NCBI GenBank assembly: GCA_964543535.1
Contig: CAZIYS010000001.1
Span: 195,159 to 259,158 of the forward strand
Length of the DNA stretch: 64,000 bases
Direction of reading: 5' to 3'
Origin: an uncultured Gammaproteobacteria bacterium
Lineage (GTDB): Bacteria; Patescibacteriota; Microgenomatia; UBA1406; GWC2-37-13
Part shown: positions 1-64,000 of the stretch, one piece after another
Position numbering within the stretch: the stretch's first letter is position 1
Layout of the letters: each line of letters begins with the position of its first letter
Made by a program: the position numbers and the translations under genes
The notes under the pieces: generated by a model
What the model saw: only the letters and a program-made list of their open reading frames with translations
Database searches by the model: none
Told to the model about the DNA's origin: nothing

Positions 1-372
1 GGTTTAGATGAAATAAAAACCATGATCAAACAAAAAAAAATAAAAGCTTATATTATTACCGCCCGTTACAGTTTTCTAAAACAAGATCTGGAAAAATGGT
101 TAAAAAAAATAGATGTAGATCATTATTTCTCCGGCGTTTTTTACAATGAAAAAGATGAACAGCCACATCTTTTTAAAGAACGAATGATCAAAAAACTGAA
201 ACTTGATATGTTTGTTGAGGACAACTGGGATATTGTAAATTATTTATTAACCAAAAGTCGATCGCCCTCTGGGCAAAAAATCTACTGGATTTACAATATC
301 TTTGATAGAAATATTAAATATAAATATAAACTTTCTTCATTAAAAAACTTTATTAAATCTATAAGTCAATGA
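1..372 (+). CDS. HAD-superfamily-like hydrolase, C-terminal part; the frame is open to the window start
   Basis: No stop codon between position 1 and the listed ORF 22..372. Weak HAD-like C-terminal pattern (IITAR...FVEDNWD). Confidence 0.35.
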   Translation, partial: GLDEIKTMIKQKKIKAYIITARYSFLKQDLEKWLKKIDVDHYFSGVFYNEKDEQPHLFKERMIKKLKLDMFVEDNWDIVNYLLTKSRSPSGQKIYWIYNIFDRNIKYKYKLSSLKNFIKSISQ

Positions 373-1499
373 AAATCCTGATCGTTACTGATTATTTTTA
401 TCCTCACTGGACCGGTATCTCTAAATCGTTATATTACCTTGTTAAAACAAAGATAGAAAACATCAAATTTGACGTTTTAACAACAAAATACAAAAAAGAA
501 TTAAAAAGTAAGGAAAGAATATTTCAAACCACTATTTACAGAGAACCATATATTTTTTCCATGAGTCGAGTTAAATATTCCATCGCTGTTATATTTAGAT
601 TTATTTCACTCGCCCATAATTACGACGGAGTACTTATAAACTCTCCTTGCTCAAATATATTACCTATTTCCTTATTGACAAAAATACTTAATATAAAATT
701 ATTTATTTTCCATCAGGGAGATTTGATTCTTCCTAAAGGATTAAAAAATAGAATATTGGAAATAATTTTTGACATCTCATCACAGATATCTTTTTATATA
801 TCAAATAAAATTAGCACCTACTCAAGAGACTATGCCATACATTCACGAATTATGAAATCTTTTTTAAATAAATTTACTCCCCTATTAATGCCAGTGATTA
901 TTGATAAAAAAAGTATTGATAAAAATAATACCATATATCAAAAATTGTTAAATCTAAAAAAACAAAAAAAAATATTATTTGGATTTGCAGGTAGGTTTGT
1001 AGAAGAAAAAGGTTTTGATATTCTTTTAAACGCAATTCCAGAAACGATTAAAAAAAACCCCAATATTTATTTTGTTTTTGCCGGAGATACTAATATTGCT
1101 TATGAAAATTTTTATAATAAAAATCGTAATAAAATATCACTAGTAAAATCGCATTTAACTATGTTGGGTTTGTTAAAAGAAGTTAACTTACAGAATTTTT
1201 ATCATTTAATAGATTTTATTGTTATTCCTTCTCGTTCAGACTGCTTTAATCTTGTTCAGGCCGAAGCAATGCTTCAAGACAAACCGTCGATTGTTACCAA
1301 CATCCCTGGTGCTAGATTTTTGGTAAAAAATAGCGACTTTGGATTAATTGCAAATGTGAATGATTCTGTTGATTTAAGTTCAAAAATAATTGAGGCTGTC
1401 AAAAAAAAATCCCAGTTATTAAATAATTTTAAGCAATTAAAATTAATATTGAACAACAAAAAAATTATTGAAAATATTAACCAATTTTTAACAAATTAA
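369..1499 (+). CDS. GT-B glycosyltransferase (GT4/GT1-like)
   Basis: Motifs FGFAGRFVEEKGFD, FVFAGD and PSRSDCFNLVQAEAM are typical of the Glycos_transf_1 C-domain. ATGA start/stop overlap with the upstream ORF. Confidence 0.75.
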   Translation: MKILIVTDYFYPHWTGISKSLYYLVKTKIENIKFDVLTTKYKKELKSKERIFQTTIYREPYIFSMSRVKYSIAVIFRFISLAHNYDGVLINSPCSNILPISLLTKILNIKLFIFHQGDLILPKGLKNRILEIIFDISSQISFYISNKISTYSRDYAIHSRIMKSFLNKFTPLLMPVIIDKKSIDKNNTIYQKLLNLKKQKKILFGFAGRFVEEKGFDILLNAIPETIKKNPNIYFVFAGDTNIAYENFYNKNRNKISLVKSHLTMLGLLKEVNLQNFYHLIDFIVIPSRSDCFNLVQAEAMLQDKPSIVTNIPGARFLVKNSDFGLIANVNDSVDLSSKIIEAVKKKSQLLNNFKQLKLILNNKKIIENINQFLTN

Positions 1500-2778
1500 T
1501 AAATACAATTAAGATTAATGATAAATAAAAAAATAAAGGGAGAGCCTGAATTAATATGTCTTTCTTTTTAATATTAAATATTTTACTATTTGAAGATTCA
1601 CGTATAATCAAATAACCTATCCATATTAAAAAACTCGATACAATAAAAAAAACAATTGATTTGGTTATACTATTAAAATAAAAAAGATTATTGTATTCAA
1701 TCGTTGATATAAAAGAAGATATTGGACGTAATAATGTATGATCAAAAAGACCCGGGAACATTAATAAGGTATATATAAAATAACCATAATATAACCAAGG
1801 TAAACTATTAAATAGTTTCTTATTAACGCTTGCATTAAGCAGTAAAAACGGAACTAAAAAAAGATATCTTTGGACGAACCAAAAAGAAGTAAAAAAGTAT
1901 AAAGAAGAAAATAAAAATCCGTATTTTAAGATAGAATTAAAGTCTTTCTTTTTTTCTAATAATAATTTGCCCAATAATAAACCATAAAGAACTATATAAA
2001 AACTTACCTTAAAATTTCCAATAGATAAACCAGTGTTTAACATTTTATAATTTTCTGAGAATAAGAACATTTTTAGAAAATCATTATTATAAAAAGGAAT
2101 AACTGATATTAAATATGGGGCCAATAAAATAACAATAAATTTTATTTTTTCAAAAAAAGTTCTTGTTAAAATTATTAAAAAAGGTAGCGCTAATAAAAAT
2201 GGGTAGTGTTTAAATGCTCCTCCTAATCCAAGTAAAAAGGCGGTAATAAAAATGTTCTTTTTTTTTGCATAATACAGCGATGTTAAAACAAAAAATGCAG
2301 GAATAATGTCAAATTGACCTTGAATAAAAGTTATAAATATTACAATTGGATTTAATAACCACAATAGAAACCAAAAGAAACGATTCTTATTAAAAAACTT
2401 AGAAAAAAAGACTGCAGACAAAAAGTGTAATATTAAAAATGGTAATTTTGCCCAAAATAAAAAATTCTTATTTAAGATTAACTCAAAAATTGGGCATTGA
2501 TTAACAGAAAAAATAGATGAAGGAATAATTTTAAAAAATTGTAAAAATTTCAGATAAGATCCAATTGTTAAATAATAAAGAGGGGGCCAAGTCGCATCTA
2601 GCCATGGACATATATTTTTATTAAGTCTTACTAAAGAATAAATATTTCCTTTTCCTATCATATTTGGAACATAAAACATCGCAAATAAATCAGGAAAAGA
2701 AAAGGAAATCATTAAAATAATGAAAAAAATTATGATTATTCCCAAAAAAATCAATCTCTTATTTAATATTTTTTTCAT
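1477..2778 (-). CDS. polytopic membrane protein, putative GT-C-type glycosyltransferase
   Basis: 433 aa with more than 10 hydrophobic segments. Overlaps the next membrane glycosyltransferase-like gene by 20 nt. Sits in a glycosylation gene context. Confidence 0.45.
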   Translation of the reverse strand: MKKILNKRLIFLGIIIIFFIILMISFSFPDLFAMFYVPNMIGKGNIYSLVRLNKNICPWLDATWPPLYYLTIGSYLKFLQFFKIIPSSIFSVNQCPIFELILNKNFLFWAKLPFLILHFLSAVFFSKFFNKNRFFWFLLWLLNPIVIFITFIQGQFDIIPAFFVLTSLYYAKKKNIFITAFLLGLGGAFKHYPFLLALPFLIILTRTFFEKIKFIVILLAPYLISVIPFYNNDFLKMFLFSENYKMLNTGLSIGNFKVSFYIVLYGLLLGKLLLEKKKDFNSILKYGFLFSSLYFFTSFWFVQRYLFLVPFLLLNASVNKKLFNSLPWLYYGYFIYTLLMFPGLFDHTLLRPISSFISTIEYNNLFYFNSITKSIVFFIVSSFLIWIGYLIIRESSNSKIFNIKKKDILIQALPLFFYLSLILIVFINLLKIG

Positions 2779-4450
2779 TCTTATATATCATAACTTTCGG
2801 ATGATCATAAACAGTAAAATTTTCATCAGACCACTGGTCAGAAAGTTCTAATGGAATACCTAGATATTTTAAAGATGGATATGAAGTAAATTCTTTTATT
2901 TTTTTATAACCAGGATTTTTATCGGCTAATAATTCATTATAAAATTTAGATGTCAGGGGATATTTTTTGGGAACGGTCGGAATACTCCCCCATCCACGGT
3001 TAGAGGACAAAATATAATAATTAGCTTTTTCTAATGATTTATTGATTTTCTGCCATTTTTCCGGCGTATCCGGATCAAAAACGGGCAGCTGCTCTCCTGA
3101 AAATTGTTTACCATAACTGTTTGTGACCGGAAGCGGTAATGAATCATCCCATGATTCACTCAAAATATAAGAGCCATTGGGTAAATTTTTGTAAATCCAT
3201 TCTGATGCTTCAACGCGGGTATGTTTATTAAAATAAATTGAGGAAAACATTAGAGGCCATATTATTAAAAAAATTACAAATAATAAATTACAAATAACAA
3301 ATAAATTTTTATTTTTTATTTTTTCTAAAAGAAAATTTATACCTATGCCTGCAAAAATTGCCAAAAAGGGGTAGATGATAATAAAATATCTCAAGGTCGG
3401 AGTTACTTGTAAACTTTGATAAACAAAAAATCCTATCATCCAGATCAAAATAGCTAATAATTGCCAGCTTTTAGAAATTTGTTTTTTGAAAATTCCAATA
3501 ATTAAAAATATTGTTGGTATTATTCCAAATCCAAATACTGAATTATTAACTAAACTATGCAATACCGTATTCTTATTCAGCCACTGCACCATTGGCGGAA
3601 ACCAGTTGTTTATATCTTTAACCGTCATATTCTTTAATGACTTCATATTTTCAACAAAATTCTGGCTCAGTTGAGGATTAAAAAAATTGGCTGATTGAAA
3701 CAAATATGGATCGGCAAACCTTAACGTGAAATAAGAAATCCCTAAATAAATAAATACAATCAATAGCCACTTACCTATCCGTGACGGCCGTCCCAGATAG
3801 GTAAGGCTGATAAGAAGTAGATTAAGTGGTAAGATGAATAACGCTGTTATTTTACTGGCCAAGGCCAAACCGAAAAAAATGGCGGATAAAAATAAATATT
3901 GTACGGAACGCATATATGCGTTCCGTACAGAATATCGTAATGCAAAATAGAACGATCCAAACATAAAAAAATTCAAGAAAGTATCAACCGCGAAAAAATG
4001 AGACAGTTGAATCGGCAGAACGGCGATTGCGTAGAAAAAGGCAGCCCAATATTTGATATTCGGTGAAAATCCTTTATTTTTTTCAAATAATTTGACTATC
4101 TTAATGATCAGCAAAATAACCAACAGATCAAAAAAAGCTGATAACTGACGTCCTAAAATTGTAAAGTCATTATAGTTATCTAGGTTTAATTTAACGGCTA
4201 AAAATTTTGTAAAAATTAAGGGAAATCGGCCATAGACAAAGAAGTTGTAACCAATATTAGCCGGATTTAACAACGAAGTTTTCTGGTCAAAATATTGATT
4301 AACATTTGTTGGTAACTTCATTGCGTTCCCTACCATGGTCAAAAATCTCTCATCGGGATGAAGATGAAAATTGGCGTCCCAGTTAAGATTATTAAAACGG
4401 AAAAAAAACGCCAACAAAATAATCACTAATCCAATTATTATTTTTTTCAT
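2759..4450 (-). CDS. polytopic membrane protein, ArnT/PMT-like (GT-C) glycosyltransferase
   Basis: 563 aa. N-terminal HPDERFLTMV-type loop followed by many TM helices and a soluble C-terminal domain. Confidence 0.5.
   Translation of the reverse strand: MKKIIIGLVIILLAFFFRFNNLNWDANFHLHPDERFLTMVGNAMKLPTNVNQYFDQKTSLLNPANIGYNFFVYGRFPLIFTKFLAVKLNLDNYNDFTILGRQLSAFFDLLVILLIIKIVKLFEKNKGFSPNIKYWAAFFYAIAVLPIQLSHFFAVDTFLNFFMFGSFYFALRYSVRNAYMRSVQYLFLSAIFFGLALASKITALFILPLNLLLISLTYLGRPSRIGKWLLIVFIYLGISYFTLRFADPYLFQSANFFNPQLSQNFVENMKSLKNMTVKDINNWFPPMVQWLNKNTVLHSLVNNSVFGFGIIPTIFLIIGIFKKQISKSWQLLAILIWMIGFFVYQSLQVTPTLRYFIIIYPFLAIFAGIGINFLLEKIKNKNLFVICNLLFVIFLIIWPLMFSSIYFNKHTRVEASEWIYKNLPNGSYILSESWDDSLPLPVTNSYGKQFSGEQLPVFDPDTPEKWQKINKSLEKANYYILSSNRGWGSIPTVPKKYPLTSKFYNELLADKNPGYKKIKEFTSYPSLKYLGIPLELSDQWSDENFTVYDHPKVMIYKNEKNIK
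3770..3805. repeat. GC-rich palindromic element, family D, copy inside a CDS
   Basis: cttacctatccgtgacggccgtcccagataggtaag is near-identical to intergenic 20082-20112. Read in frame as LTYLGRPSRIGK within ORF 2759..4450. Confidence 0.8.
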
Positions 4451-4458
4451 GAATCAAC

Positions 4459-5355
4459 TTATTTCTTAAAAATTTTTTTAAACGGATTTAAGGATTTAAT
4501 AAAATTCCTTTTTTCATTATCAATATAAAAACGCAGAATATCTCGAGTAGTAATAATGCCTAAAGGATGCCTTTCTTTATCAACAATAATGACACTGCCA
4601 ATCTTTTTATTGACAATTAGGTTAATCACCTCAATTAATAGTTTTTCTTTTGATAAGGTTAGAACATAACTCTTGGCAAAATTTTTTACCCGATAATTAT
4701 AAAAGCTTATTCTGTCACTGCTTTTTTCGCCTCGATTAGAATACTTTGGACTAATCATTAGTCTGATTAAGTCGTAATAACTCAATACTCCTTTTAGTTT
4801 TCTTTCTTGATTAATGACGACTAATTTGGAGATTTTTTTGGTTTTAAAAAGGTGAATTGCCTGACTAATCATGTCATCTTCATAAACCGTGATTAAACCT
4901 TGCCATCTTTTTCTAATAATCTCTTCTACTTTAACTTTAAAAATCGGTTGATCTTTAAAATAAGATAATACTCGACGGGCGGAAATAATCCCTAAAAATT
5001 TCTCTGGGGATTTACCCTGAACCCTAAGTGGTTCAGGGTCAAAAACCGGTAAATAATGAATTTTTGATTGAATAAAAAGTTCGCAAACTTTAGATAAAGG
5101 ATAGTTAAGATAAATTTTTGAAGTATGAGTCAAACAATGTTCAACTTTAGTATTCCCAGGAAACGAAGATTTAATCATCGTAAAATACGGATTAATCACT
5201 CCTAAATATTTATCATTATCGTCAAAGACAAAGGCCGCGTCGTGCGAAGTTGATAATTTACTTAAAACTTTAGAAAGGTGATCTTCCGGAGAAACTTTTA
5301 TAATATTATTTTCTTTTAAGATATTTAAAAGCCGCATAAGATTGTTATAACACAA
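4459..5355 (-). CDS. CBS-domain protein (two CBS pairs)
   Basis: Repeated CBS-like blocks (LGVINPYF..., LGIISARRVL, KGVLSYYDLI, LGIITTRDIL). Confidence 0.7.
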   Translation of the reverse strand: MCYNNLMRLLNILKENNIIKVSPEDHLSKVLSKLSTSHDAAFVFDDNDKYLGVINPYFTMIKSSFPGNTKVEHCLTHTSKIYLNYPLSKVCELFIQSKIHYLPVFDPEPLRVQGKSPEKFLGIISARRVLSYFKDQPIFKVKVEEIIRKRWQGLITVYEDDMISQAIHLFKTKKISKLVVINQERKLKGVLSYYDLIRLMISPKYSNRGEKSSDRISFYNYRVKNFAKSYVLTLSKEKLLIEVINLIVNKKIGSVIIVDKERHPLGIITTRDILRFYIDNEKRNFIKSLNPFKKIFKK

Positions 5356-6544
5356 ACTGACCGCTTTTGTAAATGATTTTTTTTGATCCGTCTTTTAAAA
5401 TGGCTTCAACCATCTTATCATTGGTATTGATAATATCGCAGTGCTCAACCGATTCGTTAAAACCCAAATGCTCCCAATCTTTTTCTTTCATTTTTTTAAT
5501 ATCACCATTATAACAATCATGATATGAAGTTCCAACCGCCAAATGACTATTACCGAACTGGCCGCCGAAATTCTCATCATATAAAGTATTGGCCATGAAA
5601 CGGGAGATCTTGGAAAATCTAATATCCGTCAAGGAAAACTCACCGATTTTATTGGCATTTTTTTGGGCAATCAAAGCTTTAAGCAATCCTTCGTTTTGAT
5701 CAGCTTGTGCTTTGACAACGACTCCATCTTTGAATTCTAAATGAATATTTTTAATTATATTTCCATATCTATAAAGCGGAAAGTTAAAAAATATTTTTCC
5801 GTTAACACCTCGCCAGTCAGGCGAAGTAAAGATCTCAAAAGACGGAATATTTACTCCCGAGCCACCCTGCCAAATTCTTTTTTCACCCAAAGAAATATAT
5901 AGATCGGTTTTTTCAGAAACCATATGATATTTTTCTACCGGCAGTTCGTTTAATTTTTTCTTTAAGTCATTTATCTGTCGAAAAGTTGTTTTCCATGTAG
6001 GGATCGGGTTTCCCGATCCCAAATAACAAGCATTGATTATCTCTTGCCAGAATTCTTTGATTGACAACCCTGCCTCGTGGGCCATTCCTTTGGTTCCATA
6101 CAAACACAAAGTCCAGGTTAATTTGCCTTGATCTTCTTTTTCAAATAACCATTTTCGAAGTTGTTGTTTTTCGCTGTTAGCAATGATAATCTTTTTCGGA
6201 TCAATGTCTTTTAAAAGAAACGGGTCAGTCGGAGCGATCAAATATATCCTGTGATCAATCGTATTAACTAAAGTTTTAGTATATTCTTTAGGAAAAAATT
6301 TCAGTTGATGATCTTTGGCATTTTCAAACATTACTTTCTGAAAACTTTCATCAATATTTTTCACCATCGGATAAGCGCCTTTTTCCAGAATTCTTTTGTA
6401 AACCACCAAGGCTAACGGTAGAGCTTCTGAATCATATTGAAGATAGATTATTTGTTTTTCCTTAATTCCCTGTCCTTTCCCTAGTGCGAAGTCAATCAAC
6501 ACTTTAGCGTAGTTTTCGAGAATTTTTTTTGAAGGAATAAACAT
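5345..6544 (-). CDS. aminopeptidase, M29 (AmpS/PepS) family
   Basis: 399 aa. Conserved C-terminal block GGQFGNSHLAVGTSY...VEHCDII is typical of thermophilic-metalloprotease M29. Confidence 0.8.
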   Translation of the reverse strand: MFIPSKKILENYAKVLIDFALGKGQGIKEKQIIYLQYDSEALPLALVVYKRILEKGAYPMVKNIDESFQKVMFENAKDHQLKFFPKEYTKTLVNTIDHRIYLIAPTDPFLLKDIDPKKIIIANSEKQQLRKWLFEKEDQGKLTWTLCLYGTKGMAHEAGLSIKEFWQEIINACYLGSGNPIPTWKTTFRQINDLKKKLNELPVEKYHMVSEKTDLYISLGEKRIWQGGSGVNIPSFEIFTSPDWRGVNGKIFFNFPLYRYGNIIKNIHLEFKDGVVVKAQADQNEGLLKALIAQKNANKIGEFSLTDIRFSKISRFMANTLYDENFGGQFGNSHLAVGTSYHDCYNGDIKKMKEKDWEHLGFNESVEHCDIINTNDKMVEAILKDGSKKIIYKSGQFVL

Positions 6545-6577
6545 TATTTATTATATTCTATTTAACGAGTTATTTAT

Positions 6578-6610
6578 TTAGCGAGTTAAAAAAAATAGGT
6601 AACTCGCTAA
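6578..6610 (-). terminator. 11-bp-stem hairpin between the UPRT-like gene and the aminopeptidase gene
   Basis: ttagcgagtta / taactcgctaa arms with an A/T-run loop. Lies downstream of the stop at 6662. Confidence 0.4.
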
Positions 6611-6661
6611 ACTCGTAATAATTAATAAATTAATTATATTTAATTATAACAGTTTAACTGT

Positions 6662-7546
6662 TTATCTTTCCGGCAAAAAGTGGCGGAGAATGTGACCGGC
6701 GTCGCCAACCGCTCGGTCGCCTATTAAATAATAACTGGAGTTTAGCTCGTCAGCTACTCCAACACTATAAAAACAAGTTTTTATCCCCAACTCCTCCAAG
6801 GCTTTTTTCATTAGCAAAGTTCCCGCTTGAGTCAAACTGATTGACCGATGATAAATCTTAGACGGCTTTATTCCAAGTTTTTCGGCAGCTATTATGAAGG
6901 CGGAGCTTGAGGCGCCGGAGGCCGGATTAACAAAATCACTTATCAATATTGGCTGATTATTAATTTGCTCCAATTGTTTTTTATTTCGCCACAAAACCGT
7001 TACAGATAGATTGGTCGTCGGCTCCCCTTTCAAATGAGTTCTTTTGGTGACAACCCGAATTTCATTTTTAAGCGAAGAGTTCCTACTTTTTCCTAAAGCT
7101 AATCGGGTGGTCACTAACCCTGCTCTTTCCAAACTAATTGCCGGTAATTTTAAATCATCTATTTTAAACTGTTTTTCATGTTTTCGAAGCATTTCATAAC
7201 CATTTTTAGCCAGTTGAAAATATTCTTCAGCAATGCCGCTATCATGATAGAGATTGGAATTGAAAACGATTTTCTGAGCAATATTGTTAATCTTATCCAT
7301 CAAGTGTTTGGCGTCTTTATAATAATTTTCCAAAATAAAGATCTGGTTTTTTTCTAGATTTTTTAGATTCCATTGACCAAATTGACCATGATATTTACCA
7401 ATTAATTTTTTAAACAAATCTTTAAATTTAACAATGTGGTCAACGAGAGGATTGCCAAAAAAACCATTAGGATCTAAAAGATAAGGCGAGACATTAATTT
7501 TTTTTCCATTCTTTCCTGATTGAATAGTTACTTTGTCGAAAATCAC
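6662..7546 (-). CDS. uracil phosphoribosyltransferase-like protein with ~130-aa N-terminal extension
   Basis: The C-terminal half carries the UPRT-type order ERAG...D-x-x-NPASGAS...DR-x-x-GDAG. Adjacent to pyrF. Confidence 0.5.
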   Translation of the reverse strand: MIFDKVTIQSGKNGKKINVSPYLLDPNGFFGNPLVDHIVKFKDLFKKLIGKYHGQFGQWNLKNLEKNQIFILENYYKDAKHLMDKINNIAQKIVFNSNLYHDSGIAEEYFQLAKNGYEMLRKHEKQFKIDDLKLPAISLERAGLVTTRLALGKSRNSSLKNEIRVVTKRTHLKGEPTTNLSVTVLWRNKKQLEQINNQPILISDFVNPASGASSSAFIIAAEKLGIKPSKIYHRSISLTQAGTLLMKKALEELGIKTCFYSVGVADELNSSYYLIGDRAVGDAGHILRHFLPER

Positions 7547-7555
7547 AATTAGTAA

Positions 7556-8410
7556 TTAGTAATTGGTAATTAGAAATTTATTTATCTCGTTTCTCAATTT
7601 CTCCGCTTCTTCACGCGGGTTTTTGGCGAAGATAATACCCCGGGAGGAATTTATTATTAATCCTTGTTTTTTAGAATTTAATCCTGCTTTAAGAGTCGCT
7701 TCCAAATCGCCTCCCTGAGCGCCAATACCTGGAATCAACAACGTCATATCCCCCACTATCTTTCTTACTTCCTTAAGTTCAGAAGGATAAGTAGCGCCAA
7801 CTACCAACATGCAGTTTTTGTTCTTGTTCCACTTTTTGGCAATGTTTTTAGCAACAATTTGATATAAAGGTCTTACCATCTTTGCTCGATCGTGCAGAGA
7901 TGGTATAGAAACCTGGAGATTTTGAAATTCATCACTACCCGGATTAGATGTTTTACATAAAATTATTATTCCTTTATCAATGCAATCCAAAAATGGTCTT
8001 ATAGCCTCTTCTCCTAAATACGGATGAACGGTCACGGCATCAGCACCAAGGTATGTAAAAACAAATTGAACATAACCTTTATTTGTATTGCCAATATCGG
8101 CCCGCTTGGCATCGATGATGATGGGAATTTCCGGATATTTTGCTTTTAAATAATCACAGGTGTCTTTTAAAGCATTTATTCCTTCATGTCCTATAGACTC
8201 ATAGAAGGCTGTGTTCAATTTGTAAGAACAAACCAGGTCATGGGTGGCTTCAATTATCTTCTTATTGAACGAAAGCTGATTCCGTGGAGCGGAATCATCC
8301 TGAGCGAACGTTGTAAGTCGAAGGATCTTCTCCATATCACTATCTAACCCCACACAAACCAAAGACTTGTTTTTTTTGACGATTGCGTCAAGTTTTTCTT
8401 GAAAGATCAT
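7556..8410 (-). CDS. pyrF: orotidine 5'-phosphate decarboxylase (type 2)
   Basis: LVCVGLD, IIDAKRADIGNT and PGIGAQGG motifs. Confidence 0.85.
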   Translation of the reverse strand: MIFQEKLDAIVKKNKSLVCVGLDSDMEKILRLTTFAQDDSAPRNQLSFNKKIIEATHDLVCSYKLNTAFYESIGHEGINALKDTCDYLKAKYPEIPIIIDAKRADIGNTNKGYVQFVFTYLGADAVTVHPYLGEEAIRPFLDCIDKGIIILCKTSNPGSDEFQNLQVSIPSLHDRAKMVRPLYQIVAKNIAKKWNKNKNCMLVVGATYPSELKEVRKIVGDMTLLIPGIGAQGGDLEATLKAGLNSKKQGLIINSSRGIIFAKNPREEAEKLRNEINKFLITNY

Positions 8411-8425
8411 AAGATTAAAATTAAT

Positions 8426-9727
8426 TTATAATAAATAAGCCGGAAAAAAAAGTACCCAAATATCTTGGTGTTTTTTAACAGTCAATAAATTTTTCGTTAT
8501 TACAACAGCTTTTTTTTGCTTATACTTATTTAAAAAGTTATGAAAACTCCGAGTAAGATTCGTGTCTGGCGATTCTTGATATTTTACTTCTAAGGGAATT
8601 AATTCGTTTTGAAACTCAATCACAAAATCTACTTCCGCTCCTTGTTTAGTCCGCCAATATTTAATTTCATAGCGAAAATTGTTTTCTAATCTGCGACGAA
8701 AATATAATTGTTGAAAAACAAAACATTCAACCAAATTTCCTTTATCTTGGCGGGAATCTATTGGCCGAAAATCATTAATTAGACTATTTCTTAGGCCAAT
8801 ATCCAAGAAGTAAGCTTTTGGAGTTTTTTTTATTTCCGTAGTTTTGTTAGTCGCATAAGAATTAATTAACTTAATAATAAAAGTGTTTTCCAACTGTGAT
8901 AGATATTGTTTTACCTGACGGTATGGCGTACCCATTTCTTTTGACAATGAGGAATAATTTAACATTCCTCCATTAATCGCCGAAAGAGATTTAACAAAAT
9001 TTTGAAATTGCAAAAAATCCCCAATCCGTAAATATTTAATAATATCTTTTTCTACGTAAGTCTCTAATAAATTAGTCAGTGTTTCCTGTTTTAATGAAGA
9101 GTCTATCGTGTTTACCCGCGGATAACCACCATACATCAGATATGATTCAAAAGATTTTGTTAGTTCATTGTTAAAAATCAGTTTTGGCAAATAATCGACA
9201 AATCCCGTCTTTAAATAATTTCTGAAAAAACTATTATTTTTTTTCCAGTAGTGATAAAGCGGTTTTTCTTGTAATAAAAGTGACTCTCCGAATGAAAAAG
9301 GGTAAAGATTCAAATATATTATTCGGCCAACCAAAGCGCTAGCTATTTCTCGTATTGCCAGGCTGGCTGATCCGGTGATTATGAATTTTGCTTGTGGAAA
9401 AGTATCATATAGTTCTTTTAATATCTTACCTCCATTTTTGACATATTGAAATTCATCAAAAAGAAAATAAACTTTATTTTTTTTTTGACAATAGGCTGAT
9501 ATAAATTCTTTTGGTGAAGTAATAAAAGAAGTTAAACTTTGATTATTTTCAAAACTGATGTATATGGTATTATCCAATGGGAGTTTTTCTTTAATTTTAT
9601 TCAAAAGAGTAGTTTTACCAGATTGACGAGGTCCGTTTAATGCAATTATTTCTTTTTCTTTAATCCAGGGCAAAATACGGCTAAAAACCTCCCTTTCAAC
9701 AATATTAACATTACTTTTTTTACTCAT
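8426..9727 (-). CDS. AAA+ ATPase of the DUF4143 type
   Basis: Walker A GPRQSGKTTLL, Walker B-like FLFDEFQ, and a C-terminal DUF4143-like region. Has its own promoter. Confidence 0.8.
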   Translation of the reverse strand: MSKKSNVNIVEREVFSRILPWIKEKEIIALNGPRQSGKTTLLNKIKEKLPLDNTIYISFENNQSLTSFITSPKEFISAYCQKKNKVYFLFDEFQYVKNGGKILKELYDTFPQAKFIITGSASLAIREIASALVGRIIYLNLYPFSFGESLLLQEKPLYHYWKKNNSFFRNYLKTGFVDYLPKLIFNNELTKSFESYLMYGGYPRVNTIDSSLKQETLTNLLETYVEKDIIKYLRIGDFLQFQNFVKSLSAINGGMLNYSSLSKEMGTPYRQVKQYLSQLENTFIIKLINSYATNKTTEIKKTPKAYFLDIGLRNSLINDFRPIDSRQDKGNLVECFVFQQLYFRRRLENNFRYEIKYWRTKQGAEVDFVIEFQNELIPLEVKYQESPDTNLTRSFHNFLNKYKQKKAVVITKNLLTVKKHQDIWVLFFPAYLL

Positions 9728-9736
9728 ACTGTAATA

Positions 9737-9765
9737 ATAGTATTACTTTTATAACGGCTTGTCAA
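9737..9765 (-). promoter_or_regulatory. sigma70-like promoter of the ATPase gene
   Basis: Minus strand reads TTGACA, 17 nt, TACTAT, 9 nt, ATG. Confidence 0.5.
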
Positions 9766-9783
9766 GAGTATTTTGCTAAAAGT

Positions 9784-9823
9784 GTCATTCCCGCGGAGGC
9801 GGGCTATAGTCCCCTTTAGGGGA
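9784..9823. repeat. GC-rich palindromic element family A plus an adjacent small hairpin
   Basis: gtcattcccgcggaggcggg is the exact reverse complement of 58208-58227. Followed by the hairpin tcccctttagggga. Confidence 0.75.
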
Positions 9824-9921
9824 AATCCAGTCTAAAATTACTACTATGAAGTTTATAGATACGAAGCGATTCTTTTTGTTTTGAAATAATCTTATCTCGT
9901 TCTTATTGAATGATCACAATG

Positions 9922-10548
9922 TTATTTTTTCAAAATATTTTTTCTTGATTCTAAAGTAAATTTTAAACATTTATCATTTAATTTTTTATCAATTCTTTTA
10001 TGCTTAAGTAATATTGCAAAAACCTCTTTTACATTATAAATAACATGACACTTGTATCCTTGTTTCTCAATTATTTCTGGTCCTCCCTGCCACCTATCAA
10101 GTAAAACAACGATGTCTTTTACCGTCAAACCCTCATCCAAAACTGGTTTAATTGTCTCTAGTTTACTGTCACCATTGGTTATAACATCATCTACTATGAT
10201 AGCTTTTTGACCATTATGATAGTTGCCTTCAATTAATTTACTAGTTCCATATGATTTTCTTTCTTTTCTGACAAAAACCATGCGTTGATTTTGGTATAAG
10301 GAAATTGCAGTAGCTATTGGAATGGCTGTGTAAGGTACACCAACCATGACATCAAAGTATAATGTCCTCATTGTTTCCCAAAATACATTCGCGGTTAATT
10401 TGAGAAGATATGGATAAGAAACTATCATACGGAGATCGATGTAATATGGAGACATTATCCCAGACTTAAGTTTAAATTCTCCAAATTTAATACCATTAAC
10501 TGCAAACAAATCGAGAATCAGTTTTTCTCTTTGGGTAATTTTATCCAT
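9922..10548 (-). CDS. pyrE: orotate phosphoribosyltransferase
   Basis: PRPP-binding loop AIIVDDVITNGDS and an N-terminal FKLKSG-type motif. Confidence 0.85.
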   Translation of the reverse strand: MDKITQREKLILDLFAVNGIKFGEFKLKSGIMSPYYIDLRMIVSYPYLLKLTANVFWETMRTLYFDVMVGVPYTAIPIATAISLYQNQRMVFVRKERKSYGTSKLIEGNYHNGQKAIIVDDVITNGDSKLETIKPVLDEGLTVKDIVVLLDRWQGGPEIIEKQGYKCHVIYNVKEVFAILLKHKRIDKKLNDKCLKFTLESRKNILKK

Positions 10549-10554
10549 AGGATT

Positions 10555-10776
10555 TTATTTTAAAACTAATAATTTTTCCAACTCTGTTTCTGATAATAAT
10601 TTTTTTTCCAGAATAATTTCTCTCATTGTCTTACCCGTTGCAACGGATTCTTTAACAACTTTGGAGACAGCGTCTTTATTAATATAGACGCTTCCATGCT
10701 TTCCAGAAGTATAAACAAAGTGGCTATCAGTAATCACCGCCCCGACTTTTTTTAAGATATCAACAACATTGTCCAT
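10555..10776 (-). pseudogene. chimeric relic ORF: PRTase N-terminus joined to an aspartase/fumarase-type C-terminal tail
   Basis: Residues 1-37 (ILKKVGAVITDSHFVYTSGKHGSVYIN) look like a PyrE-type N-terminus. The last ~30 aa (ATGKTMREIILEKKLLSETELEKLL) look like the C-terminus of aspartate ammonia-lyase or class II fumarase. Confidence 0.35.
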
Positions 10777-10818
10777 AAGTATATAAATAATTTATAATAT
10801 TTAATAAATTAAAACATT

Positions 10819-11730
10819 TTAATGAGCCATTCCAATTAAATTTTCAACATTTTTTATTTTTTCTTTTACTAAAAAGTCTTTCATACCGGCAATAATTTCT
10901 TTATATATTTTATAGCCACGTAAATATACACTTGATCCAACGCCGATCAAAGTCGCGCCAGCCATCATCATCTCAACCGCATCCTGCCATTTCTCCACTC
11001 CGCCCATACCAAGGATAGGAATTTTTACTGATTCGTATATTTCATATATTTTTGCAATCGCAACCGGCCTGATGCCAGGTCCGGACAAACCACCTTTTTT
11101 TGCCCCAAGAATCGGCTTCCGCTTGTAAATATCAATTATCATGCTTGGAGCAACAGTGTTTATGGCGGCAATCGCCGAAGCGCCTGCTTCCTCACAGGCT
11201 TTTGCTATTTCGCTAATTTGTTCAACGTTTGGAGAAAGTTTGGCAATTAAAGGAATTTTTCCTGCTTCTTTTTTCACTGAACTAACGACTTGATAAGACG
11301 ACTTACTTTTATTACTAATCATTTCACCAAATTCACCCTCAACATTAGGACAAGATAAATTTAACTCAATGGCAAAAGGCTTTATTTCAGCAATTTCAGC
11401 CACTAATTTTTTAAATTCTTTGATACTGGCCGCAAAAACACTTACTATCACAGGAACTTTTGCTTGTCTTAAGAATATTTTTATCTGTTTTTTTCCTTCT
11501 TTTAATCCTGGATTTTTTAATCCAACCGAATTAAGAATGCCATATTCATATTTAGCCACTCGAGGAATTGGATTGCCTTCTCGCGGCTCTAAAGTAATCG
11601 ATTTTAATACAACTGTTGACGCTCCAGCATCAATAGCTAATTGATGGCCGGGAATATCATTGATAATTCCTGAAGGAAGAAATAATGGATTTTCCAATTT
11701 CTTATTAAATAATTTTATTTTAAGATCCAT
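10819..11730 (-). CDS. pyrD: dihydroorotate dehydrogenase, class 1 catalytic subunit
   Basis: NLSCPN active-site block, and GGLSGP and GGV motifs. No pyrK-like partner is seen. Confidence 0.85.
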   Translation of the reverse strand: MDLKIKLFNKKLENPLFLPSGIINDIPGHQLAIDAGASTVVLKSITLEPREGNPIPRVAKYEYGILNSVGLKNPGLKEGKKQIKIFLRQAKVPVIVSVFAASIKEFKKLVAEIAEIKPFAIELNLSCPNVEGEFGEMISNKSKSSYQVVSSVKKEAGKIPLIAKLSPNVEQISEIAKACEEAGASAIAAINTVAPSMIIDIYKRKPILGAKKGGLSGPGIRPVAIAKIYEIYESVKIPILGMGGVEKWQDAVEMMMAGATLIGVGSSVYLRGYKIYKEIIAGMKDFLVKEKIKNVENLIGMAH

Positions 11731-11757
11731 ATTTTTAAAAATTATAAATAATTTAAT

Positions 11758-12810
11758 TTATAATGGTTTTATAACTTTTCCAAAACCAGATTTAATTAAT
11801 AATTTACCACCTTCAAATACTTTTTTTCCTCGAATATAAACTTTTTTTATTCTGCCTTTTACTTTCCATCCATTAAACGATGACCAACCGCACTTTGTCT
11901 TTAAGTTTTTATTATCAATAATATACTCTTCTTTTGGATCGATTTCTACAAAAGTATTTTTATCAGTTTTTATATTAAAAATTCTTTTTGGATTTTCAAA
12001 ACAAAGTTCGACTAATCGATTAATCGTTAATCTTTTTTCTGAAACTGCAGTTAGCAAAAGTGGTAAAGTCGTCTCCAGCCCTGGGACGCCAAAAGGTGGT
12101 TTATCCGATTTTTTTTCTTCGATAGTGTGAGGGGCATGATCGGATTCTATAATATCAATATCTTTTAAGTGGCCCCAAAGAAAATCAACGTCTTTTTTTG
12201 ATTTTAAAGATGGCTTCATCATGCCGAATGGACCGAGTTTTTTTTCATCAGCAACAGTTAAAAATAGATGATGAGGAGTAACACCACAGGTAATCGGCAA
12301 TCCTTGATTTTTTGCTTTAATAACTGATTCCAATTCGTATTTAGTTGATATATGAACAATGTGAACTCTTTTTCCTGTTTTTGCCGCCAATTTAATGACA
12401 ATATCAATGACATCCGCCTCAGCATGAGCGAGAATTGGTTTATTACTTTTCCAAGTTCGAAAAATTTTTTTTAGTTTTTCTTCATTAATAATAAAATTGC
12501 CGGTAGTTTCATTTAAATAAAGTTTAAGTCCAAAAACATACGGTTTCATTTTTCTTAATTCATCTAAATTCTCTCCAAGACTTCCCGCATAAAAACCAAG
12601 TTCACAGACAATTTTTTGGCTGGCAATTTTTTGTTTTTTCCTTAATTCTTTTATTGAAGTAATTGGGGTTTTATTATTCGGCATATCTAAAACTGTAGTA
12701 AAACCACCGGCAAGTGCGGCCAAAGTCCCAGTCAAAAAATCTTCTTTATAAGTTTGACCCGGATCGCGCAGATGAACATGTATATCAATTAACCCTGGTA
12801 AACGCAACAT
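11758..12810 (-). CDS. pyrC: dihydroorotase
   Basis: IDIHVHLRDPG metal-binding start and SDHAPH motif. Confidence 0.85.
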   Translation of the reverse strand: MLRLPGLIDIHVHLRDPGQTYKEDFLTGTLAALAGGFTTVLDMPNNKTPITSIKELRKKQKIASQKIVCELGFYAGSLGENLDELRKMKPYVFGLKLYLNETTGNFIINEEKLKKIFRTWKSNKPILAHAEADVIDIVIKLAAKTGKRVHIVHISTKYELESVIKAKNQGLPITCGVTPHHLFLTVADEKKLGPFGMMKPSLKSKKDVDFLWGHLKDIDIIESDHAPHTIEEKKSDKPPFGVPGLETTLPLLLTAVSEKRLTINRLVELCFENPKRIFNIKTDKNTFVEIDPKEEYIIDNKNLKTKCGWSSFNGWKVKGRIKKVYIRGKKVFEGGKLLIKSGFGKVIKPL

Positions 12811-12832
12811 ATTTTATCTATAAATCTATAAT

Positions 12833-13552
12833 TTATATCACCCTCTTGATTTCCTGTTCCAAAATATTTTTAAAGTTTTTAATAATTGCCCAGTGATTTT
12901 TTGGGAGAAACATCTTTAATTCTTTTTCAAATTGAATATTTTGCTTACTGAGTACGATTAATACTTTTTTTAGCACGTTTTTTCCACTCGCGGGTAGAAG
13001 ATTAGCTCTCAGAATATAATACAGATCATAAAAGTCCCTGGCTTTTTGTCTATCAAGTAAAGCGTGGACTTTTCCTGATATAAGTTGTCCCTGCTTAAGA
13101 GCCATGATAGTATATGGTGGAATAAAATCATTAACAACTGTAGCTATTTCTCCTATATTTTTTTCCTTTCTTTGAGAAATTTCAAGCTGAATATCTATTC
13201 TCTGACCATGCAAAAAAAAATTAATGATAGCTAAATATCCTCCAGTTGTCTTTTTTGACTCTTTTATATCAATTTTAATTCCTTCCCGTTCAATTTCCCT
13301 GACTGTTTGAATAATAATATCCTCTATTTTGCTCATCGTTGTTGTATTTGAACTAAAGTCCAAGTCCTCAGAAAATCTTGGGCTATGGTAAATTATTCTT
13401 AAAGCCGTACCGCCTTTAAAATATATTTTGTTCGATTCCGAATGACGATAAAAATAGGAGAGAAAAAGATGTTGAATGTATTCTCGACGAACATTTAGTT
13501 CGCTTGTCTGCCATTTTATAGATAAGTCTTTGATGAATTGATTGGAAATCAT
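12833..13552 (-). CDS. AbiEii/AbiGii-family nucleotidyltransferase toxin (DUF1814)
   Basis: FKGGTALRIIYHSPRFSEDLDF motif. 4-nt overlap with the upstream AbiEi-like gene. Confidence 0.8.
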   Translation of the reverse strand: MISNQFIKDLSIKWQTSELNVRREYIQHLFLSYFYRHSESNKIYFKGGTALRIIYHSPRFSEDLDFSSNTTTMSKIEDIIIQTVREIEREGIKIDIKESKKTTGGYLAIINFFLHGQRIDIQLEISQRKEKNIGEIATVVNDFIPPYTIMALKQGQLISGKVHALLDRQKARDFYDLYYILRANLLPASGKNVLKKVLIVLSKQNIQFEKELKMFLPKNHWAIIKNFKNILEQEIKRVI

Positions 13553-14145
13553 ATAAAAGCTTCGATTAAATTATTTAATTTTTTATTTTTGAATAAAGCT
13601 GCATAAAAAATTATTTTTTCTTTATCAAAACCTTTTGTCTCTAATCGATCATTTTCTGGGCTTTTTTTCAACGATACAAAATATAGATAATCAATTAATG
13701 CTTTTTCTTTTTCGGCAATCAAAAAAATCTTGTCTCCAATTTTATTTAATGAATAACCTGTAAACGCTTCTTTTTTAATGGTTTGATAAGAAAACACTTT
13801 TCCAGAAACATCAAAAAGCCGCGTCGGCTTAGTTGTAGCCGATGTAATTGTATATACCATCTCCGGAATTAAATTATAATAAGCTAATGCATATTCGAAG
13901 GAAATATATGATGGTTTGTAGATGGCATTGGCTATTTCTTCTTCCGATGGTTGGTCAGTTTTTAGCATATATATTCCCCGCTTTAACCTTGAAAGAAAGC
14001 CTTCTTTTACTTGTGTCTCTAAAAAATATTTAGTTGAGTGAGACGAAGTTTGAAAGATGCGTGTAAATTCTTGCCCAGTAAAAACACGAAGATTGCGTTT
14101 TAGTAACTCTTCACGTATTTGAATTGGTTTCAGTAAAGTGTACAT
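13549..14145 (-). CDS. AbiEi-family antitoxin / transcriptional regulator
   Basis: RLKRGIYML...PSYISFEYALAYYNLIPE is typical of AbiEi. Translationally coupled to AbiEii. Confidence 0.7.
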   Translation of the reverse strand: MYTLLKPIQIREELLKRNLRVFTGQEFTRIFQTSSHSTKYFLETQVKEGFLSRLKRGIYMLKTDQPSEEEIANAIYKPSYISFEYALAYYNLIPEMVYTITSATTKPTRLFDVSGKVFSYQTIKKEAFTGYSLNKIGDKIFLIAEKEKALIDYLYFVSLKKSPENDRLETKGFDKEKIIFYAALFKNKKLNNLIEAFI

Positions 14146-14165
14146 ATTTATACTTAACTGAAATG

Positions 14166-14194
14166 ATTATAAGACTAAACCACTTATTTGTCAA
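14166..14194 (-). promoter_or_regulatory. consensus sigma70 promoter of the AbiE pair
   Basis: Minus strand reads TTGACA, 17 nt, TATAAT, about 20 nt before the AbiEi ATG. Confidence 0.55.
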
Positions 14195-14206
14195 GTCCTT
14201 ACATTC

Positions 14207-14226
14207 GGGACGGATAAATCCGTCCC
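14207..14226 (-). terminator. hairpin 5 nt after the carB stop
   Basis: gggacgga-taaa-tccgtccc, 8-bp GC-rich stem. No clear U-tract follows. Confidence 0.4.
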
Positions 14227-14231
14227 CTACA

Positions 14232-17200
14232 TTATAAATACTCGTCCCAGCTCTTAATCTTTAAATCGCTTATTTTGTATCTGTCCAGAGCATTGACAAA
14301 AAAACGGGCGGAATTTAAATCAGTGAACAATGGAATGTTGTTGTCAATCGCCGCCCGCCGGATCAGATATCCGTCGGTCTGATGTTTTTTTAATAAAACA
14401 ACATTATTATAATCTTCACTCAAATTAATCACCAAAGAAACTTGTTTTGATTTGATAATATCAACGACGTTCGGGTTTTTGCCTTCATAGACTTTATAAA
14501 CCAGACTAGTCCGAACCCCTTTAGTTTTTAAAAATTTATGAGTATTCAAAGTCGCGTACAGTTTATAACCCAGACTTTTCAAACGCCAGATTGACTCGGC
14601 AAAACGAAGTTTAAAATCATCCCCGCCAATTGTGACTAGTGCCGTCTTATTTTTTAAAGATAAACCAGTGGAAAACAGAGATTTCAAATAAGCTTCCTCA
14701 GCCGTCTCACCAAAACAAGCCACTTCTCCGGTTGAAGACATCTCAACCCGTAAAATAGGATCAGCCCCTTCCAACCTGGCAAAAGAAAATTGCGGCGCTT
14801 TGACCGCCACGTAATTGGGATATTTTATTTTGTATTCTTTACTCTTTCCAAAAAAACTGTCAACTATTACTTCGGCAAAGTTAACTCCGGTGACTTTAGA
14901 AATAAATGGAAAAGTTCGAGACGCCCGTAAATTCATTTCAATCACATAAACTTCATTGTCTTTGACCATAAACTGGATATTAAAAGGTCCGGTTATATTT
15001 AAAGAGGCGCTTAATTGATTTGCAATCTCAACCATCCGAGTACCGCTAAAGAACCGTACTCTTTCGGCCGGATAGACAATCGTTGCGTCTCCGGAATGAA
15101 CGCCGGCGTGTTCAATGTGATTGGAAATCGCATAAACTTTGACTTTACCCTCTTCCGCCACTCCGTCAAATTCGATTTCCCGGGCGTTGATAATAAATTT
15201 GGAGATTGTGACCGGATGAGTTCTGTTAATATCAGTCGCCTTTTTAATAAAATGTTTTAGTTCGGTTTCGTTATAACAAAGATTCATTGCCGCGCCGGAC
15301 AAAACATAAGATGGTCTGACTAAAATTGGATAACCAACTGTTTGACTGAACTTTAAAGCCGCCTCCATAATGGAAAAACTATTCCAAACCGGCTGCTTAA
15401 TTTTTAAGCTGTCTAATAAATGAGAAAACTTTTTCCTATCCTCAGCCCGGTCAATATCAGCGGCTTTCGTTCCTAAAATTTTGATACCGTATTGAGTAAT
15501 CTTTTGAGCAATATTATTAGGAGTCTGGCCGCCAACCGAAACCACCACTGCTGATGACTGTTCAAATTCATAGATATCAGCTACCCGTTCAAAATTTAGT
15601 TCTTCGAAATAAAGTCGGTCAGAAATATCATAGTCAGTCGAAACCGTTTCCGGATTACAGTTAACAATAATTGACTTTTTTCCATATTTTTTTAAGAATA
15701 GAGAGCTATTGACGCAGGTCCAATCAAACTCAACTGATGAGCCGATCCGGTACGGCCCAGAGCCTAAAACCATCACTCCTTTATCACCGATCGGTTTAAC
15801 ATCATGATGACTACCGTTATAGGTGGTGTATAAATAGTTTGTTTTGGCGGGAAATTCTCCGGCTAAGGTATCAATTTGGAAAACGGACGGAAATAATTTC
15901 CATTTATTTCTTAATTTCCTAATTTCTAATTCCTTGACTCCTAACAGCTCCCCGATTTTCTTATCCGAAAACCCTAATTGTTTTAGGCGTAACATTTGTT
16001 CCAGTTGTAAGGAACAAAAATTTTTGTTCCTTACGGAAGAAATTTCACGTTCTGCCTCCACAATCACCTTTAATCGATATAAAAACCAAGGATCAATACC
16101 AGATAACTGGTAGATTTTTTCCACTGACACTCCTAGTTTTAAGGCTTTAGCAATAAAAAATATTCTTTTTGAGTTAGCCTGTTTAATATTCGCCAAAACT
16201 TCCTCTTCGGTCATATCAAAATTATTATCAGTTATTCCTTGAACGCCAATATCTAACATTCTCACTCCTTTTTGAATCGCTTCCTCAAACCGGCGGCCAA
16301 TCGCCATAATCTCACCCACTGACTTCATTGAGCTGCCGATTTTTTCCGTTGTTCCTTTAAATTTATCCATATCCCAACGAGGAATTTTCACAACAATATA
16401 GTCTAAAGCCGGTTCAAAAAACGACTGAGTAACTTGAGTTACCTGATTTTTTATCTCCATTAGACTTTTACCCATTATTAATTTGGCGGCCACGTAAGCT
16501 AAAGGATAACCAGTGGCTTTGGAAGCCAAGGCTGAAGAGCGGGATAAGCGGGCATTGACTTCGATAACATAATATTCTATTTGAGGCGAGACAGGCCCCG
16601 TCGAAGGATGAGGATTGAGCGCGAATTGAACGTTACACTCCCCCACAATCCCCAAGCTCCTAACGATTTTAATTGAAAGTTCCCGCAGATAATGATATTC
16701 AAAATTAGTCAACGTCTGACTGGGAGCCACAACAATTGACTCGCCGGTATGAACGCCTAAAGGATCCATATTTTCCATATTGCAAACCGTCACACAGTTA
16801 TCATATTGGTCTCGAACTACTTCGTATTCAACTTCCTTATAATGATGGAGATATTTTTCCACCAATATCTGCGGAGAAAAAGCCAAAGCCTCTTGAGCAA
16901 TAACAATAAATTCATTTTCATTTTTAGCGATTCCCGATTTCTGGCCGCCTAAAGAAAAGCCTGCCCGGATCATCACCGGATAACCGATTTCTTGAGCTTT
17001 TTTCAAACCAACTTCAACAGAACTAACGGCAGAACTTCTCGGTGTTGCTACTTTAATTTTATGAAGATGATTGGCAAACTTTTCCCTGTCTTCAGTTAAA
17101 ATAATTGAAGAAACTGGTGTTCCCAAAACTTGAACATGATATTTACGTAAAACTCCTTTTTTGTAAAGATCCATTCCGCAGTTTAAGGCTGTCTGGCCGC

Positions 17201-17453
17201 CAAAAGACAAAACAATTGCGTCAGGTTTTTCTTTTTTAATTACCTCGGTGACAAAGTCCGGAGTCACCGGCAAAAAATAAATTTTGTCAGCCAGCTCTTT
17301 TGAAGTCTGAATCGTGGCAATATTGGGATTAATCAAAACCGTCTTAATCCCCTCTTCCTTAAAAGCCTTGATTGCTTGACTTCCTGAATAGTCAAATTCT
17401 CCAGCCTGGCCGATTTTGAGGGCTCCGGAACCAAGAATTAGTATTTTTTTCAT
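14232..17453 (-). CDS. carB: carbamoyl-phosphate synthase large subunit
   Basis: 1073 aa with two ATP-grasp halves and an MGS-like C-terminus. Collinear with CarB throughout. Confidence 0.95.
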   Translation of the reverse strand: MKKILILGSGALKIGQAGEFDYSGSQAIKAFKEEGIKTVLINPNIATIQTSKELADKIYFLPVTPDFVTEVIKKEKPDAIVLSFGGQTALNCGMDLYKKGVLRKYHVQVLGTPVSSIILTEDREKFANHLHKIKVATPRSSAVSSVEVGLKKAQEIGYPVMIRAGFSLGGQKSGIAKNENEFIVIAQEALAFSPQILVEKYLHHYKEVEYEVVRDQYDNCVTVCNMENMDPLGVHTGESIVVAPSQTLTNFEYHYLRELSIKIVRSLGIVGECNVQFALNPHPSTGPVSPQIEYYVIEVNARLSRSSALASKATGYPLAYVAAKLIMGKSLMEIKNQVTQVTQSFFEPALDYIVVKIPRWDMDKFKGTTEKIGSSMKSVGEIMAIGRRFEEAIQKGVRMLDIGVQGITDNNFDMTEEEVLANIKQANSKRIFFIAKALKLGVSVEKIYQLSGIDPWFLYRLKVIVEAEREISSVRNKNFCSLQLEQMLRLKQLGFSDKKIGELLGVKELEIRKLRNKWKLFPSVFQIDTLAGEFPAKTNYLYTTYNGSHHDVKPIGDKGVMVLGSGPYRIGSSVEFDWTCVNSSLFLKKYGKKSIIVNCNPETVSTDYDISDRLYFEELNFERVADIYEFEQSSAVVVSVGGQTPNNIAQKITQYGIKILGTKAADIDRAEDRKKFSHLLDSLKIKQPVWNSFSIMEAALKFSQTVGYPILVRPSYVLSGAAMNLCYNETELKHFIKKATDINRTHPVTISKFIINAREIEFDGVAEEGKVKVYAISNHIEHAGVHSGDATIVYPAERVRFFSGTRMVEIANQLSASLNITGPFNIQFMVKDNEVYVIEMNLRASRTFPFISKVTGVNFAEVIVDSFFGKSKEYKIKYPNYVAVKAPQFSFARLEGADPILRVEMSSTGEVACFGETAEEAYLKSLFSTGLSLKNKTALVTIGGDDFKLRFAESIWRLKSLGYKLYATLNTHKFLKTKGVRTSLVYKVYEGKNPNVVDIIKSKQVSLVINLSEDYNNVVLLKKHQTDGYLIRRAAIDNNIPLFTDLNSARFFVNALDRYKISDLKIKSWDEYL

Positions 17454-17462
17454 AATTTATAT

Positions 17463-17624
17463 AAAGCTTGATACCGTATTTTTTCGCAGACTTCACCCTA
17501 AAGGGACCCAAGTCATTTGCTCAAAAATAGGTATCTGCGCTTTAGCATATTTTAAAAAGCGAAGATATCAAATTTTTTACGGTTTTTTGTTTTCCGTTAA
17601 AAAATTTTTGATATCGAGCTTTTT
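17463..17624. repeat. composite hairpin element (module X + module E), left arm
   Basis: aaagcttgataccgt...gatatcgagcttt. It is the reverse complement of 18699-18847, with the first ~80 nt nearly identical. Confidence 0.85.
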
Positions 17625-17627
17625 CTT

Positions 17628-18689
17628 TCATATCTTTTTCAAAAAATAATCAAATATCCATTCTGTATCTGTTGGCCCCGGACTCGCCTCAGGATGAAAC
17701 TGAACTGACATAAACAGATATTTTTTATGGATAATGCCTTCATTAGTATTATCATTAGCATTAACAAACCATGGAGAAAATCCTTCAGGGATTCTTCCAA
17801 TAGCAAAACCATGGTTTTGCGTCGTCAGATAGCAACGCTTAGTACCAACCATGATGCACGGTTGATTTTGTCCGCGGTGACCAAACTTCATTTTATAAGT
17901 ATCGCCGCCGGCTGCCAAAGCGAGAATCTGATTTCCCAGACAAATTCCCAAAAGAGGAATTTTTTTTGCTAAAACTTTCTTAACGGTTTCAATCGTCACA
18001 TCAGCCATTTTCGGATCTCCTGGCCCATTCGAGACAATCATGGCATCAAAATTTAAATTCGAATTAAAAATATCAAAATCCCAAGGTACAGTAATTACTC
18101 TTACTCCCCGATTAATTAGACATCTCTTTATATTATTTTTAACACCACAATCTATTAAAACAATTGTTTTAACTTTGTTTCTATCTTGTCCACGATCGTT
18201 GTTAAGATAATATTCTTTAATAACCTTTTTTGTTGAAACAGCATTAACTAAGTTACTCAAGTTTGGATCAACAAAATTAATATCTTTGTCAAAGATAATC
18301 TTTGCCAGCTGAGCCCCTTGATCTCTTAATTTTTGGGTCAAATAGCGAGTATCTGGAATCACTAAACCGGGGATTTTTTCTTTTTTTAACCAATCACTCA
18401 AGGTCATCTGGCTTTGAAAATGCGACGGTGTATCAATATATTGAGAAACAATCAAGCCGGAAACATGAATCCTGTCCGACTCCCAAAATTTTTTATCCGG
18501 GACTCCGTAGTTACCAATAATCGGATAAGTAGCCACTAAAATTTGCCCTTCATATGAAGGATCAGTTAAACTTTCCGGATAGCCAACCATACCTGTCGAA
18601 AAGACTAACTCTCCGGATTTAGCTTGTTCATAGCCGAAGCTTTGCCCTTCAAAAACTTCGCCATCTTTTAAGATTAGTTTTGCTAACAT
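17628..18689 (-). CDS. carA: carbamoyl-phosphate synthase small (glutaminase) subunit
   Basis: GICLGNQ catalytic Cys block and HRG.N/HGF motifs. Confidence 0.95.
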   Translation of the reverse strand: MLAKLILKDGEVFEGQSFGYEQAKSGELVFSTGMVGYPESLTDPSYEGQILVATYPIIGNYGVPDKKFWESDRIHVSGLIVSQYIDTPSHFQSQMTLSDWLKKEKIPGLVIPDTRYLTQKLRDQGAQLAKIIFDKDINFVDPNLSNLVNAVSTKKVIKEYYLNNDRGQDRNKVKTIVLIDCGVKNNIKRCLINRGVRVITVPWDFDIFNSNLNFDAMIVSNGPGDPKMADVTIETVKKVLAKKIPLLGICLGNQILALAAGGDTYKMKFGHRGQNQPCIMVGTKRCYLTTQNHGFAIGRIPEGFSPWFVNANDNTNEGIIHKKYLFMSVQFHPEASPGPTDTEWIFDYFLKKI

Positions 18690-18698
18690 AATTTATTT

Positions 18699-18847
18699 AA
18701 AAAGCTCGATATATAAATTTTTACGAAAAACTAAAAAGTCGCAAAAATTATATATCTTCGCTTTTGAAAAAGTGCAGATACCTTTTTTGAGCAAATGACT
18801 TGGGTCCCTTTAGGGTGAAGTCTGCGAAAAAAACGGTATCAAGCTTT
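18699..18847. repeat. composite hairpin element (module E + module X), right arm, inverted
   Basis: Reverse complement of 17463-17624. Its terminal aagcttt supplies the last codons and the stop of pyrB. Confidence 0.85.
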
Positions 18848-19792
18848 TTCATCTCCTAAAATTAAACTAAACAACGCCATTCTTACGTACATCCCATTTT
18901 TCGCTTCGGTCGTTAGATAGACTGCTCGTGGATCCGAATCAACCGCAGTTTCAATTTCCCCAACCCGCGGCAAAGGATGCATTATTAAGGTGTTCTTTCC
19001 AGCTTTTTTATCAACTAGCTTTTTAGTTAAAATAAAACTGTGCTTTAATTTTTCATATTCATTTTTATCACTAAATCGCTCTTTCTGCACCCGCGTCCAG
19101 TACCAAAAATGGCAGTCAGAGGGAATTTCTTCAAATGATTTTATTTCTATTAACTTTATATTTCTTTTTTCTGACGCCTGAAAATCTTCTTTTGACAACT
19201 TTAATTCTTTTGGTGATAAAAGATAAAGAGTGTTTTTGGGAAAAATTGACAAGCCGCGAATCAGTGAATGGACGGTCCGGCCGTTTAAAAGATCGCCAAC
19301 TAAAAGACCTTTCAGATGATCAAGATGTTGGTGTTTTTCATAAATTGTAAACATATCAAGAAGGGCTTGGGTCGGGTGTTCGCCAATTCCGTCGCCGGCG
19401 TTGATGATAGGAATATCAGAAATATTACTGACCTTTTTAGCAATTCCGACCTGAGGATGACGGATGACAATCGCGTCGGAATACTGCTCAAACATTTTTA
19501 TTGTATCTTCAATCGTTTCTCCTTTAACCACCGAAGATGTTAATAAAGGATTTTGATATTCGATTGTCTGACCGCCGAGCCGTTTAACGGCTGACGAATT
19601 CGAGCTAAAAGTCCGAGTCGATGGTTCGAAAAATAGAAGAGCGACTACTTTTCCAGAAAGAATCTTTAATAATTTTTTTGTTGGGGTTTTTTTAATCTTG
19701 ATTACCTGACGAAACAATAAATCTATTGATTTTTGATCAAACTGATCAAGGGAAATAACATCTTTCCCAAAAAAAACCTCAGAAATTTTCAT
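18839..19792 (-). CDS. pyrB: aspartate carbamoyltransferase catalytic subunit
   Basis: STRTF, HPTQ and HPLPR motifs. Confidence 0.9.
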   Translation of the reverse strand: MKISEVFFGKDVISLDQFDQKSIDLLFRQVIKIKKTPTKKLLKILSGKVVALLFFEPSTRTFSSNSSAVKRLGGQTIEYQNPLLTSSVVKGETIEDTIKMFEQYSDAIVIRHPQVGIAKKVSNISDIPIINAGDGIGEHPTQALLDMFTIYEKHQHLDHLKGLLVGDLLNGRTVHSLIRGLSIFPKNTLYLLSPKELKLSKEDFQASEKRNIKLIEIKSFEEIPSDCHFWYWTRVQKERFSDKNEYEKLKHSFILTKKLVDKKAGKNTLIMHPLPRVGEIETAVDSDPRAVYLTTEAKNGMYVRMALFSLILGDEKA

Positions 19793-19871
19793 AGTCTCTG
19801 AGAATTATATTCTATACGATTTATAAAAAAAAGCAAGGGGAAAATTTTAAGTTATTGATATAATATAAATA

Positions 19872-19910
19872 GCCAGGGTGGCGGAACTGGTAGACGCGCA
19901 GGTTTCAAAT
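19872..19910 (+). pseudogene. orphan tRNA-Leu-like 5' half (acceptor strand, D-arm, anticodon loop with CAA)
   Basis: GCCAGGG-TG-GCG-GAACTGGTAGA-CGC-G-CAGGT-TTCAAAT. No matching 3' anticodon stem, T-arm or acceptor strand follows. Confidence 0.4.
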
Positions 19911-19922
19911 CCCGCCAAGAAA

Positions 19923-20006
19923 GGCGCGGTGTTGGAATGGTAGACAAGCCAGTCTCAAAAACTGGTGGCTGCATAAGCCGTGAGAGTTCGAGTCTCTCCC
20001 GCGCCA
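19923..20006 (+). tRNA. tRNA-Leu(CAA)
   Basis: Hand-folded cloverleaf: acceptor GGCGCGG/CCGCGCC, anticodon arm CCAGT-CTCAAAA-ACTGG, long variable arm, T-arm GAGAG-TTCGAGT-CTCTC. CCA is not encoded. Confidence 0.85.
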
Positions 20007-20081
20007 CTTTAGGCGGGACAATTCCCTCCCCCGGTACTAATTAACGATTATACAATCTATCTTACTTAAAAAAGTTTTATA

Positions 20082-20112
20082 ACCTATCTGTGACGGCCGT
20101 CTCAAATAGGTA
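20082..20112. repeat. GC-rich palindromic element family D, intergenic copy
   Basis: acctatctgtgacggccgtctcaaataggta matches 3770-3805. Confidence 0.8.
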
Positions 20113-20151
20113 AATAAAAATCATCAAAAAGAAATGTGTTTTCATCGCCTC

Positions 20152-20189
20152 TTGACAAGAAGAAGAAGAAGAAGAAGAAGAAGTAAAAT
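20152..20189 (+). promoter_or_regulatory. promoter-like TTGACA and TAAAAT hexamers separated by the (AAG)9 tract
   Basis: The spacer is 26 nt as sequenced. It would be 17 nt with three fewer repeat units. The -10 lies 7 nt from the ATG at 20197. Confidence 0.4.
20157..20183. repeat. (AAG)9 trinucleotide microsatellite
   Basis: Nine perfect AAG units counted directly in the sequence. Confidence 0.95.
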
Positions 20190-20196
20190 ATCAACC

Positions 20197-20553
20197 ATGA
20201 TAAATCAAGAAGTCAGGAAAGATCAATTCAATCATCTTAAAAAAAGGGCTTTGTTGGTTTTTTCGACTGCTCTTCGTGGCCCTTTACTTCTCATGTTAGG
20301 CTGTGGAACAACTGTCAAAGGGATTTCTGTTCATGACCATGGTGGTCAAAAGTGGACCAAAGGTTATTTATTACCAGAAACATTTGATGAATCAACCCAC
20401 GGAAAAATCAAAGATTGGAGAGAAGAGGGTGAAGAAGTTAATATTGATTTAAGAGGTAAAAATGGAAGTAAACCTATTCATCGTCATCCAAAACATATAG
20501 GAGACGGAGACTACGACGGATATTTGGGAGCTCAAGAATTCAAATTTGAGTGA
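20197..20553 (+). CDS. small putative lipoprotein, function unknown
   Basis: Lipobox-like LLMLGC after a hydrophobic segment. The alternative start at 20134 would add an N-terminal poly-Arg tract encoded by the microsatellite. Confidence 0.5.
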   Translation: MINQEVRKDQFNHLKKRALLVFSTALRGPLLLMLGCGTTVKGISVHDHGGQKWTKGYLLPETFDESTHGKIKDWREEGEEVNIDLRGKNGSKPIHRHPKHIGDGDYDGYLGAQEFKFE

Positions 20554-20562
20554 TTAAACCCT

Positions 20563-21621
20563 TTATATCTCCTCCACGTCATGAGGCATTGATTCGATTA
20601 GAGAACTCTGGGTAATCTGGATAAACTCGGCTTTTTGCCAAAGCTCTTTTGTATTTTTCGCTCCACAGTATGAAAAACCCGAGCGCACTCCGCCCAACAT
20701 CTGTCTAATTAATTCAGAAACCGTCCCTTGATAAGGGACAACTGCCTCGACCCCTTCAGCCGCATATTCTTTTAAATCCTTTTTTACTTTTATATCGTTT
20801 TTCTGTCGATCATGATTGGCCATAAGAGACGCCATTCCCCTGGTTAATTTAAATTTTCGGTTATTTTTAAAAAATGTCAGAGCCGGTGATTCGTCACAGC
20901 CGGCAAAAAGTGTTCCGATCATGACAGTTGAGGCGCCAACGGCCAGAGCTTTCACCATATCTCCGGAATTTCTGATTCCGCCGTCGGCAATAATCGGTAC
21001 ACCGTATTTTTTCGCGACCGTCGCACACTCAGAAATTGCCGTTAATTGAGGGACACCAGCTCCCGCCACAATTCTTGTGATACACAGGGCGCCAGGACCG
21101 ATTCCAACTTTAATTGCAGCGGCGCCACTTTTTATCAACTCTTCAGTCGCCTCAGCGGTTGCCACATTACCGGCAATAATATCAACTTTAGGAAATTTTT
21201 TCTTTAAATCTTTTAGAACTTTAATTAAATAAATCGAATGACCATGCGCAATATCAATAACAATGACATCAGCTCCCGCTTTAACCAATGCCTCTGTTCT
21301 TTTAATATAATCATCCTTTATCCCAACAGCCGCACCGACTAATAATTTTTCTTTTTTTACCGCCGCTACCATCTCTGCTTCTCTTGTTAGAGTGGCAAAT
21401 CGGTGAATAATACCGACACCGCCCTCACGCGCCAGAGCAATGGCCATTTCCGCTTCAGTTACCGTATCCATATTTGATGAGATAATTGGAATTTTTAATT
21501 TGATTTTTTTGGTTAAGTTAGTTGATAAATCAACCGAGGTCCGGGAAACCAAATTAGTTTTTTGCGGAATCAATAAAACATCATCAAAGGTCAAACCGAT
21601 GTCTTTTCTTATGTTTAGCAT
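20563..21621 (-). CDS. IMP dehydrogenase/GMP reductase family enzyme lacking the CBS subdomain
   Basis: GIGPGALCITR catalytic loop and ADGGIR. At 352 aa it has no CBS insertion. Confidence 0.8.
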   Translation of the reverse strand: MLNIRKDIGLTFDDVLLIPQKTNLVSRTSVDLSTNLTKKIKLKIPIISSNMDTVTEAEMAIALAREGGVGIIHRFATLTREAEMVAAVKKEKLLVGAAVGIKDDYIKRTEALVKAGADVIVIDIAHGHSIYLIKVLKDLKKKFPKVDIIAGNVATAEATEELIKSGAAAIKVGIGPGALCITRIVAGAGVPQLTAISECATVAKKYGVPIIADGGIRNSGDMVKALAVGASTVMIGTLFAGCDESPALTFFKNNRKFKLTRGMASLMANHDRQKNDIKVKKDLKEYAAEGVEAVVPYQGTVSELIRQMLGGVRSGFSYCGAKNTKELWQKAEFIQITQSSLIESMPHDVEEI

Positions 21622-21646
21622 ATAATCATTATAAAATTTATAATTT

Positions 21647-22927
<1,281 letters not shown>

Positions 22928-22960
22928 TCATTATTTAACCAAATTTGATAAAATTAGTCA

Positions 22961-23509
22961 ATGGCATTTTTTATAATCTTTATAGTTTTAATAATCATTA
23001 TAATTTTTATTTTTTCTTCGAAAAAATTTTCCCCCATTCCCTACTTTCCCTCCCAATCAGTTGATTTGTCAAAAATAATTAAGGCTCTAAATTTAAAAAA
23101 TAATCAAACTGTCATTGACCTGGGCGCCGGCGACGGAATTGTGATTTTCGAAGCGGCTAAATCGTCATATCAGCAAAAATTAAACACAAAGTTTGTTGCC
23201 GTAGAAATAAATCCTGTTTTAATTTTAATTCTCCACCTCCGCCGTCTATTTCACATTAATAAAAATAATATAAAAATTATCTACGGCGACATTTTTACAA
23301 TGGATTTTTCCCCCCTAACTCCTAACTCCTATCTCCTAACTTTTTATCTCTACATTTCCCCCTGGTTTCTCGAAAAAACAATCTCAAATATCAAAAATCA
23401 AATATCAAAGTTTTCTGTTATCTCGTATATGTATCCAATTAAATCGTTGACAAAGAAGAGCAAAGAAATAATTCAAGGGAAAAATCGTATTTTTGTTTAT
23501 AATAATTAG
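22961..23509 (+). CDS. membrane-anchored class I SAM-dependent methyltransferase
   Basis: N-terminal TM helix and VIDLGAGDGIV motif I. Confidence 0.6.
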   Translation: MAFFIIFIVLIIIIIFIFSSKKFSPIPYFPSQSVDLSKIIKALNLKNNQTVIDLGAGDGIVIFEAAKSSYQQKLNTKFVAVEINPVLILILHLRRLFHINKNNIKIIYGDIFTMDFSPLTPNSYLLTFYLYISPWFLEKTISNIKNQISKFSVISYMYPIKSLTKKSKEIIQGKNRIFVYNN

Positions 23510-23540
23510 CCTCATACAACTGACGCAGTTGTACAGGCTA
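23507..23540. repeat. palindromic element family I between convergent genes (bidirectional-terminator-like)
   Basis: tagcctcatacaactgacgcagttgtacaggcta. Related copy at 46714-46746. Confidence 0.7.
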
Positions 23541-24185
23541 TCTTGATATTATTTTCAAAATGTCGATCGGCTTATTGACAATATAGTCAACGCCATTTTT
23601 TTTCAACGCTTCAACCGTATTCAATCCCCAGGAAACACCAATCATTTTAATGCCGACTTTATGACAAGCTTCAACATCGCGGATCTCATCGCCAATATAA
23701 ATTACTTCCGATTTTTTTAAATTAAAATCTTTAAGAAATTTTTTCAAATAACCGGCTTTGCCAAAAAGATCTGTCTTTCCATGTACAAAATCAAAAATAT
23801 TGAGTTTGTTAAATTTTATAAACTTATCAATATTTTCTTTTCTGTTTGAAGAAATAATTACTAATTTGTATCCTTCTTTTTTTAAGTCAAAAAGAAACTT
23901 TTTTATTCCGGGAAATAGCTTGATTTTATCCATTTCTTTTTCTAATTCTACCTGCATATTTTTTATCATATTAACTACAAAAGGAAGTTTGAGCCAAGCT
24001 TTTTTAAAACTGCCGCTTAATAATTCCTGATAACTCTTTGATCTGATTTCATTGATTATCTGTTTATCGTTAAGATTGTCTATTTGCAGTAGTTTGGCCA
24101 TTTCCAAAAATTTTTGAAAACTAAAAGGAAGAGTATCGGCAATCGTTCCGTCAAAGTCAAAAATAACGAACTTAATTTTTTTCAT
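23538..24185 (-). CDS. HAD-family hydrolase (phosphoglycolate phosphatase-like)
   Basis: FDFDGTIADT motif I and a GD-x-x-x-D motif near the C-terminus. Confidence 0.75.
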   Translation of the reverse strand: MKKIKFVIFDFDGTIADTLPFSFQKFLEMAKLLQIDNLNDKQIINEIRSKSYQELLSGSFKKAWLKLPFVVNMIKNMQVELEKEMDKIKLFPGIKKFLFDLKKEGYKLVIISSNRKENIDKFIKFNKLNIFDFVHGKTDLFGKAGYLKKFLKDFNLKKSEVIYIGDEIRDVEACHKVGIKMIGVSWGLNTVEALKKNGVDYIVNKPIDILKIISR

Positions 24186-24208
24186 TAGAGATAAATTATA
24201 ATATATTT

Positions 24209-24790
24209 ATGGAAAAAATTATCTCTGTTGATTATTTTATTACTAACTTAATAAATAAATTTTTTCCTCATAATATTTTTTTCGATTATTTTTTCTCTTT
24301 TTTTTCCTTAAAAGGTAGCTCAATTTTAATCTGGTTGTTGGTGATTTTGTTGTCAGTGATTTTGGAAGAACGAAAAAATCCCGGTGTCAACAAAAAGGAC
24401 AAAAAGTTTATTATCTTGTTTTCTGTTTCTTTTTTACTGACTTTCCTTTTTAGTGACGTTGTTCTAAAAAATCTTTTTCATCGCCCCCGCCCACAATTAA
24501 TTTCTACAAATTTCAATTTATTTCAATTTATTTCTAACTCTTGCCCAACCGATCTCTCCTTCCCCTCCACTCATGCCGCCACCGCTTTCGCGGCAGCAAC
24601 AGTTTTGACTTTTTTTGACAAAAAACGCCGTTGGTTTTATTACACCGTCGCCGTTTTAATTTCCTTTTCAAGAATTTACCTTGGTTGTCATTATTTTTTG
24701 GATGTCATCGCCGGAGCAATAATCGGATATATCATCAGTCAACTACTTCTATTCGTCCACGATACATTCCCATCCCGCAGGAAAAGTTGA
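24209..24790 (+). CDS. PAP2-family phosphatase
   Basis: RPRP...PSTHAATAFAAA...SRIYLGCHYFLDV acid-phosphatase motifs. Confidence 0.75.
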   Translation: MEKIISVDYFITNLINKFFPHNIFFDYFFSFFSLKGSSILIWLLVILLSVILEERKNPGVNKKDKKFIILFSVSFLLTFLFSDVVLKNLFHRPRPQLISTNFNLFQFISNSCPTDLSFPSTHAATAFAAATVLTFFDKKRRWFYYTVAVLISFSRIYLGCHYFLDVIAGAIIGYIISQLLLFVHDTFPSRRKS

Positions 24791-26048
24791 TGAAACCGGA
24801 GTCTTTCGGAGTAAACTCAAAAATATTTTCGCCTTCGTTTAAAGCTTTTTGAATCCCAAGCGAAGGAACGACAAAATAACCCTGGCAGCCAAAGACATTT
24901 TTCCCGTCAACAATCCATTTAACAGGAATTCTCTTTTTAACAATAAAATAATTGGGAACATAACCGCCGCTAACCACTGCCATATTGATAATTTGCTTGC
25001 CGTTTTCTATCTTTACGTTTGAAGCAGTTCCCTTGTTAATTTGATTGAAACCTAAATTAATCCCATAAATGGAAAGAAAATTTGCCGTATAATATAAGCC
25101 TAAAATCAAAACTCCAACCGCCATCACTTTCATAAAGTATTGATAGATTGTACTTTTTAGCAAACCTCTCAAATTACCGATGAATAAAATGGCCGGCGCT
25201 GTCCCGAGGGCAAAAACCGCCATGGTTAAAGCGCTCTGCCAAGGAGATGCTAAACCCAAAGCATAGACTTGCGTCGCCTGGGTAAAGCCACAAGGAAGAA
25301 AGTATGTAATCAATCCTAACAAAAAAGCTGATTTATGGGGATCTTTAATTAAGCGATTCTCCAACTTTCTGAAAACATTGGAAGAAACACCATAAGGAAT
25401 AATGGCGGCAAAAGAAACAATCTTTAACATATCCAGACCCAGAAGAATCATAAATACGGCTGCTAATAAAGTTAAAACCGATCCGAATTTAAAGTTAATG
25501 ATAATGACGCTGCCGATTAAACCGGCGATGAATCCGAAAAATCCGTAGGAAATAATCCTTCCCGAACTAAAATAAATTGCCTGTTTTAAATTATTGGTTT
25601 TTCTGCCGATTGTTGATAAAAATAGCGCTCCTGAAGTTGCCATGCAGGTAGAGATAGACGCCACTAGACCTAAAAACAAAATGGTTAATAAATTCAAATT
25701 GCCGGTAATATTAATAGCCGGAATAATATTAATTTCTTTGGCAATTAAATAAATTAAGACTAAACCTGCCGTGATTAAAACCGCTTCAAAAATCTTTTTA
25801 CCCAAGGGTTCTTTGTCTTCAATATCATTGTGCCGTTCCGTTATCTCATAACCAAACGGTCGAATTTTTTTATTAATGATGTCTTGATCCAAATGACCGG
25901 TAAAATAAACTTCTGCCTCCTGTTTATTAAAATTAGACTTCACTTCAGTAACATTAGGTACTTCTTTAAATTTATCGGTAATTAAGATCTCGCAGGAAGG
26001 ACAGTGCATTCCTTTGATATGAATGGTTTTTTTACTTATTTTAGGCAT
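24735..26048 (-). CDS. fusion protein: HMA metal-binding domain, polytopic membrane domain, C-terminal cupredoxin-like domain
   Basis: N-terminal GMHCPSC, about 7 TM segments, and C-terminal FSCGMGMYRG resembling ORF 37279..37632. Confidence 0.7.
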   Translation of the reverse strand: MPKISKKTIHIKGMHCPSCEILITDKFKEVPNVTEVKSNFNKQEAEVYFTGHLDQDIINKKIRPFGYEITERHNDIEDKEPLGKKIFEAVLITAGLVLIYLIAKEINIIPAINITGNLNLLTILFLGLVASISTCMATSGALFLSTIGRKTNNLKQAIYFSSGRIISYGFFGFIAGLIGSVIIINFKFGSVLTLLAAVFMILLGLDMLKIVSFAAIIPYGVSSNVFRKLENRLIKDPHKSAFLLGLITYFLPCGFTQATQVYALGLASPWQSALTMAVFALGTAPAILFIGNLRGLLKSTIYQYFMKVMAVGVLILGLYYTANFLSIYGINLGFNQINKGTASNVKIENGKQIINMAVVSGGYVPNYFIVKKRIPVKWIVDGKNVFGCQGYFVVPSLGIQKALNEGENIFEFTPKDSGFINFSCGMGMYRGRIEVVD

Positions 26049-26107
26049 AAAGAAAATTAAACCATTTTAAAAAAGATTTTGCAAATGAAGATACTTTTTA
26101 TTGCCAA

Positions 26108-26284
26108 TCAACAATTTTTTCCATCTTTATAGCACTTCATGCATAATCTCTCATTGCTGCAACTATAATCAGGCAGTTGTTGAAAAAGTTTTTCTATAAT
26201 TACATTTTTAATATTATTACCAAAAAACAACATAATAAAAATAGCCAATAATAGTATTCCTCCAATAATTAATTTGATCTTCAT
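26108..26284 (-). CDS. 58-aa membrane-anchored Cys-rich peptide (not in the ORF track)
   Basis: My own translation: MKIKLIIGGILLLAIFIMLFF...YSCSNERLCMKCYKDGKNC. ATGA overlap with the stop of the CcdA gene. Confidence 0.4.
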   Translation of the reverse strand: MKIKLIIGGILLLAIFIMLFFGNNIKNVIIEKLFQQLPDYSCSNERLCMKCYKDGKNC

Positions 26285-26889
26285 ATGTATCCCTGTAAAG
26301 AGAAATAGATAAGATAGACTGCCGCTGCCAACATTAATACCCCGCCAATTCTTTGAACTAATGTCATATGTCTCATTAATTTAAATTGAAAAACTTTATC
26401 GGTTATGATTAAACCAAACACAAAAAACGGGGTAATAAAACCAATCCCGTAAAAAATAATCATAAAAATCCCGTTGACCAAACTTCTTTGAGCAATAATA
26501 AATGTCAAAAGTGAAGCCAGTTGCGGACCAATACAACCTAAAATAACTGCACCGTAAAGGAGTCCGTCAATAAAGGCATGTGAATGTTTGTTAGGCTCTT
26601 GTATGTGAGGTAGTTCTAATTTAATGGCGCCCAACATCCCCAATCCTGAAATTAAGGTAACAATACCGGCTATAAAATAAAGATAGCGATTAACAGAATT
26701 AGTAAAAACAATACCGGTCAGAGAAGCAACGATTCCTAAAGAAATAAAAACAAGAAGCATTCCAGAAAAAAAATAGATTACCCCAATCAATGATTTTTTT
26801 ATTTTACTGAGAATTACCGGCACCATGATAAAGGTACAGGGGCCAACGATTGAAAGAATACCTAAAATAAATGCATAGAGATAGTTCAT
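26281..26889 (-). CDS. ccdA: CcdA/DsbD-family thiol:disulfide transmembrane electron transporter
   Basis: Six TM segments with one Cys in each half (GPCTF and GCIGPQ). Confidence 0.7.
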   Translation of the reverse strand: MNYLYAFILGILSIVGPCTFIMVPVILSKIKKSLIGVIYFFSGMLLVFISLGIVASLTGIVFTNSVNRYLYFIAGIVTLISGLGMLGAIKLELPHIQEPNKHSHAFIDGLLYGAVILGCIGPQLASLLTFIIAQRSLVNGIFMIIFYGIGFITPFFVFGLIITDKVFQFKLMRHMTLVQRIGGVLMLAAAVYLIYFSLQGYI

Positions 26890-26919
26890 CTTTGTATTTT
26901 ATTGGAAATTAATTATTAT

Positions 26920-26948
26920 CCCTCGACTCGTTTTACTCGCTCGGGATG
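26920..26948. repeat. GC-rich palindromic element family C, intergenic copy
   Basis: ccctcgactcg-ttttac-tcgctcgggatg. Related inverted copy at 39036-39064. Confidence 0.75.
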
Positions 26949-26958
26949 AAGATTAGGT

Positions 26959-27561
26959 TTATTTAAATCTAATCTTCACTTTTTTCCCTTTAAGATTGTC
27001 TTCATTTGCAGGTTTAAGATCTTCGTTTTTAAGACAGTAACCGGTGACATCGCAAATTATTTTGGCCAAATTTTCCTTGGAGATATATCCATCAACCGTA
27101 TATTCTTTCGAGTCTTTTTTTGTAGAAAATACAAAACCAGGAGTAAGACTTAATTTATATTTTTGCATGATGTCATTACAACTTTCCCGGGTATATTTTT
27201 CCAGTTTGAAAGCCTGGCCCTCTTTTTGCAAAAGCTCGTCCAAATGCTGATCTTCCAATATGCACCAAAAACAGACCGGAGAGTAAAAATATTTTATCGT
27301 TAAGTCTGCGTCAGGATTTCCCGCTTGCTCATCCGGACATTTGGATTCAAGCTTAATTTTTTTCGTAAACTCAGGTTTTAACTGTTGCTTTTTTAATATT
27401 AATAATTGTTTTTGAGAAATAATTAATTTTTTTTTATTAAAATTTATTAAATTCCTTAAAGCAATATTGGCAAAAATAAACAAAAAAATAATTAGCAAAC
27501 CGATTACCAACAAAAAATATCGTTTTTCATCCTTTTCAATAACAATTTTAGGAAAACTCAT
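26959..27561 (-). CDS. membrane-anchored thioredoxin-like protein (CxxC)
   Basis: N-terminal TM helix. CFWC motif after a beta-strand-like YFYSPV. Confidence 0.55.
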   Translation of the reverse strand: MSFPKIVIEKDEKRYFLLVIGLLIIFLFIFANIALRNLINFNKKKLIISQKQLLILKKQQLKPEFTKKIKLESKCPDEQAGNPDADLTIKYFYSPVCFWCILEDQHLDELLQKEGQAFKLEKYTRESCNDIMQKYKLSLTPGFVFSTKKDSKEYTVDGYISKENLAKIICDVTGYCLKNEDLKPANEDNLKGKKVKIRFK

Positions 27562-27562
27562 A

Positions 27563-27790
27563 TTAACAACCTCCCACCTGTTGGGGAATATCTTTTAAAG
27601 CTGCCGGTAAATTTGATTTACCTACTGAAGTAGTAGTCCCATCCGCTTGTTTCTTACCAAGAAGGCTTGTTAATACCACTGTTTGGATTACGGAAATGAA
27701 GACTAAAATTGACAAAAGTCCTAAAACAAGCATGTTAATATTAAAGCGAAAAGTTATCTGTTTGTTTTGACGTTTTAATTCTTCTACCAT
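27563..27790 (-). CDS. 75-aa single-TM protein ending in QQVGGC
   Basis: Strong SD (aaggaggtg) 7 nt upstream. One TM helix. C-terminal Cys is the last residue. Confidence 0.5.
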   Translation of the reverse strand: MVEELKRQNKQITFRFNINMLVLGLLSILVFISVIQTVVLTSLLGKKQADGTTTSVGKSNLPAALKDIPQQVGGC

Positions 27791-27889
27791 TATTTCTCAC
27801 CTCCTTTAGAGATTGTTTGCGAACTTATAATAGTGAGCATTACAATCTCTTAAGTCCTTCCGTAGCTAATTGAGCGAAGGAGGACTCCA

Positions 27890-28510
27890 TCATTTTCCAT
27901 TTTCCAACTGTTGTAACATCGATTGCTCTATACTAACTATTGACAGCCGTTCGCTCATCCAGTCATTAACGGAAACTGATTTCGGATCAGTACCTTTCGA
28001 TTGTAAATACGTTGCCGCAATCGCATAGTGTTTTGGCCACCAGAAGCGGTACCATAAGAATAATTCTTCCTTAATTTTTTTGTCATCCCATCCTTGAGTA
28101 ATAAGATATTTTGCTAGTCCCATAGCCGCCTGGGCATGAAGACAGTCTTTAGTGTCAATGGGAGCATCGCAACAGGGGTGAGGCAATTTACCTAAACTTT
28201 CCAGTCTCTTTTTCTGATCGGCCGTTAAGCTGGAATCAGCAATTTCTTTTTCCATCTCAATCATTTGCTGACCGTTGGTCTCAACATATTTACTTAAAGT
28301 CACCGGTTCATCTTTCCATTTATATGGTCTGACTTCATCTTTATCAGTTGGGAGAATATCGGTTGATCCACTGTTAACGGATGCAGCTGATAAAGTAATT
28401 GCTCCGGAAGACAAAGCGTAGATTACCTGGGTCAAAAGAATTTGTTTAACGGCTGTTACCAAAATTGCAATAATTAAAAAACTTTTTATTAATTTTGACT
28501 TGAATATCAT
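27890..28510 (-). CDS. secreted Cys-rich protein, P-C-C-D...D-C-x-H family (paralog 1), unknown function
   Basis: Signal-anchor N-terminus. PHPCCDAPIDTKDCLHAQA aligns with RPCCDNSTAFPDCNHGMA of ORF 37634..38563. Confidence 0.6.
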   Translation of the reverse strand: MIFKSKLIKSFLIIAILVTAVKQILLTQVIYALSSGAITLSAASVNSGSTDILPTDKDEVRPYKWKDEPVTLSKYVETNGQQMIEMEKEIADSSLTADQKKRLESLGKLPHPCCDAPIDTKDCLHAQAAMGLAKYLITQGWDDKKIKEELFLWYRFWWPKHYAIAATYLQSKGTDPKSVSVNDWMSERLSIVSIEQSMLQQLENGK

Positions 28511-28532
28511 AAGAAGTAATTTTACTCAAATA

Positions 28533-28554
28533 TTTATGAAGATTTTATGAAGAG
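28533..28554 (-). promoter_or_regulatory. direct-repeat box (TCTTCAT-N4-TCTTCAT), candidate response-regulator site
   Basis: atgaaga at 28536 and 28547 (11-bp period), 11 nt upstream of a TAAAAT -10 for the gene starting at 28510. Confidence 0.5.
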
Positions 28555-28615
28555 AAAATATAAAAACGACCCACCTTTGAATGGTTATAATCATTTACCG
28601 TAACAAAATTGATAA

Positions 28616-28891
28616 TTACTTTTTTGCAAAATAATTATATAAATTGGCAAAAAGATAGCCGACTAACCAGGTGCCGATCGTTGACGTTGTTAGTCCCAGG
28701 ACGAATGAACCTAATGACAGATTTAATTCAGAAATTTGGGTTAATTGAATACCATGGAACCACGACTGGGCAATCGTCATTGCCAGATCTGGGAAAAGAG
28801 CAACTCCTACACGACAAACAATATAAACTATGGCGACGGTTACTGCCGCCGCATTGGCTGTGGCTTTTGGATCATGTTTCATATTTTTCAC
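28616..28891 (-). CDS. small membrane protein, unknown function
   Basis: 91 aa with two hydrophobic helices and an SD-like aaggaggtg upstream. The plus-strand ORF 28609..28911 is judged to be an antisense artefact. Confidence 0.5.
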   Translation of the reverse strand: MKNMKHDPKATANAAAVTVAIVYIVCRVGVALFPDLAMTIAQSWFHGIQLTQISELNLSLGSFVLGLTTSTIGTWLVGYLFANLYNYFAKK

Positions 28892-28911
28892 CTCCTTTCA
28901 TATATTTATAA

Positions 28912-29391
28912 TTATAACTCCCATTTCAACTTCCTCTGCGAAACACCGCCAACATCTTTGATGATTAACTCAACGAACTTTGTTTCTGATAAGACTGTAT
29001 TAAAAGTCAAGGTTCCCTCTCGATGATGGCCGCCTGGAACAGTGCCTTTCCAATTCGAATTAGAGTAGATATTGCTTTTGTCATCAACAAATGAACTTAT
29101 CTGAGCTACATCAAATGCTAAATCCACCGAGTGAGTCTCAAATACAATGTTAAAACTTGGTTTTTCCCCGATTTTCAAAACTTTTGGCTTAACTTTTACT
29201 GTAACATTGCCGCCTTCATTTTCCTGAGAATTTAGATTTTCTTCCTGCTTACTAACACTGCTAACAGCTTTAATCCCGGCAGATTTTTTATCGGTTTTTT
29301 TGACGGCATTAATTCCCAAAAATAAAACTACGAAGACTAAAATTATTAGTAAAAAATTATTGATTTTTGACATGGGTTTTGATCTTAGCAA
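28912..29391 (-). CDS. membrane-anchored secreted protein with GGHH motif, unknown function
   Basis: N-terminal TM helix, beta-rich ectodomain, GTVPGGHHREG. Confidence 0.5.
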   Translation of the reverse strand: MLRSKPMSKINNFLLIILVFVVLFLGINAVKKTDKKSAGIKAVSSVSKQEENLNSQENEGGNVTVKVKPKVLKIGEKPSFNIVFETHSVDLAFDVAQISSFVDDKSNIYSNSNWKGTVPGGHHREGTLTFNTVLSETKFVELIIKDVGGVSQRKLKWEL

Positions 29392-29806
29392 TTGTTTTTA
29401 ACATATATAAAATCCCCAATAAGTTCATCGATATTCCGAAAATGATGATGGGAATTTGATATCTCGTCAGAAATATGGCAAAGCCTGATAGACCGATTAT
29501 GGGCAGAACTTCGCTTAGGTGATGTGCACAGCAGGCAATCATTGAGGCAGATGAAGTACCTGTAGAAGCGGCCGTGACGGCTCCGGCTTGATTTGTGACT
29601 GGCGAATGACTGATTAGCCTCTTCAACCGTGTAAATAAACCAATCTGAACTCCAAATCCTAAGGACAAAGTTATCATCCAATACCAGAGTTCTTTAAATT
29701 GGAAAATGGTGGCTGACCAACTTCTTGAAGCAAATGTCATCACTAAAAAATAAAAAAACAGCAGTCCGAAAAACCCGGCTAACCCGCTTAAAATTTCTTT
29801 TTTCAT
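29357..29806 (-). CDS. 4-TM membrane protein with intramembrane C-C-A-H-H motif
   Basis: SASMIACCAHHLSEVLP lies within a hydrophobic segment. Confidence 0.55.
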   Translation of the reverse strand: MKKEILSGLAGFFGLLFFYFLVMTFASRSWSATIFQFKELWYWMITLSLGFGVQIGLFTRLKRLISHSPVTNQAGAVTAASTGTSSASMIACCAHHLSEVLPIIGLSGFAIFLTRYQIPIIIFGISMNLLGILYMLKTIAKIKTHVKNQ

Positions 29807-29818
29807 AATCTTAATTAT

Positions 29819-29847
29819 ATGAAGACATTATTAAGAATTTATGAAGA
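29819..29847 (-). promoter_or_regulatory. triple direct-repeat box, candidate response-regulator site
   Basis: atgaaga (29819), attaaga (29830), atgaaga (29841): exact 11-bp period. The box abuts a TATAAT that lies 7 nt before the ATG at 29806. Confidence 0.55.
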
Positions 29848-29855
29848 ATGGAAGA

Positions 29856-30455
29856 TTAGAAAGTTCTTTTTTTATAGTCTAAGTAAGTCTTGCTAAATTT
29901 ATCTTCCATCTCCTTCTCTTCTTGTTTGGCCAAAATAAAATAACGGATAATCAAGATCGGCGCCATAAGAAGAGTAATTAAGGTTGGCCATTGGAGAAGA
30001 AAACCAATAATAATCAGAATAAAACCAATGTATTGAGGGTGGCGGACATATTTATAGACACCGGTTGTTGCCAAAATATTTTCTTTTTGCGCTTTGTATA
30101 AGACTTCCCAGGCAGTGGCAATGAGAACTAAACCGCCAATAATTAAGCCATTACTAATTAGATGAAGATAGTTAAAATGCGGATCTCCGGAAATATTCAG
30201 AAGTTTATTCAATACGTGGCCTGAATCGTGAGAAAAATCAATATTAAAAAATTTGTTACCAAACCACGAAGTTAACAGATAAATAGTTAAGGGAAATCCA
30301 TACATCTCGGCAAAAAGAGCGACTATAAATGCGGAAAACGTCTGATAAGTCCGCCAATCGGTTTTACTGCGGGGCTTAAAAGCCGATTTTAGAAACACTA
30401 AAAAAATGACTATGCTAATTATGACAAGAAACCAGTTTCCATACTCGTATTTCAT
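29856..30455 (-). CDS. isoprenylcysteine carboxyl methyltransferase (ICMT/PEMT) family membrane methyltransferase
   Basis: VYKYVRHPQYIGFILIIIGFLL motif. Confidence 0.75.
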   Translation of the reverse strand: MKYEYGNWFLVIISIVIFLVFLKSAFKPRSKTDWRTYQTFSAFIVALFAEMYGFPLTIYLLTSWFGNKFFNIDFSHDSGHVLNKLLNISGDPHFNYLHLISNGLIIGGLVLIATAWEVLYKAQKENILATTGVYKYVRHPQYIGFILIIIGFLLQWPTLITLLMAPILIIRYFILAKQEEKEMEDKFSKTYLDYKKRTF

Positions 30456-30496
30456 AGTTCGATAAACTCACTATAACCCTGAGCAAAGTCGAAGGG

Positions 30497-30763
30497 TCAT
30501 AATGACAAAATCTTGCTGATGAACTTCTTTTTATCCAGAGTACCGCTAGAAAAAAGTTTTCCGTTGATGATAATTCCCGGGTTGGATAAAACCGAATGTT
30601 CAACGGCCAGATCTAAACCCTTTGCAGTGATGATATTAATTTTTTCAATATGTAGTTTAAGATAAGAAAATTCTTTTTTGACTTCCTGGAATATGATTTT
30701 AGCCCGCTCACATTCCGTACACCCGGGAGCAGTCAAAAACTGGACTTGAATTACCGGTTTCAT
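30497..30763 (-). CDS. small thioredoxin-fold protein (glutaredoxin-like, CxxC)
   Basis: 88 aa with TAPGCTECE motif. Confidence 0.7.
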   Translation of the reverse strand: MKPVIQVQFLTAPGCTECERAKIIFQEVKKEFSYLKLHIEKINIITAKGLDLAVEHSVLSNPGIIINGKLFSSGTLDKKKFISKILSL

Positions 30764-31458
30764 GGATTATTTTTTGGGTTCTGTAATTGATCAATATGAC
30801 TTAAAAGAACATTGGCCGGGACATTCATGTTGGGAAAATCAGCTGATGAATGTATTTTCCCATCCGGAGTAATATGAATATAGGTATGGCCAGCCCGATC
30901 GTCATGCATTGATGAAGGTGTACCTAAGGCTTTATATGCTTTTGTTACTTTCCGGTCGGCATCAATAAGAATCGGAGTAGTAATTCTTTCTTCTTTAAGA
31001 ATTGGGTTCCAGGTTGCCTGATCATCCACGCTAACCGGAATAATTATTGTATTCAATTTCTCAAAATCATTCTTAAACCGTTCCAACCGAGATATTTCCT
31101 GCCAGCAAGGAGCACACATCACTCCTTCGTTAAAAAAAAGAAAAATATTTTTTCCTTTATATTCTGATAGTGAAATTGTTTTTCCTGATGTTGAGGGAAG
31201 ACTGAAATCTGGAGCTATTGTTCCAGGGGCGAGTGGTACAAATTTTTTATTGCTTGCGGCTCCTCCCCCGCCATGATGATCAGCCATCGGATCGGCAGCG
31301 GCAACCTGTTTATTATCAGCTTTGACTTGATTTTTACTGCTGGCCATCGAATACCCGACCACAACCGTCATAATAATAAGAATAATAAGGGCATAGGTTA
31401 ATATTTTATCCTTTGATAACGAAAAAACAACCTGATCTGTATCTGTAATATCTTTCAT
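30760..31458 (-). CDS. membrane-anchored redoxin (AhpC/TSA / ResA-like thiol-disulfide oxidoreductase)
   Basis: TM anchor. FFNEGVMCAPCWQE CxxC block in a thioredoxin fold. Confidence 0.75.
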   Translation of the reverse strand: MKDITDTDQVVFSLSKDKILTYALIILIIMTVVVGYSMASSKNQVKADNKQVAAADPMADHHGGGGAASNKKFVPLAPGTIAPDFSLPSTSGKTISLSEYKGKNIFLFFNEGVMCAPCWQEISRLERFKNDFEKLNTIIIPVSVDDQATWNPILKEERITTPILIDADRKVTKAYKALGTPSSMHDDRAGHTYIHITPDGKIHSSADFPNMNVPANVLLSHIDQLQNPKNNP

Positions 31459-31482
31459 ATCTCTATTTATATACTTTTAATA

Positions 31483-31500
31483 ATTAAGATTTTATTAAGG
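31483..31500 (-). promoter_or_regulatory. direct-repeat box, candidate response-regulator site
   Basis: attaaga (31483) and attaagg (31494), 11-bp period, upstream of a TATA-rich -10 and the ATG at 31458. Confidence 0.45.
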
Positions 31501-31508
31501 GCTCGTTC

Positions 31509-31579
31509 GTCCCGCTTAGCGGGACGATTACGGCCCTTTATGCCGCATCCTTAAAGATCGTATTATTAGCGGATGCGGC
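31509..31579 (-). terminator. two GC-rich hairpins directly after the CcdA-like gene stop
   Basis: gccgcatcc...ggatgcggc (9-bp stem) abuts the stop codon. It is followed by gtcccgc-tta-gcgggac. Confidence 0.5.
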
Positions 31580-32428
31580 TTAAGACTGCCGGGATTTTCC
31601 TTTAAGAAAAAATCCTATGCCAATTAATATAATGATTAACAGAAATATCCAGTCCGGCACTCCGCCAGTCAAATTTAAAATTTTTCTTTGCATTAAAGTC
31701 ATCGTCGCCACTAACCGTGTTTGCGAAGGAGTGATCGATGTTATCTGATTGGTCGTTGCCAGATAAAGAATATAAATCCCGATTATTAAAAAAACCATAC
31801 CGGTTATAAGATTGGTCGAATGAATCATTAACTGTCTATTAAAAACTTTAAACCGGAAAGTAAATCCCCTGACAAACCGGCTTTCTGAAAAGTTAAAGCT
31901 TTCCCAAAAAAAAGCGAGAATGAAAAGAGGAAAAACCATACCAAAGACATAGACTAAAGACAGAATCAAGGCCTGAAAAGTACTCGCTGAAAGAGCAGTC
32001 AACGTTAATACTCCAGCCAAAACCGGCGCACAGCAGGATGAGGCTAAGCCGGAAAATAGACCCAGTCCAAAGACAGAAAAGACATCATGCTTTTTTAAGA
32101 GCGGGGCGGTTTTGAAAGGCGGGTTGAATTTTTTTCCGGAAAAAGAAAGCAGCGCCAATAAAATCATAAAAACTCCGCCTAAATAAAAAACCTGGGTATG
32201 ATAATTCTTAAAGAGCGAGCTTAAAAATGAAACGCCTAAACCGATCGGTACTAAAATAGCGGCTACTCCCAAGAAAAAAACAAAGGTCATCAAAAGAATC
32301 GCCTTCTTTTGTTTGAAAGTATAGGCAAAATAGGCAGGGAGCATAAAAGTTATACAACAAGGGGCAAACAGAGCTAACATTCCTCCTAAAAACGAGGCAA
32401 TAATTGAGGTTTCAAATAAAATATTCAT
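31580..32428 (-). CDS. CcdA-like membrane protein with vicinal Cys-Cys in both halves (copy 1)
   Basis: LFAPCCITFMLPAY and SSCCAPVLAG. Paralog of ORF 38560..39393. Confidence 0.7.
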   Translation of the reverse strand: MNILFETSIIASFLGGMLALFAPCCITFMLPAYFAYTFKQKKAILLMTFVFFLGVAAILVPIGLGVSFLSSLFKNYHTQVFYLGGVFMILLALLSFSGKKFNPPFKTAPLLKKHDVFSVFGLGLFSGLASSCCAPVLAGVLTLTALSASTFQALILSLVYVFGMVFPLFILAFFWESFNFSESRFVRGFTFRFKVFNRQLMIHSTNLITGMVFLIIGIYILYLATTNQITSITPSQTRLVATMTLMQRKILNLTGGVPDWIFLLIIILIGIGFFLKGKSRQS

Positions 32429-32560
32429 TTAATGACAACTTTTTTTTGAATTTTTATCATTATCACCACCATGACCACCATGGTTTCTCATCATAATTAT
32501 ATGAATAAGCGGACATAACAGTAATATTGCGTAGGGAAGGATGCTTTTTATAATATCCAT
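32429..32560 (-). CDS. 43-aa DUF2933-like membrane peptide (not in the ORF track)
   Basis: My own translation: MDIIKSILPYAILLLCPLIHIIMMRNHGGHGGDNDKNSKKSCH. Its stop is immediately followed by the ATG of the next gene. Confidence 0.55.
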   Translation of the reverse strand: MDIIKSILPYAILLLCPLIHIIMMRNHGGHGGDNDKNSKKSCH

Positions 32561-32583
32561 AGCCCAAGAATACCTGATTGGTT

Positions 32584-32601
32584 ATTAAGAAATTATGAAG
32601 A
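32584..32601 (-). promoter_or_regulatory. direct-repeat box, candidate response-regulator site
   Basis: attaaga (32584) and atgaaga (32595), 11-bp period. Overlaps the kinase stop codon, upstream of the ATG at 32560. Confidence 0.45.
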
Positions 32602-33600
32602 AACAAGAGGCAGGCTGATCGTAAAAACAGTCTTTTTGCCGACTTTGCTTTTTACTTCTATCTCTCCCCGATGAGAGTTAACTATGGCTTTAGCAATCGC
32701 CAGTCCTAATCCCGACCCGAGGGTCTTTTCTCCGGAGGATCCCCGGTAAAAACGGTCAAAAATACGGGAGATATCTTTTTGAGATATGCCTACACCATTA
32801 TCTTTTATTTCTATAATTGCCTGATATTTATTCTTCTTAAGAACGATTTCAACTTTGTCTTTTGTAGGAGTGTATTTGATCGCATTATCAATAATATTTA
32901 AGAGTGCCCGTCCCAGCTTTTCTTTAAAACCAATAATTTCGATGTTTTTATCAAAAGAACCGGAGACTTTAATATTTTTCTTTAGAGCCATTTTCTGAGC
33001 CAGTTCAAATAATTCTTCCATTAGTTCACTGAGATTAAATGAAATAGCATTTTTTTGTTCCATCGGTGTCTCCGACCAGGCCAGATCCAGAACATTTTTT
33101 AACGTCGTTGAGACGCGGTGAGTTTCTTGAACTGCCTCTTTAAGAGTTTGGCGGTATTCATCTTCGGTTCTTTTTTGATTCAAAGCGATTTCTAGAGTAC
33201 TTCGTAACGTTGATAAAGGTGTTTTCAGTTCATGAGCCACATCGGCAATAAACTGTTGTTCGCGCTTAAAAGCAAAATGCAGGCGATCAAGCAGTTGGTT
33301 GAATGTCTGTGCAAGTTCACCGATCTCATCGCGACTGTCAATTCCGTCAACCCTCTCATCAAGATTTTTACTGGAAATCATTCGCATCCGCGAGGATAGA
33401 TAGGTAAGGGATTCGGTGATTTTATAGATGATAATAAAACCAAATAGAGCCAAAGTTAAAAAAAGAAGCAGAATAAAATAAAAACCGTTTTTAAAAGCAA
33501 ACACGTGGACAACTAAAACAATAAATATTCCTAACAAAGCAAGGCTGCCTATATACCAAAAAAAAAGTTTTTTTATTAAACTGTCAACCGGCTTTCTCAT
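32593..33600 (-). CDS. sensor histidine kinase (HAMP-HisKA-HATPase; CusS/CopS-like architecture)
   Basis: H-box ADVAHELKTPL, N-box IIDNAIKYT, G-box GSGLGLAIAK. Two N-terminal TM helices. Confidence 0.85.
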   Translation of the reverse strand: MRKPVDSLIKKLFFWYIGSLALLGIFIVLVVHVFAFKNGFYFILLLFLTLALFGFIIIYKITESLTYLSSRMRMISSKNLDERVDGIDSRDEIGELAQTFNQLLDRLHFAFKREQQFIADVAHELKTPLSTLRSTLEIALNQKRTEDEYRQTLKEAVQETHRVSTTLKNVLDLAWSETPMEQKNAISFNLSELMEELFELAQKMALKKNIKVSGSFDKNIEIIGFKEKLGRALLNIIDNAIKYTPTKDKVEIVLKKNKYQAIIEIKDNGVGISQKDISRIFDRFYRGSSGEKTLGSGLGLAIAKAIVNSHRGEIEVKSKVGKKTVFTISLPLVSS

Positions 33601-33602
33601 CT

Positions 33603-34274
33603 TTATTTTTTGCCAATTTTATAACCGACCCCGTGGACGGTCTGGATTAATTTATTTTTAAATCCGGAGTCGACTTTCTTCCTTAAAGTAGCCACAAAAA
33701 CGTCAACCACATTAGACAGTGCATCGAAGTTATAGTCCCAGACATGTTCGGTAATCTGGGTTCGGGTGACTACTTCACCCTGATGTCTTAGTAAAAATTC
33801 AAGAATAGAAAATTCCTTGGGAGTTAAAAAAATTATTTTATTGCCTCTTTTAGCAGTATGCTTAACCGGATCAACTTCCAAATCCTCAACCTGAAGAGTG
33901 GTTTGCGTTTGATTATGACTGCGGCGAAGAAGAGCTTGAAGGCGGGCTTTCAGTTCGGTAAAAGCAAATGGTTTGGTGAGATAGTCATCAGCACCAACAT
34001 TTAAGCCTTCGACTTTATCTTCAACCGTGGTTTTGGCGGTTAACATAAGAATGGGTGTAGTAATTTTTTTATTTCTCAAGCTCCGGCAAACATCCAGTCC
34101 GTTAATTTTAGGCAGCATGACATCAAGAATGATTAGGTCATAACTTTCTGATTCAGCTAAATACTGTCCTTCTTCTCCGTCAAATGCCTGGTCGACGGCA
34201 AATCCTTCCTCAATCAATCCTTTTCTGACAATATTAGAAAGTTTTCGCTCGTCCTCAATAATTAAGATTCTCAT
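33603..34274 (-). CDS. OmpR/PhoB-family response regulator
   Basis: Receiver domain DLIILDVMLP...LTAK and a winged-helix C-terminus. ATG at 34274 is preferred over the track's TTG at 34280. Confidence 0.9.
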   Translation of the reverse strand: MRILIIEDERKLSNIVRKGLIEEGFAVDQAFDGEEGQYLAESESYDLIILDVMLPKINGLDVCRSLRNKKITTPILMLTAKTTVEDKVEGLNVGADDYLTKPFAFTELKARLQALLRRSHNQTQTTLQVEDLEVDPVKHTAKRGNKIIFLTPKEFSILEFLLRHQGEVVTRTQITEHVWDYNFDALSNVVDVFVATLRKKVDSGFKNKLIQTVHGVGYKIGKK

Positions 34275-34285
34275 AGGCAAATGAT

Positions 34286-34315
34286 ATTATAGCTAATATG
34301 AAGATATCATTAAGT
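34286..34315 (-). promoter_or_regulatory. autoregulatory promoter: direct-repeat box plus TATAAT
   Basis: atgaaga (34298) and attaagt (34309), 11-bp period, 6 nt upstream of TATAAT (34286-34291). Confidence 0.5.
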
Positions 34316-34370
34316 TTTAAAGTTATATCTTAATTAAACCTTCACAAACTGATTGCTATTATTTTTACAT

Positions 34371-34532
34371 ATGGAGGATAAATTTTCAAAGTTTTCATTA
34401 TATGTTTTTATTACTGGAGTCATTATTGCTTTGTATGTTTTAATTAACTCTCTTCTTCATACCTCAATTGGCTCAAAGATTGTCAATCCACCGCCTGCCT
34501 CACAATTTATGGGACCAAATGCCAAAGAATAA
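34371..34532 (+). CDS. possible 53-aa single-TM protein on the opposite strand (not in the ORF track)
   Basis: MEDKFSKFSLYVFITGVIIALYVLINSLL... fills an otherwise unexplained 254-bp gap. TTAAAC-17-TATTAT lies 8 nt upstream. No SD. Confidence 0.3.
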   Translation: MEDKFSKFSLYVFITGVIIALYVLINSLLHTSIGSKIVNPPPASQFMGPNAKE

Positions 34533-34534
34533 AT

Positions 34535-34882
34535 TTAGGGAAGAAGAAATCCTCCTTTATAACCGGGAATCCACCAGGGAATAAAGACGTAGATCATAAA
34601 AGCAATACGAAAGATAATAGAAAATACTACGTAAAAAATAATTAAAAGCAAGTGGTCTCTTATGTTCTTATGTCCCTTTTTCTCACAACATCTTCCGTAA
34701 TATTGATACAAAAAAAAGAAAAGCCCTCCCACAAGAAGAAGCGGGAGAAGAAAAATTTTCTTATCCCCCTCTTGACGAACCAACAAAAGATAACCGGAAG
34801 CGGCAAGAAAAATAATCAGGCCGCCACAACAAACAAGATGGAACAAAAAAAACGGCACCACTGACCCAATAAACTTTTTCAT
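34535..34882 (-). CDS. MerF/MerT-like small membrane protein with two vicinal Cys-Cys pairs
   Basis: HLVCCGG lies in TM1 and GRCCEKKGH in a loop. The layout resembles mercury/metal uptake proteins. Confidence 0.5.
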   Translation of the reverse strand: MKKFIGSVVPFFLFHLVCCGGLIIFLAASGYLLLVRQEGDKKIFLLPLLLVGGLFFFLYQYYGRCCEKKGHKNIRDHLLLIIFYVVFSIIFRIAFMIYVFIPWWIPGYKGGFLLP

Positions 34883-34924
34883 TTTTTCTTTCCGCCACCG
34901 TGACAGCCTTCGTGTTTCATAGGT

Positions 34925-37165
34925 TTATATTTTTGCTTTTTTTAGAAAAAGCGAATTTGTAACTACTGAAATGCTAGAAATTGCCATTGCTCCTGAGGCT
35001 AAAATCGGACTAATCCACCCCATCATGGCCACCGGTATCAAAACTACATTATACGCGAAAGCCCAAAATAAATTAAGCTTAATTGTTTTCATTGTTTGTT
35101 TGGATAATTTAATCGCCGAAACCACTGACATTAAATTTTTATTAACTAAGGTAATCCCGGCCGCTTCAATCGCAACGTCGGTGCCGCTTCCCATAGCAAT
35201 CCCGATGTCAGCGGAGGCAAGCGCCGGCGCATCATTAATTCCGTCTCCGATCATAGCAACTATTTTTCCTTGTAATTGAATCTTTTTTACTTCTTTTTCT
35301 TTGTCCTGTGGCAAAACTTCGGCTAAAACGTTTTCTTTTTTAATCCCAACTTGATTAGCAATTGCTATTGCTGTTTGATTGTTGTCTCCGGTAATCATAA
35401 ATATCTCAATCTCTAAATCTCTCAATCTCTGAATTGCTTCTTTAGCCGTTTCTTTAATCGTATCGGCAATGGCAATTGCGCCTACTAATTTTTCATCTAT
35501 ATAAACATAAACTACGGTTTTGCCTTGATTTTTTAGTTTTTGAGCCTGGTCACCCTTAGGGTGTTCAGCCACGAGTTTACCTACATAAATCTTTTTTCCG
35601 TTGATCATCCCTTCAACACTTTGACCGGTAATTGATTTAAACTTAGAGACTTTAATTAATTGAAGTTTTTCTTCTTGCGCTTTATTAACAATTGCTTCGC
35701 CCAAAGGATGCTCGGAATTTTTTTCGACAGATGCGGATAGAGTTAAAAGCGAAGATATTAAATTTTTTGCGGTTTGTGGTTTTCCGTCAAAAAATTTCGA
35801 TATCGAGCTTTTATTTATCACAATAATGTCTGTCACTTCTGGTTTGCCTTTCGTCAATGTCCCTGTCTTGTCAAAAATTATTGCTTTGATTTTATGGGCA
35901 GTTTCCAAGCTCTCAGCATCTTTAATTAATATTCCATGTTGAGCCCCGATTCCTGTTCCAACCATAATCGCAGTCGGGGTTGCCAGTCCCATTGCGCAAG
36001 GACAGGCAATAATTAAAACGGCAATCGAGTTAAGCATTGCCAAAATGAATCCGCCGGCTGACGGCCCAAAAACATACCAACCAACAAATGTTGAGATAGC
36101 CAACATTATCACAATAGGAACAAAATAAGAAGAAATAATATCGGCCAATCTTTGAATTGGGGCTTTGCTTCCCTGTGCTTCTTCAACCATTTTAATAATT
36201 TGGGAAAGCATGGTATCTTTACCGACTTTAGTGGCTTTATAAACAAAACTTCCCGATTTGTTCATCGTCGCTCCAATTACCATATCTCCTTTATATTTTG
36301 AAGCGGGCATGCTTTCACCAGTCACCATCGACTCATCAATTGCTGATTCTCCTTCAATAATGACTCCGTCAACAGGAATTTTTTCTCCCGGTCGAACCCT
36401 GATTAAATCACCAGCAACAACCGCATCAATTGAAATATCGATTTCTTTTTTATTTCGAATTACTCGAGCAGTTTTTGCCTGAAGGCCGATTAATTTTTTA
36501 ATCGCTTCTCCTGTCCCGGCTTTAGCTTGAGCTTCCAAGAACCGGCCCAACAAAATCAAACCAATAATAACTGTTGAGACGTCAAAATACGGTTCGGTTT
36601 TTAAATTTAGTCTTTCAAAAAAACCAGGAAAAAATACTACTGCGGCAGAATAAAGATAAGCTACCGTTGTTCCAATCACTACCAAAGTATCCATGTTGGC
36701 AAGGCGGTGTTTTAAAGAAGAAATCGCCGCTTTGTAAAAATCATAAGCTCCCCAAAACTGGACAATTGACGCCAGGAAAAAATGATAGAACATGTTTTTT
36801 AAGATATTTGGAGCCGTATTCAAAAGCCCTGGAAAACTCCCCCAAACGACTAAGCCAGCTAAAATTAGGCTGACAGTAGTTTTAATCTGGAGGTCTTTCA
36901 ATTCTTTTTCCTTTTCTTCTTTGATCTTCTCATCCAATGAATCTTCCTCGTGGGTTTCATCTAACATCGCTTCGTAACCAACACTTTCTACTGCACTTTT
37001 TATAGCATCATTTCCAATTGGCATAGCCGCAGTTATAGTGGCTTTGCCAGTATTCAAATTAACAACCGCTTCAGTAACTCCGGGAATTGCTTTTAATGCT
37101 TTCTCATTGGAATAAACGCACGAAGCACAGTGCATGCCTTTAATGGCAAAAGTTTGTTTATTCAT
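34925..37165 (-). CDS. copA: copper-translocating P1B-type ATPase
   Basis: N-terminal [37 protein letters not shown]. Confidence 0.95.
35745..35812. repeat. AT-rich hairpin element family E, in-frame copy inside copA
   Basis: Differs by only a few bases from 37175-37240. Translated as [23 protein letters not shown] between DKTGT and SEHPL. Confidence 0.85.
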
Positions 37166-37174
37166 ATGTTTTTC

Positions 37175-37240
37175 AAAGCGAAGATATCAAATTTTTTGCG
37201 GTTTTTTGTTTTCCGTCAAAAAATTTCGATATCGAGCTTT
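37175..37240. repeat. AT-rich hairpin element family E, copy in the copA upstream region
   Basis: aaagcgaagatatcaaattttttgcgg...ccgtcaaaaaatttcgatatcgagcttt. The arms are self-complementary. Confidence 0.85.
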
Positions 37241-37278
37241 AAATAACCCGTTAACATGTTAACTCGTTAACCAAATAA

Positions 37279-37632
37279 CTATTTAATAATTAGTTTGCCG
37301 TGGAACATACCCATGGCACAGGAAAAATCAAACTCCCCTTTTTTATCGGGGGTGATTTCAACAGTTACTTTCTCATTCAGAGGTAATGATTTTTTAATTT
37401 TAAAGTCGGCAAAAATCACTTCTTCCAAACAACTATTACTGTCTTTTCTTTGAAAAACTAGTTTTGTTGTTTTCCCATATGGAATTGCAATCCTTTCCGG
37501 TTTATAACCACCATCAACTAAGATATCAATTCTTCCTTCTGCTTGAATTGTATTAACTTTTTTCATAAAAAAGAACCAATAAGTAAATATTATGCCTAAG
37601 ATGCCAGAAACAGCAACAATTATTTTATCCAT
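37279..37632 (-). CDS. membrane-anchored cupredoxin-like domain protein
   Basis: TM anchor and FSCAMGMFHGKLIIK C-terminus. Same motif as the C-terminus of ORF 24735..26048. Confidence 0.65.
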   Translation of the reverse strand: MDKIIVAVSGILGIIFTYWFFFMKKVNTIQAEGRIDILVDGGYKPERIAIPYGKTTKLVFQRKDSNSCLEEVIFADFKIKKSLPLNEKVTVEITPDKKGEFDFSCAMGMFHGKLIIK

Positions 37633-37633
37633 A

Positions 37634-38563
37634 TTAAACCCCGCATCCTCCTCCGGTTTTTGGCGGCTGTTCGACTATTCCTTTATTAATTAACCACTGT
37701 TTAGCCGCTTGCCAACCTGAGGAAGAAGAAAATTCTTTACCTAATATTATCTGGGCTGGAACCTGGCTAAATTTTTTCCCTTCCTTATTTTTAAAGTATA
37801 ACGCCAAATCATAGTAATTACTTGGGAACCAAAATGCATTAAAGTATTTGGCCGCTTCAAACATCTGATTTTCCGTGGCATTATTTCCTGCCATCAACTG
37901 TAACACTGCCAGTAACGCCATTCCGTGGTTGCAGTCCGGAAAAGCAGTCGAATTATCACAACAAGGACGATAGATATTGCCAGCTACTTTTGCCACTAAC
38001 GCCTGTTGTTGATCGTTTAATGAAATCAGGCTTTCTTTTGAAAAATAATTCATTGGGTCACCGGCCGCCAAGCTCCAGCCACCGGTTGAGGCAAAATTAC
38101 CAACCTTGCCTTCACCGTACTTAACAATATCGCCTTCATCTAAAACCTTTGATTTATTGTTTAAACCAACGGCCCAGAAAAAGTTGAGCAAAAAATAAGA
38201 ATTGTCACGATCTATCTTGATTTTTTTATCTGATCCTTTAGTCAAAATTTCCAGCTGCTCTTTAGTTAACGGCTGAGCGCTCTTTTCATATGTCTGTTTA
38301 AACTTTTCCAGATCAATCACTCCGGAAGCAACCATTTTAGGCCCTAAATCGTCATATTTCGCATTAATCTCAAAGCCTTTTTCCGGATTAATTTCATCAA
38401 ATAAATTTGCCGTTTCTTTTTTCGCGGCAGTTTCTTTGCTTTTTGAGATTAACTTATTAACCTGCGGCTTTAACACATAGGCTAAAGCTAAAATATTTAA
38501 CCCCAAACTCAATCCCAAAACAATAAGCCAAAGATTTTTGGCTGGTTTTTTTGTTCTTTTCAT
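37634..38563 (-). CDS. secreted Cys-rich protein, P-C-C-D...D-C-x-H family (paralog 2), ends in GGGCGV
   Basis: Signal anchor. YRPCCDNSTAFPDCNHG. ATGA overlap with the upstream CcdA-like gene. Confidence 0.6.
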   Translation of the reverse strand: MKRTKKPAKNLWLIVLGLSLGLNILALAYVLKPQVNKLISKSKETAAKKETANLFDEINPEKGFEINAKYDDLGPKMVASGVIDLEKFKQTYEKSAQPLTKEQLEILTKGSDKKIKIDRDNSYFLLNFFWAVGLNNKSKVLDEGDIVKYGEGKVGNFASTGGWSLAAGDPMNYFSKESLISLNDQQQALVAKVAGNIYRPCCDNSTAFPDCNHGMALLAVLQLMAGNNATENQMFEAAKYFNAFWFPSNYYDLALYFKNKEGKKFSQVPAQIILGKEFSSSSGWQAAKQWLINKGIVEQPPKTGGGCGV

Positions 38564-39393
38564 TTTTTTTTAATTAATTTATAAAAAATAAAAATAATAA
38601 AACTGAAAATTAATAAATCGATGATCGGATTTTGAAAATATTTGGAGATATTAAAAACCATCAGCCGTAAAGGTTTAGTATAAACTTCCATCTGATACAT
38701 CTGGATCTTATTGTAATAATTAAAAATAATAATCAAAACTCCGGAGATGATAAAAATTCCTGCTCCTAAAGCCTGAAAGATTTTGTAGATTTTTTCCCGA
38801 TTAGAACCGGAAATTTTATTGGTTAGTTTATTGTAGAAAAGAGACAGAATAAAAAGCGGGAAAACTATCCCCAATACATAAGCTAAAGAGACAATTAAGG
38901 CCTGAAATAAAGTCGGTGATAAACTGGTCAGAGTGACGGCCGCAAACAAAACCGGCGCGCAACAGGAAGAAGAAAGCCCTGACATTACCCCTAAACTAAA
39001 CACCGAAAATATATTTATTTTTTCTCCCCCCTTGTCATCCCGAGCGAGCGGAGCGAGTCGAGGGAGCTTAAAAAGTTGGGGGAAATGAAAGATTGGTTTA
39101 ATCGTCATAAATCCCATAAAAATCAAAAACAATCCTCCAAAATAATAAATTTGCTTATGCCAACTGTCAAAAAAGAAGATAAAAAATCTAAATCCCAAAG
39201 CGACCGGAATTAAGATTATCGATAAACCCAGTGCAAATACCAAGGTATAAAACATTACTTTTGTTCCGCTTTTGAAAACCGTTCCCAGATAAGAAGGAAA
39301 TAAAAATGTGATACAGCATGGGGCAAACAAAGCCAAGACTCCGGCCAAAAACGAAGCGGTCAAGGAAATGCCGAAGAAAAAGTTGCTATTCAT
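38560..39393 (-). CDS. CcdA-like membrane protein with vicinal Cys-Cys in both halves (copy 2)
   Basis: LFAPCCITFLFPSY and SSCCAPVLFA. Carries the family C repeat in a loop. Confidence 0.7.
   Translation of the reverse strand: MNSNFFFGISLTASFLAGVLALFAPCCITFLFPSYLGTVFKSGTKVMFYTLVFALGLSIILIPVALGFRFFIFFFDSWHKQIYYFGGLFLIFMGFMTIKPIFHFPQLFKLPRLAPLARDDKGGEKINIFSVFSLGVMSGLSSSCCAPVLFAAVTLTSLSPTLFQALIVSLAYVLGIVFPLFILSLFYNKLTNKISGSNREKIYKIFQALGAGIFIISGVLIIIFNYYNKIQMYQMEVYTKPLRLMVFNISKYFQNPIIDLLIFSFIIFIFYKLIKKK
39036..39064. repeat. GC-rich palindromic element family C, in-frame copy inside a CDS
   Basis: catcccgagcgag-cggag-cgagtcgaggg, translated as part of PRLAPLARDD. The paralog at 31580..32428 lacks these residues. 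Confidence 0.75.
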
Positions 39394-39401
39394 AAATTTT
39401 T

Positions 39402-39505
39402 ATTGATATTTTCGCTTTTAGCAGACGAGGTAAGCGTAATTTTTTCACCTTTTGAGTGATAAAATTACCTTACCGAGTCCAATAAACACGGTGTCAAGCT
39501 TTTAT
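39402..39505. repeat. hairpin element related to module X/E termini
   Basis: Reverse complement starts aaagcttgacaccgt and ends aaaagcgaaaatatcaa, as at 17463-17624. Internal stem ggtaagcgtaatttt/aaaattaccttacc. Confidence 0.5.
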
Positions 39506-39999
39506 TTGACAGTCGCTTTAACCTTAAATATTAATTTTTGATTGTCCGGATCATTGGTTGTCACATAAACTTCCCTCTCTACCACTCCATAAACCGGCAT
39601 TATGGAAGGTCTGTAAGTTACTTTAATGATCGCTTCTTTCCCCGGCAGTACTTCTCCGGCAAAATCTGAAATATTATGCATCCCAAAAAGCTCAGACTCT
39701 TTACCGTTTATTACGATCTGACCAAAAGCGCAGTTACAACTTGAAGAAACGTTGCTCAACTGCAAAGGTTTTTGACCGATATTTTTTATCTTAAAGTTGG
39801 CTGATTTATCGTCGGAAACCTTCATCTTCCCCAAATCAGCAAAAGTCGTTTTAGCTTCCACCCTTGGCTTTTCTTTATTTGTAGTTGAATAAGACGCGAT
39901 TTGCGGTTGCGGCTTTTGTCCACCCACTAACATAAAATACGAACCGCCAATAACAACGATTGAAAAAATAATTATCCCGATGATTAAAATTTTTGACAT
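39502..39999 (-). CDS. DUF1573-domain protein (membrane-anchored)
   Basis: FKIKNIGQKPLQLSNVSSSCNCAFG matches the DUF1573 hallmark. Confidence 0.7.
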   Translation of the reverse strand: MSKILIIGIIIFSIVVIGGSYFMLVGGQKPQPQIASYSTTNKEKPRVEAKTTFADLGKMKVSDDKSANFKIKNIGQKPLQLSNVSSSCNCAFGQIVINGKESELFGMHNISDFAGEVLPGKEAIIKVTYRPSIMPVYGVVEREVYVTTNDPDNQKLIFKVKATVK

Positions 40000-40046
40000 A
40001 TGCTATATTTCGTACGGAACAAAAATTTTTGTTCCCTACAATTTAA

Positions 40047-40310
40047 TTATTTTCGTTTAAACACCTCAATCACCTCGGCCACTTTTTCGTCAATCCCCTT
40101 TCCACTAACAATAGACTCTCTAACACAGGTTTTTAAGTGGTTTTCCAAAATCAATTCCGCGACTTTTTCCAATGAACTTTCTACTGCCTGAGTCTGTTGA
40201 ATCACATCCAAACAGTACTGGTCCTTTTCCACCATCTCAATCACCTTCTCTAAATGCCCATGGGCAATTTTTAATCGATGAAGCAGATTCTTTTTATGCT
40301 GATTGTTCAT
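40047..40310 (-). CDS. csoR: CsoR/RcnR-family metal-sensing repressor
   Basis: 87 aa. RLKIAHGHLEKV...QYCLDV...HLKTC gives a C-H-C ligand pattern. Confidence 0.85.
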   Translation of the reverse strand: MNNQHKKNLLHRLKIAHGHLEKVIEMVEKDQYCLDVIQQTQAVESSLEKVAELILENHLKTCVRESIVSGKGIDEKVAEVIEVFKRK

Positions 40311-40348
40311 ATTTTTGATATTTGATATTTAATTTTTAATATTTCTTC

Positions 40349-40398
40349 TATCCTCCCCTCCACCATAGGATTGTAAAGTAAAAAAATATTTTTGTCAA
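40349..40398 (-). promoter_or_regulatory. csoR promoter (TTGACA-17-TACAAT) with candidate CsoR operator
   Basis: -35 at 40393-40398 and -10 at 40370-40375. An inverted repeat atcct-N12-aggat around a C-tract (40349-40369) lies just downstream. Confidence 0.5.
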
Positions 40399-40418
40399 TA
40401 AGATAATTTTCTTAAAAG

Positions 40419-40446
40419 TTGCAATTTATTTAAAATAGGTTATAAT
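40419..40446 (+). promoter_or_regulatory. sigma70-like promoter of the lipoprotein gene
   Basis: TTGCAA, 16 nt, TATAAT, 13 nt before the ATG at 40460. Confidence 0.45.
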
Positions 40447-40459
40447 AACGAGCAGAAAT

Positions 40460-40984
40460 ATGAATAACGAGGTCTTAAAAGAGCTATGGGCAATTACGAA
40501 AAAATATGGTCCAGGAGTTGGACTTACCGTTTTAGCCACTGTTCTATCTGCTTGTGGAGCTAAACCACAAATAACCACTACCATTGAATCTTGTGGTGGA
40601 CAGGAAGAAGTAGATGCTCAACCTGGGGTTTTAAGAAAGATAGTGGCACCAGGAATAACGATGGAATATATGGTTAATCCTGACGGTTCTACTACCTGGT
40701 TTTCTAAACCTCGTTTCACTGATATCCCCCCTTATGCAGGTAGACCTCTTGGTGGAACAACTGAAGAACATTTATTAGCTGATTTACAAGGGGATATCGA
40801 CGGTGACGGAAATCAAGATATAAAATTTAAATCAGTCTGTCCAACTCCTTCAAAACCAACACTTTCTCCTCAACCTCCTGCAACACCTACTGGTTATCTT
40901 GGAAAAGGGATTGGACGACTTGCTTCTTTACCAAGAGGTTTTCATCCTAATTCAGGAAAACCAGCTCTTTCACGAAGAATTTGA
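40460..40984 (+). CDS. putative lipoprotein, unknown function
   Basis: Lipobox VLSACG. Pro/Thr-rich C-terminus. Somewhat GC-richer than its neighbours by eye. Confidence 0.5.
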   Translation: MNNEVLKELWAITKKYGPGVGLTVLATVLSACGAKPQITTTIESCGGQEEVDAQPGVLRKIVAPGITMEYMVNPDGSTTWFSKPRFTDIPPYAGRPLGGTTEEHLLADLQGDIDGDGNQDIKFKSVCPTPSKPTLSPQPPATPTGYLGKGIGRLASLPRGFHPNSGKPALSRRI

Positions 40985-41000
40985 TTTCAATCTATTAAAG

Positions 41001-42335
41001 TTATTTCTCCACACTATAGAATTTTACGCGGTCTCCCCTAAACATCAAATCCATCTCGCCAATCGGGCCATTGCGGTGCTTGGCAATATAAAGTTTAATC
41101 AACTTTTTGTTTTGATCCAATATGTCTTCGCTTTCCTGCTCCAGATAAAGAAACATCACCACGTCCGCATCCTGTTCTATACTCCCGCTTTCCCTTAAAT
41201 CAGATAGTTGAGGCTTGCGGCTGCCCCGCTGTTCAACGGCTCGTGACAGCTGGGAAATCGCCAACACCGGAATCTTCAGTTCGCGGGCTAAGTTTTTTAA
41301 ATTTTGAGAAATAAAAGAAACTTCGTTAACCCGACTATCAAATCGGCGGCCAGCATCAACCAACTGAAGATAATCAACGATTAAAAATTTAATATTTTTT
41401 TCCATCTTTAATTTTCTTGCCTTAGTCCGCATTTCTAAAATCGACGCACCCGGCGTGTCATCAATAAATATCGGCGCTTCAGACAGCTCACCCATCGCCT
41501 CGGTCAACTTTTTATAATCATCATCAGAAAGCCTACCGGTTTTTAATCTCCAGGCATCAATATCTGCCTGACCAACCAATAAACGGTCAACTAATTCTTC
41601 CTTGCTCATCTCAAGAGAAAAATACCCGACCGCTGTTTTGTATTTTGTTGCCACTTGAAGAGCCATATTTAAAGCCAAAGTGGTCTTACCGATGGCCGGT
41701 CTGGCCGCCAAAATCAAAAGGTTTGAGTCCTGCATTCCGGCTAATTTATTGTCTAAATCAGGAAAGCCAGTCGGCACGCCTCTCAGATGAGTACCTCTTT
41801 TGACAAACTCTTCCAATCTCTCGAAACTTTCCGCCAGCACTTCTTTTAACTGGATAAAATCGCGATGAAGATGAGCTTGGGATAAAGCAAAAATCTCTAT
41901 TTCGGCTTCGTCCAATAATTCTTTTATGTCACCTTTTTCCTCAAATGATTTTTCCACCATCCGTGACGACAGCTCAATTAATTTTCTTTTGACAAATTGG
42001 TTTTTGACAATCCGAGCATACTGTTCGATATAGGCTGAAGTTGGAACTGTATTAATTAAGTCGGAAAGATAATTTTTGCCGCCGATCTGTTTTAAAGCAT
42101 CGTTCTTTTTTAACTCGTCCTGAATTGTCACCACATCAATTGGCTGTTGTTTTTCAAATAAAGTCAGCATGGACGAATAGATTAGTTGATTTTCGCGACT
42201 ATAAAAGTGTTCTTGTTTTAAAAACTCAGCCACCAAATTAATGGCGCCGGAGTCAATAAGAATTGCTCCAAGGACTGATCTTTCCGCTTCCAGATCATGA
42301 GGAGGGATTTTTAGGCCATTACTTGTTGTAGCCAT
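41001..42335 (-). CDS. dnaB: replicative DNA helicase
   Basis: PHDLEAERSVLG N-terminus and Walker A ARPAIGKTT. 444 aa, no intein. Confidence 0.95.
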   Translation of the reverse strand: MATTSNGLKIPPHDLEAERSVLGAILIDSGAINLVAEFLKQEHFYSRENQLIYSSMLTLFEKQQPIDVVTIQDELKKNDALKQIGGKNYLSDLINTVPTSAYIEQYARIVKNQFVKRKLIELSSRMVEKSFEEKGDIKELLDEAEIEIFALSQAHLHRDFIQLKEVLAESFERLEEFVKRGTHLRGVPTGFPDLDNKLAGMQDSNLLILAARPAIGKTTLALNMALQVATKYKTAVGYFSLEMSKEELVDRLLVGQADIDAWRLKTGRLSDDDYKKLTEAMGELSEAPIFIDDTPGASILEMRTKARKLKMEKNIKFLIVDYLQLVDAGRRFDSRVNEVSFISQNLKNLARELKIPVLAISQLSRAVEQRGSRKPQLSDLRESGSIEQDADVVMFLYLEQESEDILDQNKKLIKLYIAKHRNGPIGEMDLMFRGDRVKFYSVEK

Positions 42336-42339
42336 AATT

Positions 42340-42999
42340 TTAAATTTCTAGCACGATCACCTTCATTTCCTGCTCCATCTCTTCTTTTTTATAAATTAAC
42401 TTTGGTATTGGAGTTAAGTTTTCAATGCCGAATTTTTTGGTAAATTCACTCACCCCAGTTAACTGACCAAAGTTTTTCTGGTTAAGACGAGAGTGATTAT
42501 AATGCATGGGAATAACAATTGACGGTTCGATTTTTCTCACCAATTGAACTGCTTCCTCGGCATCAATCGTATAAAATCCGCCCACCGGCACCATGAGAAT
42601 ATCAACCTCGCCGATTGACTCAAGAAAACTTTCTTCAGGAATTACTCCCAGATCGCCGCAGTGTAAAACTGAAATCCCTTCGGCTTCAAATTTATAAAGA
42701 ATATTCTCCCCTCTTTCGCTGCCTTTAGTTTTATCATGAAAAGACTGAAAACCGAAAACCCGAACTCCCATTTTTTCAAACTCACCGGCCATATCAACTA
42801 CCAAAGGTGGAGCATCATTAATACCAATGACATTTTTTACTTGATTATGATCTTTATGTTGATGAGAAACTGTCACAATGTCCGCTTCGGTTTTCGGAAA
42901 CCTAAGACCAACCATTTCCGGATCATAAGGATCAGTAACGATTTTGGCCGTTTTAGTTTTAATCAAAAACGAGGCATGACCTAAGTATTTAATTTCCAT
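42340..42999 (-). CDS. MBL-fold metallo-hydrolase (UPF0173-like)
   Basis: YLGHASFLI...VSHQHKDH motif. Confidence 0.8.
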   Translation of the reverse strand: MEIKYLGHASFLIKTKTAKIVTDPYDPEMVGLRFPKTEADIVTVSHQHKDHNQVKNVIGINDAPPLVVDMAGEFEKMGVRVFGFQSFHDKTKGSERGENILYKFEAEGISVLHCGDLGVIPEESFLESIGEVDILMVPVGGFYTIDAEEAVQLVRKIEPSIVIPMHYNHSRLNQKNFGQLTGVSEFTKKFGIENLTPIPKLIYKKEEMEQEMKVIVLEI

Positions 43000-43095
43000 A
43001 TTTAAAAAGAAATTAAGAAATTATTTGAAACTAATAGAAATTTATTGTGAATAAAGAATAGCAAAATAATATTGTAATTGCAATTTAAATTAGTC

Positions 43096-43479
43096 TTATT
43101 CTGATTTCGCTTTATATGTTGAATTAATAAAATTATTTAGTTTTAAAGATAGTGTCTGACTCAAGTTTTTAAATTGCTTATACAAATCTTTATTAATTTT
43201 ATATCTTTTATTTATTAATTCAATCCAATGCTCATTAGCTTCGTTAAGCGATCCTCGACTATTGTAGTAAAATTTGATTTTATCAAGATAATGAAATCTA
43301 CTATAGCCCTCAGAGATATTTGCTCCAATAGAATCAACCGATTCGATAAATTGAAAACCTATAATCTTTTTGCTCTCCCAATCCATAAAACGATATATTT
43401 CCCATGCAATATCTGACAGCTGTCTGGAAATTTTATAAACTTCTAAGTCAGTTAATAAAATATATTGATGTTTTTGCAT
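43096..43479 (-). CDS. four-helix-bundle protein (23S rRNA intervening-sequence protein family)
   Basis: SIGANISEGYSRF...YYNSRGSLNE hallmark. Confidence 0.8.
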   Translation of the reverse strand: MQKHQYILLTDLEVYKISRQLSDIAWEIYRFMDWESKKIIGFQFIESVDSIGANISEGYSRFHYLDKIKFYYNSRGSLNEANEHWIELINKRYKINKDLYKQFKNLSQTLSLKLNNFINSTYKAKSE

Positions 43480-43510
43480 AACTTTATTTTACCTAATTTC
43501 CTAGTCTCCA

Positions 43511-43604
43511 TTAATCTCTAATTTCTATCAGTTTCCTAATCTCTCAATTTCAATTAGTTTCCTAATCTCTCAATTTCAATTAGTTTCTTAATCTCTAATT
43601 TCTA
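43511..43604. repeat. 26-bp tandem repeat (two perfect units plus partial flanking copies)
   Basis: agtttcctaatctctcaatttcaatt x2 at 43530-43581. ttaatctctaatttcta occurs on both sides. Confidence 0.8.
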
Positions 43605-44012
43605 TTTGCATATCTGCTCCTTTATCTTCTCCTGTTGGTCTTTTGGCAGTTTATCAACTTGTTCAACAATCTTGCCAATTGAATTTTCATAAATAATATT
43701 AGAAACAAAAGAACCGGCATCAGAACTTAACTTAGTAATAGTATCAGTTGCCTCCCCTAAAACTGCCTCACCAAGATCTTCGGCTTTTTTTATCGTATCA
43801 TTAATAAAATCGCTTTTTTGAACTTTTTCCACTAATTTTTTTTGGGTTTGTAGTTTTATTTCTTGAGTTTTGCCTAAAATACTTGGGATCTCTTTAGTTT
43901 TTCTTAAAAGTATTTTATTCAATAAAATACCAGTAATAATTAAAACAATTAACAAAGATAGTTTAAAAAGTAATGATCGATCGGTTTTTCCTTCAAGCGG
44001 TTTTATTGGCAT
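43602..44012 (-). CDS. membrane-anchored hypothetical protein
   Basis: 136 aa with one TM helix and a charged coiled C-terminal part. Confidence 0.4.
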   Translation of the reverse strand: MPIKPLEGKTDRSLLFKLSLLIVLIITGILLNKILLRKTKEIPSILGKTQEIKLQTQKKLVEKVQKSDFINDTIKKAEDLGEAVLGEATDTITKLSSDAGSFVSNIIYENSIGKIVEQVDKLPKDQQEKIKEQICK

Positions 44013-44043
44013 AAAATATGGATTTACCCTGAACTTGTGAATG

Positions 44044-44116
44044 GGTGACTGACGGGATTTGAACCCGCAACATTCGCCTCCACAGGGCGACGCTCTACCG
44101 TTGAGCTACAATCACC
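44044..44116 (-). tRNA. tRNA-His(GTG) with encoded G-1
   Basis: Hand-folded: G-1, acceptor GTGATTG/CAGTCAC, anticodon loop CTGTGGA, T-loop GGGTTCAAATCCC. Confidence 0.9.
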
Positions 44117-44170
44117 AGTAATGTAATTATACCTAATAAACAATTTATTTTTTGTATAATTTAAAGAACC

Positions 44171-44242
44171 GCCCGGATAGTTTAGCGGCAAAACAAACCC
44201 TTGGTAAGGGTTAGACTGTGAGTTCGATTCTCACTCCGGGCT
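44171..44242 (+). tRNA. tRNA-Thr(GGT)
   Basis: Acceptor GCCCGGA/TCCGGGC, anticodon arm AACCC-TTGGTAA-GGGTT, T-arm TGTGA-GTTCGATT-CTCAC. Confidence 0.9.
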
Positions 44243-44248
44243 CAAAAA

Positions 44249-44998
44249 TTAAAATTTTAGCCTCTTTACTTTTTTTTCAATTAAGCAAATTAAAGTAAGG
44301 CCTATTGGAGAAAAACCAATTAATGTTTCTAACTTTAGGAGCACAGAACAAAATGATGCAATCAATTTATTTAAGTTTGAAGCCCCGTATCTAAAATTTT
44401 CATTTATATGTTTTTTTAAAATTTTTTCGTAAAAAAAGTATATAAAAAAACCAAAAAAATTCCAGTAAGACATCATTTTTATTCTTCCTCCTAGATTTTT
44501 TGCCATTATGATTAGTCGAGATTTGTCATATCTGCGGAAATGGCCTAAGATAAAATCCCTTTTCCCATAGAGAAAAGAAAAAGCTGGAACGGTTATTATA
44601 AGTATCCCGCCAGGCTTAACAAAAGAAAAAAGATTTCCTAGGGCAGTATAATCATCTTTGATATGTTCTATTACATCGCTGGCCAAAACGAAATCATATG
44701 TTTCTCTTCCTCTTTTTTTTGTTATATCCTCATTAGTAATTTTTATCTTGTTAAATTTTTTTTTCCTTTTTAACATCTTAAAAATTTTATTTGAATATTC
44801 TATTCCAGCAACACTATAGCCTTTTGACTTAAAAAAAAGCAGCATCTGCCCATTGCCGCAACCAACATCTAATAATTTTCCGTTTTTTTTAGGAAGTTTT
44901 TTATAAATATACTTAGCTATATTCACTAATCTAAAATCACTTTTTTTATTTAAAAGAAGTTCCTGCTGTTTTTCGAGTGAATTTAACTTGTTGACCAT
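44249..44998 (-). CDS. class I SAM-dependent methyltransferase
   Basis: LLDVGCGNGQ motif I and DFVLASDVIEH. Confidence 0.75.
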   Translation of the reverse strand: MVNKLNSLEKQQELLLNKKSDFRLVNIAKYIYKKLPKKNGKLLDVGCGNGQMLLFFKSKGYSVAGIEYSNKIFKMLKRKKKFNKIKITNEDITKKRGRETYDFVLASDVIEHIKDDYTALGNLFSFVKPGGILIITVPAFSFLYGKRDFILGHFRRYDKSRLIIMAKNLGGRIKMMSYWNFFGFFIYFFYEKILKKHINENFRYGASNLNKLIASFCSVLLKLETLIGFSPIGLTLICLIEKKVKRLKF

Positions 44999-45048
44999 TT
45001 TATAAGAAGAATTTTATAAGAAGAAGATAGTATAATCAAGCTATCATT

Positions 45049-46164
45049 ATGCAAAAAGTACATCGTGTCGTTCTGATTGATGTTATTGACCCTCATCTGA
45101 ACAAAGAAGATGCTCTAAAAAATTTACAGGAATTAAAATCATTGGTGGCCACCTACAACGGGATTGATGTTGTCAATATTATCCAACACCGAACTCGTCC
45201 GGATAAAGCCACTTTTATTGGATCAGGAAAAGTTGTGGAATTAGCCCAAATCGTTGCTGAAAAACAAATCGACATTGTTGTTGTTAATGCGATTGTTAAC
45301 CCAGGCGTTTTATTTAACTTGACGCAAAACCTTTGGGATATTAACCCGAAAATCCAGGTCTGGGATAGGGTCGACTTAATCTTAAATATTTTTGATAAAC
45401 ATGCCTATACGACCGAGGCAAAACTACAAATAGAAATTGCCCGGATGCATCATATGGGTCCGAGAATTTATGGACTGGGTGAAACTTATTTTTCTCGTCA
45501 AGGCGGTGGCACAAACACAAAAGGTCAAGGAGAAACTAATATTGAACTGATGAAACGCCACTGGCGCGAGCAGATAAAAAAGAAAAAGGATCAATTAGAA
45601 AAAATTTCCAGCCAACATCTAACTCAACTTGAACGAAGAAAAACCAATAATATTACTGCTATTTCAATCGTTGGCTATACCAATGCCGGTAAAACATCGC
45701 TATTTAATCTCTTAACAAAAAAACAGAAAGCTGTTAAAGATGCCTTGTTTGTAACCCTTGACAGCGTCACCGGTAAATTCTACTTTCCAGTGCAAAAAAA
45801 AGAAGCCACCATTTCCGATACAATCGGCTTTATCAAAGGCCTGCCTTCATCCCTGATCGATTCTTTTAAGTCAACCTTAATGGAATCAATTTATGCCGAT
45901 CTTTTACTTCATATCATTGACATTAGCGATCCGGAAATGAGCGAAAAAATTGAAATAGTGGAAAAAATTTTAAAAGAACTTCAAGTCCGTACCAAAAAAA
46001 CTATCTTTGTCTTTAATAAAATTGACGCTTTTACCGGAGACGGCAAGAAAATTTTAAAAGAGATAGATGAAAAATATTCCCAGTTCTCACCTCAGTTTAT
46101 TTCCGCCACCACCGACTACGGAATTGAAAAACTAAAAAAAGCAGTCGAAAATGTTCTTTTTTAG
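45049..46164 (+). CDS. hflX: GTPase HflX
   Basis: HflX N-domain, G1 GYTNAGKTSLFN, DTIGF, NKID. Confidence 0.9.
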   Translation: MQKVHRVVLIDVIDPHLNKEDALKNLQELKSLVATYNGIDVVNIIQHRTRPDKATFIGSGKVVELAQIVAEKQIDIVVVNAIVNPGVLFNLTQNLWDINPKIQVWDRVDLILNIFDKHAYTTEAKLQIEIARMHHMGPRIYGLGETYFSRQGGGTNTKGQGETNIELMKRHWREQIKKKKDQLEKISSQHLTQLERRKTNNITAISIVGYTNAGKTSLFNLLTKKQKAVKDALFVTLDSVTGKFYFPVQKKEATISDTIGFIKGLPSSLIDSFKSTLMESIYADLLLHIIDISDPEMSEKIEIVEKILKELQVRTKKTIFVFNKIDAFTGDGKKILKEIDEKYSQFSPQFISATTDYGIEKLKKAVENVLF

Positions 46165-46176
46165 TATAATCAAGCC

Positions 46177-46716
46177 ATGAAAAACATCTGTGTTTTTTGT
46201 TCTTTCAATGAAGTCGATAAAAAATATACTGAAGTTACTAAGCAACTTGGATGCCTGATAGCAAAAAATAATTTTAACCTTGTTTGGGGTGGAGGTAATT
46301 CAGGATTAATGGAAGTTATTGCCAGTTCGGTCCAAGATAACGGAGGGAAAATATTTGGCGTCACTATTGAGTTTCTCAAAGGCTACCGAAGAATGAATGC
46401 CGATGAAATGGTAATTACCAAAGACTTTCCGGAAAGAAAAAAATTACTTCTCAAAAAAGCTGATGCTATTATCCTTTTAGCCGGAGGGGTTGGCTCTTTG
46501 GACGAAATAACGGAAGTAATAGAACTTAAAAAACATAGTTTTCATTTCAAACCGGTTGTTGTTTTGAATACGGATAAATTTTATGAAGGCTTGAAAATTC
46601 AACTACAGAGAATGGAAAAGGACGGTTTTTTGACAAAAGCTTTGGATGAATTCTTATATTTTGCCGATACTCCTTCCGAGGCAATTGATTACATTAATAA
46701 ATTTTTAAAGAATTAG
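46177..46716 (+). CDS. LOG-family (TIGR00730) Rossmann-fold protein
   Basis: GGGNSGLM and AGGVGSLDE(I)TE motifs. Confidence 0.8.
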   Translation: MKNICVFCSFNEVDKKYTEVTKQLGCLIAKNNFNLVWGGGNSGLMEVIASSVQDNGGKIFGVTIEFLKGYRRMNADEMVITKDFPERKKLLLKKADAIILLAGGVGSLDEITEVIELKKHSFHFKPVVVLNTDKFYEGLKIQLQRMEKDGFLTKALDEFLYFADTPSEAIDYINKFLKN

Positions 46717-46746
46717 CCTCATACAACCTACGAGGTTGGATGGGCT
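46714..46746. repeat. palindromic element family I between convergent genes
   Basis: tagcctcatacaacctacgaggttggatgggct shares its first 14 nt with 23507-23540. Confidence 0.7.
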
Positions 46747-46758
46747 TCACATTAATTT

Positions 46759-48276
46759 TCATTCAATGTAATGAGCTCCGAGGCTTTTGGGACGAGCTAA
46801 GGCCGCTTTAGTGATAATCGTCGCTACCTCTAATAAATTAATTACCTCAAGCAGTTTTTTTAATGTCTTACTATCCCCTTTTATTTTAACAACTTCATTC
46901 ATTTTCAAATTATTAATTTTATTTATTTCCTTAACTATTTTTTTCATTTTTACAAAATAATTAAGTGCTGATATTAATTCACTTTTTCTTCTTACGATGC
47001 CAACTTTTTCCCACATAATTTTTTTAATATCTTTTTTCATTTTATTTAATAAATCTTTATTTTTTTTATTAAATACAGCTGTTAAATTTTTATTTTTTCC
47101 CTGCCCCTCGAAGCCCGAAGGACGAAGTGGGGTTCTTTGATAATTATTCCTTATATATCCACTGACTTGTTTTCCAAAGACAACTGCCTCAAGAAGCGAA
47201 TTGGAAGAGAGCCGGTTTGCCCCATGGACTCCGGTCGCCGCTACCTCTCCAACTGCAAATAGATTTTTAACGGAAGTTTTCCCTTGGAGATCAGTCGTGA
47301 TTCCCCCACATAGATAATGAGCGGCCGGCGTGATGGGAATACGGTCTTTTGTCAAATCAAAACCATATGTTTTTAGTCTTTTGTAAATATTAGGAAATTT
47401 TTTAATGATCTGTCTTTTATCAATATGGCTCATTGTAAGATAGACCGCTGAATTTTTTTGTTTTTCATAAATTATCCGGGAAAGTTCGTCGCGAAGGATA
47501 AGTTCCGAAACAAATCGGTTGCCTTTTTCATCAATGATTTGCGCCCCTTCTCCCCGCAGCCGTTCTGATAATAAAAATAAAGGAGAGATTTTGTATTTTA
47601 ATGCCGTCGGATGGAACTGGACAAACTCAACATCAGACAAATCTGCTCTAGCCCTTTTACCAATAGCAATGCCGTCTCCGGTGGCTACTTTTGGATTGGT
47701 TGTCCATTGGTAAACTTGTCCGGCGCCACCAGTGGCTAAAATAATCGCTTTGGCAAAAAAAGCGATAATTTTATTATCTTCGGTTAAAACAAAGATTCCC
47801 TCGCAAATATTATTTTTAACAATTAAATCAATTGCTAAAGAATTGTTAAAAATATTGATCTGTTTATTTTTAGTTACTTTATTTAAAAGTGTTGCTACAA
47901 TATCTTGACCGGTAAAATCAGTCGTGTGAAAAATCCTAGGCCTTCGATGACCGGCTTCCAGTGAAGGCGTGGTATCAAACAAAACTCCTTGATTTTTTAA
48001 CCAAAAAAATGCTTCCCTGCTGTTTTTGACAAGAAGAGAAACTGCCTTTTTTTTGTTATGATAGTCCCCTGCCTTTATTGTATCTTCAACATGCCAACCG
48101 GCCCGGTCATTTTTAGCGGTCATGGCCGCCATTCCACCTTGGGCTAAATTAGTTGATGAATCAGAGGGATTTTTTTTAGTGAAGATGGCAACGCTATCTG
48201 AGTTTCTCAAAGTCAAGGCAGTCGTCAATCCGGCCAGACCGGAGCCGATGATAATGTAATCAAACTTGTTTTTCAT
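46759..48276 (-). CDS. nadB: L-aspartate oxidase
   Basis: FAD motif IIGSGLAGL, plus RPRIFH and GANRLSSNSLLE. Confidence 0.9.
   Translation of the reverse strand: MKNKFDYIIIGSGLAGLTTALTLRNSDSVAIFTKKNPSDSSTNLAQGGMAAMTAKNDRAGWHVEDTIKAGDYHNKKKAVSLLVKNSREAFFWLKNQGVLFDTTPSLEAGHRRPRIFHTTDFTGQDIVATLLNKVTKNKQINIFNNSLAIDLIVKNNICEGIFVLTEDNKIIAFFAKAIILATGGAGQVYQWTTNPKVATGDGIAIGKRARADLSDVEFVQFHPTALKYKISPLFLLSERLRGEGAQIIDEKGNRFVSELILRDELSRIIYEKQKNSAVYLTMSHIDKRQIIKKFPNIYKRLKTYGFDLTKDRIPITPAAHYLCGGITTDLQGKTSVKNLFAVGEVAATGVHGANRLSSNSLLEAVVFGKQVSGYIRNNYQRTPLRPSGFEGQGKNKNLTAVFNKKNKDLLNKMKKDIKKIMWEKVGIVRRKSELISALNYFVKMKKIVKEINKINNLKMNEVVKIKGDSKTLKKLLEVINLLEVATIITKAALARPKSLGAHYIE
47102..47133. repeat. GC-rich palindromic element family B, in-frame copy inside nadB
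   Basis: The reverse complement differs by 1 nt from 58226-58257. Translated here as TPLRPSGFEGQG. Confidence 0.8.
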
Positions 48277-48324
48277 TTGTTAGAAACTTATAATAGTACA
48301 CGCCAAAACAAATAACAAATTGTA

Positions 48325-48391
48325 ATGACTCGGCAACGCAAATTTTTCACAAAACCTACAAAAGTGAAAAATTTGCTTTTGCCTGCGTCAT
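48325..48391. repeat. long imperfect hairpin in the nadB/nadA divergent region
   Basis: atgactcggcaacgcaaatttttcac / gtgaaaaatttgcttttgcctgcgtcat. Followed at 48396-48432 by a partial family E-like segment. Confidence 0.6.
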
Positions 48392-48593
48392 ATTTAGCAA
48401 AAGCGAGGCGCTTAATTTTTTGCGACTTTTTTATTGGCAAATTAAAATTTATGAAAACAACCTGTCTGAGTCAGATTTGAGGGAATTAAAATAAATTTTA
48501 TATATAAAAATAACTTTAATTTAGTTAAAATTCCGAAAACCTGACGAGTTTTGTTTGAATAAATTTTAATTTATCAATAGTTATCATATAAAT

Positions 48594-49538
48594 ATGAAAG
48601 ACAAAAAACTAGTTAGTGAAATAAAAAAGTGGCGGAAAAAAAGAGGTGCTTTGATCCTTGCCCACAACTATCAAATTCCCGCTATTCAGGATCTGGCTAA
48701 CTTTGTTGGTGACTCTCTAGAGCTTTCAAAACAAGCAGCCTCTTCTTCGGAAAAACTAATTATTTTTTGCGGAGTTCATTTTATGGCAGAATCTGCCGCT
48801 ATTTTTTCTCCTGAAAAAACCATTCTTATTCCTGATCTCAAGGCCGGTTGTTCTTTAGCCGCTTCAATCGACGCTGAAGAGTTACGCCGTTGGAAAGCTA
48901 AATATCCCGACGCCGTCGTTGTCAGCTATGTTAATACGACCGCCGAAGTCAAAGCTGAATCAGATTACTGTTGTACTTCGACCAATGCAGTCTCTGTTGT
49001 TAACGCTATTCCAAAAGATAAACGAATACTTTTTGTTCCTGATATGTTTTTAGGTGCTTATGTCCAAAAGAAAACCGGAAGGGATTTGATTATTTATCCC
49101 GGCGAATGTCATGTCCATGCCAAAGCCCGACCGCAAGATATTTTAGAGAAAATGAAAGATAATCCCCAGGCAGATTTTTTGATTCATCCTGAATGCGGTT
49201 GCGTTACCAACTGTATGCATTTTGTCGCCAACGGTGATATTCCGGCCGATAAAACCCACATTTTGTCAACCGGCGGGATGCTAAAACATGCCAAACAATC
49301 GAAAAAATCTGACTTTATTGTGGCCACCGAAACCGGGATTATTTATCAACTGAAAAAGCAAAATCCGGATAAAAACTTCGCTCCCCTGCGCGATGACATG
49401 GTCTGTCAGTTTATGAAGATGATAACTTTGCCAAAACTTTTAAACTCTCTTATCAACTTGGAGTTTGAAGTCAAAGTCCCAAAAAAAATAGCTGAAAAAG
49501 CCCGGATTCCAATTGAGCGGATGTTTGCAGTTTTGTAG
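48594..49538 (+). CDS. nadA: quinolinate synthase
   Basis: ILAHNYQ, VHFMAE and HPECGC motifs. Confidence 0.9.
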   Translation: MKDKKLVSEIKKWRKKRGALILAHNYQIPAIQDLANFVGDSLELSKQAASSSEKLIIFCGVHFMAESAAIFSPEKTILIPDLKAGCSLAASIDAEELRRWKAKYPDAVVVSYVNTTAEVKAESDYCCTSTNAVSVVNAIPKDKRILFVPDMFLGAYVQKKTGRDLIIYPGECHVHAKARPQDILEKMKDNPQADFLIHPECGCVTNCMHFVANGDIPADKTHILSTGGMLKHAKQSKKSDFIVATETGIIYQLKKQNPDKNFAPLRDDMVCQFMKMITLPKLLNSLINLEFEVKVPKKIAEKARIPIERMFAVL

Positions 49539-49558
49539 TGGCGTGATTTATCACGCCA
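49539..49558 (+). terminator. GC-rich hairpin directly after the nadA stop
   Basis: tggcgtga-ttta-tcacgcca, 8-bp stem. No U-tract. Confidence 0.4.
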
Positions 49559-49574
49559 TGATATTCAATTTTAT

Positions 49575-50510
49575 ATGAACAAATACATTAAAACATATTT
49601 CGACAAAAGTCGCTTTCTGACAACTAAAAATAAAACCTATGCTGAGACGTGTCTACAACTTTTTGATTTTCTAACAAAAAATGATGTCAGCGAAAATGAT
49701 ATTACTTCAAAGATAATTAACAACCAGTACAAAAATACAAAAGCCTGTATCATTACCAAACAACCGGGAATCGTTAGCGGCATTGAAGAAGTTGTTTATC
49801 TGATTGAAAAAAAAACTAATCTAAAGATAAAAATTGTTACAAAAGATGGAACATTAGTTAATAAAAAAGATTTGCTAATCAAACTTTTTGGTGATCCTTT
49901 GGAAATTCTTTCCTTTGAAAGAACTGTTTTAAATATTCTGGCCCGAATGAGCGGAATCGCCACCTATACTAATTCTCTTATTAAAAAAAATAACCTGAAG
50001 ACACCACTGGCTTCGACTCGAAAGACTTTATGGGGACTATTGGATAAAAAAGCTGTTTCTATCGGTGGCGGCTTAACACATCGACTATCACTTTCTGATG
50101 AAGTTCTTATCAAAGATAACCATATTGATATAATGGCAAAAAATTCGCAACTTACTCGACTTGAGAGCTTAAAAAAAATACTAACTTTTATAAAAAAAAG
50201 TGGAACAAAAAACCCGTTTGAAATGGAAGTGGAAAACGAAAAGGAAGCTTATTTTCTCAGTAATTTTTGTCAAAAAATAAATATTACTGCCCCGTTAATT
50301 ATTATGCTTGACAATTTTGAGCCTAAAATAGCCGAAAAAACGATAAAAACAATTAAAAAACAGAATAATTCTCGGCAGATTTTTTTTGAACTATCAGGCG
50401 GCATTAATGAAAAAAATATTAAGGATTATGATCAAGTCGGCGCCGACGTCATCTCTCTCGGCTCCCTTACTCACTCCCCCAAAGCCCTGGATATCTCGAT
50501 TGAACTGTAG
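49575..50510 (+). CDS. nadC: nicotinate-nucleotide pyrophosphorylase (quinolinate PRTase)
   Basis: ERTVLNILARMSGIAT, KDNHI, LDN and SGGI blocks. Confidence 0.8.
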   Translation: MNKYIKTYFDKSRFLTTKNKTYAETCLQLFDFLTKNDVSENDITSKIINNQYKNTKACIITKQPGIVSGIEEVVYLIEKKTNLKIKIVTKDGTLVNKKDLLIKLFGDPLEILSFERTVLNILARMSGIATYTNSLIKKNNLKTPLASTRKTLWGLLDKKAVSIGGGLTHRLSLSDEVLIKDNHIDIMAKNSQLTRLESLKKILTFIKKSGTKNPFEMEVENEKEAYFLSNFCQKINITAPLIIMLDNFEPKIAEKTIKTIKKQNNSRQIFFELSGGINEKNIKDYDQVGADVISLGSLTHSPKALDISIEL

Positions 50511-50533
50511 TAATGTATATTTAATGTTATTTT

Positions 50534-51598
50534 TTATGCTGGTAATATTTCCTGTAATTTAAATGGTAAATGTGAAGTCCTGTTTCTTTCTAAACCTAAA
50601 GCATCCATTCCTCCAACAAGACCAAAAAGAAAGTCTATATTTTTAAAAACAACCGAACCAGGAATATCTGTTCCATTTATACTTATAGTATCCTCTCCTG
50701 GCTTTATACACATATCAATTCCATACAAATCTGTCAAGAAATGTCTAATTTGAATACCTAATTGATTAAATGTTTCATTATTTAACATTTTTCCTTTTAA
50801 ATAAGTCTCATATAATTGAAGTCCAAAGACTCTTCTATAATAAGCTGAGTCCGGAAATATTCTGTAGGATAAGTTTCCACTATTTCTTATGTTCCAATAC
50901 GGACGAAATTTGGTAATCTCCAAATCGTGACTTTCATCCTCATGATTAACAACTACAGGAGGGTTATAAAATAAACTAACATCTTTTCCCAAAATACTTA
51001 ATGGCAAAGCAAAAACACTAATCATTATTTGATCAAGATCCGGATGTCTAAATTCTCCGTGAACCCCAAACGCATCTAAAACCGATGGAAATACAGGTAA
51101 CCCTGGAACAATTCTTTCTTGAGGTAAAATAGCCGTCGCCAAGGGGCCGGACGATAGAACACTTTCTCTCTCTTTTAGATATGCGGGGTCATTATATAGG
51201 GCCTCCAAACGATCTTGACCAGCGTTTTCAATAATTCCATCGCGACTAATTTGTCGAATTCTTTCCGGAGTTGGAAATCTTGTACTACGAAAAAGCACTA
51301 TATAATGTTCATTTATTGGAAATTGCATCCTTTGTAAAAATGCTAATTCTTTCATGCCGGGAATTACCTTTAACAAGGGATCTCGCAAGACATCGTCGTC
51401 AATAAGCACTTCAGCTAAATTAATTTCGTCCAATAAATTACTATCTAAATTATCTTCAGAAAATAATCTTTGCCTAGTTGTTTCTGGAAGAGGGGCCCTA
51501 CTGAATTTTGTCACAGCCGGTTCAGTGGTTATCTTTTTCCACTTTCGGACTAATTCTCCTCGAACTAAATGTGACTGGAACTCATTTTTATTTGTCAT
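50534..51598 (-). CDS. hypothetical protein, no family recognised
   Basis: 354-aa uninterrupted ORF with no TM helix and no motif I can place. Slightly GC-richer than the flanks by eye. Confidence 0.5.
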   Translation of the reverse strand: MTNKNEFQSHLVRGELVRKWKKITTEPAVTKFSRAPLPETTRQRLFSEDNLDSNLLDEINLAEVLIDDDVLRDPLLKVIPGMKELAFLQRMQFPINEHYIVLFRSTRFPTPERIRQISRDGIIENAGQDRLEALYNDPAYLKERESVLSSGPLATAILPQERIVPGLPVFPSVLDAFGVHGEFRHPDLDQIMISVFALPLSILGKDVSLFYNPPVVVNHEDESHDLEITKFRPYWNIRNSGNLSYRIFPDSAYYRRVFGLQLYETYLKGKMLNNETFNQLGIQIRHFLTDLYGIDMCIKPGEDTISINGTDIPGSVVFKNIDFLFGLVGGMDALGLERNRTSHLPFKLQEILPA

Positions 51599-51753
51599 AA
51601 GATAATAAAATTTAATTCTGTATACGTGAATAATAACTTATAGCATACCATAAAGAGGCCATTTTACATCTTAGTTAGGGATTTAAAATAAACTAACTAA
51701 TATTTTAAAAAATATTTTATACAATAACATCCATTATCATTTTCAAAAAAAAT

Positions 51754-51894
51754 ATGAAACTCATTAGGAAACTTTTTGGGATTGTTATTCTTTTTTCAAT
51801 TGCTGCAACAATTTTCGGGCTTGGATACATTGGTTATATTCCCGTCATTGCTAATTTATTAGGTACGAACAAACCGCACAATAACCCACCCTAA
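51754..51894 (+). pseudogene. 46-codon ORF that looks like the N-terminus of a truncated membrane-anchored protein
   Basis: MKLIRKLFGIVILFSIAATIFGLGYIGYIPVIANLLGTNKP, then an abrupt change in sequence character and a stop. Confidence 0.3.
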
Positions 51895-51908
51895 GGGTGT
51901 CTGAGACT

Positions 51909-52010
51909 ACATCCTCCTAATCTTACCTCAAGATAACACCCTCCAATTCTTACTTCTCGCTTCCATCCACCACGTCTTACTTCAAGATTGCTATCCATCA
52001 CGTTTAAGAG
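51909..52010. repeat. four degenerate ~27-bp tandem repeats
   Basis: Units start at 51909, 51936, 51963 and 51991. Shared core (c)atcc-N-cc-N4-5-cttac(c/t)tc. Confidence 0.6.
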
Positions 52011-52021
52011 TCAATTACAAC

Positions 52022-52095
52022 CCTGTACCAGAAAACCTTCGGTTTACGGTACAGGATTTAGGGACTGTAATCCAGACTGAGTCGGGAACAGTCCC
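52022..52095. other. two adjacent stable hairpins (8-bp GC-rich stems)
   Basis: cctgtacc...ggtacagg (52022-52055) and gggactgt...acagtccc (52061-52095). Confidence 0.35.
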
Positions 52096-52098
52096 TAC

Positions 52099-52146
52099 AA
52101 AAAAACGCGCCGGGCCCTTCGATAAGTTCTCCGGACTCGGCTGCGT
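52099..52146 (-). terminator. intrinsic-terminator-like structure on the minus strand
   Basis: Minus strand: a GC-rich interrupted stem (cgcagccg...cggcgcg) followed by TTTTTTT. Confidence 0.4.
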
Positions 52147-52340
52147 ATGAGTTTGTTAGTAGCTATTAACGATTAGCTATTAACTATTTGAAACTTCTTT
52201 ATCCGCACCATAAACCTTGAGAATAGTTTTCATCTTCGAAAACTATCAGACGATAAGTTCTCATAGTTTTTTTTAGATTTATGATTAAAGTTTGATCAGT
52301 CTTTAATCAAAACTTATAATTAAATTTATCCTATAATTAA

Positions 52341-52369
52341 ACATTAAAGGATATATTTTAGTTTGTCAA
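52341..52369 (-). promoter_or_regulatory. sigma70-like promoter on the minus strand within the ORF-free region
   Basis: TTGACA (52364-52369), 17 nt, TAATGT (52341-52346). Confidence 0.4.
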
Positions 52370-52411
52370 GTGCATTTTATAATCAACAAATTTTTATCTT
52401 AAATGCACGAA

Positions 52412-52484
52412 GACCCTGAAGACTCGCCCCTCGGGAGTGCGAGGCTGAAAGCCTCCAGACCGAGGTAAGAGTTCTTCATGGGTC
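52412..52484. other. compact GC-rich multi-stem element downstream of the TrmH-like gene
   Basis: Outer stem gaccctgaaga/tcttca-t-gggtc encloses ctcgc...gcgag and gaggc-tgaaa-gcctc. gggtcaagg is repeated at 52480 and 52514. Confidence 0.3.
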
Positions 52485-52563
52485 AAGGAGTTAGAAATTA
52501 ACCGTTATACTGGGGTCAAGGTACTATCAAGAATCGGCGGGGAGAAATAACCCTATAGCTATT

Positions 52564-53205
52564 TTAAAAAGGATTGATTACCCAATAGCTAACAATGGCG
52601 GCTGACACGATAACATTCAATGACTTGTTAATTCCCCACATTGGGATCTCAACGATTTTATCACATAATTTTAGCGTCTCCTCAGTCACTCCATATGATT
52701 CATTGCCAAGAATTAATGCTAAAGGCAAAGAATAATCGGCTTTTTGATAAGGAATTGAGTTTTTGGCCTGTTCGACGGCAATAATAGAAATAGGAACATG
52801 GAAGTTGGGTTTTGATGCGGGTTTGGAAGATTGAAGCTGGAAATTAGAATTTCTTCTATCTTCAATTTCTATCTTCTTAACTCGTTTCCAAACCTTCCTT
52901 CTATTCTCCATTTTTCTAAGTTCTTCAATCGCCTCCCCGGCCGTCTTCTTATATTCCCATGGCACAACTTTATAAGTTCCAATTGAAGCCTTTTTAATTC
53001 TCGAATTCGGCGGTACTTCCATCTCCCCGCAAAGATAAATTTTTTCAATCGCCAGAGCGTCGGCCAAACGAAACAATCCGCCGATATTATAGGTATCATA
53101 GATATTCTCCAAAATAAAGTAGATCGGCCGCCGCTTGATTAACTTTAGTTTGTCCGCAACTTCTTTTTCATCAACATCACGAAGTTCTTTAGCGTTAAGT
53201 TTCAT
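52564..53205 (-). CDS. SpoU/TrmH-family RNA 2'-O-methyltransferase with an internal basic insertion
   Basis: NIGGLFR, LILGNESYGV and IPMWGINKSLNV motifs. A ~40-aa Lys/Arg-rich segment lies between them. Confidence 0.75.
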   Translation of the reverse strand: MKLNAKELRDVDEKEVADKLKLIKRRPIYFILENIYDTYNIGGLFRLADALAIEKIYLCGEMEVPPNSRIKKASIGTYKVVPWEYKKTAGEAIEELRKMENRRKVWKRVKKIEIEDRRNSNFQLQSSKPASKPNFHVPISIIAVEQAKNSIPYQKADYSLPLALILGNESYGVTEETLKLCDKIVEIPMWGINKSLNVIVSAAIVSYWVINPF

Positions 53206-53226
53206 AGAGACATTATATAAGATTCA

Positions 53227-53285
53227 AATCTACGAATGAATGCTAATCTACTAATTATTCGTTGATTAGAATAAATTCGTAGATT
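53227..53285. repeat. long hairpin with perfect 11-bp outer arms
   Basis: aatctacgaat ... attcgtagatt, with an inner ctaatc/gattag pairing. Confidence 0.6.
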
Positions 53286-53314
53286 GGCATCATGTTGTTG
53301 GTATTACCCTATAG

Positions 53315-53343
53315 TTGACATCTCTACAATCTTATAGTATAAT
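53315..53343 (+). promoter_or_regulatory. consensus promoter placed for a leaderless transcript
   Basis: TTGACA, 17 nt, TATAAT, then only 6 nt to the ATG at 53350. Confidence 0.55.
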
Positions 53344-53349
53344 ACTCGC

Positions 53350-53979
53350 ATGAAAAAAATATTTGCTTTTTTCGTTGTTATTTTTTCATTTCTTGCCATA
53401 ACTGTTTCTGCTTCTGCCGGTTGCGGCGGACAGTACGAATCCCCTTGTCAATCGTATTCAATATTGGTTGATAAGATGGTCGCAAAACCAGGTACTGAAA
53501 ATTATGTAGATAATTTATCAATCTCTGATTATCCTCGCTTTGCACCTGGTCAAACTGTTTTATTTAAAGTGACTATAAAAAATACCTCAACCACCACTTT
53601 TGGCGGCATGACTGCCAAAGATTTTGTTCCGGATTATTTAACTCCTATTGAAGGACCTGGAACCTTTGATTCAACTACCAGAACAATTTCTTGGGATGCT
53701 GGTTTTTTTAATGTTGATGAACAAAAAACCTATTATTTTAAAATGCAGATTAACTCACAAGCCAATTTACCAGCTGATAAGGGTTTATTTTGTCTCGTAA
53801 ATAAAGCTCAAGCATGGTCAAATACTACAACTGATGACGACACATCTCAGCTTTGTGTCGAAAAACAGGTAGTTGGCGCTCCAAAAGTCCCTTCTGCCGG
53901 ACCGGAATTAGGAATACTATTACTTTCAGGTCAGGTAGCCTTATTAGGCGTTGGAATATACCTTAAAAGAAAAGTTTAA
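53350..53979 (+). CDS. secreted surface protein (DUF11-like repeat domain) with C-terminal sorting-signal-like tail
   Basis: Signal peptide. FKVTIKNTSTTTF...DFVPDYL. C-terminus is VPSAGPE, then a TM helix, then KRKV. Confidence 0.6.
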   Translation: MKKIFAFFVVIFSFLAITVSASAGCGGQYESPCQSYSILVDKMVAKPGTENYVDNLSISDYPRFAPGQTVLFKVTIKNTSTTTFGGMTAKDFVPDYLTPIEGPGTFDSTTRTISWDAGFFNVDEQKTYYFKMQINSQANLPADKGLFCLVNKAQAWSNTTTDDDTSQLCVEKQVVGAPKVPSAGPELGILLLSGQVALLGVGIYLKRKV

Positions 53980-54145
53980 TTTCTTACTCCATTTAATCAT
54001 TTCGTCATTTGTTCATTTTTTCATTTATTTGATTATTAGATTATTTGTTTATTTGATTATTTATTAGTCCTGTATTTCTTCGAAATAGGTCTATGTGTTT
54101 TCCTTGTGCATAAAAAAACCTATCTTTTCCCAATCAGCACTATAA

Positions 54146-54174
54146 TTGATTTTTGACTCTTGATGTGCTATACT
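54146..54174 (+). promoter_or_regulatory. strong sigma70-like promoter with extended -10
   Basis: TTGATT, 17 nt, (TGc)TATACT. Confidence 0.55.
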
Positions 54175-54180
54175 ATGGGG

Positions 54181-54486
54181 CATATGAAAACAGTTTTGCT
54201 GAGACTGGTTTCGTTGATACCCAAGGAGAGGATTGTAATTAAAAAACTACGATCTTGGCCTTGGGTTTTTGCGTATAGAAGCTTGATCTCAGGGATCGAG
54301 GGATAGGAGAATGAATCAGCACCTATCCCCCGTTTCTTGGGGTTAAAATCTCAAGTTTTTCCCGCCGAAGGGGCGGGACCAAAAAGGAAGTTGTGACAAT
54401 TAGCCGTCACAAATCTTCCTTAATGGTAGATCGTGACGGAAATGAGTTGTTCATAAGCTAGAACAACTATTGAAAATATTTTTTTC
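54181..54486 (+). ncRNA. candidate structured non-coding RNA (~300 nt), class unknown
   Basis: Downstream of the promoter lie at least 5 stable hairpins: 54220-54265, 54300-54329, 54361-54377, 54386-54419, 54445-54468. A T-run follows at 54479-54485. No ORF with an SD. Confidence 0.35.
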
Positions 54487-54815
54487 CGTCGCACGTTTAC
54501 AAAATGGGTTTACCCGAACAAATTTTTTCTCGGGAATCAATAATAGCTATTGAAGAACCGAAAATTTCGACGGGTATTTTACTCGAAAGAGTAAATCAGG
54601 TTACTATATTTTATATGGGCATTTTATGGGCACATGGGAAACATGGCAGATTTGAACACGAACCTGAAAATCATCATCCTTTCTTTCCGAAAGAAATAAT
54701 TCTAGAAATAGGATTATTTTAAGTAGGGAAAGATTGGCTTGCACTTTGGCGCTAACTAATCGTTAGCCTCAGAGAGCAAGTCAATCTAAAAATCAGAAAA
54801 AGGAGAAAATGAAAA

Positions 54816-54962
54816 ATGAATACAATCGTATCAGTAGGTCTGAGTGGCCTTTTAACATGGGCACTCAAAAAAACATCCAAAGACATTGGGAATAAAATCC
54901 CTTTGTTAATTTGGATAATTATTTTCGTTGTGTTTGCGATTGGTTTCGCAAACATTAAGTAA
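54816..54962 (+). CDS. 48-aa two-TM peptide (not in the ORF track)
   Basis: SD aggag 10 nt upstream. MNTIVSVGLSGLLTWALKKTSKDIGNKIPLLIWIIIFVVFAIGFANIK. Confidence 0.4.
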   Translation: MNTIVSVGLSGLLTWALKKTSKDIGNKIPLLIWIIIFVVFAIGFANIK

Positions 54963-55115
54963 GATCGCCTTTTGAAAGGAGGTGATAAATAAGAAAAAGG
55001 GAGTGTACTCAACCCCTACTTACACCATACGGTGTAGATAATTCCAACAGGCCTGCAAAAGGTACTGACGGAAAACGAGAGAAAACGAAAAGTAAGATAA
55101 GAACAAGGAGTTAAA

Positions 55116-55796
55116 ATGAACCCGCAACTAGGACGACAGCAACAACAAGCACCCGCCGCAGCCGCACAACAAGCGCCGCAACCAGGACAGCAACCGCGCC
55201 CACAGCAACCGACGTGGTTTGCTCGAAACCGAAATTGGGTGATCCCTATGATCATCTTGATCGCAATCGTTTTTTGCCTTTCCTGCTTGGTCATCACAGG
55301 CCTCGTTGGATATGCATTCACGCGATCCGCCGCCGCTGTTCCCACCGCCCCGTACGCCCCCCCCGCTTCAACCGAAGCCCCCGCTCTGCCCACCCCCGCC
55401 GCGCCCGCGAATTCCTCATGTCCCACCACTCAAGAGGCCAAGAACCTCACTGGTGTTGACGTCCAACGCTTAGGCACAGAACCTTGTGCTTGGGTTTGGA
55501 GAGGAGTTCCCCCTGCCACTACGTTCGCCCGCTGTCCATCTGGATTCGCCTGCACCTGGGATGTCGTCAACGACATAACTGTTGTGCATTCTGGCGTCAA
55601 CCAGACTGCTGAAATTCACGCGGGAACGTGGAGATTTGTGGCGGCTTACCCGACCAGTGATGCAGTGCACGATATTTGTGCGCTCTATCAGAAAGAAAAG
55701 GCCTTCGGCTTGTCCGAAGTTCCTAGCTTTCAGGTTAGGTTTCAGTCCGTCACAGACGGCTCTTTGGGCCCTATTGGTCCGCAAACCTGTCCGTAA
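55116..55796 (+). CDS. GC-rich foreign-looking gene: Gln/Pro/Ala-rich tail, one TM helix, Cys-rich ectodomain
   Basis: SD aaggag 7 nt upstream. 226 aa. Six ectodomain Cys. Base composition is sharply different from the flanks. Confidence 0.6.
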   Translation: MNPQLGRQQQQAPAAAAQQAPQPGQQPRPQQPTWFARNRNWVIPMIILIAIVFCLSCLVITGLVGYAFTRSAAAVPTAPYAPPASTEAPALPTPAAPANSSCPTTQEAKNLTGVDVQRLGTEPCAWVWRGVPPATTFARCPSGFACTWDVVNDITVVHSGVNQTAEIHAGTWRFVAAYPTSDAVHDICALYQKEKAFGLSEVPSFQVRFQSVTDGSLGPIGPQTCP

Positions 55797-56048
55797 AAGG
55801 ACGTGAATGTGCCGTGCCGGCACTGTATAAGTATCCAATCGGATACTCGGCACAACCTGCAACCCACTGAGAGACTGAGAGAAATCTCAGAAAAAAGGAG
55901 GAAGAAGCTCTGTTATGTTTTTTGTTTGAACCGGAAGGTCAATTGCAGCCATTCGGCTCCAATTGCTTTCCGCAATTCAAACAAACTCATAATATCTTCT
56001 CCTCTTTTTTCTCATAATCATCAAGCACTTGGTGGTTATAGGAAAAAT

Positions 56049-56813
56049 ATGAAAACAATAAGTTTTGTCATCCCCGTTTATAACGAGGAAAAAAGAATTG
56101 AGAAGACTTTTAAAGCCTTGATGAAAGGTGTCTCTTTTAATGGGATAAAATTGGAAAAAGTAATTTTTGTCGACGACGGAAGTAGAGACGAAACAAAATC
56201 AAAAATCCAAATGACAAAATCTAAACTGGTAAGAAAATTAAAGGCAAAAATAAAGATAATCTCTTACAGTAAAAATCGCGGTAAAGGACATGCCATAAAA
56301 AGAGGCATGTTGGTTTCTAAATCAGATTATACTCTGATGTTTGATGCTGATATGTCAACTGAAATTAAAGAGTTAAGGAAGTTTTTATCTTTTATGAAAA
56401 AAGGTGTTGATATTATCATCGGCACCCGCAAAAACGGAGAGTCAACCGTCATCAAACACCAACCATTGTACCGTGAGCTTTTGGGACGCGGTTTTACCCT
56501 TTTATCAAACATTATCCTTGATACCTGGGTGACGGACTTTACCTGTGGATTTAAAGTTTTTTCAAAATTCGCCAAAAATAGAATTTTTGAAAATACTATC
56601 ATAGACCGTTGGTCATATGACGCGGAAATTATTTATCTGGCCAAAAAAATGAATCTGCTCATTCAAGAAAAATCTGTCGTCTGGAAAAATGATCCTCAAA
56701 CAAAAGTTGATTTAGCAAAAGATTTGCCTCAAACTTTAACTGACCTTATTAAAATAAAAATTCATGACTACAACTTACTAATTTCATTTTCTAAAAAACC
56801 AGCATTCATATGA
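56049..56813 (+). CDS. GT2 glycosyltransferase (polyprenyl-phosphate glycosyltransferase-like)
   Basis: ISFVIPVYNEE, VDDGSRDET and FDADMS motifs. ATG at 56049 is preferred over the track start at 55803. Confidence 0.85.
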   Translation: MKTISFVIPVYNEEKRIEKTFKALMKGVSFNGIKLEKVIFVDDGSRDETKSKIQMTKSKLVRKLKAKIKIISYSKNRGKGHAIKRGMLVSKSDYTLMFDADMSTEIKELRKFLSFMKKGVDIIIGTRKNGESTVIKHQPLYRELLGRGFTLLSNIILDTWVTDFTCGFKVFSKFAKNRIFENTIIDRWSYDAEIIYLAKKMNLLIQEKSVVWKNDPQTKVDLAKDLPQTLTDLIKIKIHDYNLLISFSKKPAFI

Positions 56814-57877
56814 AAAACAAAGTAATTGTTATTTCAAGCTATCCGGAAAAGTCCCTGACTCATGGTGAAAAGACCGTCGGTGTAGCTTCATACACTAAGA
56901 ATCTTTTATTGAATTTGAAAAATATCAATTTTGAGGTCTTGGCGGAAATTCATAATAAAAAAGAGAAATATGAAGAACAAGGTATTCTTGTCAATCGTGT
57001 TTGGAGGCGTAATTCTATCACCTCAATGATCGATTTGATGAACTACGTCACCAAAAGTCAAGTGATGACAATCGTTGTTCCTCTCGAATTTTATATGTTT
57101 GGAGGGTTAGTACAAAATATTGTTTTTCTTTACTCGCTTTTAGTATGGAAACTGTCTGGAAAAAAAATAATCTTAATTTTGCACCAAGTCGTGCTTTTTG
57201 TGAAAATATTCTATTTGCCGTTAATATTTTTGTCAGAAGAGGTCGTTGTTTTTGAAGAAAAATTTAGAAAAGTTTTAGGAAGTAAAAAAGTTGTCTTTAT
57301 TCCTCATGCCGTTGAATCGGTTCACATAGAAAAAACAAAAATAAATAAAAAATTCTCTGCTTTATATTTTGGTTTTCTTTCTCCATATAAAGGAGTAAAA
57401 GAATTAATAAATCTTTGGGATAAAAAGTTTGGTGCATTAATCATTGCGGGAGGCGGTAACCCTAACCATATGAAAAATAAACGGTATTTTGATTTCCTAA
57501 AAAATATTAAGGCCACCGGTTTTGTACCGGAAGATAAAATCGCCGATTATTTTTCAAAAACCAACCTAGTTATTTTACCTTATAAAATGTTTTTTTCTTC
57601 ATCCGGTCCTTTATCATTGGCTTTTTCTTTTGAAAAACCGTTTATTTTGTCAAAACCGCTCGAAGGGTATTTTGATAGCCCGGATTTTGACGAAGCTTTG
57701 AAAGAAACTGGATTAAAAAAGGAAGATTTTCTTTTTGATTTTAATAGCGAAAGTTTTGAAAATCGATTGAATTGGGCGAAGAAAAATCTCAACAAATTGA
57801 CTGCGTTTTCAAGGATAATGAAAGAAAAGAGAGCTTGGAAAAACGTCGCCAAACAATATGAAACACTTCTTAAGTAA
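56810..57877 (+). CDS. GT-B glycosyltransferase (GT1/GT4-like)
   Basis: C-terminal GFVPEDKIADYF...LPY block. ATGA overlap with the GT2 gene. Confidence 0.65.
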   Translation: MKNKVIVISSYPEKSLTHGEKTVGVASYTKNLLLNLKNINFEVLAEIHNKKEKYEEQGILVNRVWRRNSITSMIDLMNYVTKSQVMTIVVPLEFYMFGGLVQNIVFLYSLLVWKLSGKKIILILHQVVLFVKIFYLPLIFLSEEVVVFEEKFRKVLGSKKVVFIPHAVESVHIEKTKINKKFSALYFGFLSPYKGVKELINLWDKKFGALIIAGGGNPNHMKNKRYFDFLKNIKATGFVPEDKIADYFSKTNLVILPYKMFFSSSGPLSLAFSFEKPFILSKPLEGYFDSPDFDEALKETGLKKEDFLFDFNSESFENRLNWAKKNLNKLTAFSRIMKEKRAWKNVAKQYETLLK

Positions 57878-60728
57878 ATATAGATATCAGTTATTACTTT
57901 TTCTTATTGCTGCCATTCTCTTTTGGGTGAATTATTCACCGGGAACATACCTTTCCGGCTGGGACAATCTGCAGACTGAATTAAATCCCGAACTGGCTGT
58001 CAAACGGGCGTTTTTTAGCGTCTGGGAAGAGTATCAAAGCTTTGGTTTAACGGCCGGTATGGCTCATGCGGCTGATCTGCCCAGAGCGGTTCTCTTATGG
58101 CTCGTTTCGTTTGTCTTACCCCAAAATATGATCCGGTATTTTTATCATTTTTTGATGTTATTGTTAGGAGGGTTGGGAATGTTTAAGGTAATTATAGGAC
58201 TGGATCCCCGCCTCCGCGGGAATGACCCCACTTCGCCCTTCGGGCTTCGAGGGGCAAGCAATAAAACAATTGCCTTCCTTGGCGCTCTGTTTTATATGCT
58301 CAACCTTGGTACTGTCCAGATTTTTTATCTGCCGTTTGAATCTTTCTCGACTTTCTTTGCTCTCCTGCCGTGGGGGGTGTGGACGTTTATAAAAATAATA
58401 TCAAATATCAAATATCGAATATTAAAAAGAGATCTTCTGATTTTTTTTCTTATCAACCTTTTGGGCACACCCGCCTTTTATACCCAACAACTTTTTATTG
58501 TGTATATGCTGGTTTTAGGATGCATTGCTTTGGGAAAACTTAAAAATATAAAGAGAATATTTCTCGCTTTTTTTCTAATTTTAATTATAAATTCTTTCTG
58601 GATTCTACCGCAGGTATATTTTTTGAAAACCAATGGCGGTTGGCTAACTCAGGCCAAATCCAATCAAATCACCACCGAAGACACTCTTTATCAAAACTTA
58701 GAAAAAGGAACACTTGGTAATTTTTTAAGACTTGAGGGGTTTTACTTTGACCTCAGAGGAATACATAGCACTCCCCTTTTTTCGCCTTGGAAAGATCATT
58801 TTCAGGGAGCTTTTGAATTGCTCTCATATGCTTTTGCCGGATTGATGATTTTGGGTTTTTTAAAAACTATCAAAGAAAAAAAAATTGGCTTTGTTTTAAT
58901 TTTCGTTCTCTCTGCCACAGTTCTGCTTTTAGCAACACCGCCTTTTTCCTGGATCAACGAACTAATCAGACAGATTCCTATCATTAATCAAATCTTTCGT
59001 TCCCCTTTTACGAAGTTTATTATTCCTTATTCGTTGGTTTATAGTTATTTCGTCGTAAAAGGACTGTCCTTTTTCGGAACTAATTTGAAAAAGGTCAGTC
59101 CTTATATAATAGTTTTGATTTTTCTCTACTCTCTTCCCGCTTTCCAAGGCTATTTCTTTTCTCCGGAAATGAAAGTTACAATCCCAAATGATTATTCTCA
59201 AGTGATGAATTATTTTAAAACTGCTGAGAAAAACAAAAGGATTGCTCTTCTTCCCGATTATACTTTTTGGGGCTGGTTTTTTAATAAATGGGGTTATAAC
59301 GGGTCAGGATTTTTATGGTATGGGATTGAACAGCCGATTGTTTCCCGGACTTTTGACGTCTGGAGCTCAAAGAGCGAGTCATATTTTTGGGAAGAAAAAC
59401 AGGCGCTTGAGGCAGAAGATCTAACCCAATTTGAAAAAGTTCTTGATAAATACAACATAGATTATTTAATCATGGACTATTCTCTGATTCCGGTTGTCTC
59501 AAGTTATAAAAGTTTGGCCACCGATAGAATAGAAAATCTAATATACGCAAGTCAAAAGATTTCTTTAGTTTTCCGAGGAGAAAATGTCGCCCTTTATCAA
59601 GTCAGCCATCCGCAAAAAATAGAAAGTTTCGTTACTTTGTCATCAGGATTAAAAAATATCGGACCGGAAGTAAAGTTGATGATCGAGGACCGTGCTTATC
59701 AAGAAAATGGCGATTATATTTTGGATTCCCGCCCTGATATTTATTATCCGTTTGCTGATCTAACAACCCAAACGAGAATCAAAGATAAACAGTGGAACAT
59801 AAAAGAGTTAATTAACTCTTTTTCTATCAACTCTGATGTTGGTTTAGATCTTAACAACTATCAATTTAACATGCCATTGACCTCTACTGCCGGTATTTCC
59901 AATGATCAAGTAATAGCTAATTTAAAACTTAATCTAAATCCTTTTTTTGAAGACAAAAAAATCAAAATTAACTTTGAAAAAGTGTTAGTTAAATCGTTTG
60001 ATGTTAGTGGTTTCAATAATAATTTGACGGAATACGCTTTGACTGCGCCGGAATTGCCACAAAAATATGGTTATCTAATCAAAATCCGAAGTAAAAATAT
60101 CAAAGGTTCTCCATTATTTTTTTATATTGTTGATGAAACAAAAAAACAGTCGATGCTCGAAGAAAAATTAAGAGTCGATACCGAATATTTTATTTTACCT
60201 CATAAATTCGATTACGGCCTCGGATATTCTTTTGTCTTTCAAAATAAATCTTACAAAAACTATCCCTCGGAAAATTTGCTGGAAGAAGTATCTGTCTATT
60301 TGTTTCCATACGAAGAGTTAAAAAGTGCCAAGTTTATTAAAAATAATTCAACTCTAACAATACCAAGCTTTTCTGATGAATTTGAAGCTAAAAAAATTAA
60401 TTATTTTACCTACAAAGTCGTTATTAACAATGAAGTAATAAAACGATCCAATAATTTGATTTTATATCAATCCTACGACGACGGCTGGATTGCCATCTCC
60501 GGCGGAAAAAAACTTGACCATGTCTTAGTCAACAACTGGGCCAACGGATGGGAAATCAGTAGTCAGAAGTTAGAAGTTAGTAGTCAGCTAAAAGGAAAAA
60601 AACTAATTCCTAACTACCAACTACCAACTACTATTATCATCATCTTCTGGCCGCAGTACCTGGAGTTTTTGGGGTTTGGACTACTAATCGTTGCTTTTTT
60701 ATTTATTATTAAACAGAAGAATCTTTAA
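57858..60728 (+). CDS. large polytopic membrane protein, GT-C-like with soluble C-terminal domain
   Basis: 956 aa. N-terminal YLSGWDNLQTELNP loop, more than 12 TM helices, and a final TM helix. Carries repeat elements A+B in frame. Confidence 0.6.
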   Translation: MKHFLSKYRYQLLLFLIAAILFWVNYSPGTYLSGWDNLQTELNPELAVKRAFFSVWEEYQSFGLTAGMAHAADLPRAVLLWLVSFVLPQNMIRYFYHFLMLLLGGLGMFKVIIGLDPRLRGNDPTSPFGLRGASNKTIAFLGALFYMLNLGTVQIFYLPFESFSTFFALLPWGVWTFIKIISNIKYRILKRDLLIFFLINLLGTPAFYTQQLFIVYMLVLGCIALGKLKNIKRIFLAFFLILIINSFWILPQVYFLKTNGGWLTQAKSNQITTEDTLYQNLEKGTLGNFLRLEGFYFDLRGIHSTPLFSPWKDHFQGAFELLSYAFAGLMILGFLKTIKEKKIGFVLIFVLSATVLLLATPPFSWINELIRQIPIINQIFRSPFTKFIIPYSLVYSYFVVKGLSFFGTNLKKVSPYIIVLIFLYSLPAFQGYFFSPEMKVTIPNDYSQVMNYFKTAEKNKRIALLPDYTFWGWFFNKWGYNGSGFLWYGIEQPIVSRTFDVWSSKSESYFWEEKQALEAEDLTQFEKVLDKYNIDYLIMDYSLIPVVSSYKSLATDRIENLIYASQKISLVFRGENVALYQVSHPQKIESFVTLSSGLKNIGPEVKLMIEDRAYQENGDYILDSRPDIYYPFADLTTQTRIKDKQWNIKELINSFSINSDVGLDLNNYQFNMPLTSTAGISNDQVIANLKLNLNPFFEDKKIKINFEKVLVKSFDVSGFNNNLTEYALTAPELPQKYGYLIKIRSKNIKGSPLFFYIVDETKKQSMLEEKLRVDTEYFILPHKFDYGLGYSFVFQNKSYKNYPSENLLEEVSVYLFPYEELKSAKFIKNNSTLTIPSFSDEFEAKKINYFTYKVVINNEVIKRSNNLILYQSYDDGWIAISGGKKLDHVLVNNWANGWEISSQKLEVSSQLKGKKLIPNYQLPTTIIIIFWPQYLEFLGFGLLIVAFLFIIKQKNL
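58208..58257. repeat. composite GC-rich palindromic elements A+B, in-frame inside a CDS
   Basis: 58208-58227 is the reverse complement of 9784-9803. 58226-58257 matches 47102-47133. Translated as DPRLRGNDPTSPFGLRGAS. Confidence 0.85.
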
Positions 60729-61062
60729 TATCTTTTTTCACTTTTTCTATTAGCTTTTTAGTCTCTGGAAGGACTTTAATTATTGTACTCCAGATTCTTT
60801 CAGATACAATATCAGCATAGTTATGGATAGCCACGTCTCTAAGCCCTGCCATTTTCTTCCAGGGAATTTCTGGATATTTTTCTCGAATAGCAATTGGAAC
60901 ATGTTTTGTGGCTTCACCGATAATTTCCAATCTGCGCATAACTGAATCCTGAAGTTGAAAATCTTCATAAAAATCATCTTCGGATTTTCCTTTAATATAA
61001 GACTTGATCATATCAATACAGTCCAAGATGTCTTGAATTCGTAGATTATAATCTCTTTTCAT
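60709..61062 (-). CDS. HepT-like (DUF86) RNase toxin
   Basis: RLEIIGEA and RDVAIHNYADI (R-x4-H-x-Y) motifs. Confidence 0.85.
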   Translation of the reverse strand: MKRDYNLRIQDILDCIDMIKSYIKGKSEDDFYEDFQLQDSVMRRLEIIGEATKHVPIAIREKYPEIPWKKMAGLRDVAIHNYADIVSERIWSTIIKVLPETKKLIEKVKKDIKDSSV

Positions 61063-61346
61063 TTAGAAGATGGATAAATTGGTAATTGACTGGAAAGAAT
61101 ACTTTGTCTTAAAGCTGGTTTTATTCCTTTAAATTCAACTAAATCTACTTTTTTTTTCAGCACATCTTCCAGCTCAAATTGAATATCCATCATATCAAAT
61201 AAACTTTTGTCCTTCGGTACTTCAACCAAAATATCTATGTCACTTTTTTTATGAGTATCGCCCCGGACAACTGACCCAAACAAAGAGGCGCGACTGACGC
61301 CGTATTTTTTCAAAATTGGTATTATTTTGACTGTTATTTTATCCAT
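61059..61346 (-). CDS. MNT-type minimal nucleotidyltransferase antitoxin
   Basis: LFGSVVRGDTHKKSDIDILV motif. 4-nt overlap with HepT. Confidence 0.85.
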   Translation of the reverse strand: MDKITVKIIPILKKYGVSRASLFGSVVRGDTHKKSDIDILVEVPKDKSLFDMMDIQFELEDVLKKKVDLVEFKGIKPALRQSILSSQLPIYPSSK

Positions 61347-61392
61347 ACAAGTATTATAGCACTAATAACGGATTAGTCATCATTGCTTAAAA

Positions 61393-61632
61393 TTGTTTTT
61401 TGCCAACGGAAAAATCCTTGATCATGTTTTAGTCAACAACTGGGCTAACGGTTTTCGATTAAACCAAGTAAATAATTTTAATAAATTTCAACCCTTCGAT
61501 TTCACTCAGGGTAAACCAGTTTCTACTAATTTCAATGTTTTTATAATATTTTGGCCGCAGTATCTGGAGTTTTTGGGGTTTGGATTGATGATTCTGGCGT
61601 TGTCTACAACCACAATCGCATTTAAAAAATAA
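61393..61632 (+). pseudogene. displaced second copy of the 3' end of gene 57858..60728
   Basis: KILDHVLVNNWANG...IIFWPQYLEFLGFGL parallels KKLDHVLVNNWANG...IIFWPQYLEFLGFGL at 60504-60728. Confidence 0.6.
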
Positions 61633-61702
61633 CTCATTTTCCTTTTTTCCTGTAACTTTTTTCATAAACCTTTTTCCTAAACCTTAAAGTTCTAAACTAA
61701 TA

Positions 61703-61723
61703 ACAACTCTCGTGCGGCCGCAT
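61703..61723. repeat. 21-bp direct repeat, copy 1 (contains the palindrome tgcggccgca)
   Basis: acaactctcgtgcggccgcat is identical to 62353-62373. Confidence 0.9.
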
Positions 61724-61743
61724 CAAAGTTGTCATTACAGACT

Positions 61744-62340
61744 CTAACTATAAAGACCGAAGTAAGTCTTTAGCTGACTTTCTCGCTCTAATTTTTCGGC
61801 AATAATATAGCTTATATATTTTCCGCCTTCGACTATTTTTTTGATTAAACCAATCTCCTTCTCACATTCATAAGGAAAAACATAAACGCTTTGGTTGTAA
61901 GGATAAAAACTAATCTCCTTTAAAAAACTTCTTAAATAATTACGTTTATTTCTCTCCTCTTCTGGTACATCAAAAACCACTATAAACCATTTTCCTTGCC
62001 ACTTCTTTTTTTTCTTAAGATTTAAAACTTCTCGTAGTGAATATTTCAAAATAGAAACATCATCTTTATTTTTTACAGTCACAGAAATTTCTTCTCCTTT
62101 TCTTTCAATTTGAATTAATTTCTTTTTTTCAAGCTGCTTTAATACTCGTTTTGCTTTTTCTTTCGGTATTTTTATTCCTTTAAATTCTTCAATAATCTTA
62201 AGTATTCCTCCCAAAACAATGGGAAAATTTGGCGTGATAAAAATGGAGCCGCCTAAAACCAAACCGATTCCTAAAGCGGCTAGGATATATTGTTTTAATT
62301 CATTCGGTTTAAATTTTTTCTCTTTTTGGTTATTAGTCAT
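61744..62340 (-). CDS. membrane-anchored protein with PaaX-C / Cas2-fold-like C-terminal domain
   Basis: WQGKWFIVVFDVPEEERNKRNYLRSFLKEISFYPYNQSVYVFP. ATG at 62340 is preferred, because the track's N-terminus is encoded by the repeat. Confidence 0.5.
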   Translation of the reverse strand: MTNNQKEKKFKPNELKQYILAALGIGLVLGGSIFITPNFPIVLGGILKIIEEFKGIKIPKEKAKRVLKQLEKKKLIQIERKGEEISVTVKNKDDVSILKYSLREVLNLKKKKKWQGKWFIVVFDVPEEERNKRNYLRSFLKEISFYPYNQSVYVFPYECEKEIGLIKKIVEGGKYISYIIAEKLERESQLKTYFGLYS

Positions 62341-62352
62341 AATCCTTAGCAT

Positions 62353-62373
62353 ACAACTCTCGTGCGGCCGCAT
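62353..62373. repeat. 21-bp direct repeat, copy 2
   Basis: Identical to 61703-61723. Similarity continues for ~10 nt further. Confidence 0.9.
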
Positions 62374-62411
62374 TCAAGTGGTATGGTAATCGGTTAAATA
62401 AAAATAAAGAG

Positions 62412-62633
62412 TTATAAATTTTTTATTAAACTTCCTATTTTTATTTTCAAAATTTTGGCAATTTTATGAAGAAATCTGATTGATGGATTAGCTTTACCTT
62501 CTTCAACCTCAGCCAGATAACTGCGATCAACATCAGAGAGAATCGCCACTTGCTGTTGAGATAACTTAAGTTTTTTTCGATGAGTGATAATGCTTTCCCC
62601 CAGCCTTTTATAATAGAAATTACCTCGCGTCAT
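62412..62633 (-). CDS. XRE-family HTH regulator (paralog 1)
   Basis: LSQQQVAILSDVDRSYLAEVEEGKANPS helix-turn-helix. Confidence 0.8.
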   Translation of the reverse strand: MTRGNFYYKRLGESIITHRKKLKLSQQQVAILSDVDRSYLAEVEEGKANPSIRFLHKIAKILKIKIGSLIKNL

Positions 62634-62667
62634 TCAGCAATCATATTGGAATCAATATCAAAAAACA

Positions 62668-62683
62668 GTAGGTTATAACCTAC
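62668..62683. promoter_or_regulatory. perfect 16-bp palindrome, candidate XRE operator
   Basis: gtaggttataacctac lies 35 nt upstream of the ATG at 62633. Confidence 0.5.
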
Positions 62684-62770
62684 AAAATATATATTTTAGA
62701 TATCTATAACAAGCTAAATTTTAGCATATACCATGTGGGATATATCCAAGCTAATAATATTAATGTTAAT

Positions 62771-62989
62771 TTATAATCCTTTTAACAAATTACAAATCTT
62801 AATTTTGAGGACACGGCAGATTTTATTTAATATTTTAACCGATGGATTAGCTTTGCCTTTTTCAATTCGCGAGAGATATGTACGATTAAGGTCACAAAGT
62901 AATGATAGCTGCTCCTGAGTCAGCTTTCTTTTTTTTCTTATCTTAAAAATGATTTCTCCTAAACGCCGGTAGAAGAAATTTTCACGCAT
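62771..62989 (-). CDS. XRE-family HTH regulator (paralog 2)
   Basis: MRENFFYRRLGEIIF...LTQEQLSLLCDLNRTYLSRIEKGKANPS. Collinear with paralog 1. ATG at 62989 preferred. Confidence 0.8.
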   Translation of the reverse strand: MRENFFYRRLGEIIFKIRKKRKLTQEQLSLLCDLNRTYLSRIEKGKANPSVKILNKICRVLKIKICNLLKGL

Positions 62990-63032
62990 ATTGGAAAATA
63001 AGATATAAAAAAATAATATTGAAGTCAATCGC

Positions 63033-63046
63033 TTATAACCTACAAA
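63033..63046. promoter_or_regulatory. half-site copy of the XRE operator
   Basis: ttataacctacaaa is identical to 62673-62686 and sits at the same distance from the second XRE start. Confidence 0.4.
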
Positions 63047-63096
63047 GTATGCGAGTTGGATTATTATGGCAATATATTTTTTACGATAGACCAACA

Positions 63097-63207
63097 AGTC
63101 AAAATTCAAAACTCAAAAGTCAAAAATATAAGTCAAAATTAAAAAGTTTTAATTACTTTTAACTTTTTACTTTAACTTTTGAATTCTAACTTTTTACTTT
63201 TAACTTC
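63097..63207. repeat. low-complexity imperfect inverted repeat (~45-bp arms)
   Basis: Arms are built from aaaagt(c/t)aaaa-type units and are centred near 63149. Confidence 0.5.
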
Positions 63208-63214
63208 ACCTATC

Positions 63215-63229
63215 TGTTATAATTTTTTT
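63215..63229 (+). promoter_or_regulatory. extended -10 (TGtTATAAT) 6 nt from the ATG
   Basis: tgttataat at 63215-63223, then tttttt, then the ATG at 63230. Confidence 0.4.
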
Positions 63230-64000
63230 ATGTCTATCCTTTCCCATCTGCAAATCCGCAATCCAAAAGATGACGAGACGCCGATTGAGTCGGCCACCCA
63301 GATTTTTTCCTCGCTTCTCCCCTATCCTTATATTCCTTTATGGCGGCGGATTTTTGTTCATCCAAAAACCTATGCTTTTGAACTTTATTTTATCTCCCAG
63401 ATTCTTTATTTTTATGTCACCGCACCCTGTGAAAGCGAAATTTTTGTCTCAAGTTTAATTTCCTCATCATTTCCCACCTCAAACGTCAAAAAAACTTCTG
63501 ATCCGATGAATATTATTTTAAAATCTTCTCGATTAACTTATGGCGAAGTAGCTTTAAACTCTTATTTTTACTTGCCAACTAAAACTTATTTTGATTTTAA
63601 AGATGTTGATCCGTTATCATCGCTTTTAGGCTTCCTATCAAAACAGCCGCCTCACTTGAAAATGGCGATTCAGATTGTCATGACACCGGCTTATTTTTCC
63701 TGGGCTGATGAAGCGGTTAAGGCGGCCAAACATTTAGCCTACGACGAAACGGCAGATAAATATGGCCAAAATCCGCAAAAACTCTTAATTATGAAAAAGG
63801 CCTCATTTCAAGGCGGCAAGGTAGCAATTCGGCTCCTTGTGGGATCAACATCAAAAACAATCGACCCATACCCATATTTGACTCAATTAGCCGGAACTTT
63901 TGGAACGTTTTCTTTAGGCGAAGGCAATCAATATATCTTTAAAAAGCGAATTTTTTTCAAAAATAATTTTCTAAAAAGAGTTAAAGAAAGAAAGATTAGC
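63230..64000 (+). CDS. hypothetical protein, N-terminal 257 codons (open to the window end; not in the ORF track)
   Basis: My own translation shows no in-frame stop from 63230 to 64000 in AT-rich DNA: MSILSHLQIRNPKDDETPIESATQIFSSL... Confidence 0.6.
   Translation, partial: MSILSHLQIRNPKDDETPIESATQIFSSLLPYPYIPLWRRIFVHPKTYAFELYFISQILYFYVTAPCESEIFVSSLISSSFPTSNVKKTSDPMNIILKSSRLTYGEVALNSYFYLPTKTYFDFKDVDPLSSLLGFLSKQPPHLKMAIQIVMTPAYFSWADEAVKAAKHLAYDETADKYGQNPQKLLIMKKASFQGGKVAIRLLVGSTSKTIDPYPYLTQLAGTFGTFSLGEGNQYIFKKRIFFKNNFLKRVKERKIS

Follow-up and report, generated by a model that had tools for sequence, protein, structure and literature searches.

Layout of the island and its copper core

Positions 24735-40310 of the window (the whole 64,000-nucleotide stretch analysed here) hold a 15.6-kb block of 23 consecutive minus-strand genes, with intergenic gaps of -35 to 254 nt in the ORF listing; the initial annotation correctly described the block as co-directional and put the number at about 24. 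The block is flanked by plus-strand ORFs, one for a PAP2 protein (24209-24790) and one unassigned (40460-40984), and all features described below lie on the minus strand. Profile searches against Pfam and NCBIfam confirmed all families that had been named previously. The reported density of vicinal Cys-Cys motifs is likewise above chance: island proteins contain 9 CC dipeptides in 4,530 aa compared with about 0.55 expected from the island's own Cys frequency, and the rest of the window contains 2 in 13,947 aa. These CC residues are 91-100% conserved among orthologues, and every accessory protein carries invariant Cys/His/Met motifs.

The block is a copper island built as a mosaic of independently recurring cassettes, rather than the single supercluster first proposed. 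Its conserved short core comprises csoR through copA and an HMA-DsbD_2-CupA-like fusion, and between copA and the fusion gene lie ~8.8 kb of cassettes that recur separately and are not found at the syntenic site in the relatives L001, L005 and L006. The mosaic consists of DUF1573 with a tetra-Cys CcdA and a PCCD protein (named for its motif); DUF2933 with a tetra-Cys CcdA, a TlpA-like CxxC protein, a small thioredoxin and an ICMT; a CCAHH membrane protein with a His3 beta-sandwich; a PCCD paralogue with a GGC-tailed peptide, a Trx-like protein, a canonical CcdA and a Cys-rich peptide; and the fusion itself.

The best promoter-like site, TTGACA-17-TACAAT at 40398-40370, matches 11 of 12 consensus positions and starts exactly at the upper boundary given in the initial annotation. 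Together with a G-rich pseudo-palindrome to its 3' side, CCTATGGTGGAGGGGAGGATAG, which may be a CsoR operator, it spans 40349..40398. The first gene, csoR (40047..40310; Pfam PF02583, E = 7.7e-25), encodes an 87-aa Cu(I)-sensing repressor in which the ligand set C33/H58/C62, with C-x24-H-x3-C spacing, can be read directly. Further down, copA (34925..37165) encodes a P1B-1 ATPase for Cu(I) export, which begins with an HMA domain and carries the CPC motif; it was identified by its Pfam domains and by TIGR01511 (599.8 bits; cut-off 397). The CsoR ligands, the CPC motif and a CupA homologue together bear out copper as the metal. A 69-nt palindromic element lies directly upstream of copA (37172..37240), and a second copy occurs in frame within the gene (35743-35811).

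The CupA-type gene (37279..37632; Pfam Cupredoxin_1), previously listed as a stand-alone cupredoxin, encodes a protein clearly homologous to CupA, a Cu(I) chaperone of pneumococcus (PDB 4F2E/2MRY, E = 1.1e-22; CopA metal-binding domain 4F2F, E = 4e-9), and its ligands C68 and C105-x-M107-x-M109 are 100% conserved in orthologues. Since CupA serves CopA as a chaperone on the cytoplasmic side, anchored in the membrane, the protein described here cannot be counted among the extracytoplasmic components as had been suggested; a cytoplasmic orientation is probable. The cysteines of CupA become oxidised during Cu(II) reduction and require a reductant (PMC5646241).

A second cupredoxin domain (30% identity to the first, E = 5e-10) ends the fusion protein (24735..26048), which is composed of an HMA domain, a first transmembrane helix (TM0), a DsbD_2 part of six TMs with invariant C135 and C253, and a CupA-like domain with C388 and C424-x-M-x-M (Pfam Cupredoxin_1; CupA 4F2E, E = 9.3e-13). 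The seven TMs would therefore place the HMA domain inside and the CupA-like domain outside, an arrangement deduced from hydropathy, by the positive-inside rule and by comparison with the topology of CcdA.

Probable CcdA-type conduits and their thiol partners

Three further proteins are of CcdA type. One is canonical (26281..26889; Pfam DsbD_TM, 44.3 bits), with a single Cys per half (C18, C119). The other two, ccCcdA_A (38560..39393), a 6(+1)-TM protein, and ccCcdA_B (31580..32428), are indeed paralogues with vicinal Cys in both halves, as the initial annotation had it (41% identity, E = 4e-53). Their motifs are APC26C27, H79 and SSC144C145AP in the former and C24C25, H77 and C132C133 in the latter. 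DsbD_TM scores are 22.9 bits for ccCcdA_A, below the gathering threshold, and 30.1 bits for ccCcdA_B. The profile of this family (1,707 homologues; CC pairs invariant among 26 family sequences) matches Thermus CcdA (PDB 5VKV) over the 6-TM core (E = 2.7e-16), and the leading Cys of each pair falls on a CcdA redox Cys. The two tetra-Cys proteins are, by these alignments, genuine homologues of CcdA in which the canonical redox positions are kept. We know of no characterised CcdA or DsbD protein with such an additional vicinal Cys in each half, and its role could lie in metal rather than electron transport.

Each tetra-Cys CcdA adjoins a CxxC or CxC partner, which, with the 5VKV match, upholds the proposed thiol-redox layer. 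Beside ccCcdA_A lies an Ig-like DUF1573 protein with an N-terminal TM anchor (39502..39999; Pfam PF07610, PF22544), in which C88-x-C90, M107/H108 and M134 are invariant across 40 orthologues. It weakly matches the NCBIfam selenoprotein family OS_HP2, and Sec-containing DUF1573 homologues have UGC at the CxC motif (PMC9312934); these similarities suggest that the CxC is redox-active. Adjacent to ccCcdA_B are a membrane-anchored AhpC/TSA-fold protein (30760..31458; Pfam AhpC-TSA) and a small thioredoxin, Trx3 (30497..30763; Pfam Thioredoxin_3, TIGR00411, TIGR00412). The former has a His/Gly-rich linker and a C115-A-P-C118 motif that is 100% conserved in orthologues, and resembles TlpA/ResA reductases (NCBIfam top match ResA). 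Trx3, with a CTEC motif and without a signal sequence, is a candidate cytoplasmic electron donor. A third thioredoxin-like protein, the anchored TrxL200 (26959..27561; weak Pfam Thioredoxin_2 and Thioredoxin matches), has C97-F-W-C100, invariant in orthologues. The positive-inside rule gives ambiguous sidedness for TrxL200 and the TlpA-like protein, and also for sec159 and mini58 (below).

Unclassified cysteine-rich proteins

PCCD309 (37634..38563), a membrane-anchored extracytoplasmic protein, represents an unclassified family of 5,027 homologues (618 clusters at 50% identity) in which R-P-C201-C202 and D-C211-N-H213 are invariant; the protein ends in a flexible GGGC307GV tail. It has no match in Pfam (even at E <= 10), NCBIfam or, by sequence and profile, the PDB, and a Foldseek search with its AF2 model (pLDDT 82) returned no PDB match. 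The shorter PCCD206 (27890..28510) shares the PCC...DCxH core (H111, C113C114, C123, H125) and is also without Pfam (E <= 10) or NCBIfam match; the proposed paralogy of the two secreted proteins is borne out by 26% identity over 66 aa (E = 4e-9).

The unclassified status of five smaller proteins was confirmed in the same searches, with no match in Pfam (E <= 10) or NCBIfam. CC115 (34535..34882), a 3-TM protein, has H15 and C18C19 in TM1 and C65C66 in the next loop, conserved in 11 orthologues. The 4-TM CCAHH149 (29357..29806), with invariant M89, C92C93 and H95, is always paired with the gene for sec159 (28912..29391), here with a 35-nt overlap. The latter is an anchored Ig-like beta-sandwich (AF2 pLDDT 85; 258 homologues) with invariant H87 and H122H123, for which Foldseek found only generic Ig-like folds, among them H. 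pylori CrdA at E = 2e-3. The remaining two are single-TM peptides, GGC75 (75 aa; 27563..27790), with an invariant ...QQVGGC C-terminus, and mini58 (58 aa; 26108..26284), with a conserved Cys-rich tail (C42, C48, M49). Conserved ligand-type residues and gene context suggest that the PCCD proteins, CC115, CCAHH149, sec159 and the peptides bind copper; CopG, in which a CxCC motif binds a Cu4 cluster (PMC7558416), offers a precedent for such Cys-rich motifs.

Three further members belong to known families: a DUF2933 mini-protein (32429..32560; Pfam PF11666) with C16, H20, M23M24, H30 and a C-terminal C-H, an ICMT-family membrane methyltransferase (29856..30455; Pfam PF04140), and a 2-TM DUF5676 protein (28616..28891; Pfam PF18926; C26, H46). 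DUF2933 recurs in copper islands (PMC8478169), those on Burkholderia plasmids included. DUF5676, absent from the initial annotation, co-occurs with PCCD in 20 of 82 loci.

The tetra-Cys CcdA-like proteins, the DsbD_2 fusion, CC115 and CCAHH149 might instead be Cu(I)/Ag(I) translocators, in which membrane-embedded Cys pairs would bind metal and pass it, as in MerT/MerF, to or from extracytoplasmic acceptors such as PCCD, the CupA-like domain and sec159. We consider this unlikely, although the ccCcdA membrane core does combine four Cys with an invariant His (H79 or H77), DsbD_2 in the fusion is flanked by metal-binding domains (HMA inside, CupA-like outside), and the DsbD-fold superfamily includes metal-ion transporters, with some ccCcdA homologues scoring as LysE (PF01810). 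A further point in its favour is that Mer transporters carry a TM-embedded CC followed by Pro as their Hg(II)-binding signature. However, none of the island proteins is matched by a Mer transporter profile, and the "MerF-like" label given to one of them finds no support in Pfam or NCBIfam. The canonical redox Cys positions are retained in ccCcdA, which consistently has Trx-fold CxxC proteins as neighbours, joined in several phyla by a small cytoplasmic Trx/Grx, as would be expected of an electron pathway.

Recurrence and proposed mechanism

Island genes co-occur far outside the source genome, the tiny genome of a groundwater bacterium in the Microgenomates of the Candidate Phyla Radiation: they do so in Patescibacteria and Chloroflexota loci and, as cassettes, on Burkholderia, Streptomyces and Rhodococcus plasmids, and several of the CC families are unclassified. 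Among 38 well-flanked loci, copA lies within about 10 kb of PCCD in 31, and DUF1573, ccCcdA_A and PCCD are adjacent in 25; these loci include many close relatives, and part of the co-occurrence therefore reflects shared descent. In Chloroflexota, csoR, copA or cupA adjoins PCCD. TrxL200 and the canonical CcdA sit in a fixed five-gene cassette in 17/17 related loci with a sufficiently long contig. The grouping of ccCcdA_B (homologues on 46 plasmids) with a TlpA-like CxxC protein and a small Trx/Grx recurs in copper islands of B. contaminans, Streptomyces and Rhodococcus, and the ICMT matches that of the B. contaminans copper cassette (E = 5.4e-42). Copper islands in Chloroflexota, in Actinobacteria and in Burkholderia share these cassettes, and as Burkholderia can be cultivated, the system could be tested there. 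The reported duplication of a CcdA-like/PCCD/cupredoxin module is only loosely true: one copy is ccCcdA_A, PCCD309 and CupA-like, and the other PCCD206, GGC75, TrxL200, canonical CcdA, mini58 and the fusion.

Burkholderia plasmids carry PCCD next to a P-type ATPase, controlled by CueR or MerR-type regulators, and DUF2933, CcdA, TlpA, SCO and DUF411 also lie there. The proximity of SCO, TlpA, CcdA and c-type cytochromes there raises the prospect that the island serves copper acquisition and cuproprotein maturation instead of detoxification, by analogy with TlpA-Sco-PCuAC; PCCD would then insert copper or act as its chaperone outside the cytoplasm, kept in reduced form by CcdA and TlpA, and a twin-arginine motif at the Burkholderia PCCD N-terminus suggests export in a folded, possibly metallated state. 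This seems quite improbable, since in the window and in most Patescibacteria loci the genes lie between csoR and cupA-copA, in an efflux operon derepressed by excess copper, no cuproenzyme gene is seen within the island, and the plasmid islands themselves carry efflux ATPases and resistance regulators.

On our best reading, a known pump and chaperone are combined with three membrane electron conduits and unclassified Cys-rich proteins. We assign a probability of roughly 0.6 to CopA/CupA efflux coupled to an Scs-like system in which CcdA feeds the reduction of thiol proteins that bind Cu outside the cytoplasm, in a CsoR-controlled copper-stress island whose accreted cassettes would protect and service the outward-facing side of the membrane. 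By homology, rising cytosolic Cu(I) derepresses the operon through CsoR, and the tethered CupA-type chaperone delivers Cu(I) to CopA for export. For the novel proteins, thiol repair and copper binding are proposed steps. Reducing equivalents from cytoplasmic thioredoxin, for which Trx3 is one island-encoded candidate, would cross the membrane through the three CcdA-type conduits, two of which add a vicinal Cys to each canonical one, to anchored CxC/CxxC acceptors (DUF1573, the TlpA-like protein, TrxL200). These may keep the thiols of extracytoplasmic Cys/His/Met-rich proteins (the two PCCDs, the GGC- and Cys-tailed peptides, DUF2933, DUF5676 and the CCAHH/His3 beta-sandwich pair) reduced and metal-competent, and may reverse copper-catalysed disulfides. 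In the fusion, Cu-binding domains on each side of a Cys-lined DsbD-fold could form a trans-membrane Cu(I)/electron relay. The ScsB-TlpA-PprX pathway is a precedent for the electron route (PMC3322552). Some of the pattern had been described before, with CopA, cupredoxin, DUF2933 and ICMT associated in marine Gammaproteobacteria (PMC8478169) and copper tolerance through a DsbD-type conduit and Trx-fold proteins known from Scs (PMC3322552).

A second regulatory input may come from a CusRS-lineage two-component pair. As previously described, heavy-metal families are the best matches for both the OmpR-type response regulator (33603..34280; nearest CusR/CopR, TIGR01387 272.9 bits, below the 279.2 cut-off) and the histidine kinase (32593..33600; TIGR01386 223 bits, below the cut-off of 292). 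The kinase departs from CusS in matching only profile positions 168-457, the transmitter half, and its two TMs, joined by a loop of ~5 aa, leave it without an extracytoplasmic sensor domain. PCCD could accordingly be imagined as a co-sensor or accessory of the pair, reporting extracytoplasmic Cu(I) or thiol oxidation to a kinase whose own sensor domain was lost in this lineage, and a response regulator-kinase pair directly follows PCCD in about 17 of 82 loci. We give this idea still less credence: most PCCD-adjoining kinases elsewhere (445-472 aa) keep their sensor domain, some PCCD loci have no two-component system at all, such as those governed by CueR on Burkholderia plasmids, and in the window cupA, copA and CC115 separate PCCD from the pair.

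Gene content of the copper island

The initial annotation described about 24 consecutive minus-strand genes; an ORF listing of 22–43 kb bears out the block and corrects the count to 23 ORFs at 24735–40310. These are tightly packed, with four pairs overlapping by 4–35 nt and a largest gap of 254 nt, and are flanked by plus-strand ORFs, PAP2 (24209–24790) on one side and a 174-aa ORF (40460–40984) on the other. The strongest sigma-70-like site of the region (TTGACA-17-TACAAT, 11/12 matches, 40398–40370) lies directly upstream of the first gene, and a G-rich pseudo-palindrome, CCTATGGTGGAGGGGAGGATAG (40349–40370), immediately past the −10 box of this csoR promoter-like site, is a candidate CsoR operator. 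Assuming a genome of ~1 Mb, as in relatives, the island occupies ~1.5% of the host genome. Horizontal acquisition was considered on compositional grounds and rejected, since the island GC content (0.32–0.38) is not distinct from that of the flanks and the core is syntenic with relatives. The 174-aa ORF, situated between csoR and dnaB, has a signal-like N terminus, a Pro-rich tail and no Pfam match; two comparison loci (L001 and L002) carry a 767-aa unassigned gene at the syntenic position.

Pfam and NCBIfam profile searches confirmed all families that had been named: CsoR, CopA, an HMA–DsbD_2–Cupredoxin_1 fusion, a stand-alone Cupredoxin_1 protein, canonical CcdA, an OmpR-type response regulator and a histidine kinase (with heavy-metal families as best matches), AhpC/TSA, Thioredoxin_3, a weak Trx-like protein, DUF1573, DUF2933 and ICMT (PF04140, 38.6 bits versus a gathering score of 24). 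To these we add DUF5676, which had gone unnamed. The reported density of vicinal cysteines is likewise above chance, with nine CC dipeptides in 4,530 island amino acids versus 0.55 expected and two in the remaining 13,947 amino acids of the window; the island CC residues are conserved at 91–100% in orthologues. The proposed paralogue pairs are also real: two CcdA-like proteins with doubled cysteines share 41% identity (E = 4e-53), two proteins of the PCCD family, with a PCC...DCxH core, share 26% over that core (E = 4e-9), and the stand-alone and fused cupredoxin domains match each other at E = 5e-10.

Judged by its sequence signatures, the island metal is copper, because C33, H58 and C62 of CsoR stand at Cu(I)-ligand spacing and CopA scores above cut-off with a CPC motif. 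CsoR (PF02583, 87.5 bits versus a cut-off of 22.8) keeps the x-C-H-C ligand fingerprint, its residues spaced as are the ligands C36/H61/C65 of M. tuberculosis CsoR. CopA (34925–37165; TIGR01511, 599.8 bits versus 397) has the CPC motif in its transmembrane (TM) metal site and 'AYN' and 'MAISS' in its last TM helices; score and CPC motif together place it among P1B-1 Cu(I) ATPases. The stand-alone cupredoxin (37279–37632) is clearly homologous to CupA of the pneumococcus (PDB 4F2E/2MRY, E = 1.1e-22 over 82 aa) and keeps its C...CxMxM binuclear Cu(I) site, with C68, C105, M107 and M109 100% conserved in 17 orthologues; homology thus identifies it as CupA-type and rules out a generic blue-copper protein. 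CupA itself, tethered to the membrane, acts as a chaperone that supplies CopA on its cytoplasmic side (PMC5646241; PMC7558416), and the K/R count around the single TM helix of the island protein (residues 4–22; one before, three after, by a crude predictor) favours a cytoplasmic soluble domain. Together, the homology, the cytoplasmic role of CupA and the K/R distribution indicate that cupA–copA is the known efflux pair and probably not an extracytoplasmic part. By homology, then, the island encodes CsoR-regulated efflux from CupA to CopA. CupA has been described as limited to a few streptococci and always paired cupredoxin-with-cupredoxin (2020 review, PMC7558416); here a CupA-type chaperone is paired with a CopA that bears a ferredoxin-like HMA domain at its N terminus.

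A second CupA-like domain (E = 9.3e-13) forms the C terminus of the 437-aa fusion. One TM helix followed by six DsbD_2 helices would place the HMA domain inside and the CupA-like domain outside, with the invariant residues C135 and C253 in the membrane. The hydropathy predictor is crude and too noisy for polytopic and several single-pass island proteins, so that sidedness throughout is a prediction.

Two repeats were observed around copA. A palindromic element of 69 nt occurs twice, with 94% identity between the copies: one directly precedes the copA start codon (37172–37240), and the other stands in frame within copA (35743–35811), where it encodes 23 residues of the N-domain loop. About 17 of these residues are absent from the CopA orthologues of L001, L002 and L006 and present in those of L004 and L005, and the element looks like a small repeat inserted into coding sequence. 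Between cupA and this element, the minus strand carries three GTTAAC hexamers in direct repeat (gttaacgagttaacatgttaac, 37245–37275), a possible operator site for the response regulator or another factor.

Tetra-Cys CcdA homologues, PCCD and other cysteine proteins

The two CcdA-like paralogues, ccCcdA_A (38560–39393) and ccCcdA_B (31580–32428), are true CcdA homologues: a profile of 26 sequences matches Thermus CcdA (5VKV) over the whole 6-TM core at E = 2.7e-16. Against the DsbD_TM gathering score of 27.1, ccCcdA_B passes (30.1) and ccCcdA_A by itself fails (22.9). The first Cys of each pair (C26 and C144) aligns with a canonical CcdA redox Cys in TM1 and TM4, while the second (C27 and C145) stands where CcdA has V or I and is not a family feature. 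All four cysteines and H79 are invariant among the 26 sequences. A GC-rich 31-nt element (TCATCCCGAGCGAG..GAGCGAGTCGAGGGA) occurs twice versus 0 expected, at 39035–39065 (+), within the ccCcdA_A ORF in a lineage-specific loop insertion ('LAPLARDDKGG'), and at 26919–26949 (−), in the intergenic region between canonical CcdA (26281–26889) and TrxL200, a Trx-like protein (26959–27561).

From their context, namely a small thioredoxin (Trx3, 30497–30763) and TlpA-like, TrxL200 or DUF1573 partners, the tetra-Cys CcdAs are predicted to mediate thioredoxin-dependent electron transfer to an extracytoplasmic acceptor. The TlpA-like protein (30760–31458) has an AhpC/TSA fold (PF00578, 87.4 bits versus 26) and ResA as its best NCBIfam match (E = 4e-18), and reads EGVMC115APC118W, a CxxC with no Thr ahead of the first Cys, as compared with P-x3-T/S-x2-C for a peroxidatic site. 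In selenoprotein homologues of DUF1573 the CxC appears as UGC (PMC9312934), which points to a redox-active site. The main rival reading is that the doubled cysteines and the HMA–DsbD_2–CupA fusion move the metal itself. Such a relay would suit the four-Cys plus His membrane site of ccCcdA and a fusion that bears one metal domain on each face, but ccCcdA retains the canonical redox positions and is consistently flanked by Trx-fold proteins, both of which favour electrons.

Beside these conduits stand proteins for which Pfam (E ≤ 10) and NCBIfam returned only noise. The larger PCCD paralogue, PCCD309 (37634–38563), has 5,027 homologues in a 90% clustered database, all unnamed, forming 618 clusters at 50% identity. 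Its invariant features include R199-P-C-C202 and D210-C-N-H213, together with a loop that reads NFASTGGW and a tail of G-G-x-C-G at the C terminus. In the AF2 model (pLDDT 82.4) a TM/stalk helix is combined with one domain of mixed alpha/beta structure and another that is helical and opens with DCNH, and the tail is disordered; Foldseek of this model against PDB gave no usable fold match (best E = 5.5), and PDB searches by sequence and by profile gave none. Approximately one-quarter of close PCCD homologues (P0048, P0090 and 25 others) are ~466 aa long, with an extra N-terminal 4-TM domain of no known family that carries a conserved SvGCAVCgG...LLPl.GiAASLTAFPFQGLEIK. This domain co-occurs with ccCcdA_A and is therefore not a replacement for it.

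Ligand-type residues are invariant in several smaller proteins too: H15, C18C19 and C66 in CC115 (34535–34882), and M89, C92C93 and H95 in CCAHH149 (29357–29806). Invariant positions in others are H87 and H122H123 in sec159 (28912–29391), the C-terminal Cys in GGC75 (27563–27790), and C42, C48 and M49 in mini58 (26108–26284). The vicinal cysteines of MerT and MerF in the mer system bind soft metal, and CC115 had been called MerF-like; no Mer transporter profile matched it (NCBIfam E ≤ 0.1; Pfam E ≤ 10, noise only), so the term describes an analogy, not membership. A confident model of sec159 is an Ig-like beta-sandwich. Its assignment as a CopC/PCuAC/YcnI-like copper protein was rejected since Foldseek gave generic Ig-like sandwiches; H. 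pylori CrdA is among the matches (E = 2e-3, TM 0.42–0.57), a modelled likeness that is suggestive at most. Homology of CCAHH149 to the 4-TM 'GCAVCGG' domain likewise found no support (BLASTP E = 0.04, no hmmsearch match, hhalign probability 6.7%), and CC115 was negative in comparisons with both CCAHH149 and that domain.

Cassettes in relatives and on plasmids

A scan of one genome per species found the PCCD gene in at least 590 genomes, from Microgenomates lineages, Portnoy- and Dojkabacteria and Chloroflexota Anaerolineae. We then compared 25 proteins of the window with the ORFs of 82 fetched loci, 38 of which have at least 6 kb on both sides. Among these 38, copA is present in 31, DUF1573 together with ccCcdA_A in 25 (always in the order DUF1573, ccCcdA, PCCD), the response regulator in 21, and the HMA–DsbD_2–Cup fusion and DUF5676 in 15 each. 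The sub-cassettes of the island travel independently: CCAHH149–sec159 was found in 11–12 loci, ccCcdA_B with the TlpA-like protein in several, and the order of the smaller PCCD paralogue (PCCD206, 27890–28510), GGC75, TrxL200, CcdA and mini58 is fixed in 17/17 PCCD206 loci, as far as contigs extend. A relative with 65% identity has a short version at the same chromosomal site, running dnaB ... csoR, DUF1573, ccCcdA, PCCD, DUF5676, cupA, copA, HMA–DsbD_2–Cup ... PAP2, purB, purA, which identifies window positions 26108–34882 (15 genes) as an accretion within a conserved core. The long version is common to closer relatives (L004, L087 and L090). Loci that share the gene order of this Microgenomates operon at 60–90% identity also occur in 'binchicken' contigs (L003, L008, L015, L021 and others), and several such MAG records are titled 'uncultured Gammaproteobacteria/Pseudomonadales', labels that look like placeholders or mis-assignments.

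The two-component pair had been described as CusS/CusR-like. Heavy-metal families are indeed the best matches, but neither protein reaches the cut-off: the response regulator is marginally below that of TIGR01387 (272.9 versus 279.2 bits), and the histidine kinase (32593–33600, 335 aa) scores 223.4 bits versus 292.55 for TIGR01386, over profile positions 168–457 only. Given this partial match and TM helices joined by ~5 residues, the kinase is without an extracytoplasmic sensor. Kinases at the same position in most related loci are 445–472 aa long and keep the sensor domain; short, sensor-less kinases of the CusS lineage were also seen in L004, L009, L020 and L031. The idea that PCCD is an obligatory co-sensor of the sensor-less kinase is weakened, because most PCCD-neighbouring kinases keep their sensor domain.

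Homologues of PCCD were also found by tblastn on plasmids of Burkholderia thailandensis, B. contaminans and Paraburkholderia fungorum (31–33% identity, E = 2e-31), sited in heavy-metal islands and retaining RPCCDNST..DCNHG, the FASTGGW loop and the C-terminal Cys; CCAHH149 had no plasmid match (tblastn). The homologues on the B. contaminans and B. thailandensis (p1, NZ_CP068711.1) plasmids include WP_027810704.1 and WP_202821866.1. Proteobacterial PCCDs begin with the twin-arginine sequences RRRFLGVLAA and TRRDFIFAL (L100 8866–9819 and L101 8857–9774), a sign that the protein may leave by the Tat route already folded and perhaps carrying metal, and Patescibacteria versions have an N-terminal TM anchor in place of this signal. 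A class I SAM-dependent methyltransferase adjoins the PCCD homologue in all three Burkholderia/Paraburkholderia plasmid lineages (L100 9928–10494, L101 8075–8692 and L103 10871–11485); the methyltransferase of the window is of the ICMT family and lies elsewhere in the island.

The conjugative plasmid of B. contaminans (NZ_CP090638.1) reads cueR ... DUF2933, ccCcdA, peroxiredoxin family (CQPC), thioredoxin, ICMT, Prx, P-type ATPase, PCCD, SAM methyltransferase. Its run of DUF2933, ccCcdA, TlpA-like, Trx and ICMT follows exactly the order of window 32560 → 29856, and matches were obtained at E = 1.7e-42 for ccCcdA, 5.4e-42 for ICMT and 3e-43 for the PCCD homologue. The plasmid island differs in having CueR as regulator, a Tat-type signal on PCCD instead of a TM anchor and the SAM methyltransferase adjacent to PCCD, and in having no CupA or DUF1573. 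We found no study of this island in the literature, and its annotation is only hypothetical or CcdA. In all, 46 plasmids carry a ccCcdA homologue, most of them belonging to Rhodococcus, Streptomyces, Burkholderia and Mycobacterium. For Streptomyces and Rhodococcus the gene order is CopY–M56, ccCcdA, peroxiredoxin family, glutaredoxin, CopC(D).

Relation to known systems and proposed role

As an efflux operon for copper joined to a proposed Scs-like layer that reduces envelope thiols, the island is of a known kind; both copper efflux (CsoR, CupA, CopA) and DsbD-fed envelope reduction (Scs, suppressor of copper sensitivity) have been described, and its gene set is partly documented. As in the S. 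pneumoniae cop operon (copY-cupA-copA), copA is directly preceded by the gene of a membrane-tethered cupredoxin-fold Cu(I) chaperone with a C...CxMxM binuclear site, under derepression by copper. In contrast to that operon, the regulator is CsoR instead of CopY, CopA has a ferredoxin-like HMA rather than a cupredoxin metal-binding domain, DUF1573, ccCcdA and PCCD intervene between regulator and cupA, and a second CupA-like domain, predicted outside, is carried on HMA–DsbD_2. With Scs and ScsB–TlpA–PprX of Salmonella and Caulobacter (PMC3322552), the island shares a DsbD-superfamily transporter, extracytoplasmic Trx-fold or AhpC/TSA-fold partners and a link to copper tolerance. Its conduits, however, are of CcdA size (202–282 aa), without alpha or gamma domains and with vicinal Cys pairs in two; the partners DUF1573, PCCD and TrxL200 are of other families, the host belongs to Patescibacteria, and no ScsC or DsbG-like protein was found in the island. 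It is not an ScsABCD operon, and the relation is one of functional analogy only.

Association of CopA, cupredoxin, DUF2933 and ICMT has already been tabulated for marine Gammaproteobacteria, whose plasmids and genomic islands carry clusters of the type MerR–Cu P-type ATPase–cupredoxin–DUF2933–ICMT (PMC8478169). These have the same four accessory families beside a copper ATPase, but tetra-Cys CcdA, PCCD, DUF1573 and CCAHH were not reported there. CcdA–ResA/StoA of Bacillus and 5VKV of Thermus share the 6-TM inverted-repeat fold with redox Cys in TM1 and TM4, and there as here an anchored Trx-like acceptor is encoded close by; the island differs in having no cytochrome c maturation context and in that two of its three paralogues add a Cys beside each redox Cys, plus a conserved His. 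Vicinal cysteines also bind soft metals in resistance in CopG (DUF411, CxCC Cu4 cluster; PMC7558416), an analogy only, as neither CopG nor MerT/MerF has sequence or profile similarity to island proteins. Literature on DUF1573/copper, CPR copper CopA/CsoR and CcdA/TlpA copper resistance yielded no prior description of the system. The new elements are the PCCD family, for which searches gave no match to a family, structure or fold, the CcdA variant with four cysteines, the pair of CCAHH and His3-sandwich proteins, the HMA–DsbD_2–CupA architecture and a cassette structure shared across four phyla.

Motifs and context allow functional inferences for the novel proteins. In the electron-transfer reading, reducing equivalents would pass outward through three CcdA-type conduits to anchored acceptors with a CxC or CxxC motif, each conduit being paired with a plausible one (DUF1573, the TlpA-like CxxC protein or TrxL200), and the small cytoplasmic Trx encoded beside the TlpA-like protein is a candidate electron donor. 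The acceptors would keep extracytoplasmic Cys/His-rich proteins reduced and ready to bind Cu(I) expelled by CopA, and would also undo copper-catalysed disulfides. ScsB–TlpA–PprX offers a precedent for this pathway (PMC3322552) and the CopG CxCC Cu4 cluster one for the proposed Cu(I) binding (PMC7558416), and oxidised CupA cysteines require an unidentified reductant for reset (PMC5646241).

More tentatively, with a chance of roughly three in ten, the PCCD family and the tetra-Cys CcdA variant may together make up an extracytoplasmic copper-thiolate machine of a kind not recognised before. PCCD would contribute an apparently new fold, its Cys3-His core invariant and its C-terminal GGGC arm mobile, and the doubled cysteines of the DsbD-fold protein would carry Cu(I) or two electron pairs. 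The latter protein would charge PCCD, which in turn would sequester, redox-convert or hand off CopA-expelled Cu(I). Such a machine would be common to Patescibacteria, Chloroflexota, Actinobacteria and Burkholderia plasmids, and would have escaped notice through annotation as 'hypothetical' or 'cytochrome c biogenesis CcdA'. The fate of Cu(I) after leaving a monoderm-like cell, and the protection of exposed thiols there, are poorly understood, and PCCD and the doubled-cysteine CcdA are tightly wired into copper operons of at least four phyla. Cultivable Burkholderia, Streptomyces and Rhodococcus carry the same cassettes on plasmids, which brings the function of these families within direct experimental reach.

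In public sources, ccCcdA homologues are labelled 'cytochrome c biogenesis protein CcdA' or hypothetical, and the former label sits on copper-island genes without cytochrome maturation context in the organism or replicon. One RefSeq start site cuts the first catalytic helix off a tetra-Cys CcdA: the B. contaminans CDS WP_232352888.1 begins at L103 3753, dropping the first TM helix with FAPCC, while the full ORF from 3663 (L103 3663–4610), at ~131062–132009 of the plasmid record, restores it and carries both FAPCC and SSCCAP.

Follow-up and report, generated by a model that had tools for sequence, protein, structure and literature searches.

Two proteins encoded in the window, the whole 64-kb stretch of DNA analysed here from a candidate-phyla-radiation genome, represent a family whose helical core is, by profile comparison, remotely related to CcmH and is probably a diverged form of the CcmH three-helix bundle. 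We propose that this CcmH-type scaffold may have been converted in the family into a thiol site for handling Cu(I) that is kept reduced through CcdA, and we regard the case for this as evenly balanced. We infer both the binding of Cu(I) by the Cys/His cluster of the two paralogues, par1 and par2, and the supply of electrons from CcdA.

The family comprises 369 clusters at 50% identity and spans at least 577 species of Patescibacteria and Chloroflexota. The par2 homologues make up more than 5,027 clusters at 90% identity, all named hypothetical and without Pfam domains, and the par1 homologues 41 clusters. With its thousands of sequences the family is without any annotation, and its clear definition would suit a new Pfam or NCBIfam entry. 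Searches of the Pfam, NCBIfam and PDB sequence libraries with single sequences and profiles gave nothing relevant to par1 or par2, and literature searches on CcmH-like copper proteins, on DUF1573 and copper, and on copper systems of Patescibacteria yielded no description of the family. Around one third of the members carry an additional N-terminal membrane domain with GC-x-x-C, and the long members of this kind have 466–497 aa. The island around par1 also encodes a membrane protein with an invariant CC-x-H (Table 1); BLASTP between it and the GC-x-x-C domain was not significant (E 0.31 to 6), and we propose no kinship of the two.

Table 1 Positions in the window of the two paralogues, their parts and the genes around them
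Feature	Position	Strand	Evidence
HMA–DsbD_2–cupredoxin fusion closing the island	24735..26048	-	Pfam
Canonical CcdA (DsbD_TM), one Cys per half (GPCTF, GCIGP)	26281..26889	-	PF02683, E 1.7e-11; position conserved
Thioredoxin-like protein, membrane-anchored, CFWC motif	26959..27561	-	Pfam Thioredoxin_2 and Thioredoxin, weak, E 2e-4
Membrane-anchored 75-aa protein ending ...IPQQVGGC	27563..27790	-	ORF
par1, 206 aa: N-terminal anchor, short β/α segment, CcmH-like core	27890..28510	-	ORF
par1 motif HPCCDAPIDTKDCLHAQAA, with H111, C113, C114, D122, C123 and H125	28124..28180	-	translation
DUF5676 two-TM protein, just upstream of par1	28616..28891	-	Pfam PF18926, E 5.9e-21
Membrane protein with invariant CC-x-H	29357..29806		
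Second thioredoxin-like neighbour	30497..31458		
CopA-type P1B ATPase, N-terminal HMA (CASC), transmembrane CPC	34925..37165	-	sequence
Cupredoxin_1 protein, membrane-anchored, conserved C68, C105 and H111	37279..37632	-	Pfam, E 4e-23
par2, 309 aa: anchor, N-domain (~60–180), CcmH-like core, GGGCGV tail	37634..38563	-	ORF
par2 C-terminal tail PKTGGGCGV, carrying Cys307	37637..37663	-	translation
par2 CcmH-like helical core, ~residues 181–262	37778..38023	-	region common to par1; hhalign against the par1 family profile and against CcmH
par2 motif RPCCDNSTAFPDCNHGMA, with R199, C201, C202, D210, C211 and H213	37916..37969	-	translation
CcdA-like membrane protein, 277 aa	38560..39393	-	Pfam DsbD_TM, E 6e-5, under the curated cut-off
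DUF1573 Ig-like exported protein, invariant C-x-C	39502..39999	-	Pfam; C88 and C90 100% conserved
CsoR-family repressor, ligands C33, H58 and C62	40047..40310	-	Pfam PF02583, E 7.7e-25

Two paralogues and their cysteine–histidine motif

The sequence-only reading had described two paralogous secreted proteins with signal anchors, and we recovered both ORFs on the minus strand with exactly the same ends. The paralogy holds: BLASTP aligns par1 and par2 at 26% identity over 66 residues (E 4e-9), including the common W(F/W)P-x-x-Y block that had been claimed for them (WWPKHY and WFPSNY), and hhalign of the par1 and par2 family profiles gives a probability of 95% and E 2.8e-8 over 109 columns, covering par2 residues 181–291. 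By these comparisons the similarity is well beyond chance, and a fortuitous likeness of two Cys-rich loops is rejected by BLASTP, the profile alignment and the conservation of the motif. Both N-termini carry a basic stretch followed by a hydrophobic helix (H9-58 and H4-34 in the two AlphaFold2 models). This fits the proposed N-terminal anchors with the domain outside, and suggests an outward-facing (extracytoplasmic), membrane-anchored topology.

The common core is helical and roughly 110 residues long, and the AlphaFold2 models (pLDDT 84.8 for par1 and 84.6 for par2) are all-helical around the motif. The N-domain of par2, which is absent from par1, is rich in invariant residues, including NSYFLLNFFWA and FASTGGW; it has no fold match in the PDB, where Foldseek found nothing below E 4.5 with the whole par2 model. 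The C-terminal Cys tail is likewise missing from par1. In par2 it is probably flexible, because model confidence is low there (pLDDT <50 for residues 304–309), and its C307 is found in 133 of 150 representatives of the 50%-identity clusters.

Among the 150 representatives of the 50%-identity clusters the motif [R/H]-P-C-C-x8-C-x-H is almost invariant. In par2 numbering C201 and C211 are kept in all 150 and C202 and H213 in 149 each, so that the four candidate ligands singled out by the sequence-only reading are essentially invariant among homologues. The residues beside them are also strongly conserved (P200 in 148, D210 in 144 and R199 in 143), followed by those of the W-block (W245 in 141, F246 in 135, P247 in 130 and Y250 in 118). 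The motif residues of par1 are invariant among 34 par1 homologues. A fifth conserved residue appears to be involved, supplied by the tail Cys in par2 or by a separate small GGC-terminated protein beside par1, and the tail Cys would serve the same cluster. An in-frame TGA (selenocysteine) at a motif Cys was seen in 0 of 89 motif instances from 85 family loci, which is weak evidence because most loci were fetched by patterns that demanded Cys.

Relationship to CcmH

With the par1 model as query, Foldseek against the PDB placed the CcmH structure 2hl7 first (probability 0.98, E 0.61), with a target-normalised TM-score of 0.61 and an rmsd of 1.5 Å over 57 columns, and a second CcmH structure, 2kw0, third; the same search with the par2 model did not find CcmH. 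The core profile (Neff 4.4) aligned by hhalign to 50 CcmH sequences with a probability of 91.5% and E 8.8e-7 over 55 columns, and to 13 proteobacterial and other CcmH sequences with 79% and E 1.7e-5. The true CcmH comparison scored 36.5–37.9, against 8–17 for 20 column-shuffled profiles and 11.8 for the reversed profile. In addition, two CcmH proteins of Chloroflexota match the core HMM, at E 3e-4 and 6e-4, with the register unchanged. Taken together, these alignments indicate that the family is homologous to CcmH at the profile (superfamily) level. The sequence-only reading had not recognised the family: it does lie outside the curated libraries, and it matched no functionally unrelated family with confidence, but hhalign reveals the remote kinship to CcmH, which is also the top Foldseek hit for par1. 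Direct searches stopped short of this link. PF03918 gave no match to par1, par2 or any of 71 homologues even at E <= 10, NCBIfam gave none, and a HMMER profile search of 1.84 billion proteins stayed within the family without reaching CcmH.

CcmH/CycL/NrfF (PF03918; 2HL7, 2KW0), the System I apocytochrome c thiol reductase, is, as predicted for the family, an extracytoplasmic, membrane-anchored helical bundle with its reactive Cys in the helix 1–helix 2 loop and the start of helix 2. The two share the register R-x-P-x-C-x-N-x-[ST]...D-[SC]-N...A, then G-x-[ST]-x-x-[EQ]-[IM], and a genetic tie to CcdA/DsbD and a thioredoxin-like reductase. However, LRCxxC is absent from the par1/par2 family, which has [R/H]PCC-x8-C-x-H in its place as well as the tail Cys, and the alignment keeps only the second Cys of the CxxC, as C202 of par2. 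This C-terminal Cys is the solvent-exposed nucleophile of CcmH (PMC3884852). Some other PF03918 members are also without LRCxxC and carry APCC...MHG, and the CcmH of Bacillales carry HPPGC-x8-C, with a C-x8-C spacing identical to that of the par1/par2 family. Further differences from CcmH are the anchor, which is N-terminal in the family and C-terminal in CcmH, the additional helices of the core from WFP-x-x-Y onward, the 120-residue N-domain of par2, and a setting in CsoR/CopA operons without a CcmF/CcmE partner and, in Patescibacteria, without cytochrome c substrates. The link to CcmH provides a predicted fold, a candidate nucleophile (C202) and a candidate chain from CcdA through a thioredoxin-like protein to the family protein.

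Copper operons and thiol-reduction genes

The gene order that surrounds the family gene, X, is CsoR–DUF1573–CcdA-like–X–(DUF5676)–cupredoxin–CopA, and a 65%-identical relative has CsoR–DUF1573–CcdA-like–X–DUF5676–Cupredoxin_1–CopA–HMA-DsbD_2-cupredoxin. Across 80 species-level loci, with CopA and CsoR scored within 7 kb and some of the loci that lack them being truncated contigs, the family gene neighbours CopA in 43, DUF1573 in 41, the CcdA-like gene in 37 (directly upstream of the family homologue), the HMA–DsbD_2–cupredoxin fusion in 22 and CsoR in 19. The ligand spacing of the window CsoR (25 + 4) matches that of the Cu(I) site C36/H61/C65 of M. tuberculosis CsoR. Judged by gene content, the setting of the family is copper, not cytochrome c, and among the predicted exported proteins of copper operons in Patescibacteria and Chloroflexota the family is one of the most conserved. 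To our knowledge, no part of copper handling in these two groups has been tested experimentally.

The sequence-only reading had also put both paralogues next to CcdA-type genes, and such genes are present at both sites. At par2 this is the 277-aa DsbD_TM-like gene, whose stop overlaps the par2 start by 4 nt (ATGA), which suggests translational coupling; its C26C27 and C144C145 pairs and H79 are 100% conserved among 37 homologues. At par1 it is a clear CcdA/DsbD_TM gene, with par1 two genes upstream of CcdA. Four contigs share the unit par1–GGC protein–thioredoxin-like–CcdA, including the placement of the thioredoxin-like gene between the small GGC protein and CcdA, and on three other contigs a gene ending VPQQVGGC comes after the par1 homologues. 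The tail Cys missing from par1 is probably contributed in trans by the 75-aa GGC protein. The thioredoxin-like protein of the unit resembles CcmG, ResA and TlpA, and in Chloroflexota loci the family homologue adjoins CcdA and a TlpA-like gene. Gene neighbourhood thus points to a CcdA/DsbD reductant that would act via the thioredoxin-like protein. The DUF5676 gene, upstream of par1 in the window, lies just downstream of the par2 homologue in relatives. A second thioredoxin-like neighbour is present in the window (Table 1).

Possible functions and known systems

In the mechanism that we propose, family proteins would be produced alongside CopA, a cupredoxin, DUF1573 and DUF5676 from a copper-stress operon in which CsoR senses Cu(I). 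The P-C-C-x8-C-x-H cluster would sit in the loop and at the start of helix 2, where CcmH has LRCxxC, and a mobile C-terminal Cys would join it, built into par2 and contributed to par1 by the separate GGC-terminated protein. This thiolate/imidazole cluster would capture Cu(I) brought outside the membrane by CopA and then hand it on. The adjacent CcdA-type protein would keep the thiols reduced, or return them to that state, and hence metal-competent, with the thioredoxin-like protein as a further partner in the par1 unit. This mechanism assigns no role to the conserved N-domain of par2, which counts against it, as do the remoteness of the CcmH link and the limited numbers of loci with CsoR (19) and CopA (43). 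The sequence-only reading had offered either metal binding, of Cu(I) or Zn, or redox chemistry with reduction through CcdA: the Cu(I) option gains from the place of par2 in a recurrent CsoR–CopA operon and the redox option from the par1–thioredoxin-like–CcdA unit, but zinc found no specific support. A Cu(I) site and a CcdA-reduced redox centre are the two leading readings, both now strengthened.

Pure thiol-disulfide chemistry would account equally well for vicinal Cys pairs and for a Cys that begins a helix. The family protein could then be a CcmH- or Scs-like reductase or isomerase for which copper is never a ligand, which we consider unlikely while giving it real weight. C202 and C211 would act and C201 or the tail Cys would resolve, with electrons from CcdA, with or without the thioredoxin-like protein, and the substrates would be misoxidised Cys of exported proteins during copper stress or, ahead of metal loading, the Cys pair of the co-encoded cupredoxin or DUF1573. 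The homology to CcmH, with C202 on its nucleophile, argues for this, as does the sole Cys pair of bona fide Bacillales CcmH, which is a C-x8-C in a protein encoded within a ccmEFH cluster; CcdA, a thioredoxin-like or TlpA-like protein and the family protein also mirror DsbD→CcmG→CcmH. The constant neighbour DUF1573 is reportedly listed among selenoprotein families and thought to be mostly redox-acting, and the flexible ...GGCGV tail is reminiscent of the swinging redox arm at the C-terminus of large thioredoxin reductases; both count towards a reductase. However, an invariant His two residues past C211 and an extra vicinal Cys would be needless in a dithiol reductase and belong to the typical ligands of soft metals. 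The CcdA-like partner of par2 is also non-canonical, and its two vicinal CC pairs would form strained disulfides. It is improbable, in our view, that the 277-aa CcdA-like protein instead uses its two intramembrane CC pairs for transmembrane movement of Cu(I), or of a different thiophilic metal, through ligand exchange, with the family protein accepting the metal at its CC/C/H site and tail Cys, much as in the mercury relay MerP–MerT–MerA. Such a previously unrecognised copper relay of vicinal Cys-Cys motifs, equally improbable, would have a CcdA/DsbD fold carry Cu(I), a CcmH fold accept it and a swinging tail Cys, contributed by a separate protein in the par1 system, close the site, and two electron-transfer scaffolds of cytochrome c maturation would have been jointly converted to metal trafficking in bacteria without cytochromes c. 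The complete conservation of both CC pairs and H79, the overlap of the gene with par2, the invariant CC-x-H gene and HMA–DsbD_2 fusions in the island, and the GC-x-x-C fusions in about a third of the family would all suit a relay, and vicinal Cys pairs typify the transfer of Hg(II) by MerT, MerF and MerA. Against it, we know of no DsbD/CcdA-fold protein shown to carry copper, export is already provided by CopA of the same operon, the canonical single-Cys CcdA and CxxC thioredoxin-like protein of the par1 unit point to electrons, and the DsbD_TM match of the 277-aa protein is below the Pfam threshold.

Two further explanations set copper aside. Cys3-His is a common structural zinc ligand set, and the cluster could be a structural Zn(II) site or structural disulfides that stabilise an exported domain, with the activity elsewhere, for example in the par2 N-domain with its many invariant residues and no PDB fold match. 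We regard this as very improbable: par1 is without the N-domain yet retains the motif, a separately supplied tail and a thioredoxin-like/CcdA unit of its own, a site of purely structural use would hardly need a dedicated reductant pathway, and the context is copper-specific. An orthodox CcmH role in cytochrome c maturation, which the remote homology would allow, is scarcely credible and we reject it. In two Chloroflexota loci a homologue does lie 2–3 kb downstream of tlpA–ccmF–ccmH, but both loci have a genuine CcmH already. CcmF or CcmE matches are absent from the other 78 of the 80 loci, including all those labelled Patescibacteria, the Pfam CcmH model gives no match, and no ORF segment of >=100 aa in the window contains CXXCH. 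Patescibacteria are, as far as we know, generally held to be without respiratory cytochromes.

Returning to a Cu(I) site, its placement on a CcmH-type bundle would give the family protein the relation to CcmH that Sco and ScsC have to thioredoxin. If Cu(I) is bound, this would be a second thiol-reductase scaffold recruited for copper, after the thioredoxin-fold Sco/ScsC, and the CcmH fold would have a role beyond cytochrome c maturation. The copper chaperone ScoI has a Cys2His site and is reduced by TlpA (PMC6669012). As in Sco/ScoI, a redox-enzyme fold would be reused as a Cys–His copper site (Cys2-His in Sco, predicted in the family), TlpA-like, CcdA-dependent reduction of the Cys would precede metal loading, and a cupredoxin protein is encoded alongside (PMC6669012, PMC6696091). 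In contrast, Sco has a thioredoxin fold with CxxxC...H and serves CuA/oxidase assembly rather than copper stress; the loci examined showed no cytochrome oxidase genes beside the family, and par1 and par2 have no Pfam thioredoxin or SCO1/SenC match. The proteobacterial Scs system (ScsB–ScsC–ScsD) similarly combines a DsbD-type reductase with exported or anchored thiol proteins under copper stress. ScsC is a copper-induced thiol oxidoreductase/disulfide isomerase with sub-picomolar affinity for Cu(I) that depends on the DsbD-like ScsB (PMC8900818, PMC10907172, PMC3322552). Scs proteins have the thioredoxin fold and CxxC, whereas the family has a CcmH-like fold and CC...C-x-H with no detectable sequence relationship to them; a thioredoxin-fold signal is absent from par1 and par2 and present only in their two thioredoxin-like neighbours. 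The lineages also differ, since the family belongs to Patescibacteria and Chloroflexota, which are taken as single-membrane, and not to Proteobacteria.

At the level of ligands, the adjacent Cys pair of KPCC in Cox17 coordinates Cu(I), and in Cox17 and the Mer relay (MerT, MerF and the MerA C-terminus) a Cys-Cys after a basic residue and Pro serves as a soft-metal ligand for Cu(I) or Hg(II), with mobile Cys tails at the C-terminus that pass metal on to a core site. Neither in fold nor in compartment are these proteins related to the family, and the likeness would be one of chemistry only.

Two paralogues of a large unannotated family

The two secreted proteins proposed as paralogues in the sequence-only reading are minus-strand ORFs with exactly the coordinates it gave, and translation recovers the peptides it quoted (see table). 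The paralogy of paralogue 1 (par1) and paralogue 2 (par2) is genuine, because BLASTP aligns them at E 4e-9 (26% identity over 66 residues) and profiles of their homologues align with 95% probability (E 2.8e-8, 109 columns; par2 residues 181–291, par1 residues 94–202). The BLASTP alignment spans both the motif and the W(F/W)P-x-x-Y block already seen by eye (WWPKHY and WFPSNY). In their sequences and AlphaFold2 models both proteins start with a few basic residues followed by a long hydrophobic helix, which agrees with the signal anchors proposed earlier and fits a membrane anchor with the remaining protein predicted to be extracellular. Besides a core resembling the cytochrome-c maturation thiol reductase CcmH, par2 has a conserved 120-residue N-domain.

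More than 5,027 clusters at 90% identity are homologous to par2, all hypothetical or unnamed and none with a Pfam domain; named homologues are from Roizmanbacteria, Microgenomates and other Patescibacteria. For par1 there are 41 such clusters. A profile of the shared core matches 369 clusters at 50% identity (1.84 billion representatives searched), 262 of them at E ≤ 1e-10. When 150 of these 369 representatives were aligned, the four candidate ligands of the sequence-only reading were kept in at least 149: C201 (150/150, par2 numbering), C202 (149/150), C211 (150/150) and H213 (149/150), alongside P200 (148/150), D210 (144/150) and R199 (143/150). A fifth cysteine lies in a Gly-rich C-terminal tail (...GGxCGV) in 133 of the 150; in par2 this tail is a low-confidence region of the AlphaFold2 model and probably flexible. 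The sequence-only reading did not recognise the family, and par1, par2 and their homologues likewise have no match in Pfam, NCBIfam or PDB sequence searches, nor did we find a description in the searchable literature. With the Cys/His positions conserved and no match in these databases, the initial proposal of a Cu(I)/Zn site or CcdA-reduced redox centre stands.

Scanning one genome per GTDB species places the gene in at least 577 species. The 80 best loci come under the labels Patescibacteria (Roizman-, Woese-, Collier-, Levy-, Davies-, Portnoy-, Nealson-, Dojka- and Saccharibacteria) or Chloroflexota (Anaerolineae, Chloroflexia), except for a block with other labels such as "uncultured Gammaproteobacteria". 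Loci 60–88% identical to the window operon occur in many genome assemblies under the titles "uncultured Gammaproteobacteria", "Pseudomonadales" or "Rhodobacter" (L017, L029, L031 and L032 among others), third-party records that we suspect of being assigned to the wrong organism. Approximately one third of par2-type proteins are 460–515 aa long, with an N-terminal multi-pass membrane domain that has a conserved G-C-x-x-C and no Pfam match; the par2-type gene in par1-containing operons is of this long form.

Relationship to CcmH

Confident AlphaFold2 models built from family alignments (pLDDT 84.6 for par2 and 84.8 for par1) both place the motif in a loop after one helix, with the third Cys and the His beginning the next. 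In Foldseek, a check named in the sequence-only reading, par2 had no PDB neighbour and the best match of par1 was 2HL7, the periplasmic domain of Pseudomonas CcmH (probability 0.98, target-normalised TM-score 0.61, rmsd 1.5 Å over 57 columns), with E. coli CcmH (2KW0) third; the E-values of 0.61 and 1.4 are not significant alone. Profiles were compared with 13 CcmH/NrfF/CycL sequences from plasmid records and 37 Bacillales-type CcmH, all assigned to PF03918, and scores rose with profile diversity: E 0.026–0.14 for single-family profiles, 1.4e-4 for the two-family core, 1.7e-5 for the 150-representative core and 8.8e-7 (91.5% probability) for that core against all 50 CcmH sequences. The real score was 36.5–37.9, compared with 8–17 for 20 column-shuffled CcmH profiles and 11.8 for a reversed profile.

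The alignment sets R-C-P-x-C-Q-N-x-S-I-x-D-S-N-A-x-x-A of CcmH against Y-R-P-C-C-x-N-x-T-x-F-P-D-C-N-H-G-M-A of the family, a register that makes biochemical sense; C202 aligns with the second Cys of the CcmH CxxC, its solvent-exposed nucleophile (PMC3884852), and C211 takes the place of Ser in the helix-2-capping D-S-N. Some accepted CcmH proteins have motifs intermediate toward that of the family. In Bacillales CcmH this is HPPGC-x8-C, with the same C-x8-C spacing as the family, and one such protein lies within a plasmid-borne ccmE–ccmF–ccmH–ccmABC cluster; two further PF03918 members have APCCW-SMTADMHG and Chloroflexota CcmH have YCPVCPNTPLDVC. The HPPGC-x8-C proteins are among P0311–P0356, and the plasmid-borne one, from Cytobacillus firmus plasmid NZ_CP107028.1 (L013:7363–7860), sits in a complete System I ccm cluster. 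With the Bacillales and APCCW...MHG forms, the CcmH redox motif varies more than reviews say; the textbook motif, LRCxxC, is absent from Bacillales CcmH.

We conclude from the profile comparisons that the shared core is most plausibly a diverged, remote member of the CcmH superfamily, outside the CcmH family as defined by Pfam. Membership of CcmH itself was rejected: the family fails on the Pfam family model, the LRCxxC motif and CcmF partnership, and therefore should not be annotated as CcmH.

Copper context and proposed function

Features of the window around the two paralogues
Feature	Position	Strand	Basis or note
CsoR; candidate ligands C33/H58/C62	40047-40310	-	Pfam, sequence
DUF1573	39502-39999	-	Pfam
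CcdA-like membrane protein, 277 aa	38560-39393	-	DsbD_TM-like
par2 ORF	37634-38563	-	309 aa
par2 motif peptide RPCCDNSTAFPDCNHGMA	37916-37969	-	translation
Cupredoxin_1	37279-37632	-	Pfam
CopA; HMA domain, CPC motif	34925-37165	-	sequence
Two-component system	32593-34280		
Third thiol-redox module	30497-32428	-	
ICMT family membrane protein	29856-30455	-	
149-aa membrane protein	29357-29806	-	
159-aa exported protein	28912-29391	-	
DUF5676	28616-28891	-	par1 unit
par1 ORF	27890-28510	-	206 aa
par1 motif peptide HPCCDAPIDTKDCLHAQAA	28124-28180	-	translation
75-aa anchored protein ending ...QQVGGC	27563-27790	-	par1 unit
Thioredoxin-like protein, CFWC	26959-27561	-	par1 unit
Canonical CcdA	26281-26889	-	par1 unit

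Both paralogues do have the CcdA-type neighbours reported for them, with the par2 start overlapping the CcdA-like stop by 4 nt and a canonical CcdA in the par1 unit. The candidate ligands of CsoR have the spacing of the Cu(I) sensor. In a 65%-identical relative the operon is compact and runs CsoR–DUF1573–CcdA-like–X–DUF5676–Cupredoxin_1–CopA–HMA-DsbD_2-cupredoxin, where X is the family protein. Within ±7 kb at 80 species-level loci, searched with the window's own proteins, we found CopA (43 loci), DUF1573 (41), the CcdA-like protein, always directly upstream of the family gene (37), a response regulator (29) and histidine kinase (25), usually just downstream, HMA–DsbD_2–cupredoxin (22), CsoR (19) and DUF5676 (19). 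BlaI/CopY-like repressors with BlaR1-like proteases, YHS domains, DsbA-like proteins and Met/His-rich proteins also recur. The 277-aa CcdA-like protein differs from canonical CcdA, scoring below the curated Pfam cut-off for DsbD_TM, and across 37 homologues conservation is 100% for H79 and for its two vicinal Cys pairs, FAPCCITF and SSCCAPV.

Family genes are co-encoded with the CsoR Cu(I) sensor, the CopA exporter, exported Cys/His proteins and CcdA-type proteins, with or without thioredoxin-like proteins. We rate the family as putative extracytoplasmic thiol proteins that belong to the CcmH superfamily, are linked to CcdA and have been recruited to copper homeostasis; it carries weight because it is large, has an invariant motif, is wholly unannotated and points to clear experiments. 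On a reading to which we give an even chance, Cu(I) released outside by CopA would bind the Cys-Cys...Cys-x-His cluster, which would sequester it or hand it on, for example to cupredoxin or DUF1573 proteins, and the CcdA route would hold the thiols in reduced form. Cox17 likewise binds Cu(I) through [K/R]-P-C-C. The proposed action is as in ScsC–ScsB (PMC8900818, PMC10907172, PMC3322552) and ScoI–TlpA (PMC6669012), where the fold of a thiol reductase also serves as copper site and relies on a DsbD/CcdA-type reductant; the scaffold here is CcmH-like.

The main rival, possible although less probable than Cu(I) binding, is a protein acting purely as reductase or isomerase, to repair or prepare the cysteines of exported proteins during copper stress. 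Rather doubtful is transport of Cu(I) instead of electrons by the 277-aa partner, an idea raised by its fully conserved vicinal Cys pairs and H79, which recall the mercury relay. For the cluster, a structural role as Zn site or disulfide is unlikely, and an orthodox CcmH role most unlikely of all: CcmF and CcmE were found in no Patescibacteria-labelled locus among the 80, CXXCH is absent from all ORF segments of at least 100 aa in the 64-kb window, and the two Chloroflexota loci with the family gene 2–3 kb downstream of tlpA–ccmF–ccmH (L093 and L094) have their own genuine CcmH. Of the 80, only these two loci, the first also with ccdA, connect the family physically with genes for cytochrome c maturation.

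The par1 unit and surrounding island

The par1 unit runs DUF5676, par1, the 75-aa protein, the thioredoxin-like protein, CcdA and a 58-aa ORF, and is also present on four other contigs. On the three of these that were read, the small protein has an identical VPQQVGGC end and the par1 unit forms one operon with a cupredoxin and a par2-type gene of the long, membrane-fused kind; because this operon holds both types, par1 and par2 very likely act in one pathway. The VPQQVGGC proteins (L096:6651–6929, L097:6635–6901 and L098:6655–6918; long par2-type genes at about 2250–3830) have Cys as last residue. The GGC-ending protein is always downstream of par1-type genes and looks like the GGxCGV tail of par2 as a separate protein.

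Between CopA and HMA–DsbD_2–cupredoxin, the window has ~8.8 kb (about 26100–34900) with the two-component system, three thiol modules and the par1 unit, and its absence from the otherwise syntenic operon of the 65%-identical relative (L014) suggests that the block was inserted or expanded. The third thiol module, downstream of the two-component system, encodes a DsbD_TM protein (282 aa), an anchored AhpC/TSA-Redoxin and a Thioredoxin_3 protein. Two unannotated proteins, the 149-aa one with invariant C92-C93-x-H95 and the 159-aa one in which H87 and H122-H123 are invariant, are repeatedly neighbours of the family (10/80 and 12/80 loci, respectively) and look like extra metal-handling parts. An isoprenylcysteine-carboxyl-methyltransferase-like (ICMT) gene also lies inside this metal/thiol island and is present in 5/80 related loci; intriguingly, proteins with ...GGC or ...GGCGV ends are encoded close to it.

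Follow-up and report, generated by a model that had tools for sequence, protein, structure and literature searches.

The window, that is, the whole stretch of 64,000 nucleotides analysed here, carries on its minus strand a long run of co-directional genes, among them two genes for CcdA-like membrane proteins, CC-CcdA-1 and CC-CcdA-2 (Table 1). The original prediction had noticed doubled cysteines in both halves of these proteins, and this is what their translations contain: each protein has exactly four cysteines, at residues 24, 25, 132 and 133 in CC-CcdA-1 (motifs LFAPCCITF and ASSCCAPV) and at residues 26, 27, 144 and 145 in CC-CcdA-2, with the same motifs (APCC and SSCCAPV). The ordinary CcdA of the same window, named there as the comparator, indeed has the single-cysteine arrangement. 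The two four-cysteine proteins are 41% identical to each other, and the stop codon of CC-CcdA-2 overlaps the start of the next gene, PCCD (ATGA). With 30.1 bits, CC-CcdA-1 just passes the cut-off of 27.1 for the Pfam family DsbD_TM (PF02683), which CC-CcdA-2 just misses with 22.9 bits; the score of the ordinary CcdA is 44.3 bits.

Table 1. Genes and cysteine codons of the copper island in the window (CC, vicinal cysteine pair; TM, transmembrane; RR, response regulator; HK, histidine kinase; Rdx, redoxin).
Feature	Position	Strand	Description
Ordinary CcdA (comparator)	26281..26889	-	202 aa; two Cys (GPC, GC), one per half
ICMT/PEMT-like membrane methyltransferase	29856..30455	-	Last conserved gene of module A
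Thioredoxin_3/glutaredoxin-like small protein	30497..30763	-	CxxC, no TM helix; proposed cytoplasmic electron donor
Redoxin, ResA/Etrx/Bcp type	30760..31458	-	Membrane-anchored; CAPC motif; proposed CC-CcdA-1 client
CC-CcdA-1	31580..32428	-	282 aa, module A type, seven predicted TM helices
CC-CcdA-1 Cys132-Cys133 codons	32030..32035	-	SSCCAPV, at TM4 break
CC-CcdA-1 Cys24-Cys25 codons	32354..32359	-	APCC, at TM1 break
DUF2933 peptide	32429..32560	-	43 aa; abuts CC-CcdA-1 start; conserved upstream in module A
OmpR-type response regulator and histidine kinase	32593..34280	-	Upstream of module A; the order RR-HK-DUF2933-[CC]-Rdx recurs
Small MerF-like gene	34535-34882		Separate gene
CopA-type P1B ATPase	34925..37165	-	HMA domain and CPC motif
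Cupredoxin_1 protein	37279..37632	-	
PCCD protein	37634..38563	-	Translationally coupled to CC-CcdA-2; proposed client
CC-CcdA-2	38560..39393	-	277 aa, fast-evolving paralog, module B type
CC-CcdA-2 Cys144-Cys145 codons	38959..38964	-	
CC-CcdA-2 Cys26-Cys27 codons	39313..39318	-	
DUF1573 Ig-like protein	39502..39999	-	Membrane-anchored; C-x-C motif; first gene of module B
CsoR-family repressor	40047..40310	-	Cys...His-x3-Cys signature

Database entries that start at residue 47 had raised the suspicion of a selenocysteine at a CC position, encoded by an upstream in-frame TGA. This was ruled out, as the frame is open and encodes APCC on one contig, while on another it is interrupted by an ordinary stop at a Tyr codon; these entries are therefore gene-calling artefacts.

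The host is a tiny groundwater bacterium. Its assembly is 1.009 Mb in size and 97% complete, and the genome has only four DsbD_TM-like genes, all of them in this island. CcsA/ResC/CcmF (PF01578) has no match in this 97%-complete genome; thus, no DsbD_TM-like protein here can serve cytochrome c maturation. A thioredoxin is present. Neither a thioredoxin reductase nor a ferredoxin-thioredoxin reductase can be recognised in the genome, and no other pyridine-nucleotide disulfide reductase (Pyr_redox_2) scores over threshold.

A four-cysteine branch of the CcdA/DsbD-beta family

An AlphaFold (AF2) model was built from a 36-member family alignment (A1), with a mean pLDDT of 82.3 and a pTM of 0.80. 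In this model, a break lies immediately ahead of the cysteine pair in both TM1 (residues 21-22) and TM4 (residues 131-133), and the fifth loop contains a beta hairpin, after which come an additional surface helix and a seventh TM helix. With Thermus CcdA (PDB 5vkv), the family profile aligns at E = 1.3e-17; in the alignment with 5vkv, the first cysteine of each pair falls on the known active cysteine and the second is additional. The same structure is the best Foldseek match of the model in the PDB, where no match, the top-ranked 5vkv included, reaches E <= 0.001; a wide structural search gives 5vkv a Z of 8.9 over 206 residues. According to Lys/Arg counts across the family, the C-terminal tail faces the inside of the cell together with loops 1, 3 and 5, whereas loops 2 and 4 face outwards, as does the N-terminus.

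CC-CcdA shares its fold and inverted repeat with CcdA, as known from Thermus (5vkv), from Bacillus subtilis (with ResA/StoA) and from pneumococcus (with Etrx). The six-TM inverted-repeat core places the active cysteine after a proline at the TM1 and TM4 breaks, and a membrane-anchored ResA/Etrx-like redoxin is a partner common to both. CcdA, however, has one redox cysteine per half and forms a single disulfide, whereas CC-CcdA has two per half, invariant in 78/78 clade members, together with a seventh TM helix and a cytoplasmic C-terminus. The CC-CcdA genes are located in copper loci rather than in cytochrome c or sporulation loci.

Both CC pairs are invariant in all 113 hits that cover both motif regions among the best 120 database hits, down to 45% identity. 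An exhaustive search of 50%-identity representatives extends the CC/CC state to about 30% identity, beyond which two-Cys relatives appear, and a mixed state, with CC in one half and a single cysteine in the other, does not occur among the full-length proteins of the joint alignment. The original prediction had called for a phylogeny of the superfamily with the CC state mapped on it. A maximum-likelihood tree built from 137 proteins unites all 78 with the CC/CC state in a single clade (SH-aLRT 100) with one state change, and none of 500 label shuffles matches the observed clustering; the doubling of the cysteines is far beyond chance. This clade is nested among longer single-Cys CcdA-like proteins, and further out lie the ordinary CcdA of the window and the canonical 232-aa CcdAs, both outside it. 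Two other residues are specific to the CC clade: an invariant, outward-facing His77, where the sisters carry Arg/Gln, and an invariant Ser126, which is Phe/Tyr elsewhere. At the positions of the extra cysteines (C25 and C133), the single-Cys sisters mostly have Ser, Thr or Ala. CC-CcdA-1 and CC-CcdA-2 thus belong to a distinct four-cysteine branch of the CcdA/DsbD-beta family.

Gene neighbourhoods and partner proteins

All ORFs within 4.5 kb of a CC gene were clustered in 81 loci, and the large clusters were named by Pfam; clusters that lay solely on the opposite strand and had no Pfam match were treated as spurious. A P1B ATPase is found near the CC gene in 40 of the 81 loci, an AhpC-TSA/Redoxin protein in 39, DUF1573 in 32, CsoR in 29, a histidine kinase and a PCCD family protein in 24 each, a response regulator in 21, YHS in 15 and DUF2933 in 12. 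The redoxin gene directly adjoins the CC gene in 37/81 loci, and a PCCD gene lies directly downstream of it in 21/81. Where the CC locus is well flanked, a Cu-ATPase, CsoR or YHS gene is present in 38 of 51, and in some loci a free-standing YHS gene is directly upstream of the CC gene.

Two gene orders recur. Module A runs (RR-HK-)DUF2933, CC-CcdA and redoxin, often followed by the small thioredoxin and the ICMT-like methyltransferase; module B runs DUF1573, CC-CcdA, PCCD and then an ATPase, which is CopA in the window. The window holds one of each, with CC-CcdA-1 in module A and CC-CcdA-2 in module B. On the CC-protein tree, the module label changes twice over 68 rows, with CC-CcdA-2 on a long branch of unsure placement. 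A conjugative plasmid of Burkholderia contaminans carries cueR, DUF2933, CC-CcdA, a peroxiredoxin-family gene, a thioredoxin-family gene, ICMT and a P-type ATPase, and the order of this module is that of the window from 32560 down to 29856. A Cellulomonas plasmid carries a response regulator, a histidine kinase, glutaredoxin, CC-CcdA and redoxin; its P-type ATPase gene is separated from these by several others. The place of the small thioredoxin/glutaredoxin-like gene of the window is likewise filled in both plasmids. Copper islands of the type merR-copA-cupredoxin-DUF2933-ICMT have been described in Alteromonas and other Gammaproteobacteria (PMC8478169); they share with the window DUF2933, ICMT, cupredoxin and CopA in a mobile, copper-induced cluster, but they do not have the trio of CC-CcdA, redoxin and thioredoxin, which lies between DUF2933 and ICMT in the window and in the Burkholderia plasmids.

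A matched control consisted of 401 evenly drawn genomes of the same phylum and a profile of the single-Cys sisters, and gave 60 loci with 6-kb flanks. Within 4.5 kb, a Cu-ATPase, CsoR or YHS gene is found at 27/29 CC loci versus 3/31 single-Cys loci (Fisher p = 3e-11, which overstates the significance, since relatedness among the genomes breaks their independence). The CC state is associated with copper. For its reading of the proteins as metal transporters, the original prediction had named as adverse a random scatter of the CC variants and a lack of association with metal genes; the variants are gathered in one clade, and metal genes are at nearly every CC locus of this sample, an outcome in favour of that reading. 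A redoxin, PCCD or DUF1573 gene directly adjoins the CC gene in 27/29 CC loci of the same sample; an adjacent redoxin is present in 13/29 and an adjacent PCCD or DUF1573 in 14/29. Of three single-Cys sisters looked up one by one, P0165 has redoxin and glutaredoxin neighbours, and P0220 and P0175 have DsbA-like neighbours, all without copper genes. The thiol relay therefore existed before the CC state arose.

In the redoxin family (A2), C115 and C118, with CxxC or CxxxC spacing, are invariant, as are D166, M184, H191 and M211. Among the PDB matches listed, its closest solved relatives include Bacillus ResA, pneumococcal Etrx and a peroxiredoxin of the Bcp type; ResA and Etrx are clients of CcdA. 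In the PDB profile alignment, the invariant His is aligned with the active-site Arg of peroxiredoxins and would thus be placed beside the CxxC. Considering this His and the two Met by the CxxC, the redoxin of module A probably binds copper. Likeness to Sco was considered and rejected, since the best 60 of the 124 PDB profile matches include ResA and Bcp and no Sco entry. The TlpA-Sco/PCuAC systems resemble the redoxin in having a thioredoxin fold with two Cys and a His near the active site, and the CxxxC spacing of Sco also occurs in some redoxin partners; however, those systems are tied to oxidase assembly, and the CC modules to copper export and defence. The PCCD family has an invariant PCC...DC.H pattern and a C-terminal Cys (GGGCGV). 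It has no Pfam match in scans of 25 members and no PDB match by profile search, and by the same searches a likeness to CcmH was ruled out at the sequence level.

Several members of the family are natural fusions. In P0129, an eighth TM helix and then a Met/His-rich linker connect CC-CcdA to a redoxin that has a CYPAC motif; this topology fits a redoxin acting outside the cell and resembles DsbD beta-gamma. A YHS domain is fused to the C-terminus in P0122, P0393 and P0089, and P0393 is present on 32 contigs. P0145 (three contigs) and P0128 join CC-CcdA to a P1B ATPase via a heavy-metal-binding or His-rich linker; they are in different subclades, and both lie behind DUF1573. Some CC members have cytoplasmic His-rich and Cys-rich C-terminal tails; most members, including both proteins of the window, have no metal-binding tail.

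Candidate functions under copper stress

We propose that CC-CcdA forms the membrane stage of a relay that delivers thiol reductant under copper stress, in the manner of ScsB/ScsC, and we give this reading a probability of about one half. In module A, the small cytoplasmic thioredoxin-like protein would reduce the membrane-centre cysteines of CC-CcdA-1, which would then reduce the CxxC of the outward-facing ResA-like redoxin. In module B, CC-CcdA-2 would serve the neighbouring cysteine-rich surface proteins DUF1573 and PCCD, beside the CopA pump. What we infer here is which way the electrons flow, which proteins are the clients and what the additional cysteine pair does; this pair may be a second redox couple, or it may allow a ligand exchange that keeps the site working with Cu(I) present. 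The relay is the most economical reading because of three things: the conserved partners are of the relay type (an outward ResA/Etrx-like CxxC redoxin and a small cytoplasmic thioredoxin/glutaredoxin-like protein), a CC-CcdA::redoxin fusion exists, and the single-Cys sisters have thioredoxin-fold partners as well, with redoxin and glutaredoxin both present in one of the three looked up.

Such a relay may serve to maintain surface thiols that bind copper, or are damaged by it, in the reduced form during Cu(I) export by CopA, as suggested by the copper context and by the precedent of ScsB, which keeps ScsC reduced, with both proteins binding Cu(I) (PMC8900818). In ScsB/ScsC and DsbD/DsbC, a membrane reductant carrier keeps an envelope-protecting, Cu(I)-binding thioredoxin-fold CxxC protein in the reduced state (PMC8900818). 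The genes are under copper-linked regulation in ScsB/ScsC-type systems and in CC-CcdA alike, and the link to copper tolerance is seen here in the gene context of the CC loci. ScsB and DsbD differ in their three-domain build, in which eight TM helices carry one membrane Cys pair, whereas the CC-CcdA system is made of separate genes, with four membrane cysteines; the window proteins consist of the membrane domain alone, without the alpha and gamma domains, and P0129 has a gamma-like redoxin. The hosts differ too, being mostly single-membrane CPR bacteria, Actinomycetota and DPANN archaea.

A plain relay leaves several observations unexplained: the joint doubling of both active cysteines, the replacement of the sisters' Arg/Gln and Phe/Tyr by His77 and Ser126, and the C-terminal YHS, His-rich and Cys-rich tails and whole Cu-ATPase fusions. 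Module B is also without a thioredoxin-fold client, and the genome shows no recognisable reductase as the source of electrons. It is the joint doubling, the clade-specific His and Ser and the cytoplasmic metal-binding fusions that keep alive the original prediction of a thiophilic-metal transporter. In such a protein, a Cu(I) site made up of the four membrane-centre thiolates, together with His77 at the mouth that faces outwards, would alternate between the two faces. The protein would work beside CopA or in a physical complex with it and exchange copper between the two sides, with YHS or thioredoxin-like proteins as carriers in the cytoplasm and the Cys2-His redoxin or PCCD outside. The near-exclusive copper context favours this, as do the YHS fusions together with the free-standing YHS genes upstream in other loci, the two independent fusions to a P1B ATPase, the four residues C25, C133, H77 and S126 and the invariant His and two Met of the redoxin partner. 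Vicinal Cys pairs carry Hg(II) in MerT and MerF, and MerT, MerF and MerC resemble CC-CcdA in having such a pair in the first TM helix and in belonging to a metal-resistance gene cluster. The wider LysE/DsbD superfamily includes metal exporters (PMC4608589). The likeness to the Mer proteins ends there: fold and size are different, the CC proteins have no Pfam or NCBIfam match to MerT, MerF or MerC at E <= 0.01, the genome has no MerA-type reductase and the neighbourhoods examined have no mer genes; unlike the MerR/MerP/MerA operon, the regulators and pumps here point to copper, with CsoR, CopA, YHS and cupredoxin as neighbours. Furthermore, the partner set is that of the classic thioredoxin-CcdA-ResA relay, which predates the CC state, and a passive Cu(I) path beside an ATP-driven exporter has no obvious benefit, while import of copper by a resistance island would harm the cell. 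The single clade, the tie to copper genes and the YHS and Cu-ATPase fusions thus lend the transporter idea part of its support, and the missing Mer homology and the electron-relay partners take from it; we regard copper translocation as rather unlikely. In a broader form, the four-Cys CcdA might dock on CopA and translocate Cu(I) by means of its thiolates, or carry Cu(I) and electrons together, with redoxin, PCCD and DUF1573 as outer copper acceptors; this we hold tentatively, as a doubtful but serious possibility.

The remaining readings fare less well. CC-CcdA could be an electron carrier that Cu(I) switches on or off by binding to the second Cys pair and to the YHS or His-rich tails. The relay partners conserved across the members, the presence of cytoplasmic metal-binding tails in only some members and the reported Cu(I) binding of ScsB itself (PMC8900818) would suit such a switch; however, most members, including those of the window, have no such tail, and CsoR, CueR or a two-component system already provides regulation at the level of transcription; we consider copper gating improbable. 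Still less probable, with only a slight chance of being correct, is an intramembrane cofactor, in which the four cysteines would hold an Fe-S or Cu-thiolate cluster and the protein would act as a one-electron wire. In its favour, the model has weak fold matches (Z 6.2-6.7) to RnfA/E and NqrE, which hold an Fe-S centre on four membrane-embedded cysteines, and the two extra cysteines of CC-CcdA are strictly co-inherited. Against it, such Z values are in the noise range for helical proteins, the CC proteins have no Pfam match to the Rnf-Nqr family, and all the partners are dithiol proteins. Finally, public records label these proteins 'cytochrome c biogenesis protein CcdA', which would make them ordinary maturation proteins and the extra cysteines neutral variation. 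Against this stand the missing CcsA/ResC/CcmF gene and the invariance of the extra cysteines throughout a clade with members from both bacteria and DPANN archaea; in addition, a Streptomyces plasmid has a separate canonical CcdA-ResB-TlpA set beside a CcdA-family gene with peroxiredoxin and glutaredoxin genes. For the present genome, this reading is refuted, barring a heme lyase gene in the unassembled 3%, and its overall probability is negligible.

Distribution and meaning of the family

A pattern scan with one genome per species found a relative in at least 588 genomes. Most of them are Patescibacteria; Chloroflexota and Actinomycetota also occur, the latter including cultured Nocardioides and Ornithinimicrobium, and the named database members include DPANN archaea. 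Plasmid matches by tblastn are from Burkholderia contaminans, Paraburkholderia fungorum, Ralstonia, Cellulomonas, Rhodococcus and Streptomyces; both CC pairs were confirmed by translation in the two plasmid genes that were translated, those of Burkholderia contaminans and Cellulomonas. Corynebacterium glutamicum cg3288, a copper-induced gene of unknown function beside tlpA (PMC3140484), had looked like a possible member of the family, and no Corynebacterium plasmid is among the tblastn plasmid matches. Full-text literature searches found no paper describing a four-Cys CcdA.

The four-Cys family is therefore large, as the scan and the matches indicate, and extends over CPR bacteria, DPANN archaea, Chloroflexota, Actinomycetota and conjugative Burkholderia plasmids; its public name is wrong at least for the present genome. 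The frequent co-location of redox and metal genes has been called 'poorly understood' (PMC13707694), and the protection of surface thiols and the handover of Cu(I) expelled by CopA are poorly known in single-membrane cells. Because the CC branch is found almost only in copper-defence gene clusters, under copper stress it most likely feeds reducing power to surface cysteine proteins, and perhaps copper itself. If the CopA-docking translocator were true, it would be a new metal-transporter class born from a disulfide-relay fold. The CC family is a clean natural experiment on the effect of a second cysteine on the CcdA mechanism, and cultured hosts such as Nocardioides, Cellulomonas and Paraburkholderia put the question within direct experimental reach.

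A methyltransferase of the copper module and neighbouring membrane proteins

The copper module, in the window as well as on Burkholderia plasmids, has the ICMT/PEMT-like membrane methyltransferase as a constant component, and ICMT is also present in the published copA-cupredoxin-DUF2933-ICMT islands (PMC8478169). Methyltransferase genes occur near CcdA-like genes again at loci L003 and L096, and a single-Cys CcdA relative, P0212, is fused to a methyltransferase. The membrane protein with the ACCAHH motif and the secreted protein that comes next form a pair (ORF cluster c9) that is found in 20 of the 81 neighbourhoods of the four-Cys CcdA family (CC-CcdA loci) and that carries no family name. 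The 115-aa protein beside copA carries two vicinal cysteine pairs, HLVCCGG in the first transmembrane helix and GRCCEKK after the second, a layout resembling that of MerF; it has no Pfam match, and the ORF clusters of the 81 loci place relatives of it in five.

Features of the window discussed in this part
Feature	Coordinates	Strand	Remark
Ordinary CcdA	26281-26889	-	
Thioredoxin-like protein and second PCCD paralog	26959-28510		200 aa (thioredoxin-like)
Secreted protein	28912-29391	-	159 aa
ACCAHH membrane protein	29357-29806	-	
ICMT/PEMT-like methyltransferase	29856-30455	-	
Redoxin	30760-31458	-	
MerF-like protein	34535-34882	-	115 aa, two TM; directly downstream of copA
CC-CcdA-2	38560-39393	-	

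Divergence, structural matches and gene starts

CC-CcdA-2, one of the two four-Cys paralogs, forms a very long branch on trees, and its third loop, a cytoplasmic loop near 39036-39064, is longer than that of CC-CcdA-1; in the AF2 model of CC-CcdA-1 (m1216de765d96) this region has low confidence (residues 106-111). In a wide structural search with this model, chloroplast Tic214 came first through its N-terminal membrane domain: 7vcf_A scored Z 9.8, slightly above CcdA itself, and 8z9y_A scored Z 8.8.

Some starts of CcdA-type genes are mis-called. For the RefSeq 'CcdA' of the Burkholderia contaminans plasmid NZ_CP090638 (locus L095, 6929-7876), the start lies ~30 codons too late, removing the first helix together with its APCC motif; the frame is open upstream of it and reads METSIFF...FAPCCISV. 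A late start call of the same kind explains why several entries in the databases open only at residue 47.

Thiol modules and redox partners

The lineage of the ordinary CcdA is narrow, with only 171 database matches, among which identity falls from 45% to about 30%. A thioredoxin-like protein and the second paralog of PCCD, the family with an invariant PCC...DC.H, adjoin this gene, and with them it makes up a third thiol module of this island. The genome encodes a thioredoxin (contig C9, 27205-27501); at 97% completeness, neither thioredoxin reductase nor ferredoxin-thioredoxin reductase was found in it, nor any Pyr_redox_2 protein above threshold.

In the redoxin, a linker rich in Met, His and Gly (DPMADHHGGGG) separates the anchor from the fold, and the CC-CcdA::TM::redoxin fusion relative P0129 has a similar one, SSDDNMSSHHS; the redoxin linker may be a copper-catching arm. 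At locus L100, a rhodanese-DUF1573 fusion (5058-5786) adjoins a multicopper oxidase and a fusion of CC-CcdA with an ATPase, a hint that some modules may involve sulfane sulfur chemistry.
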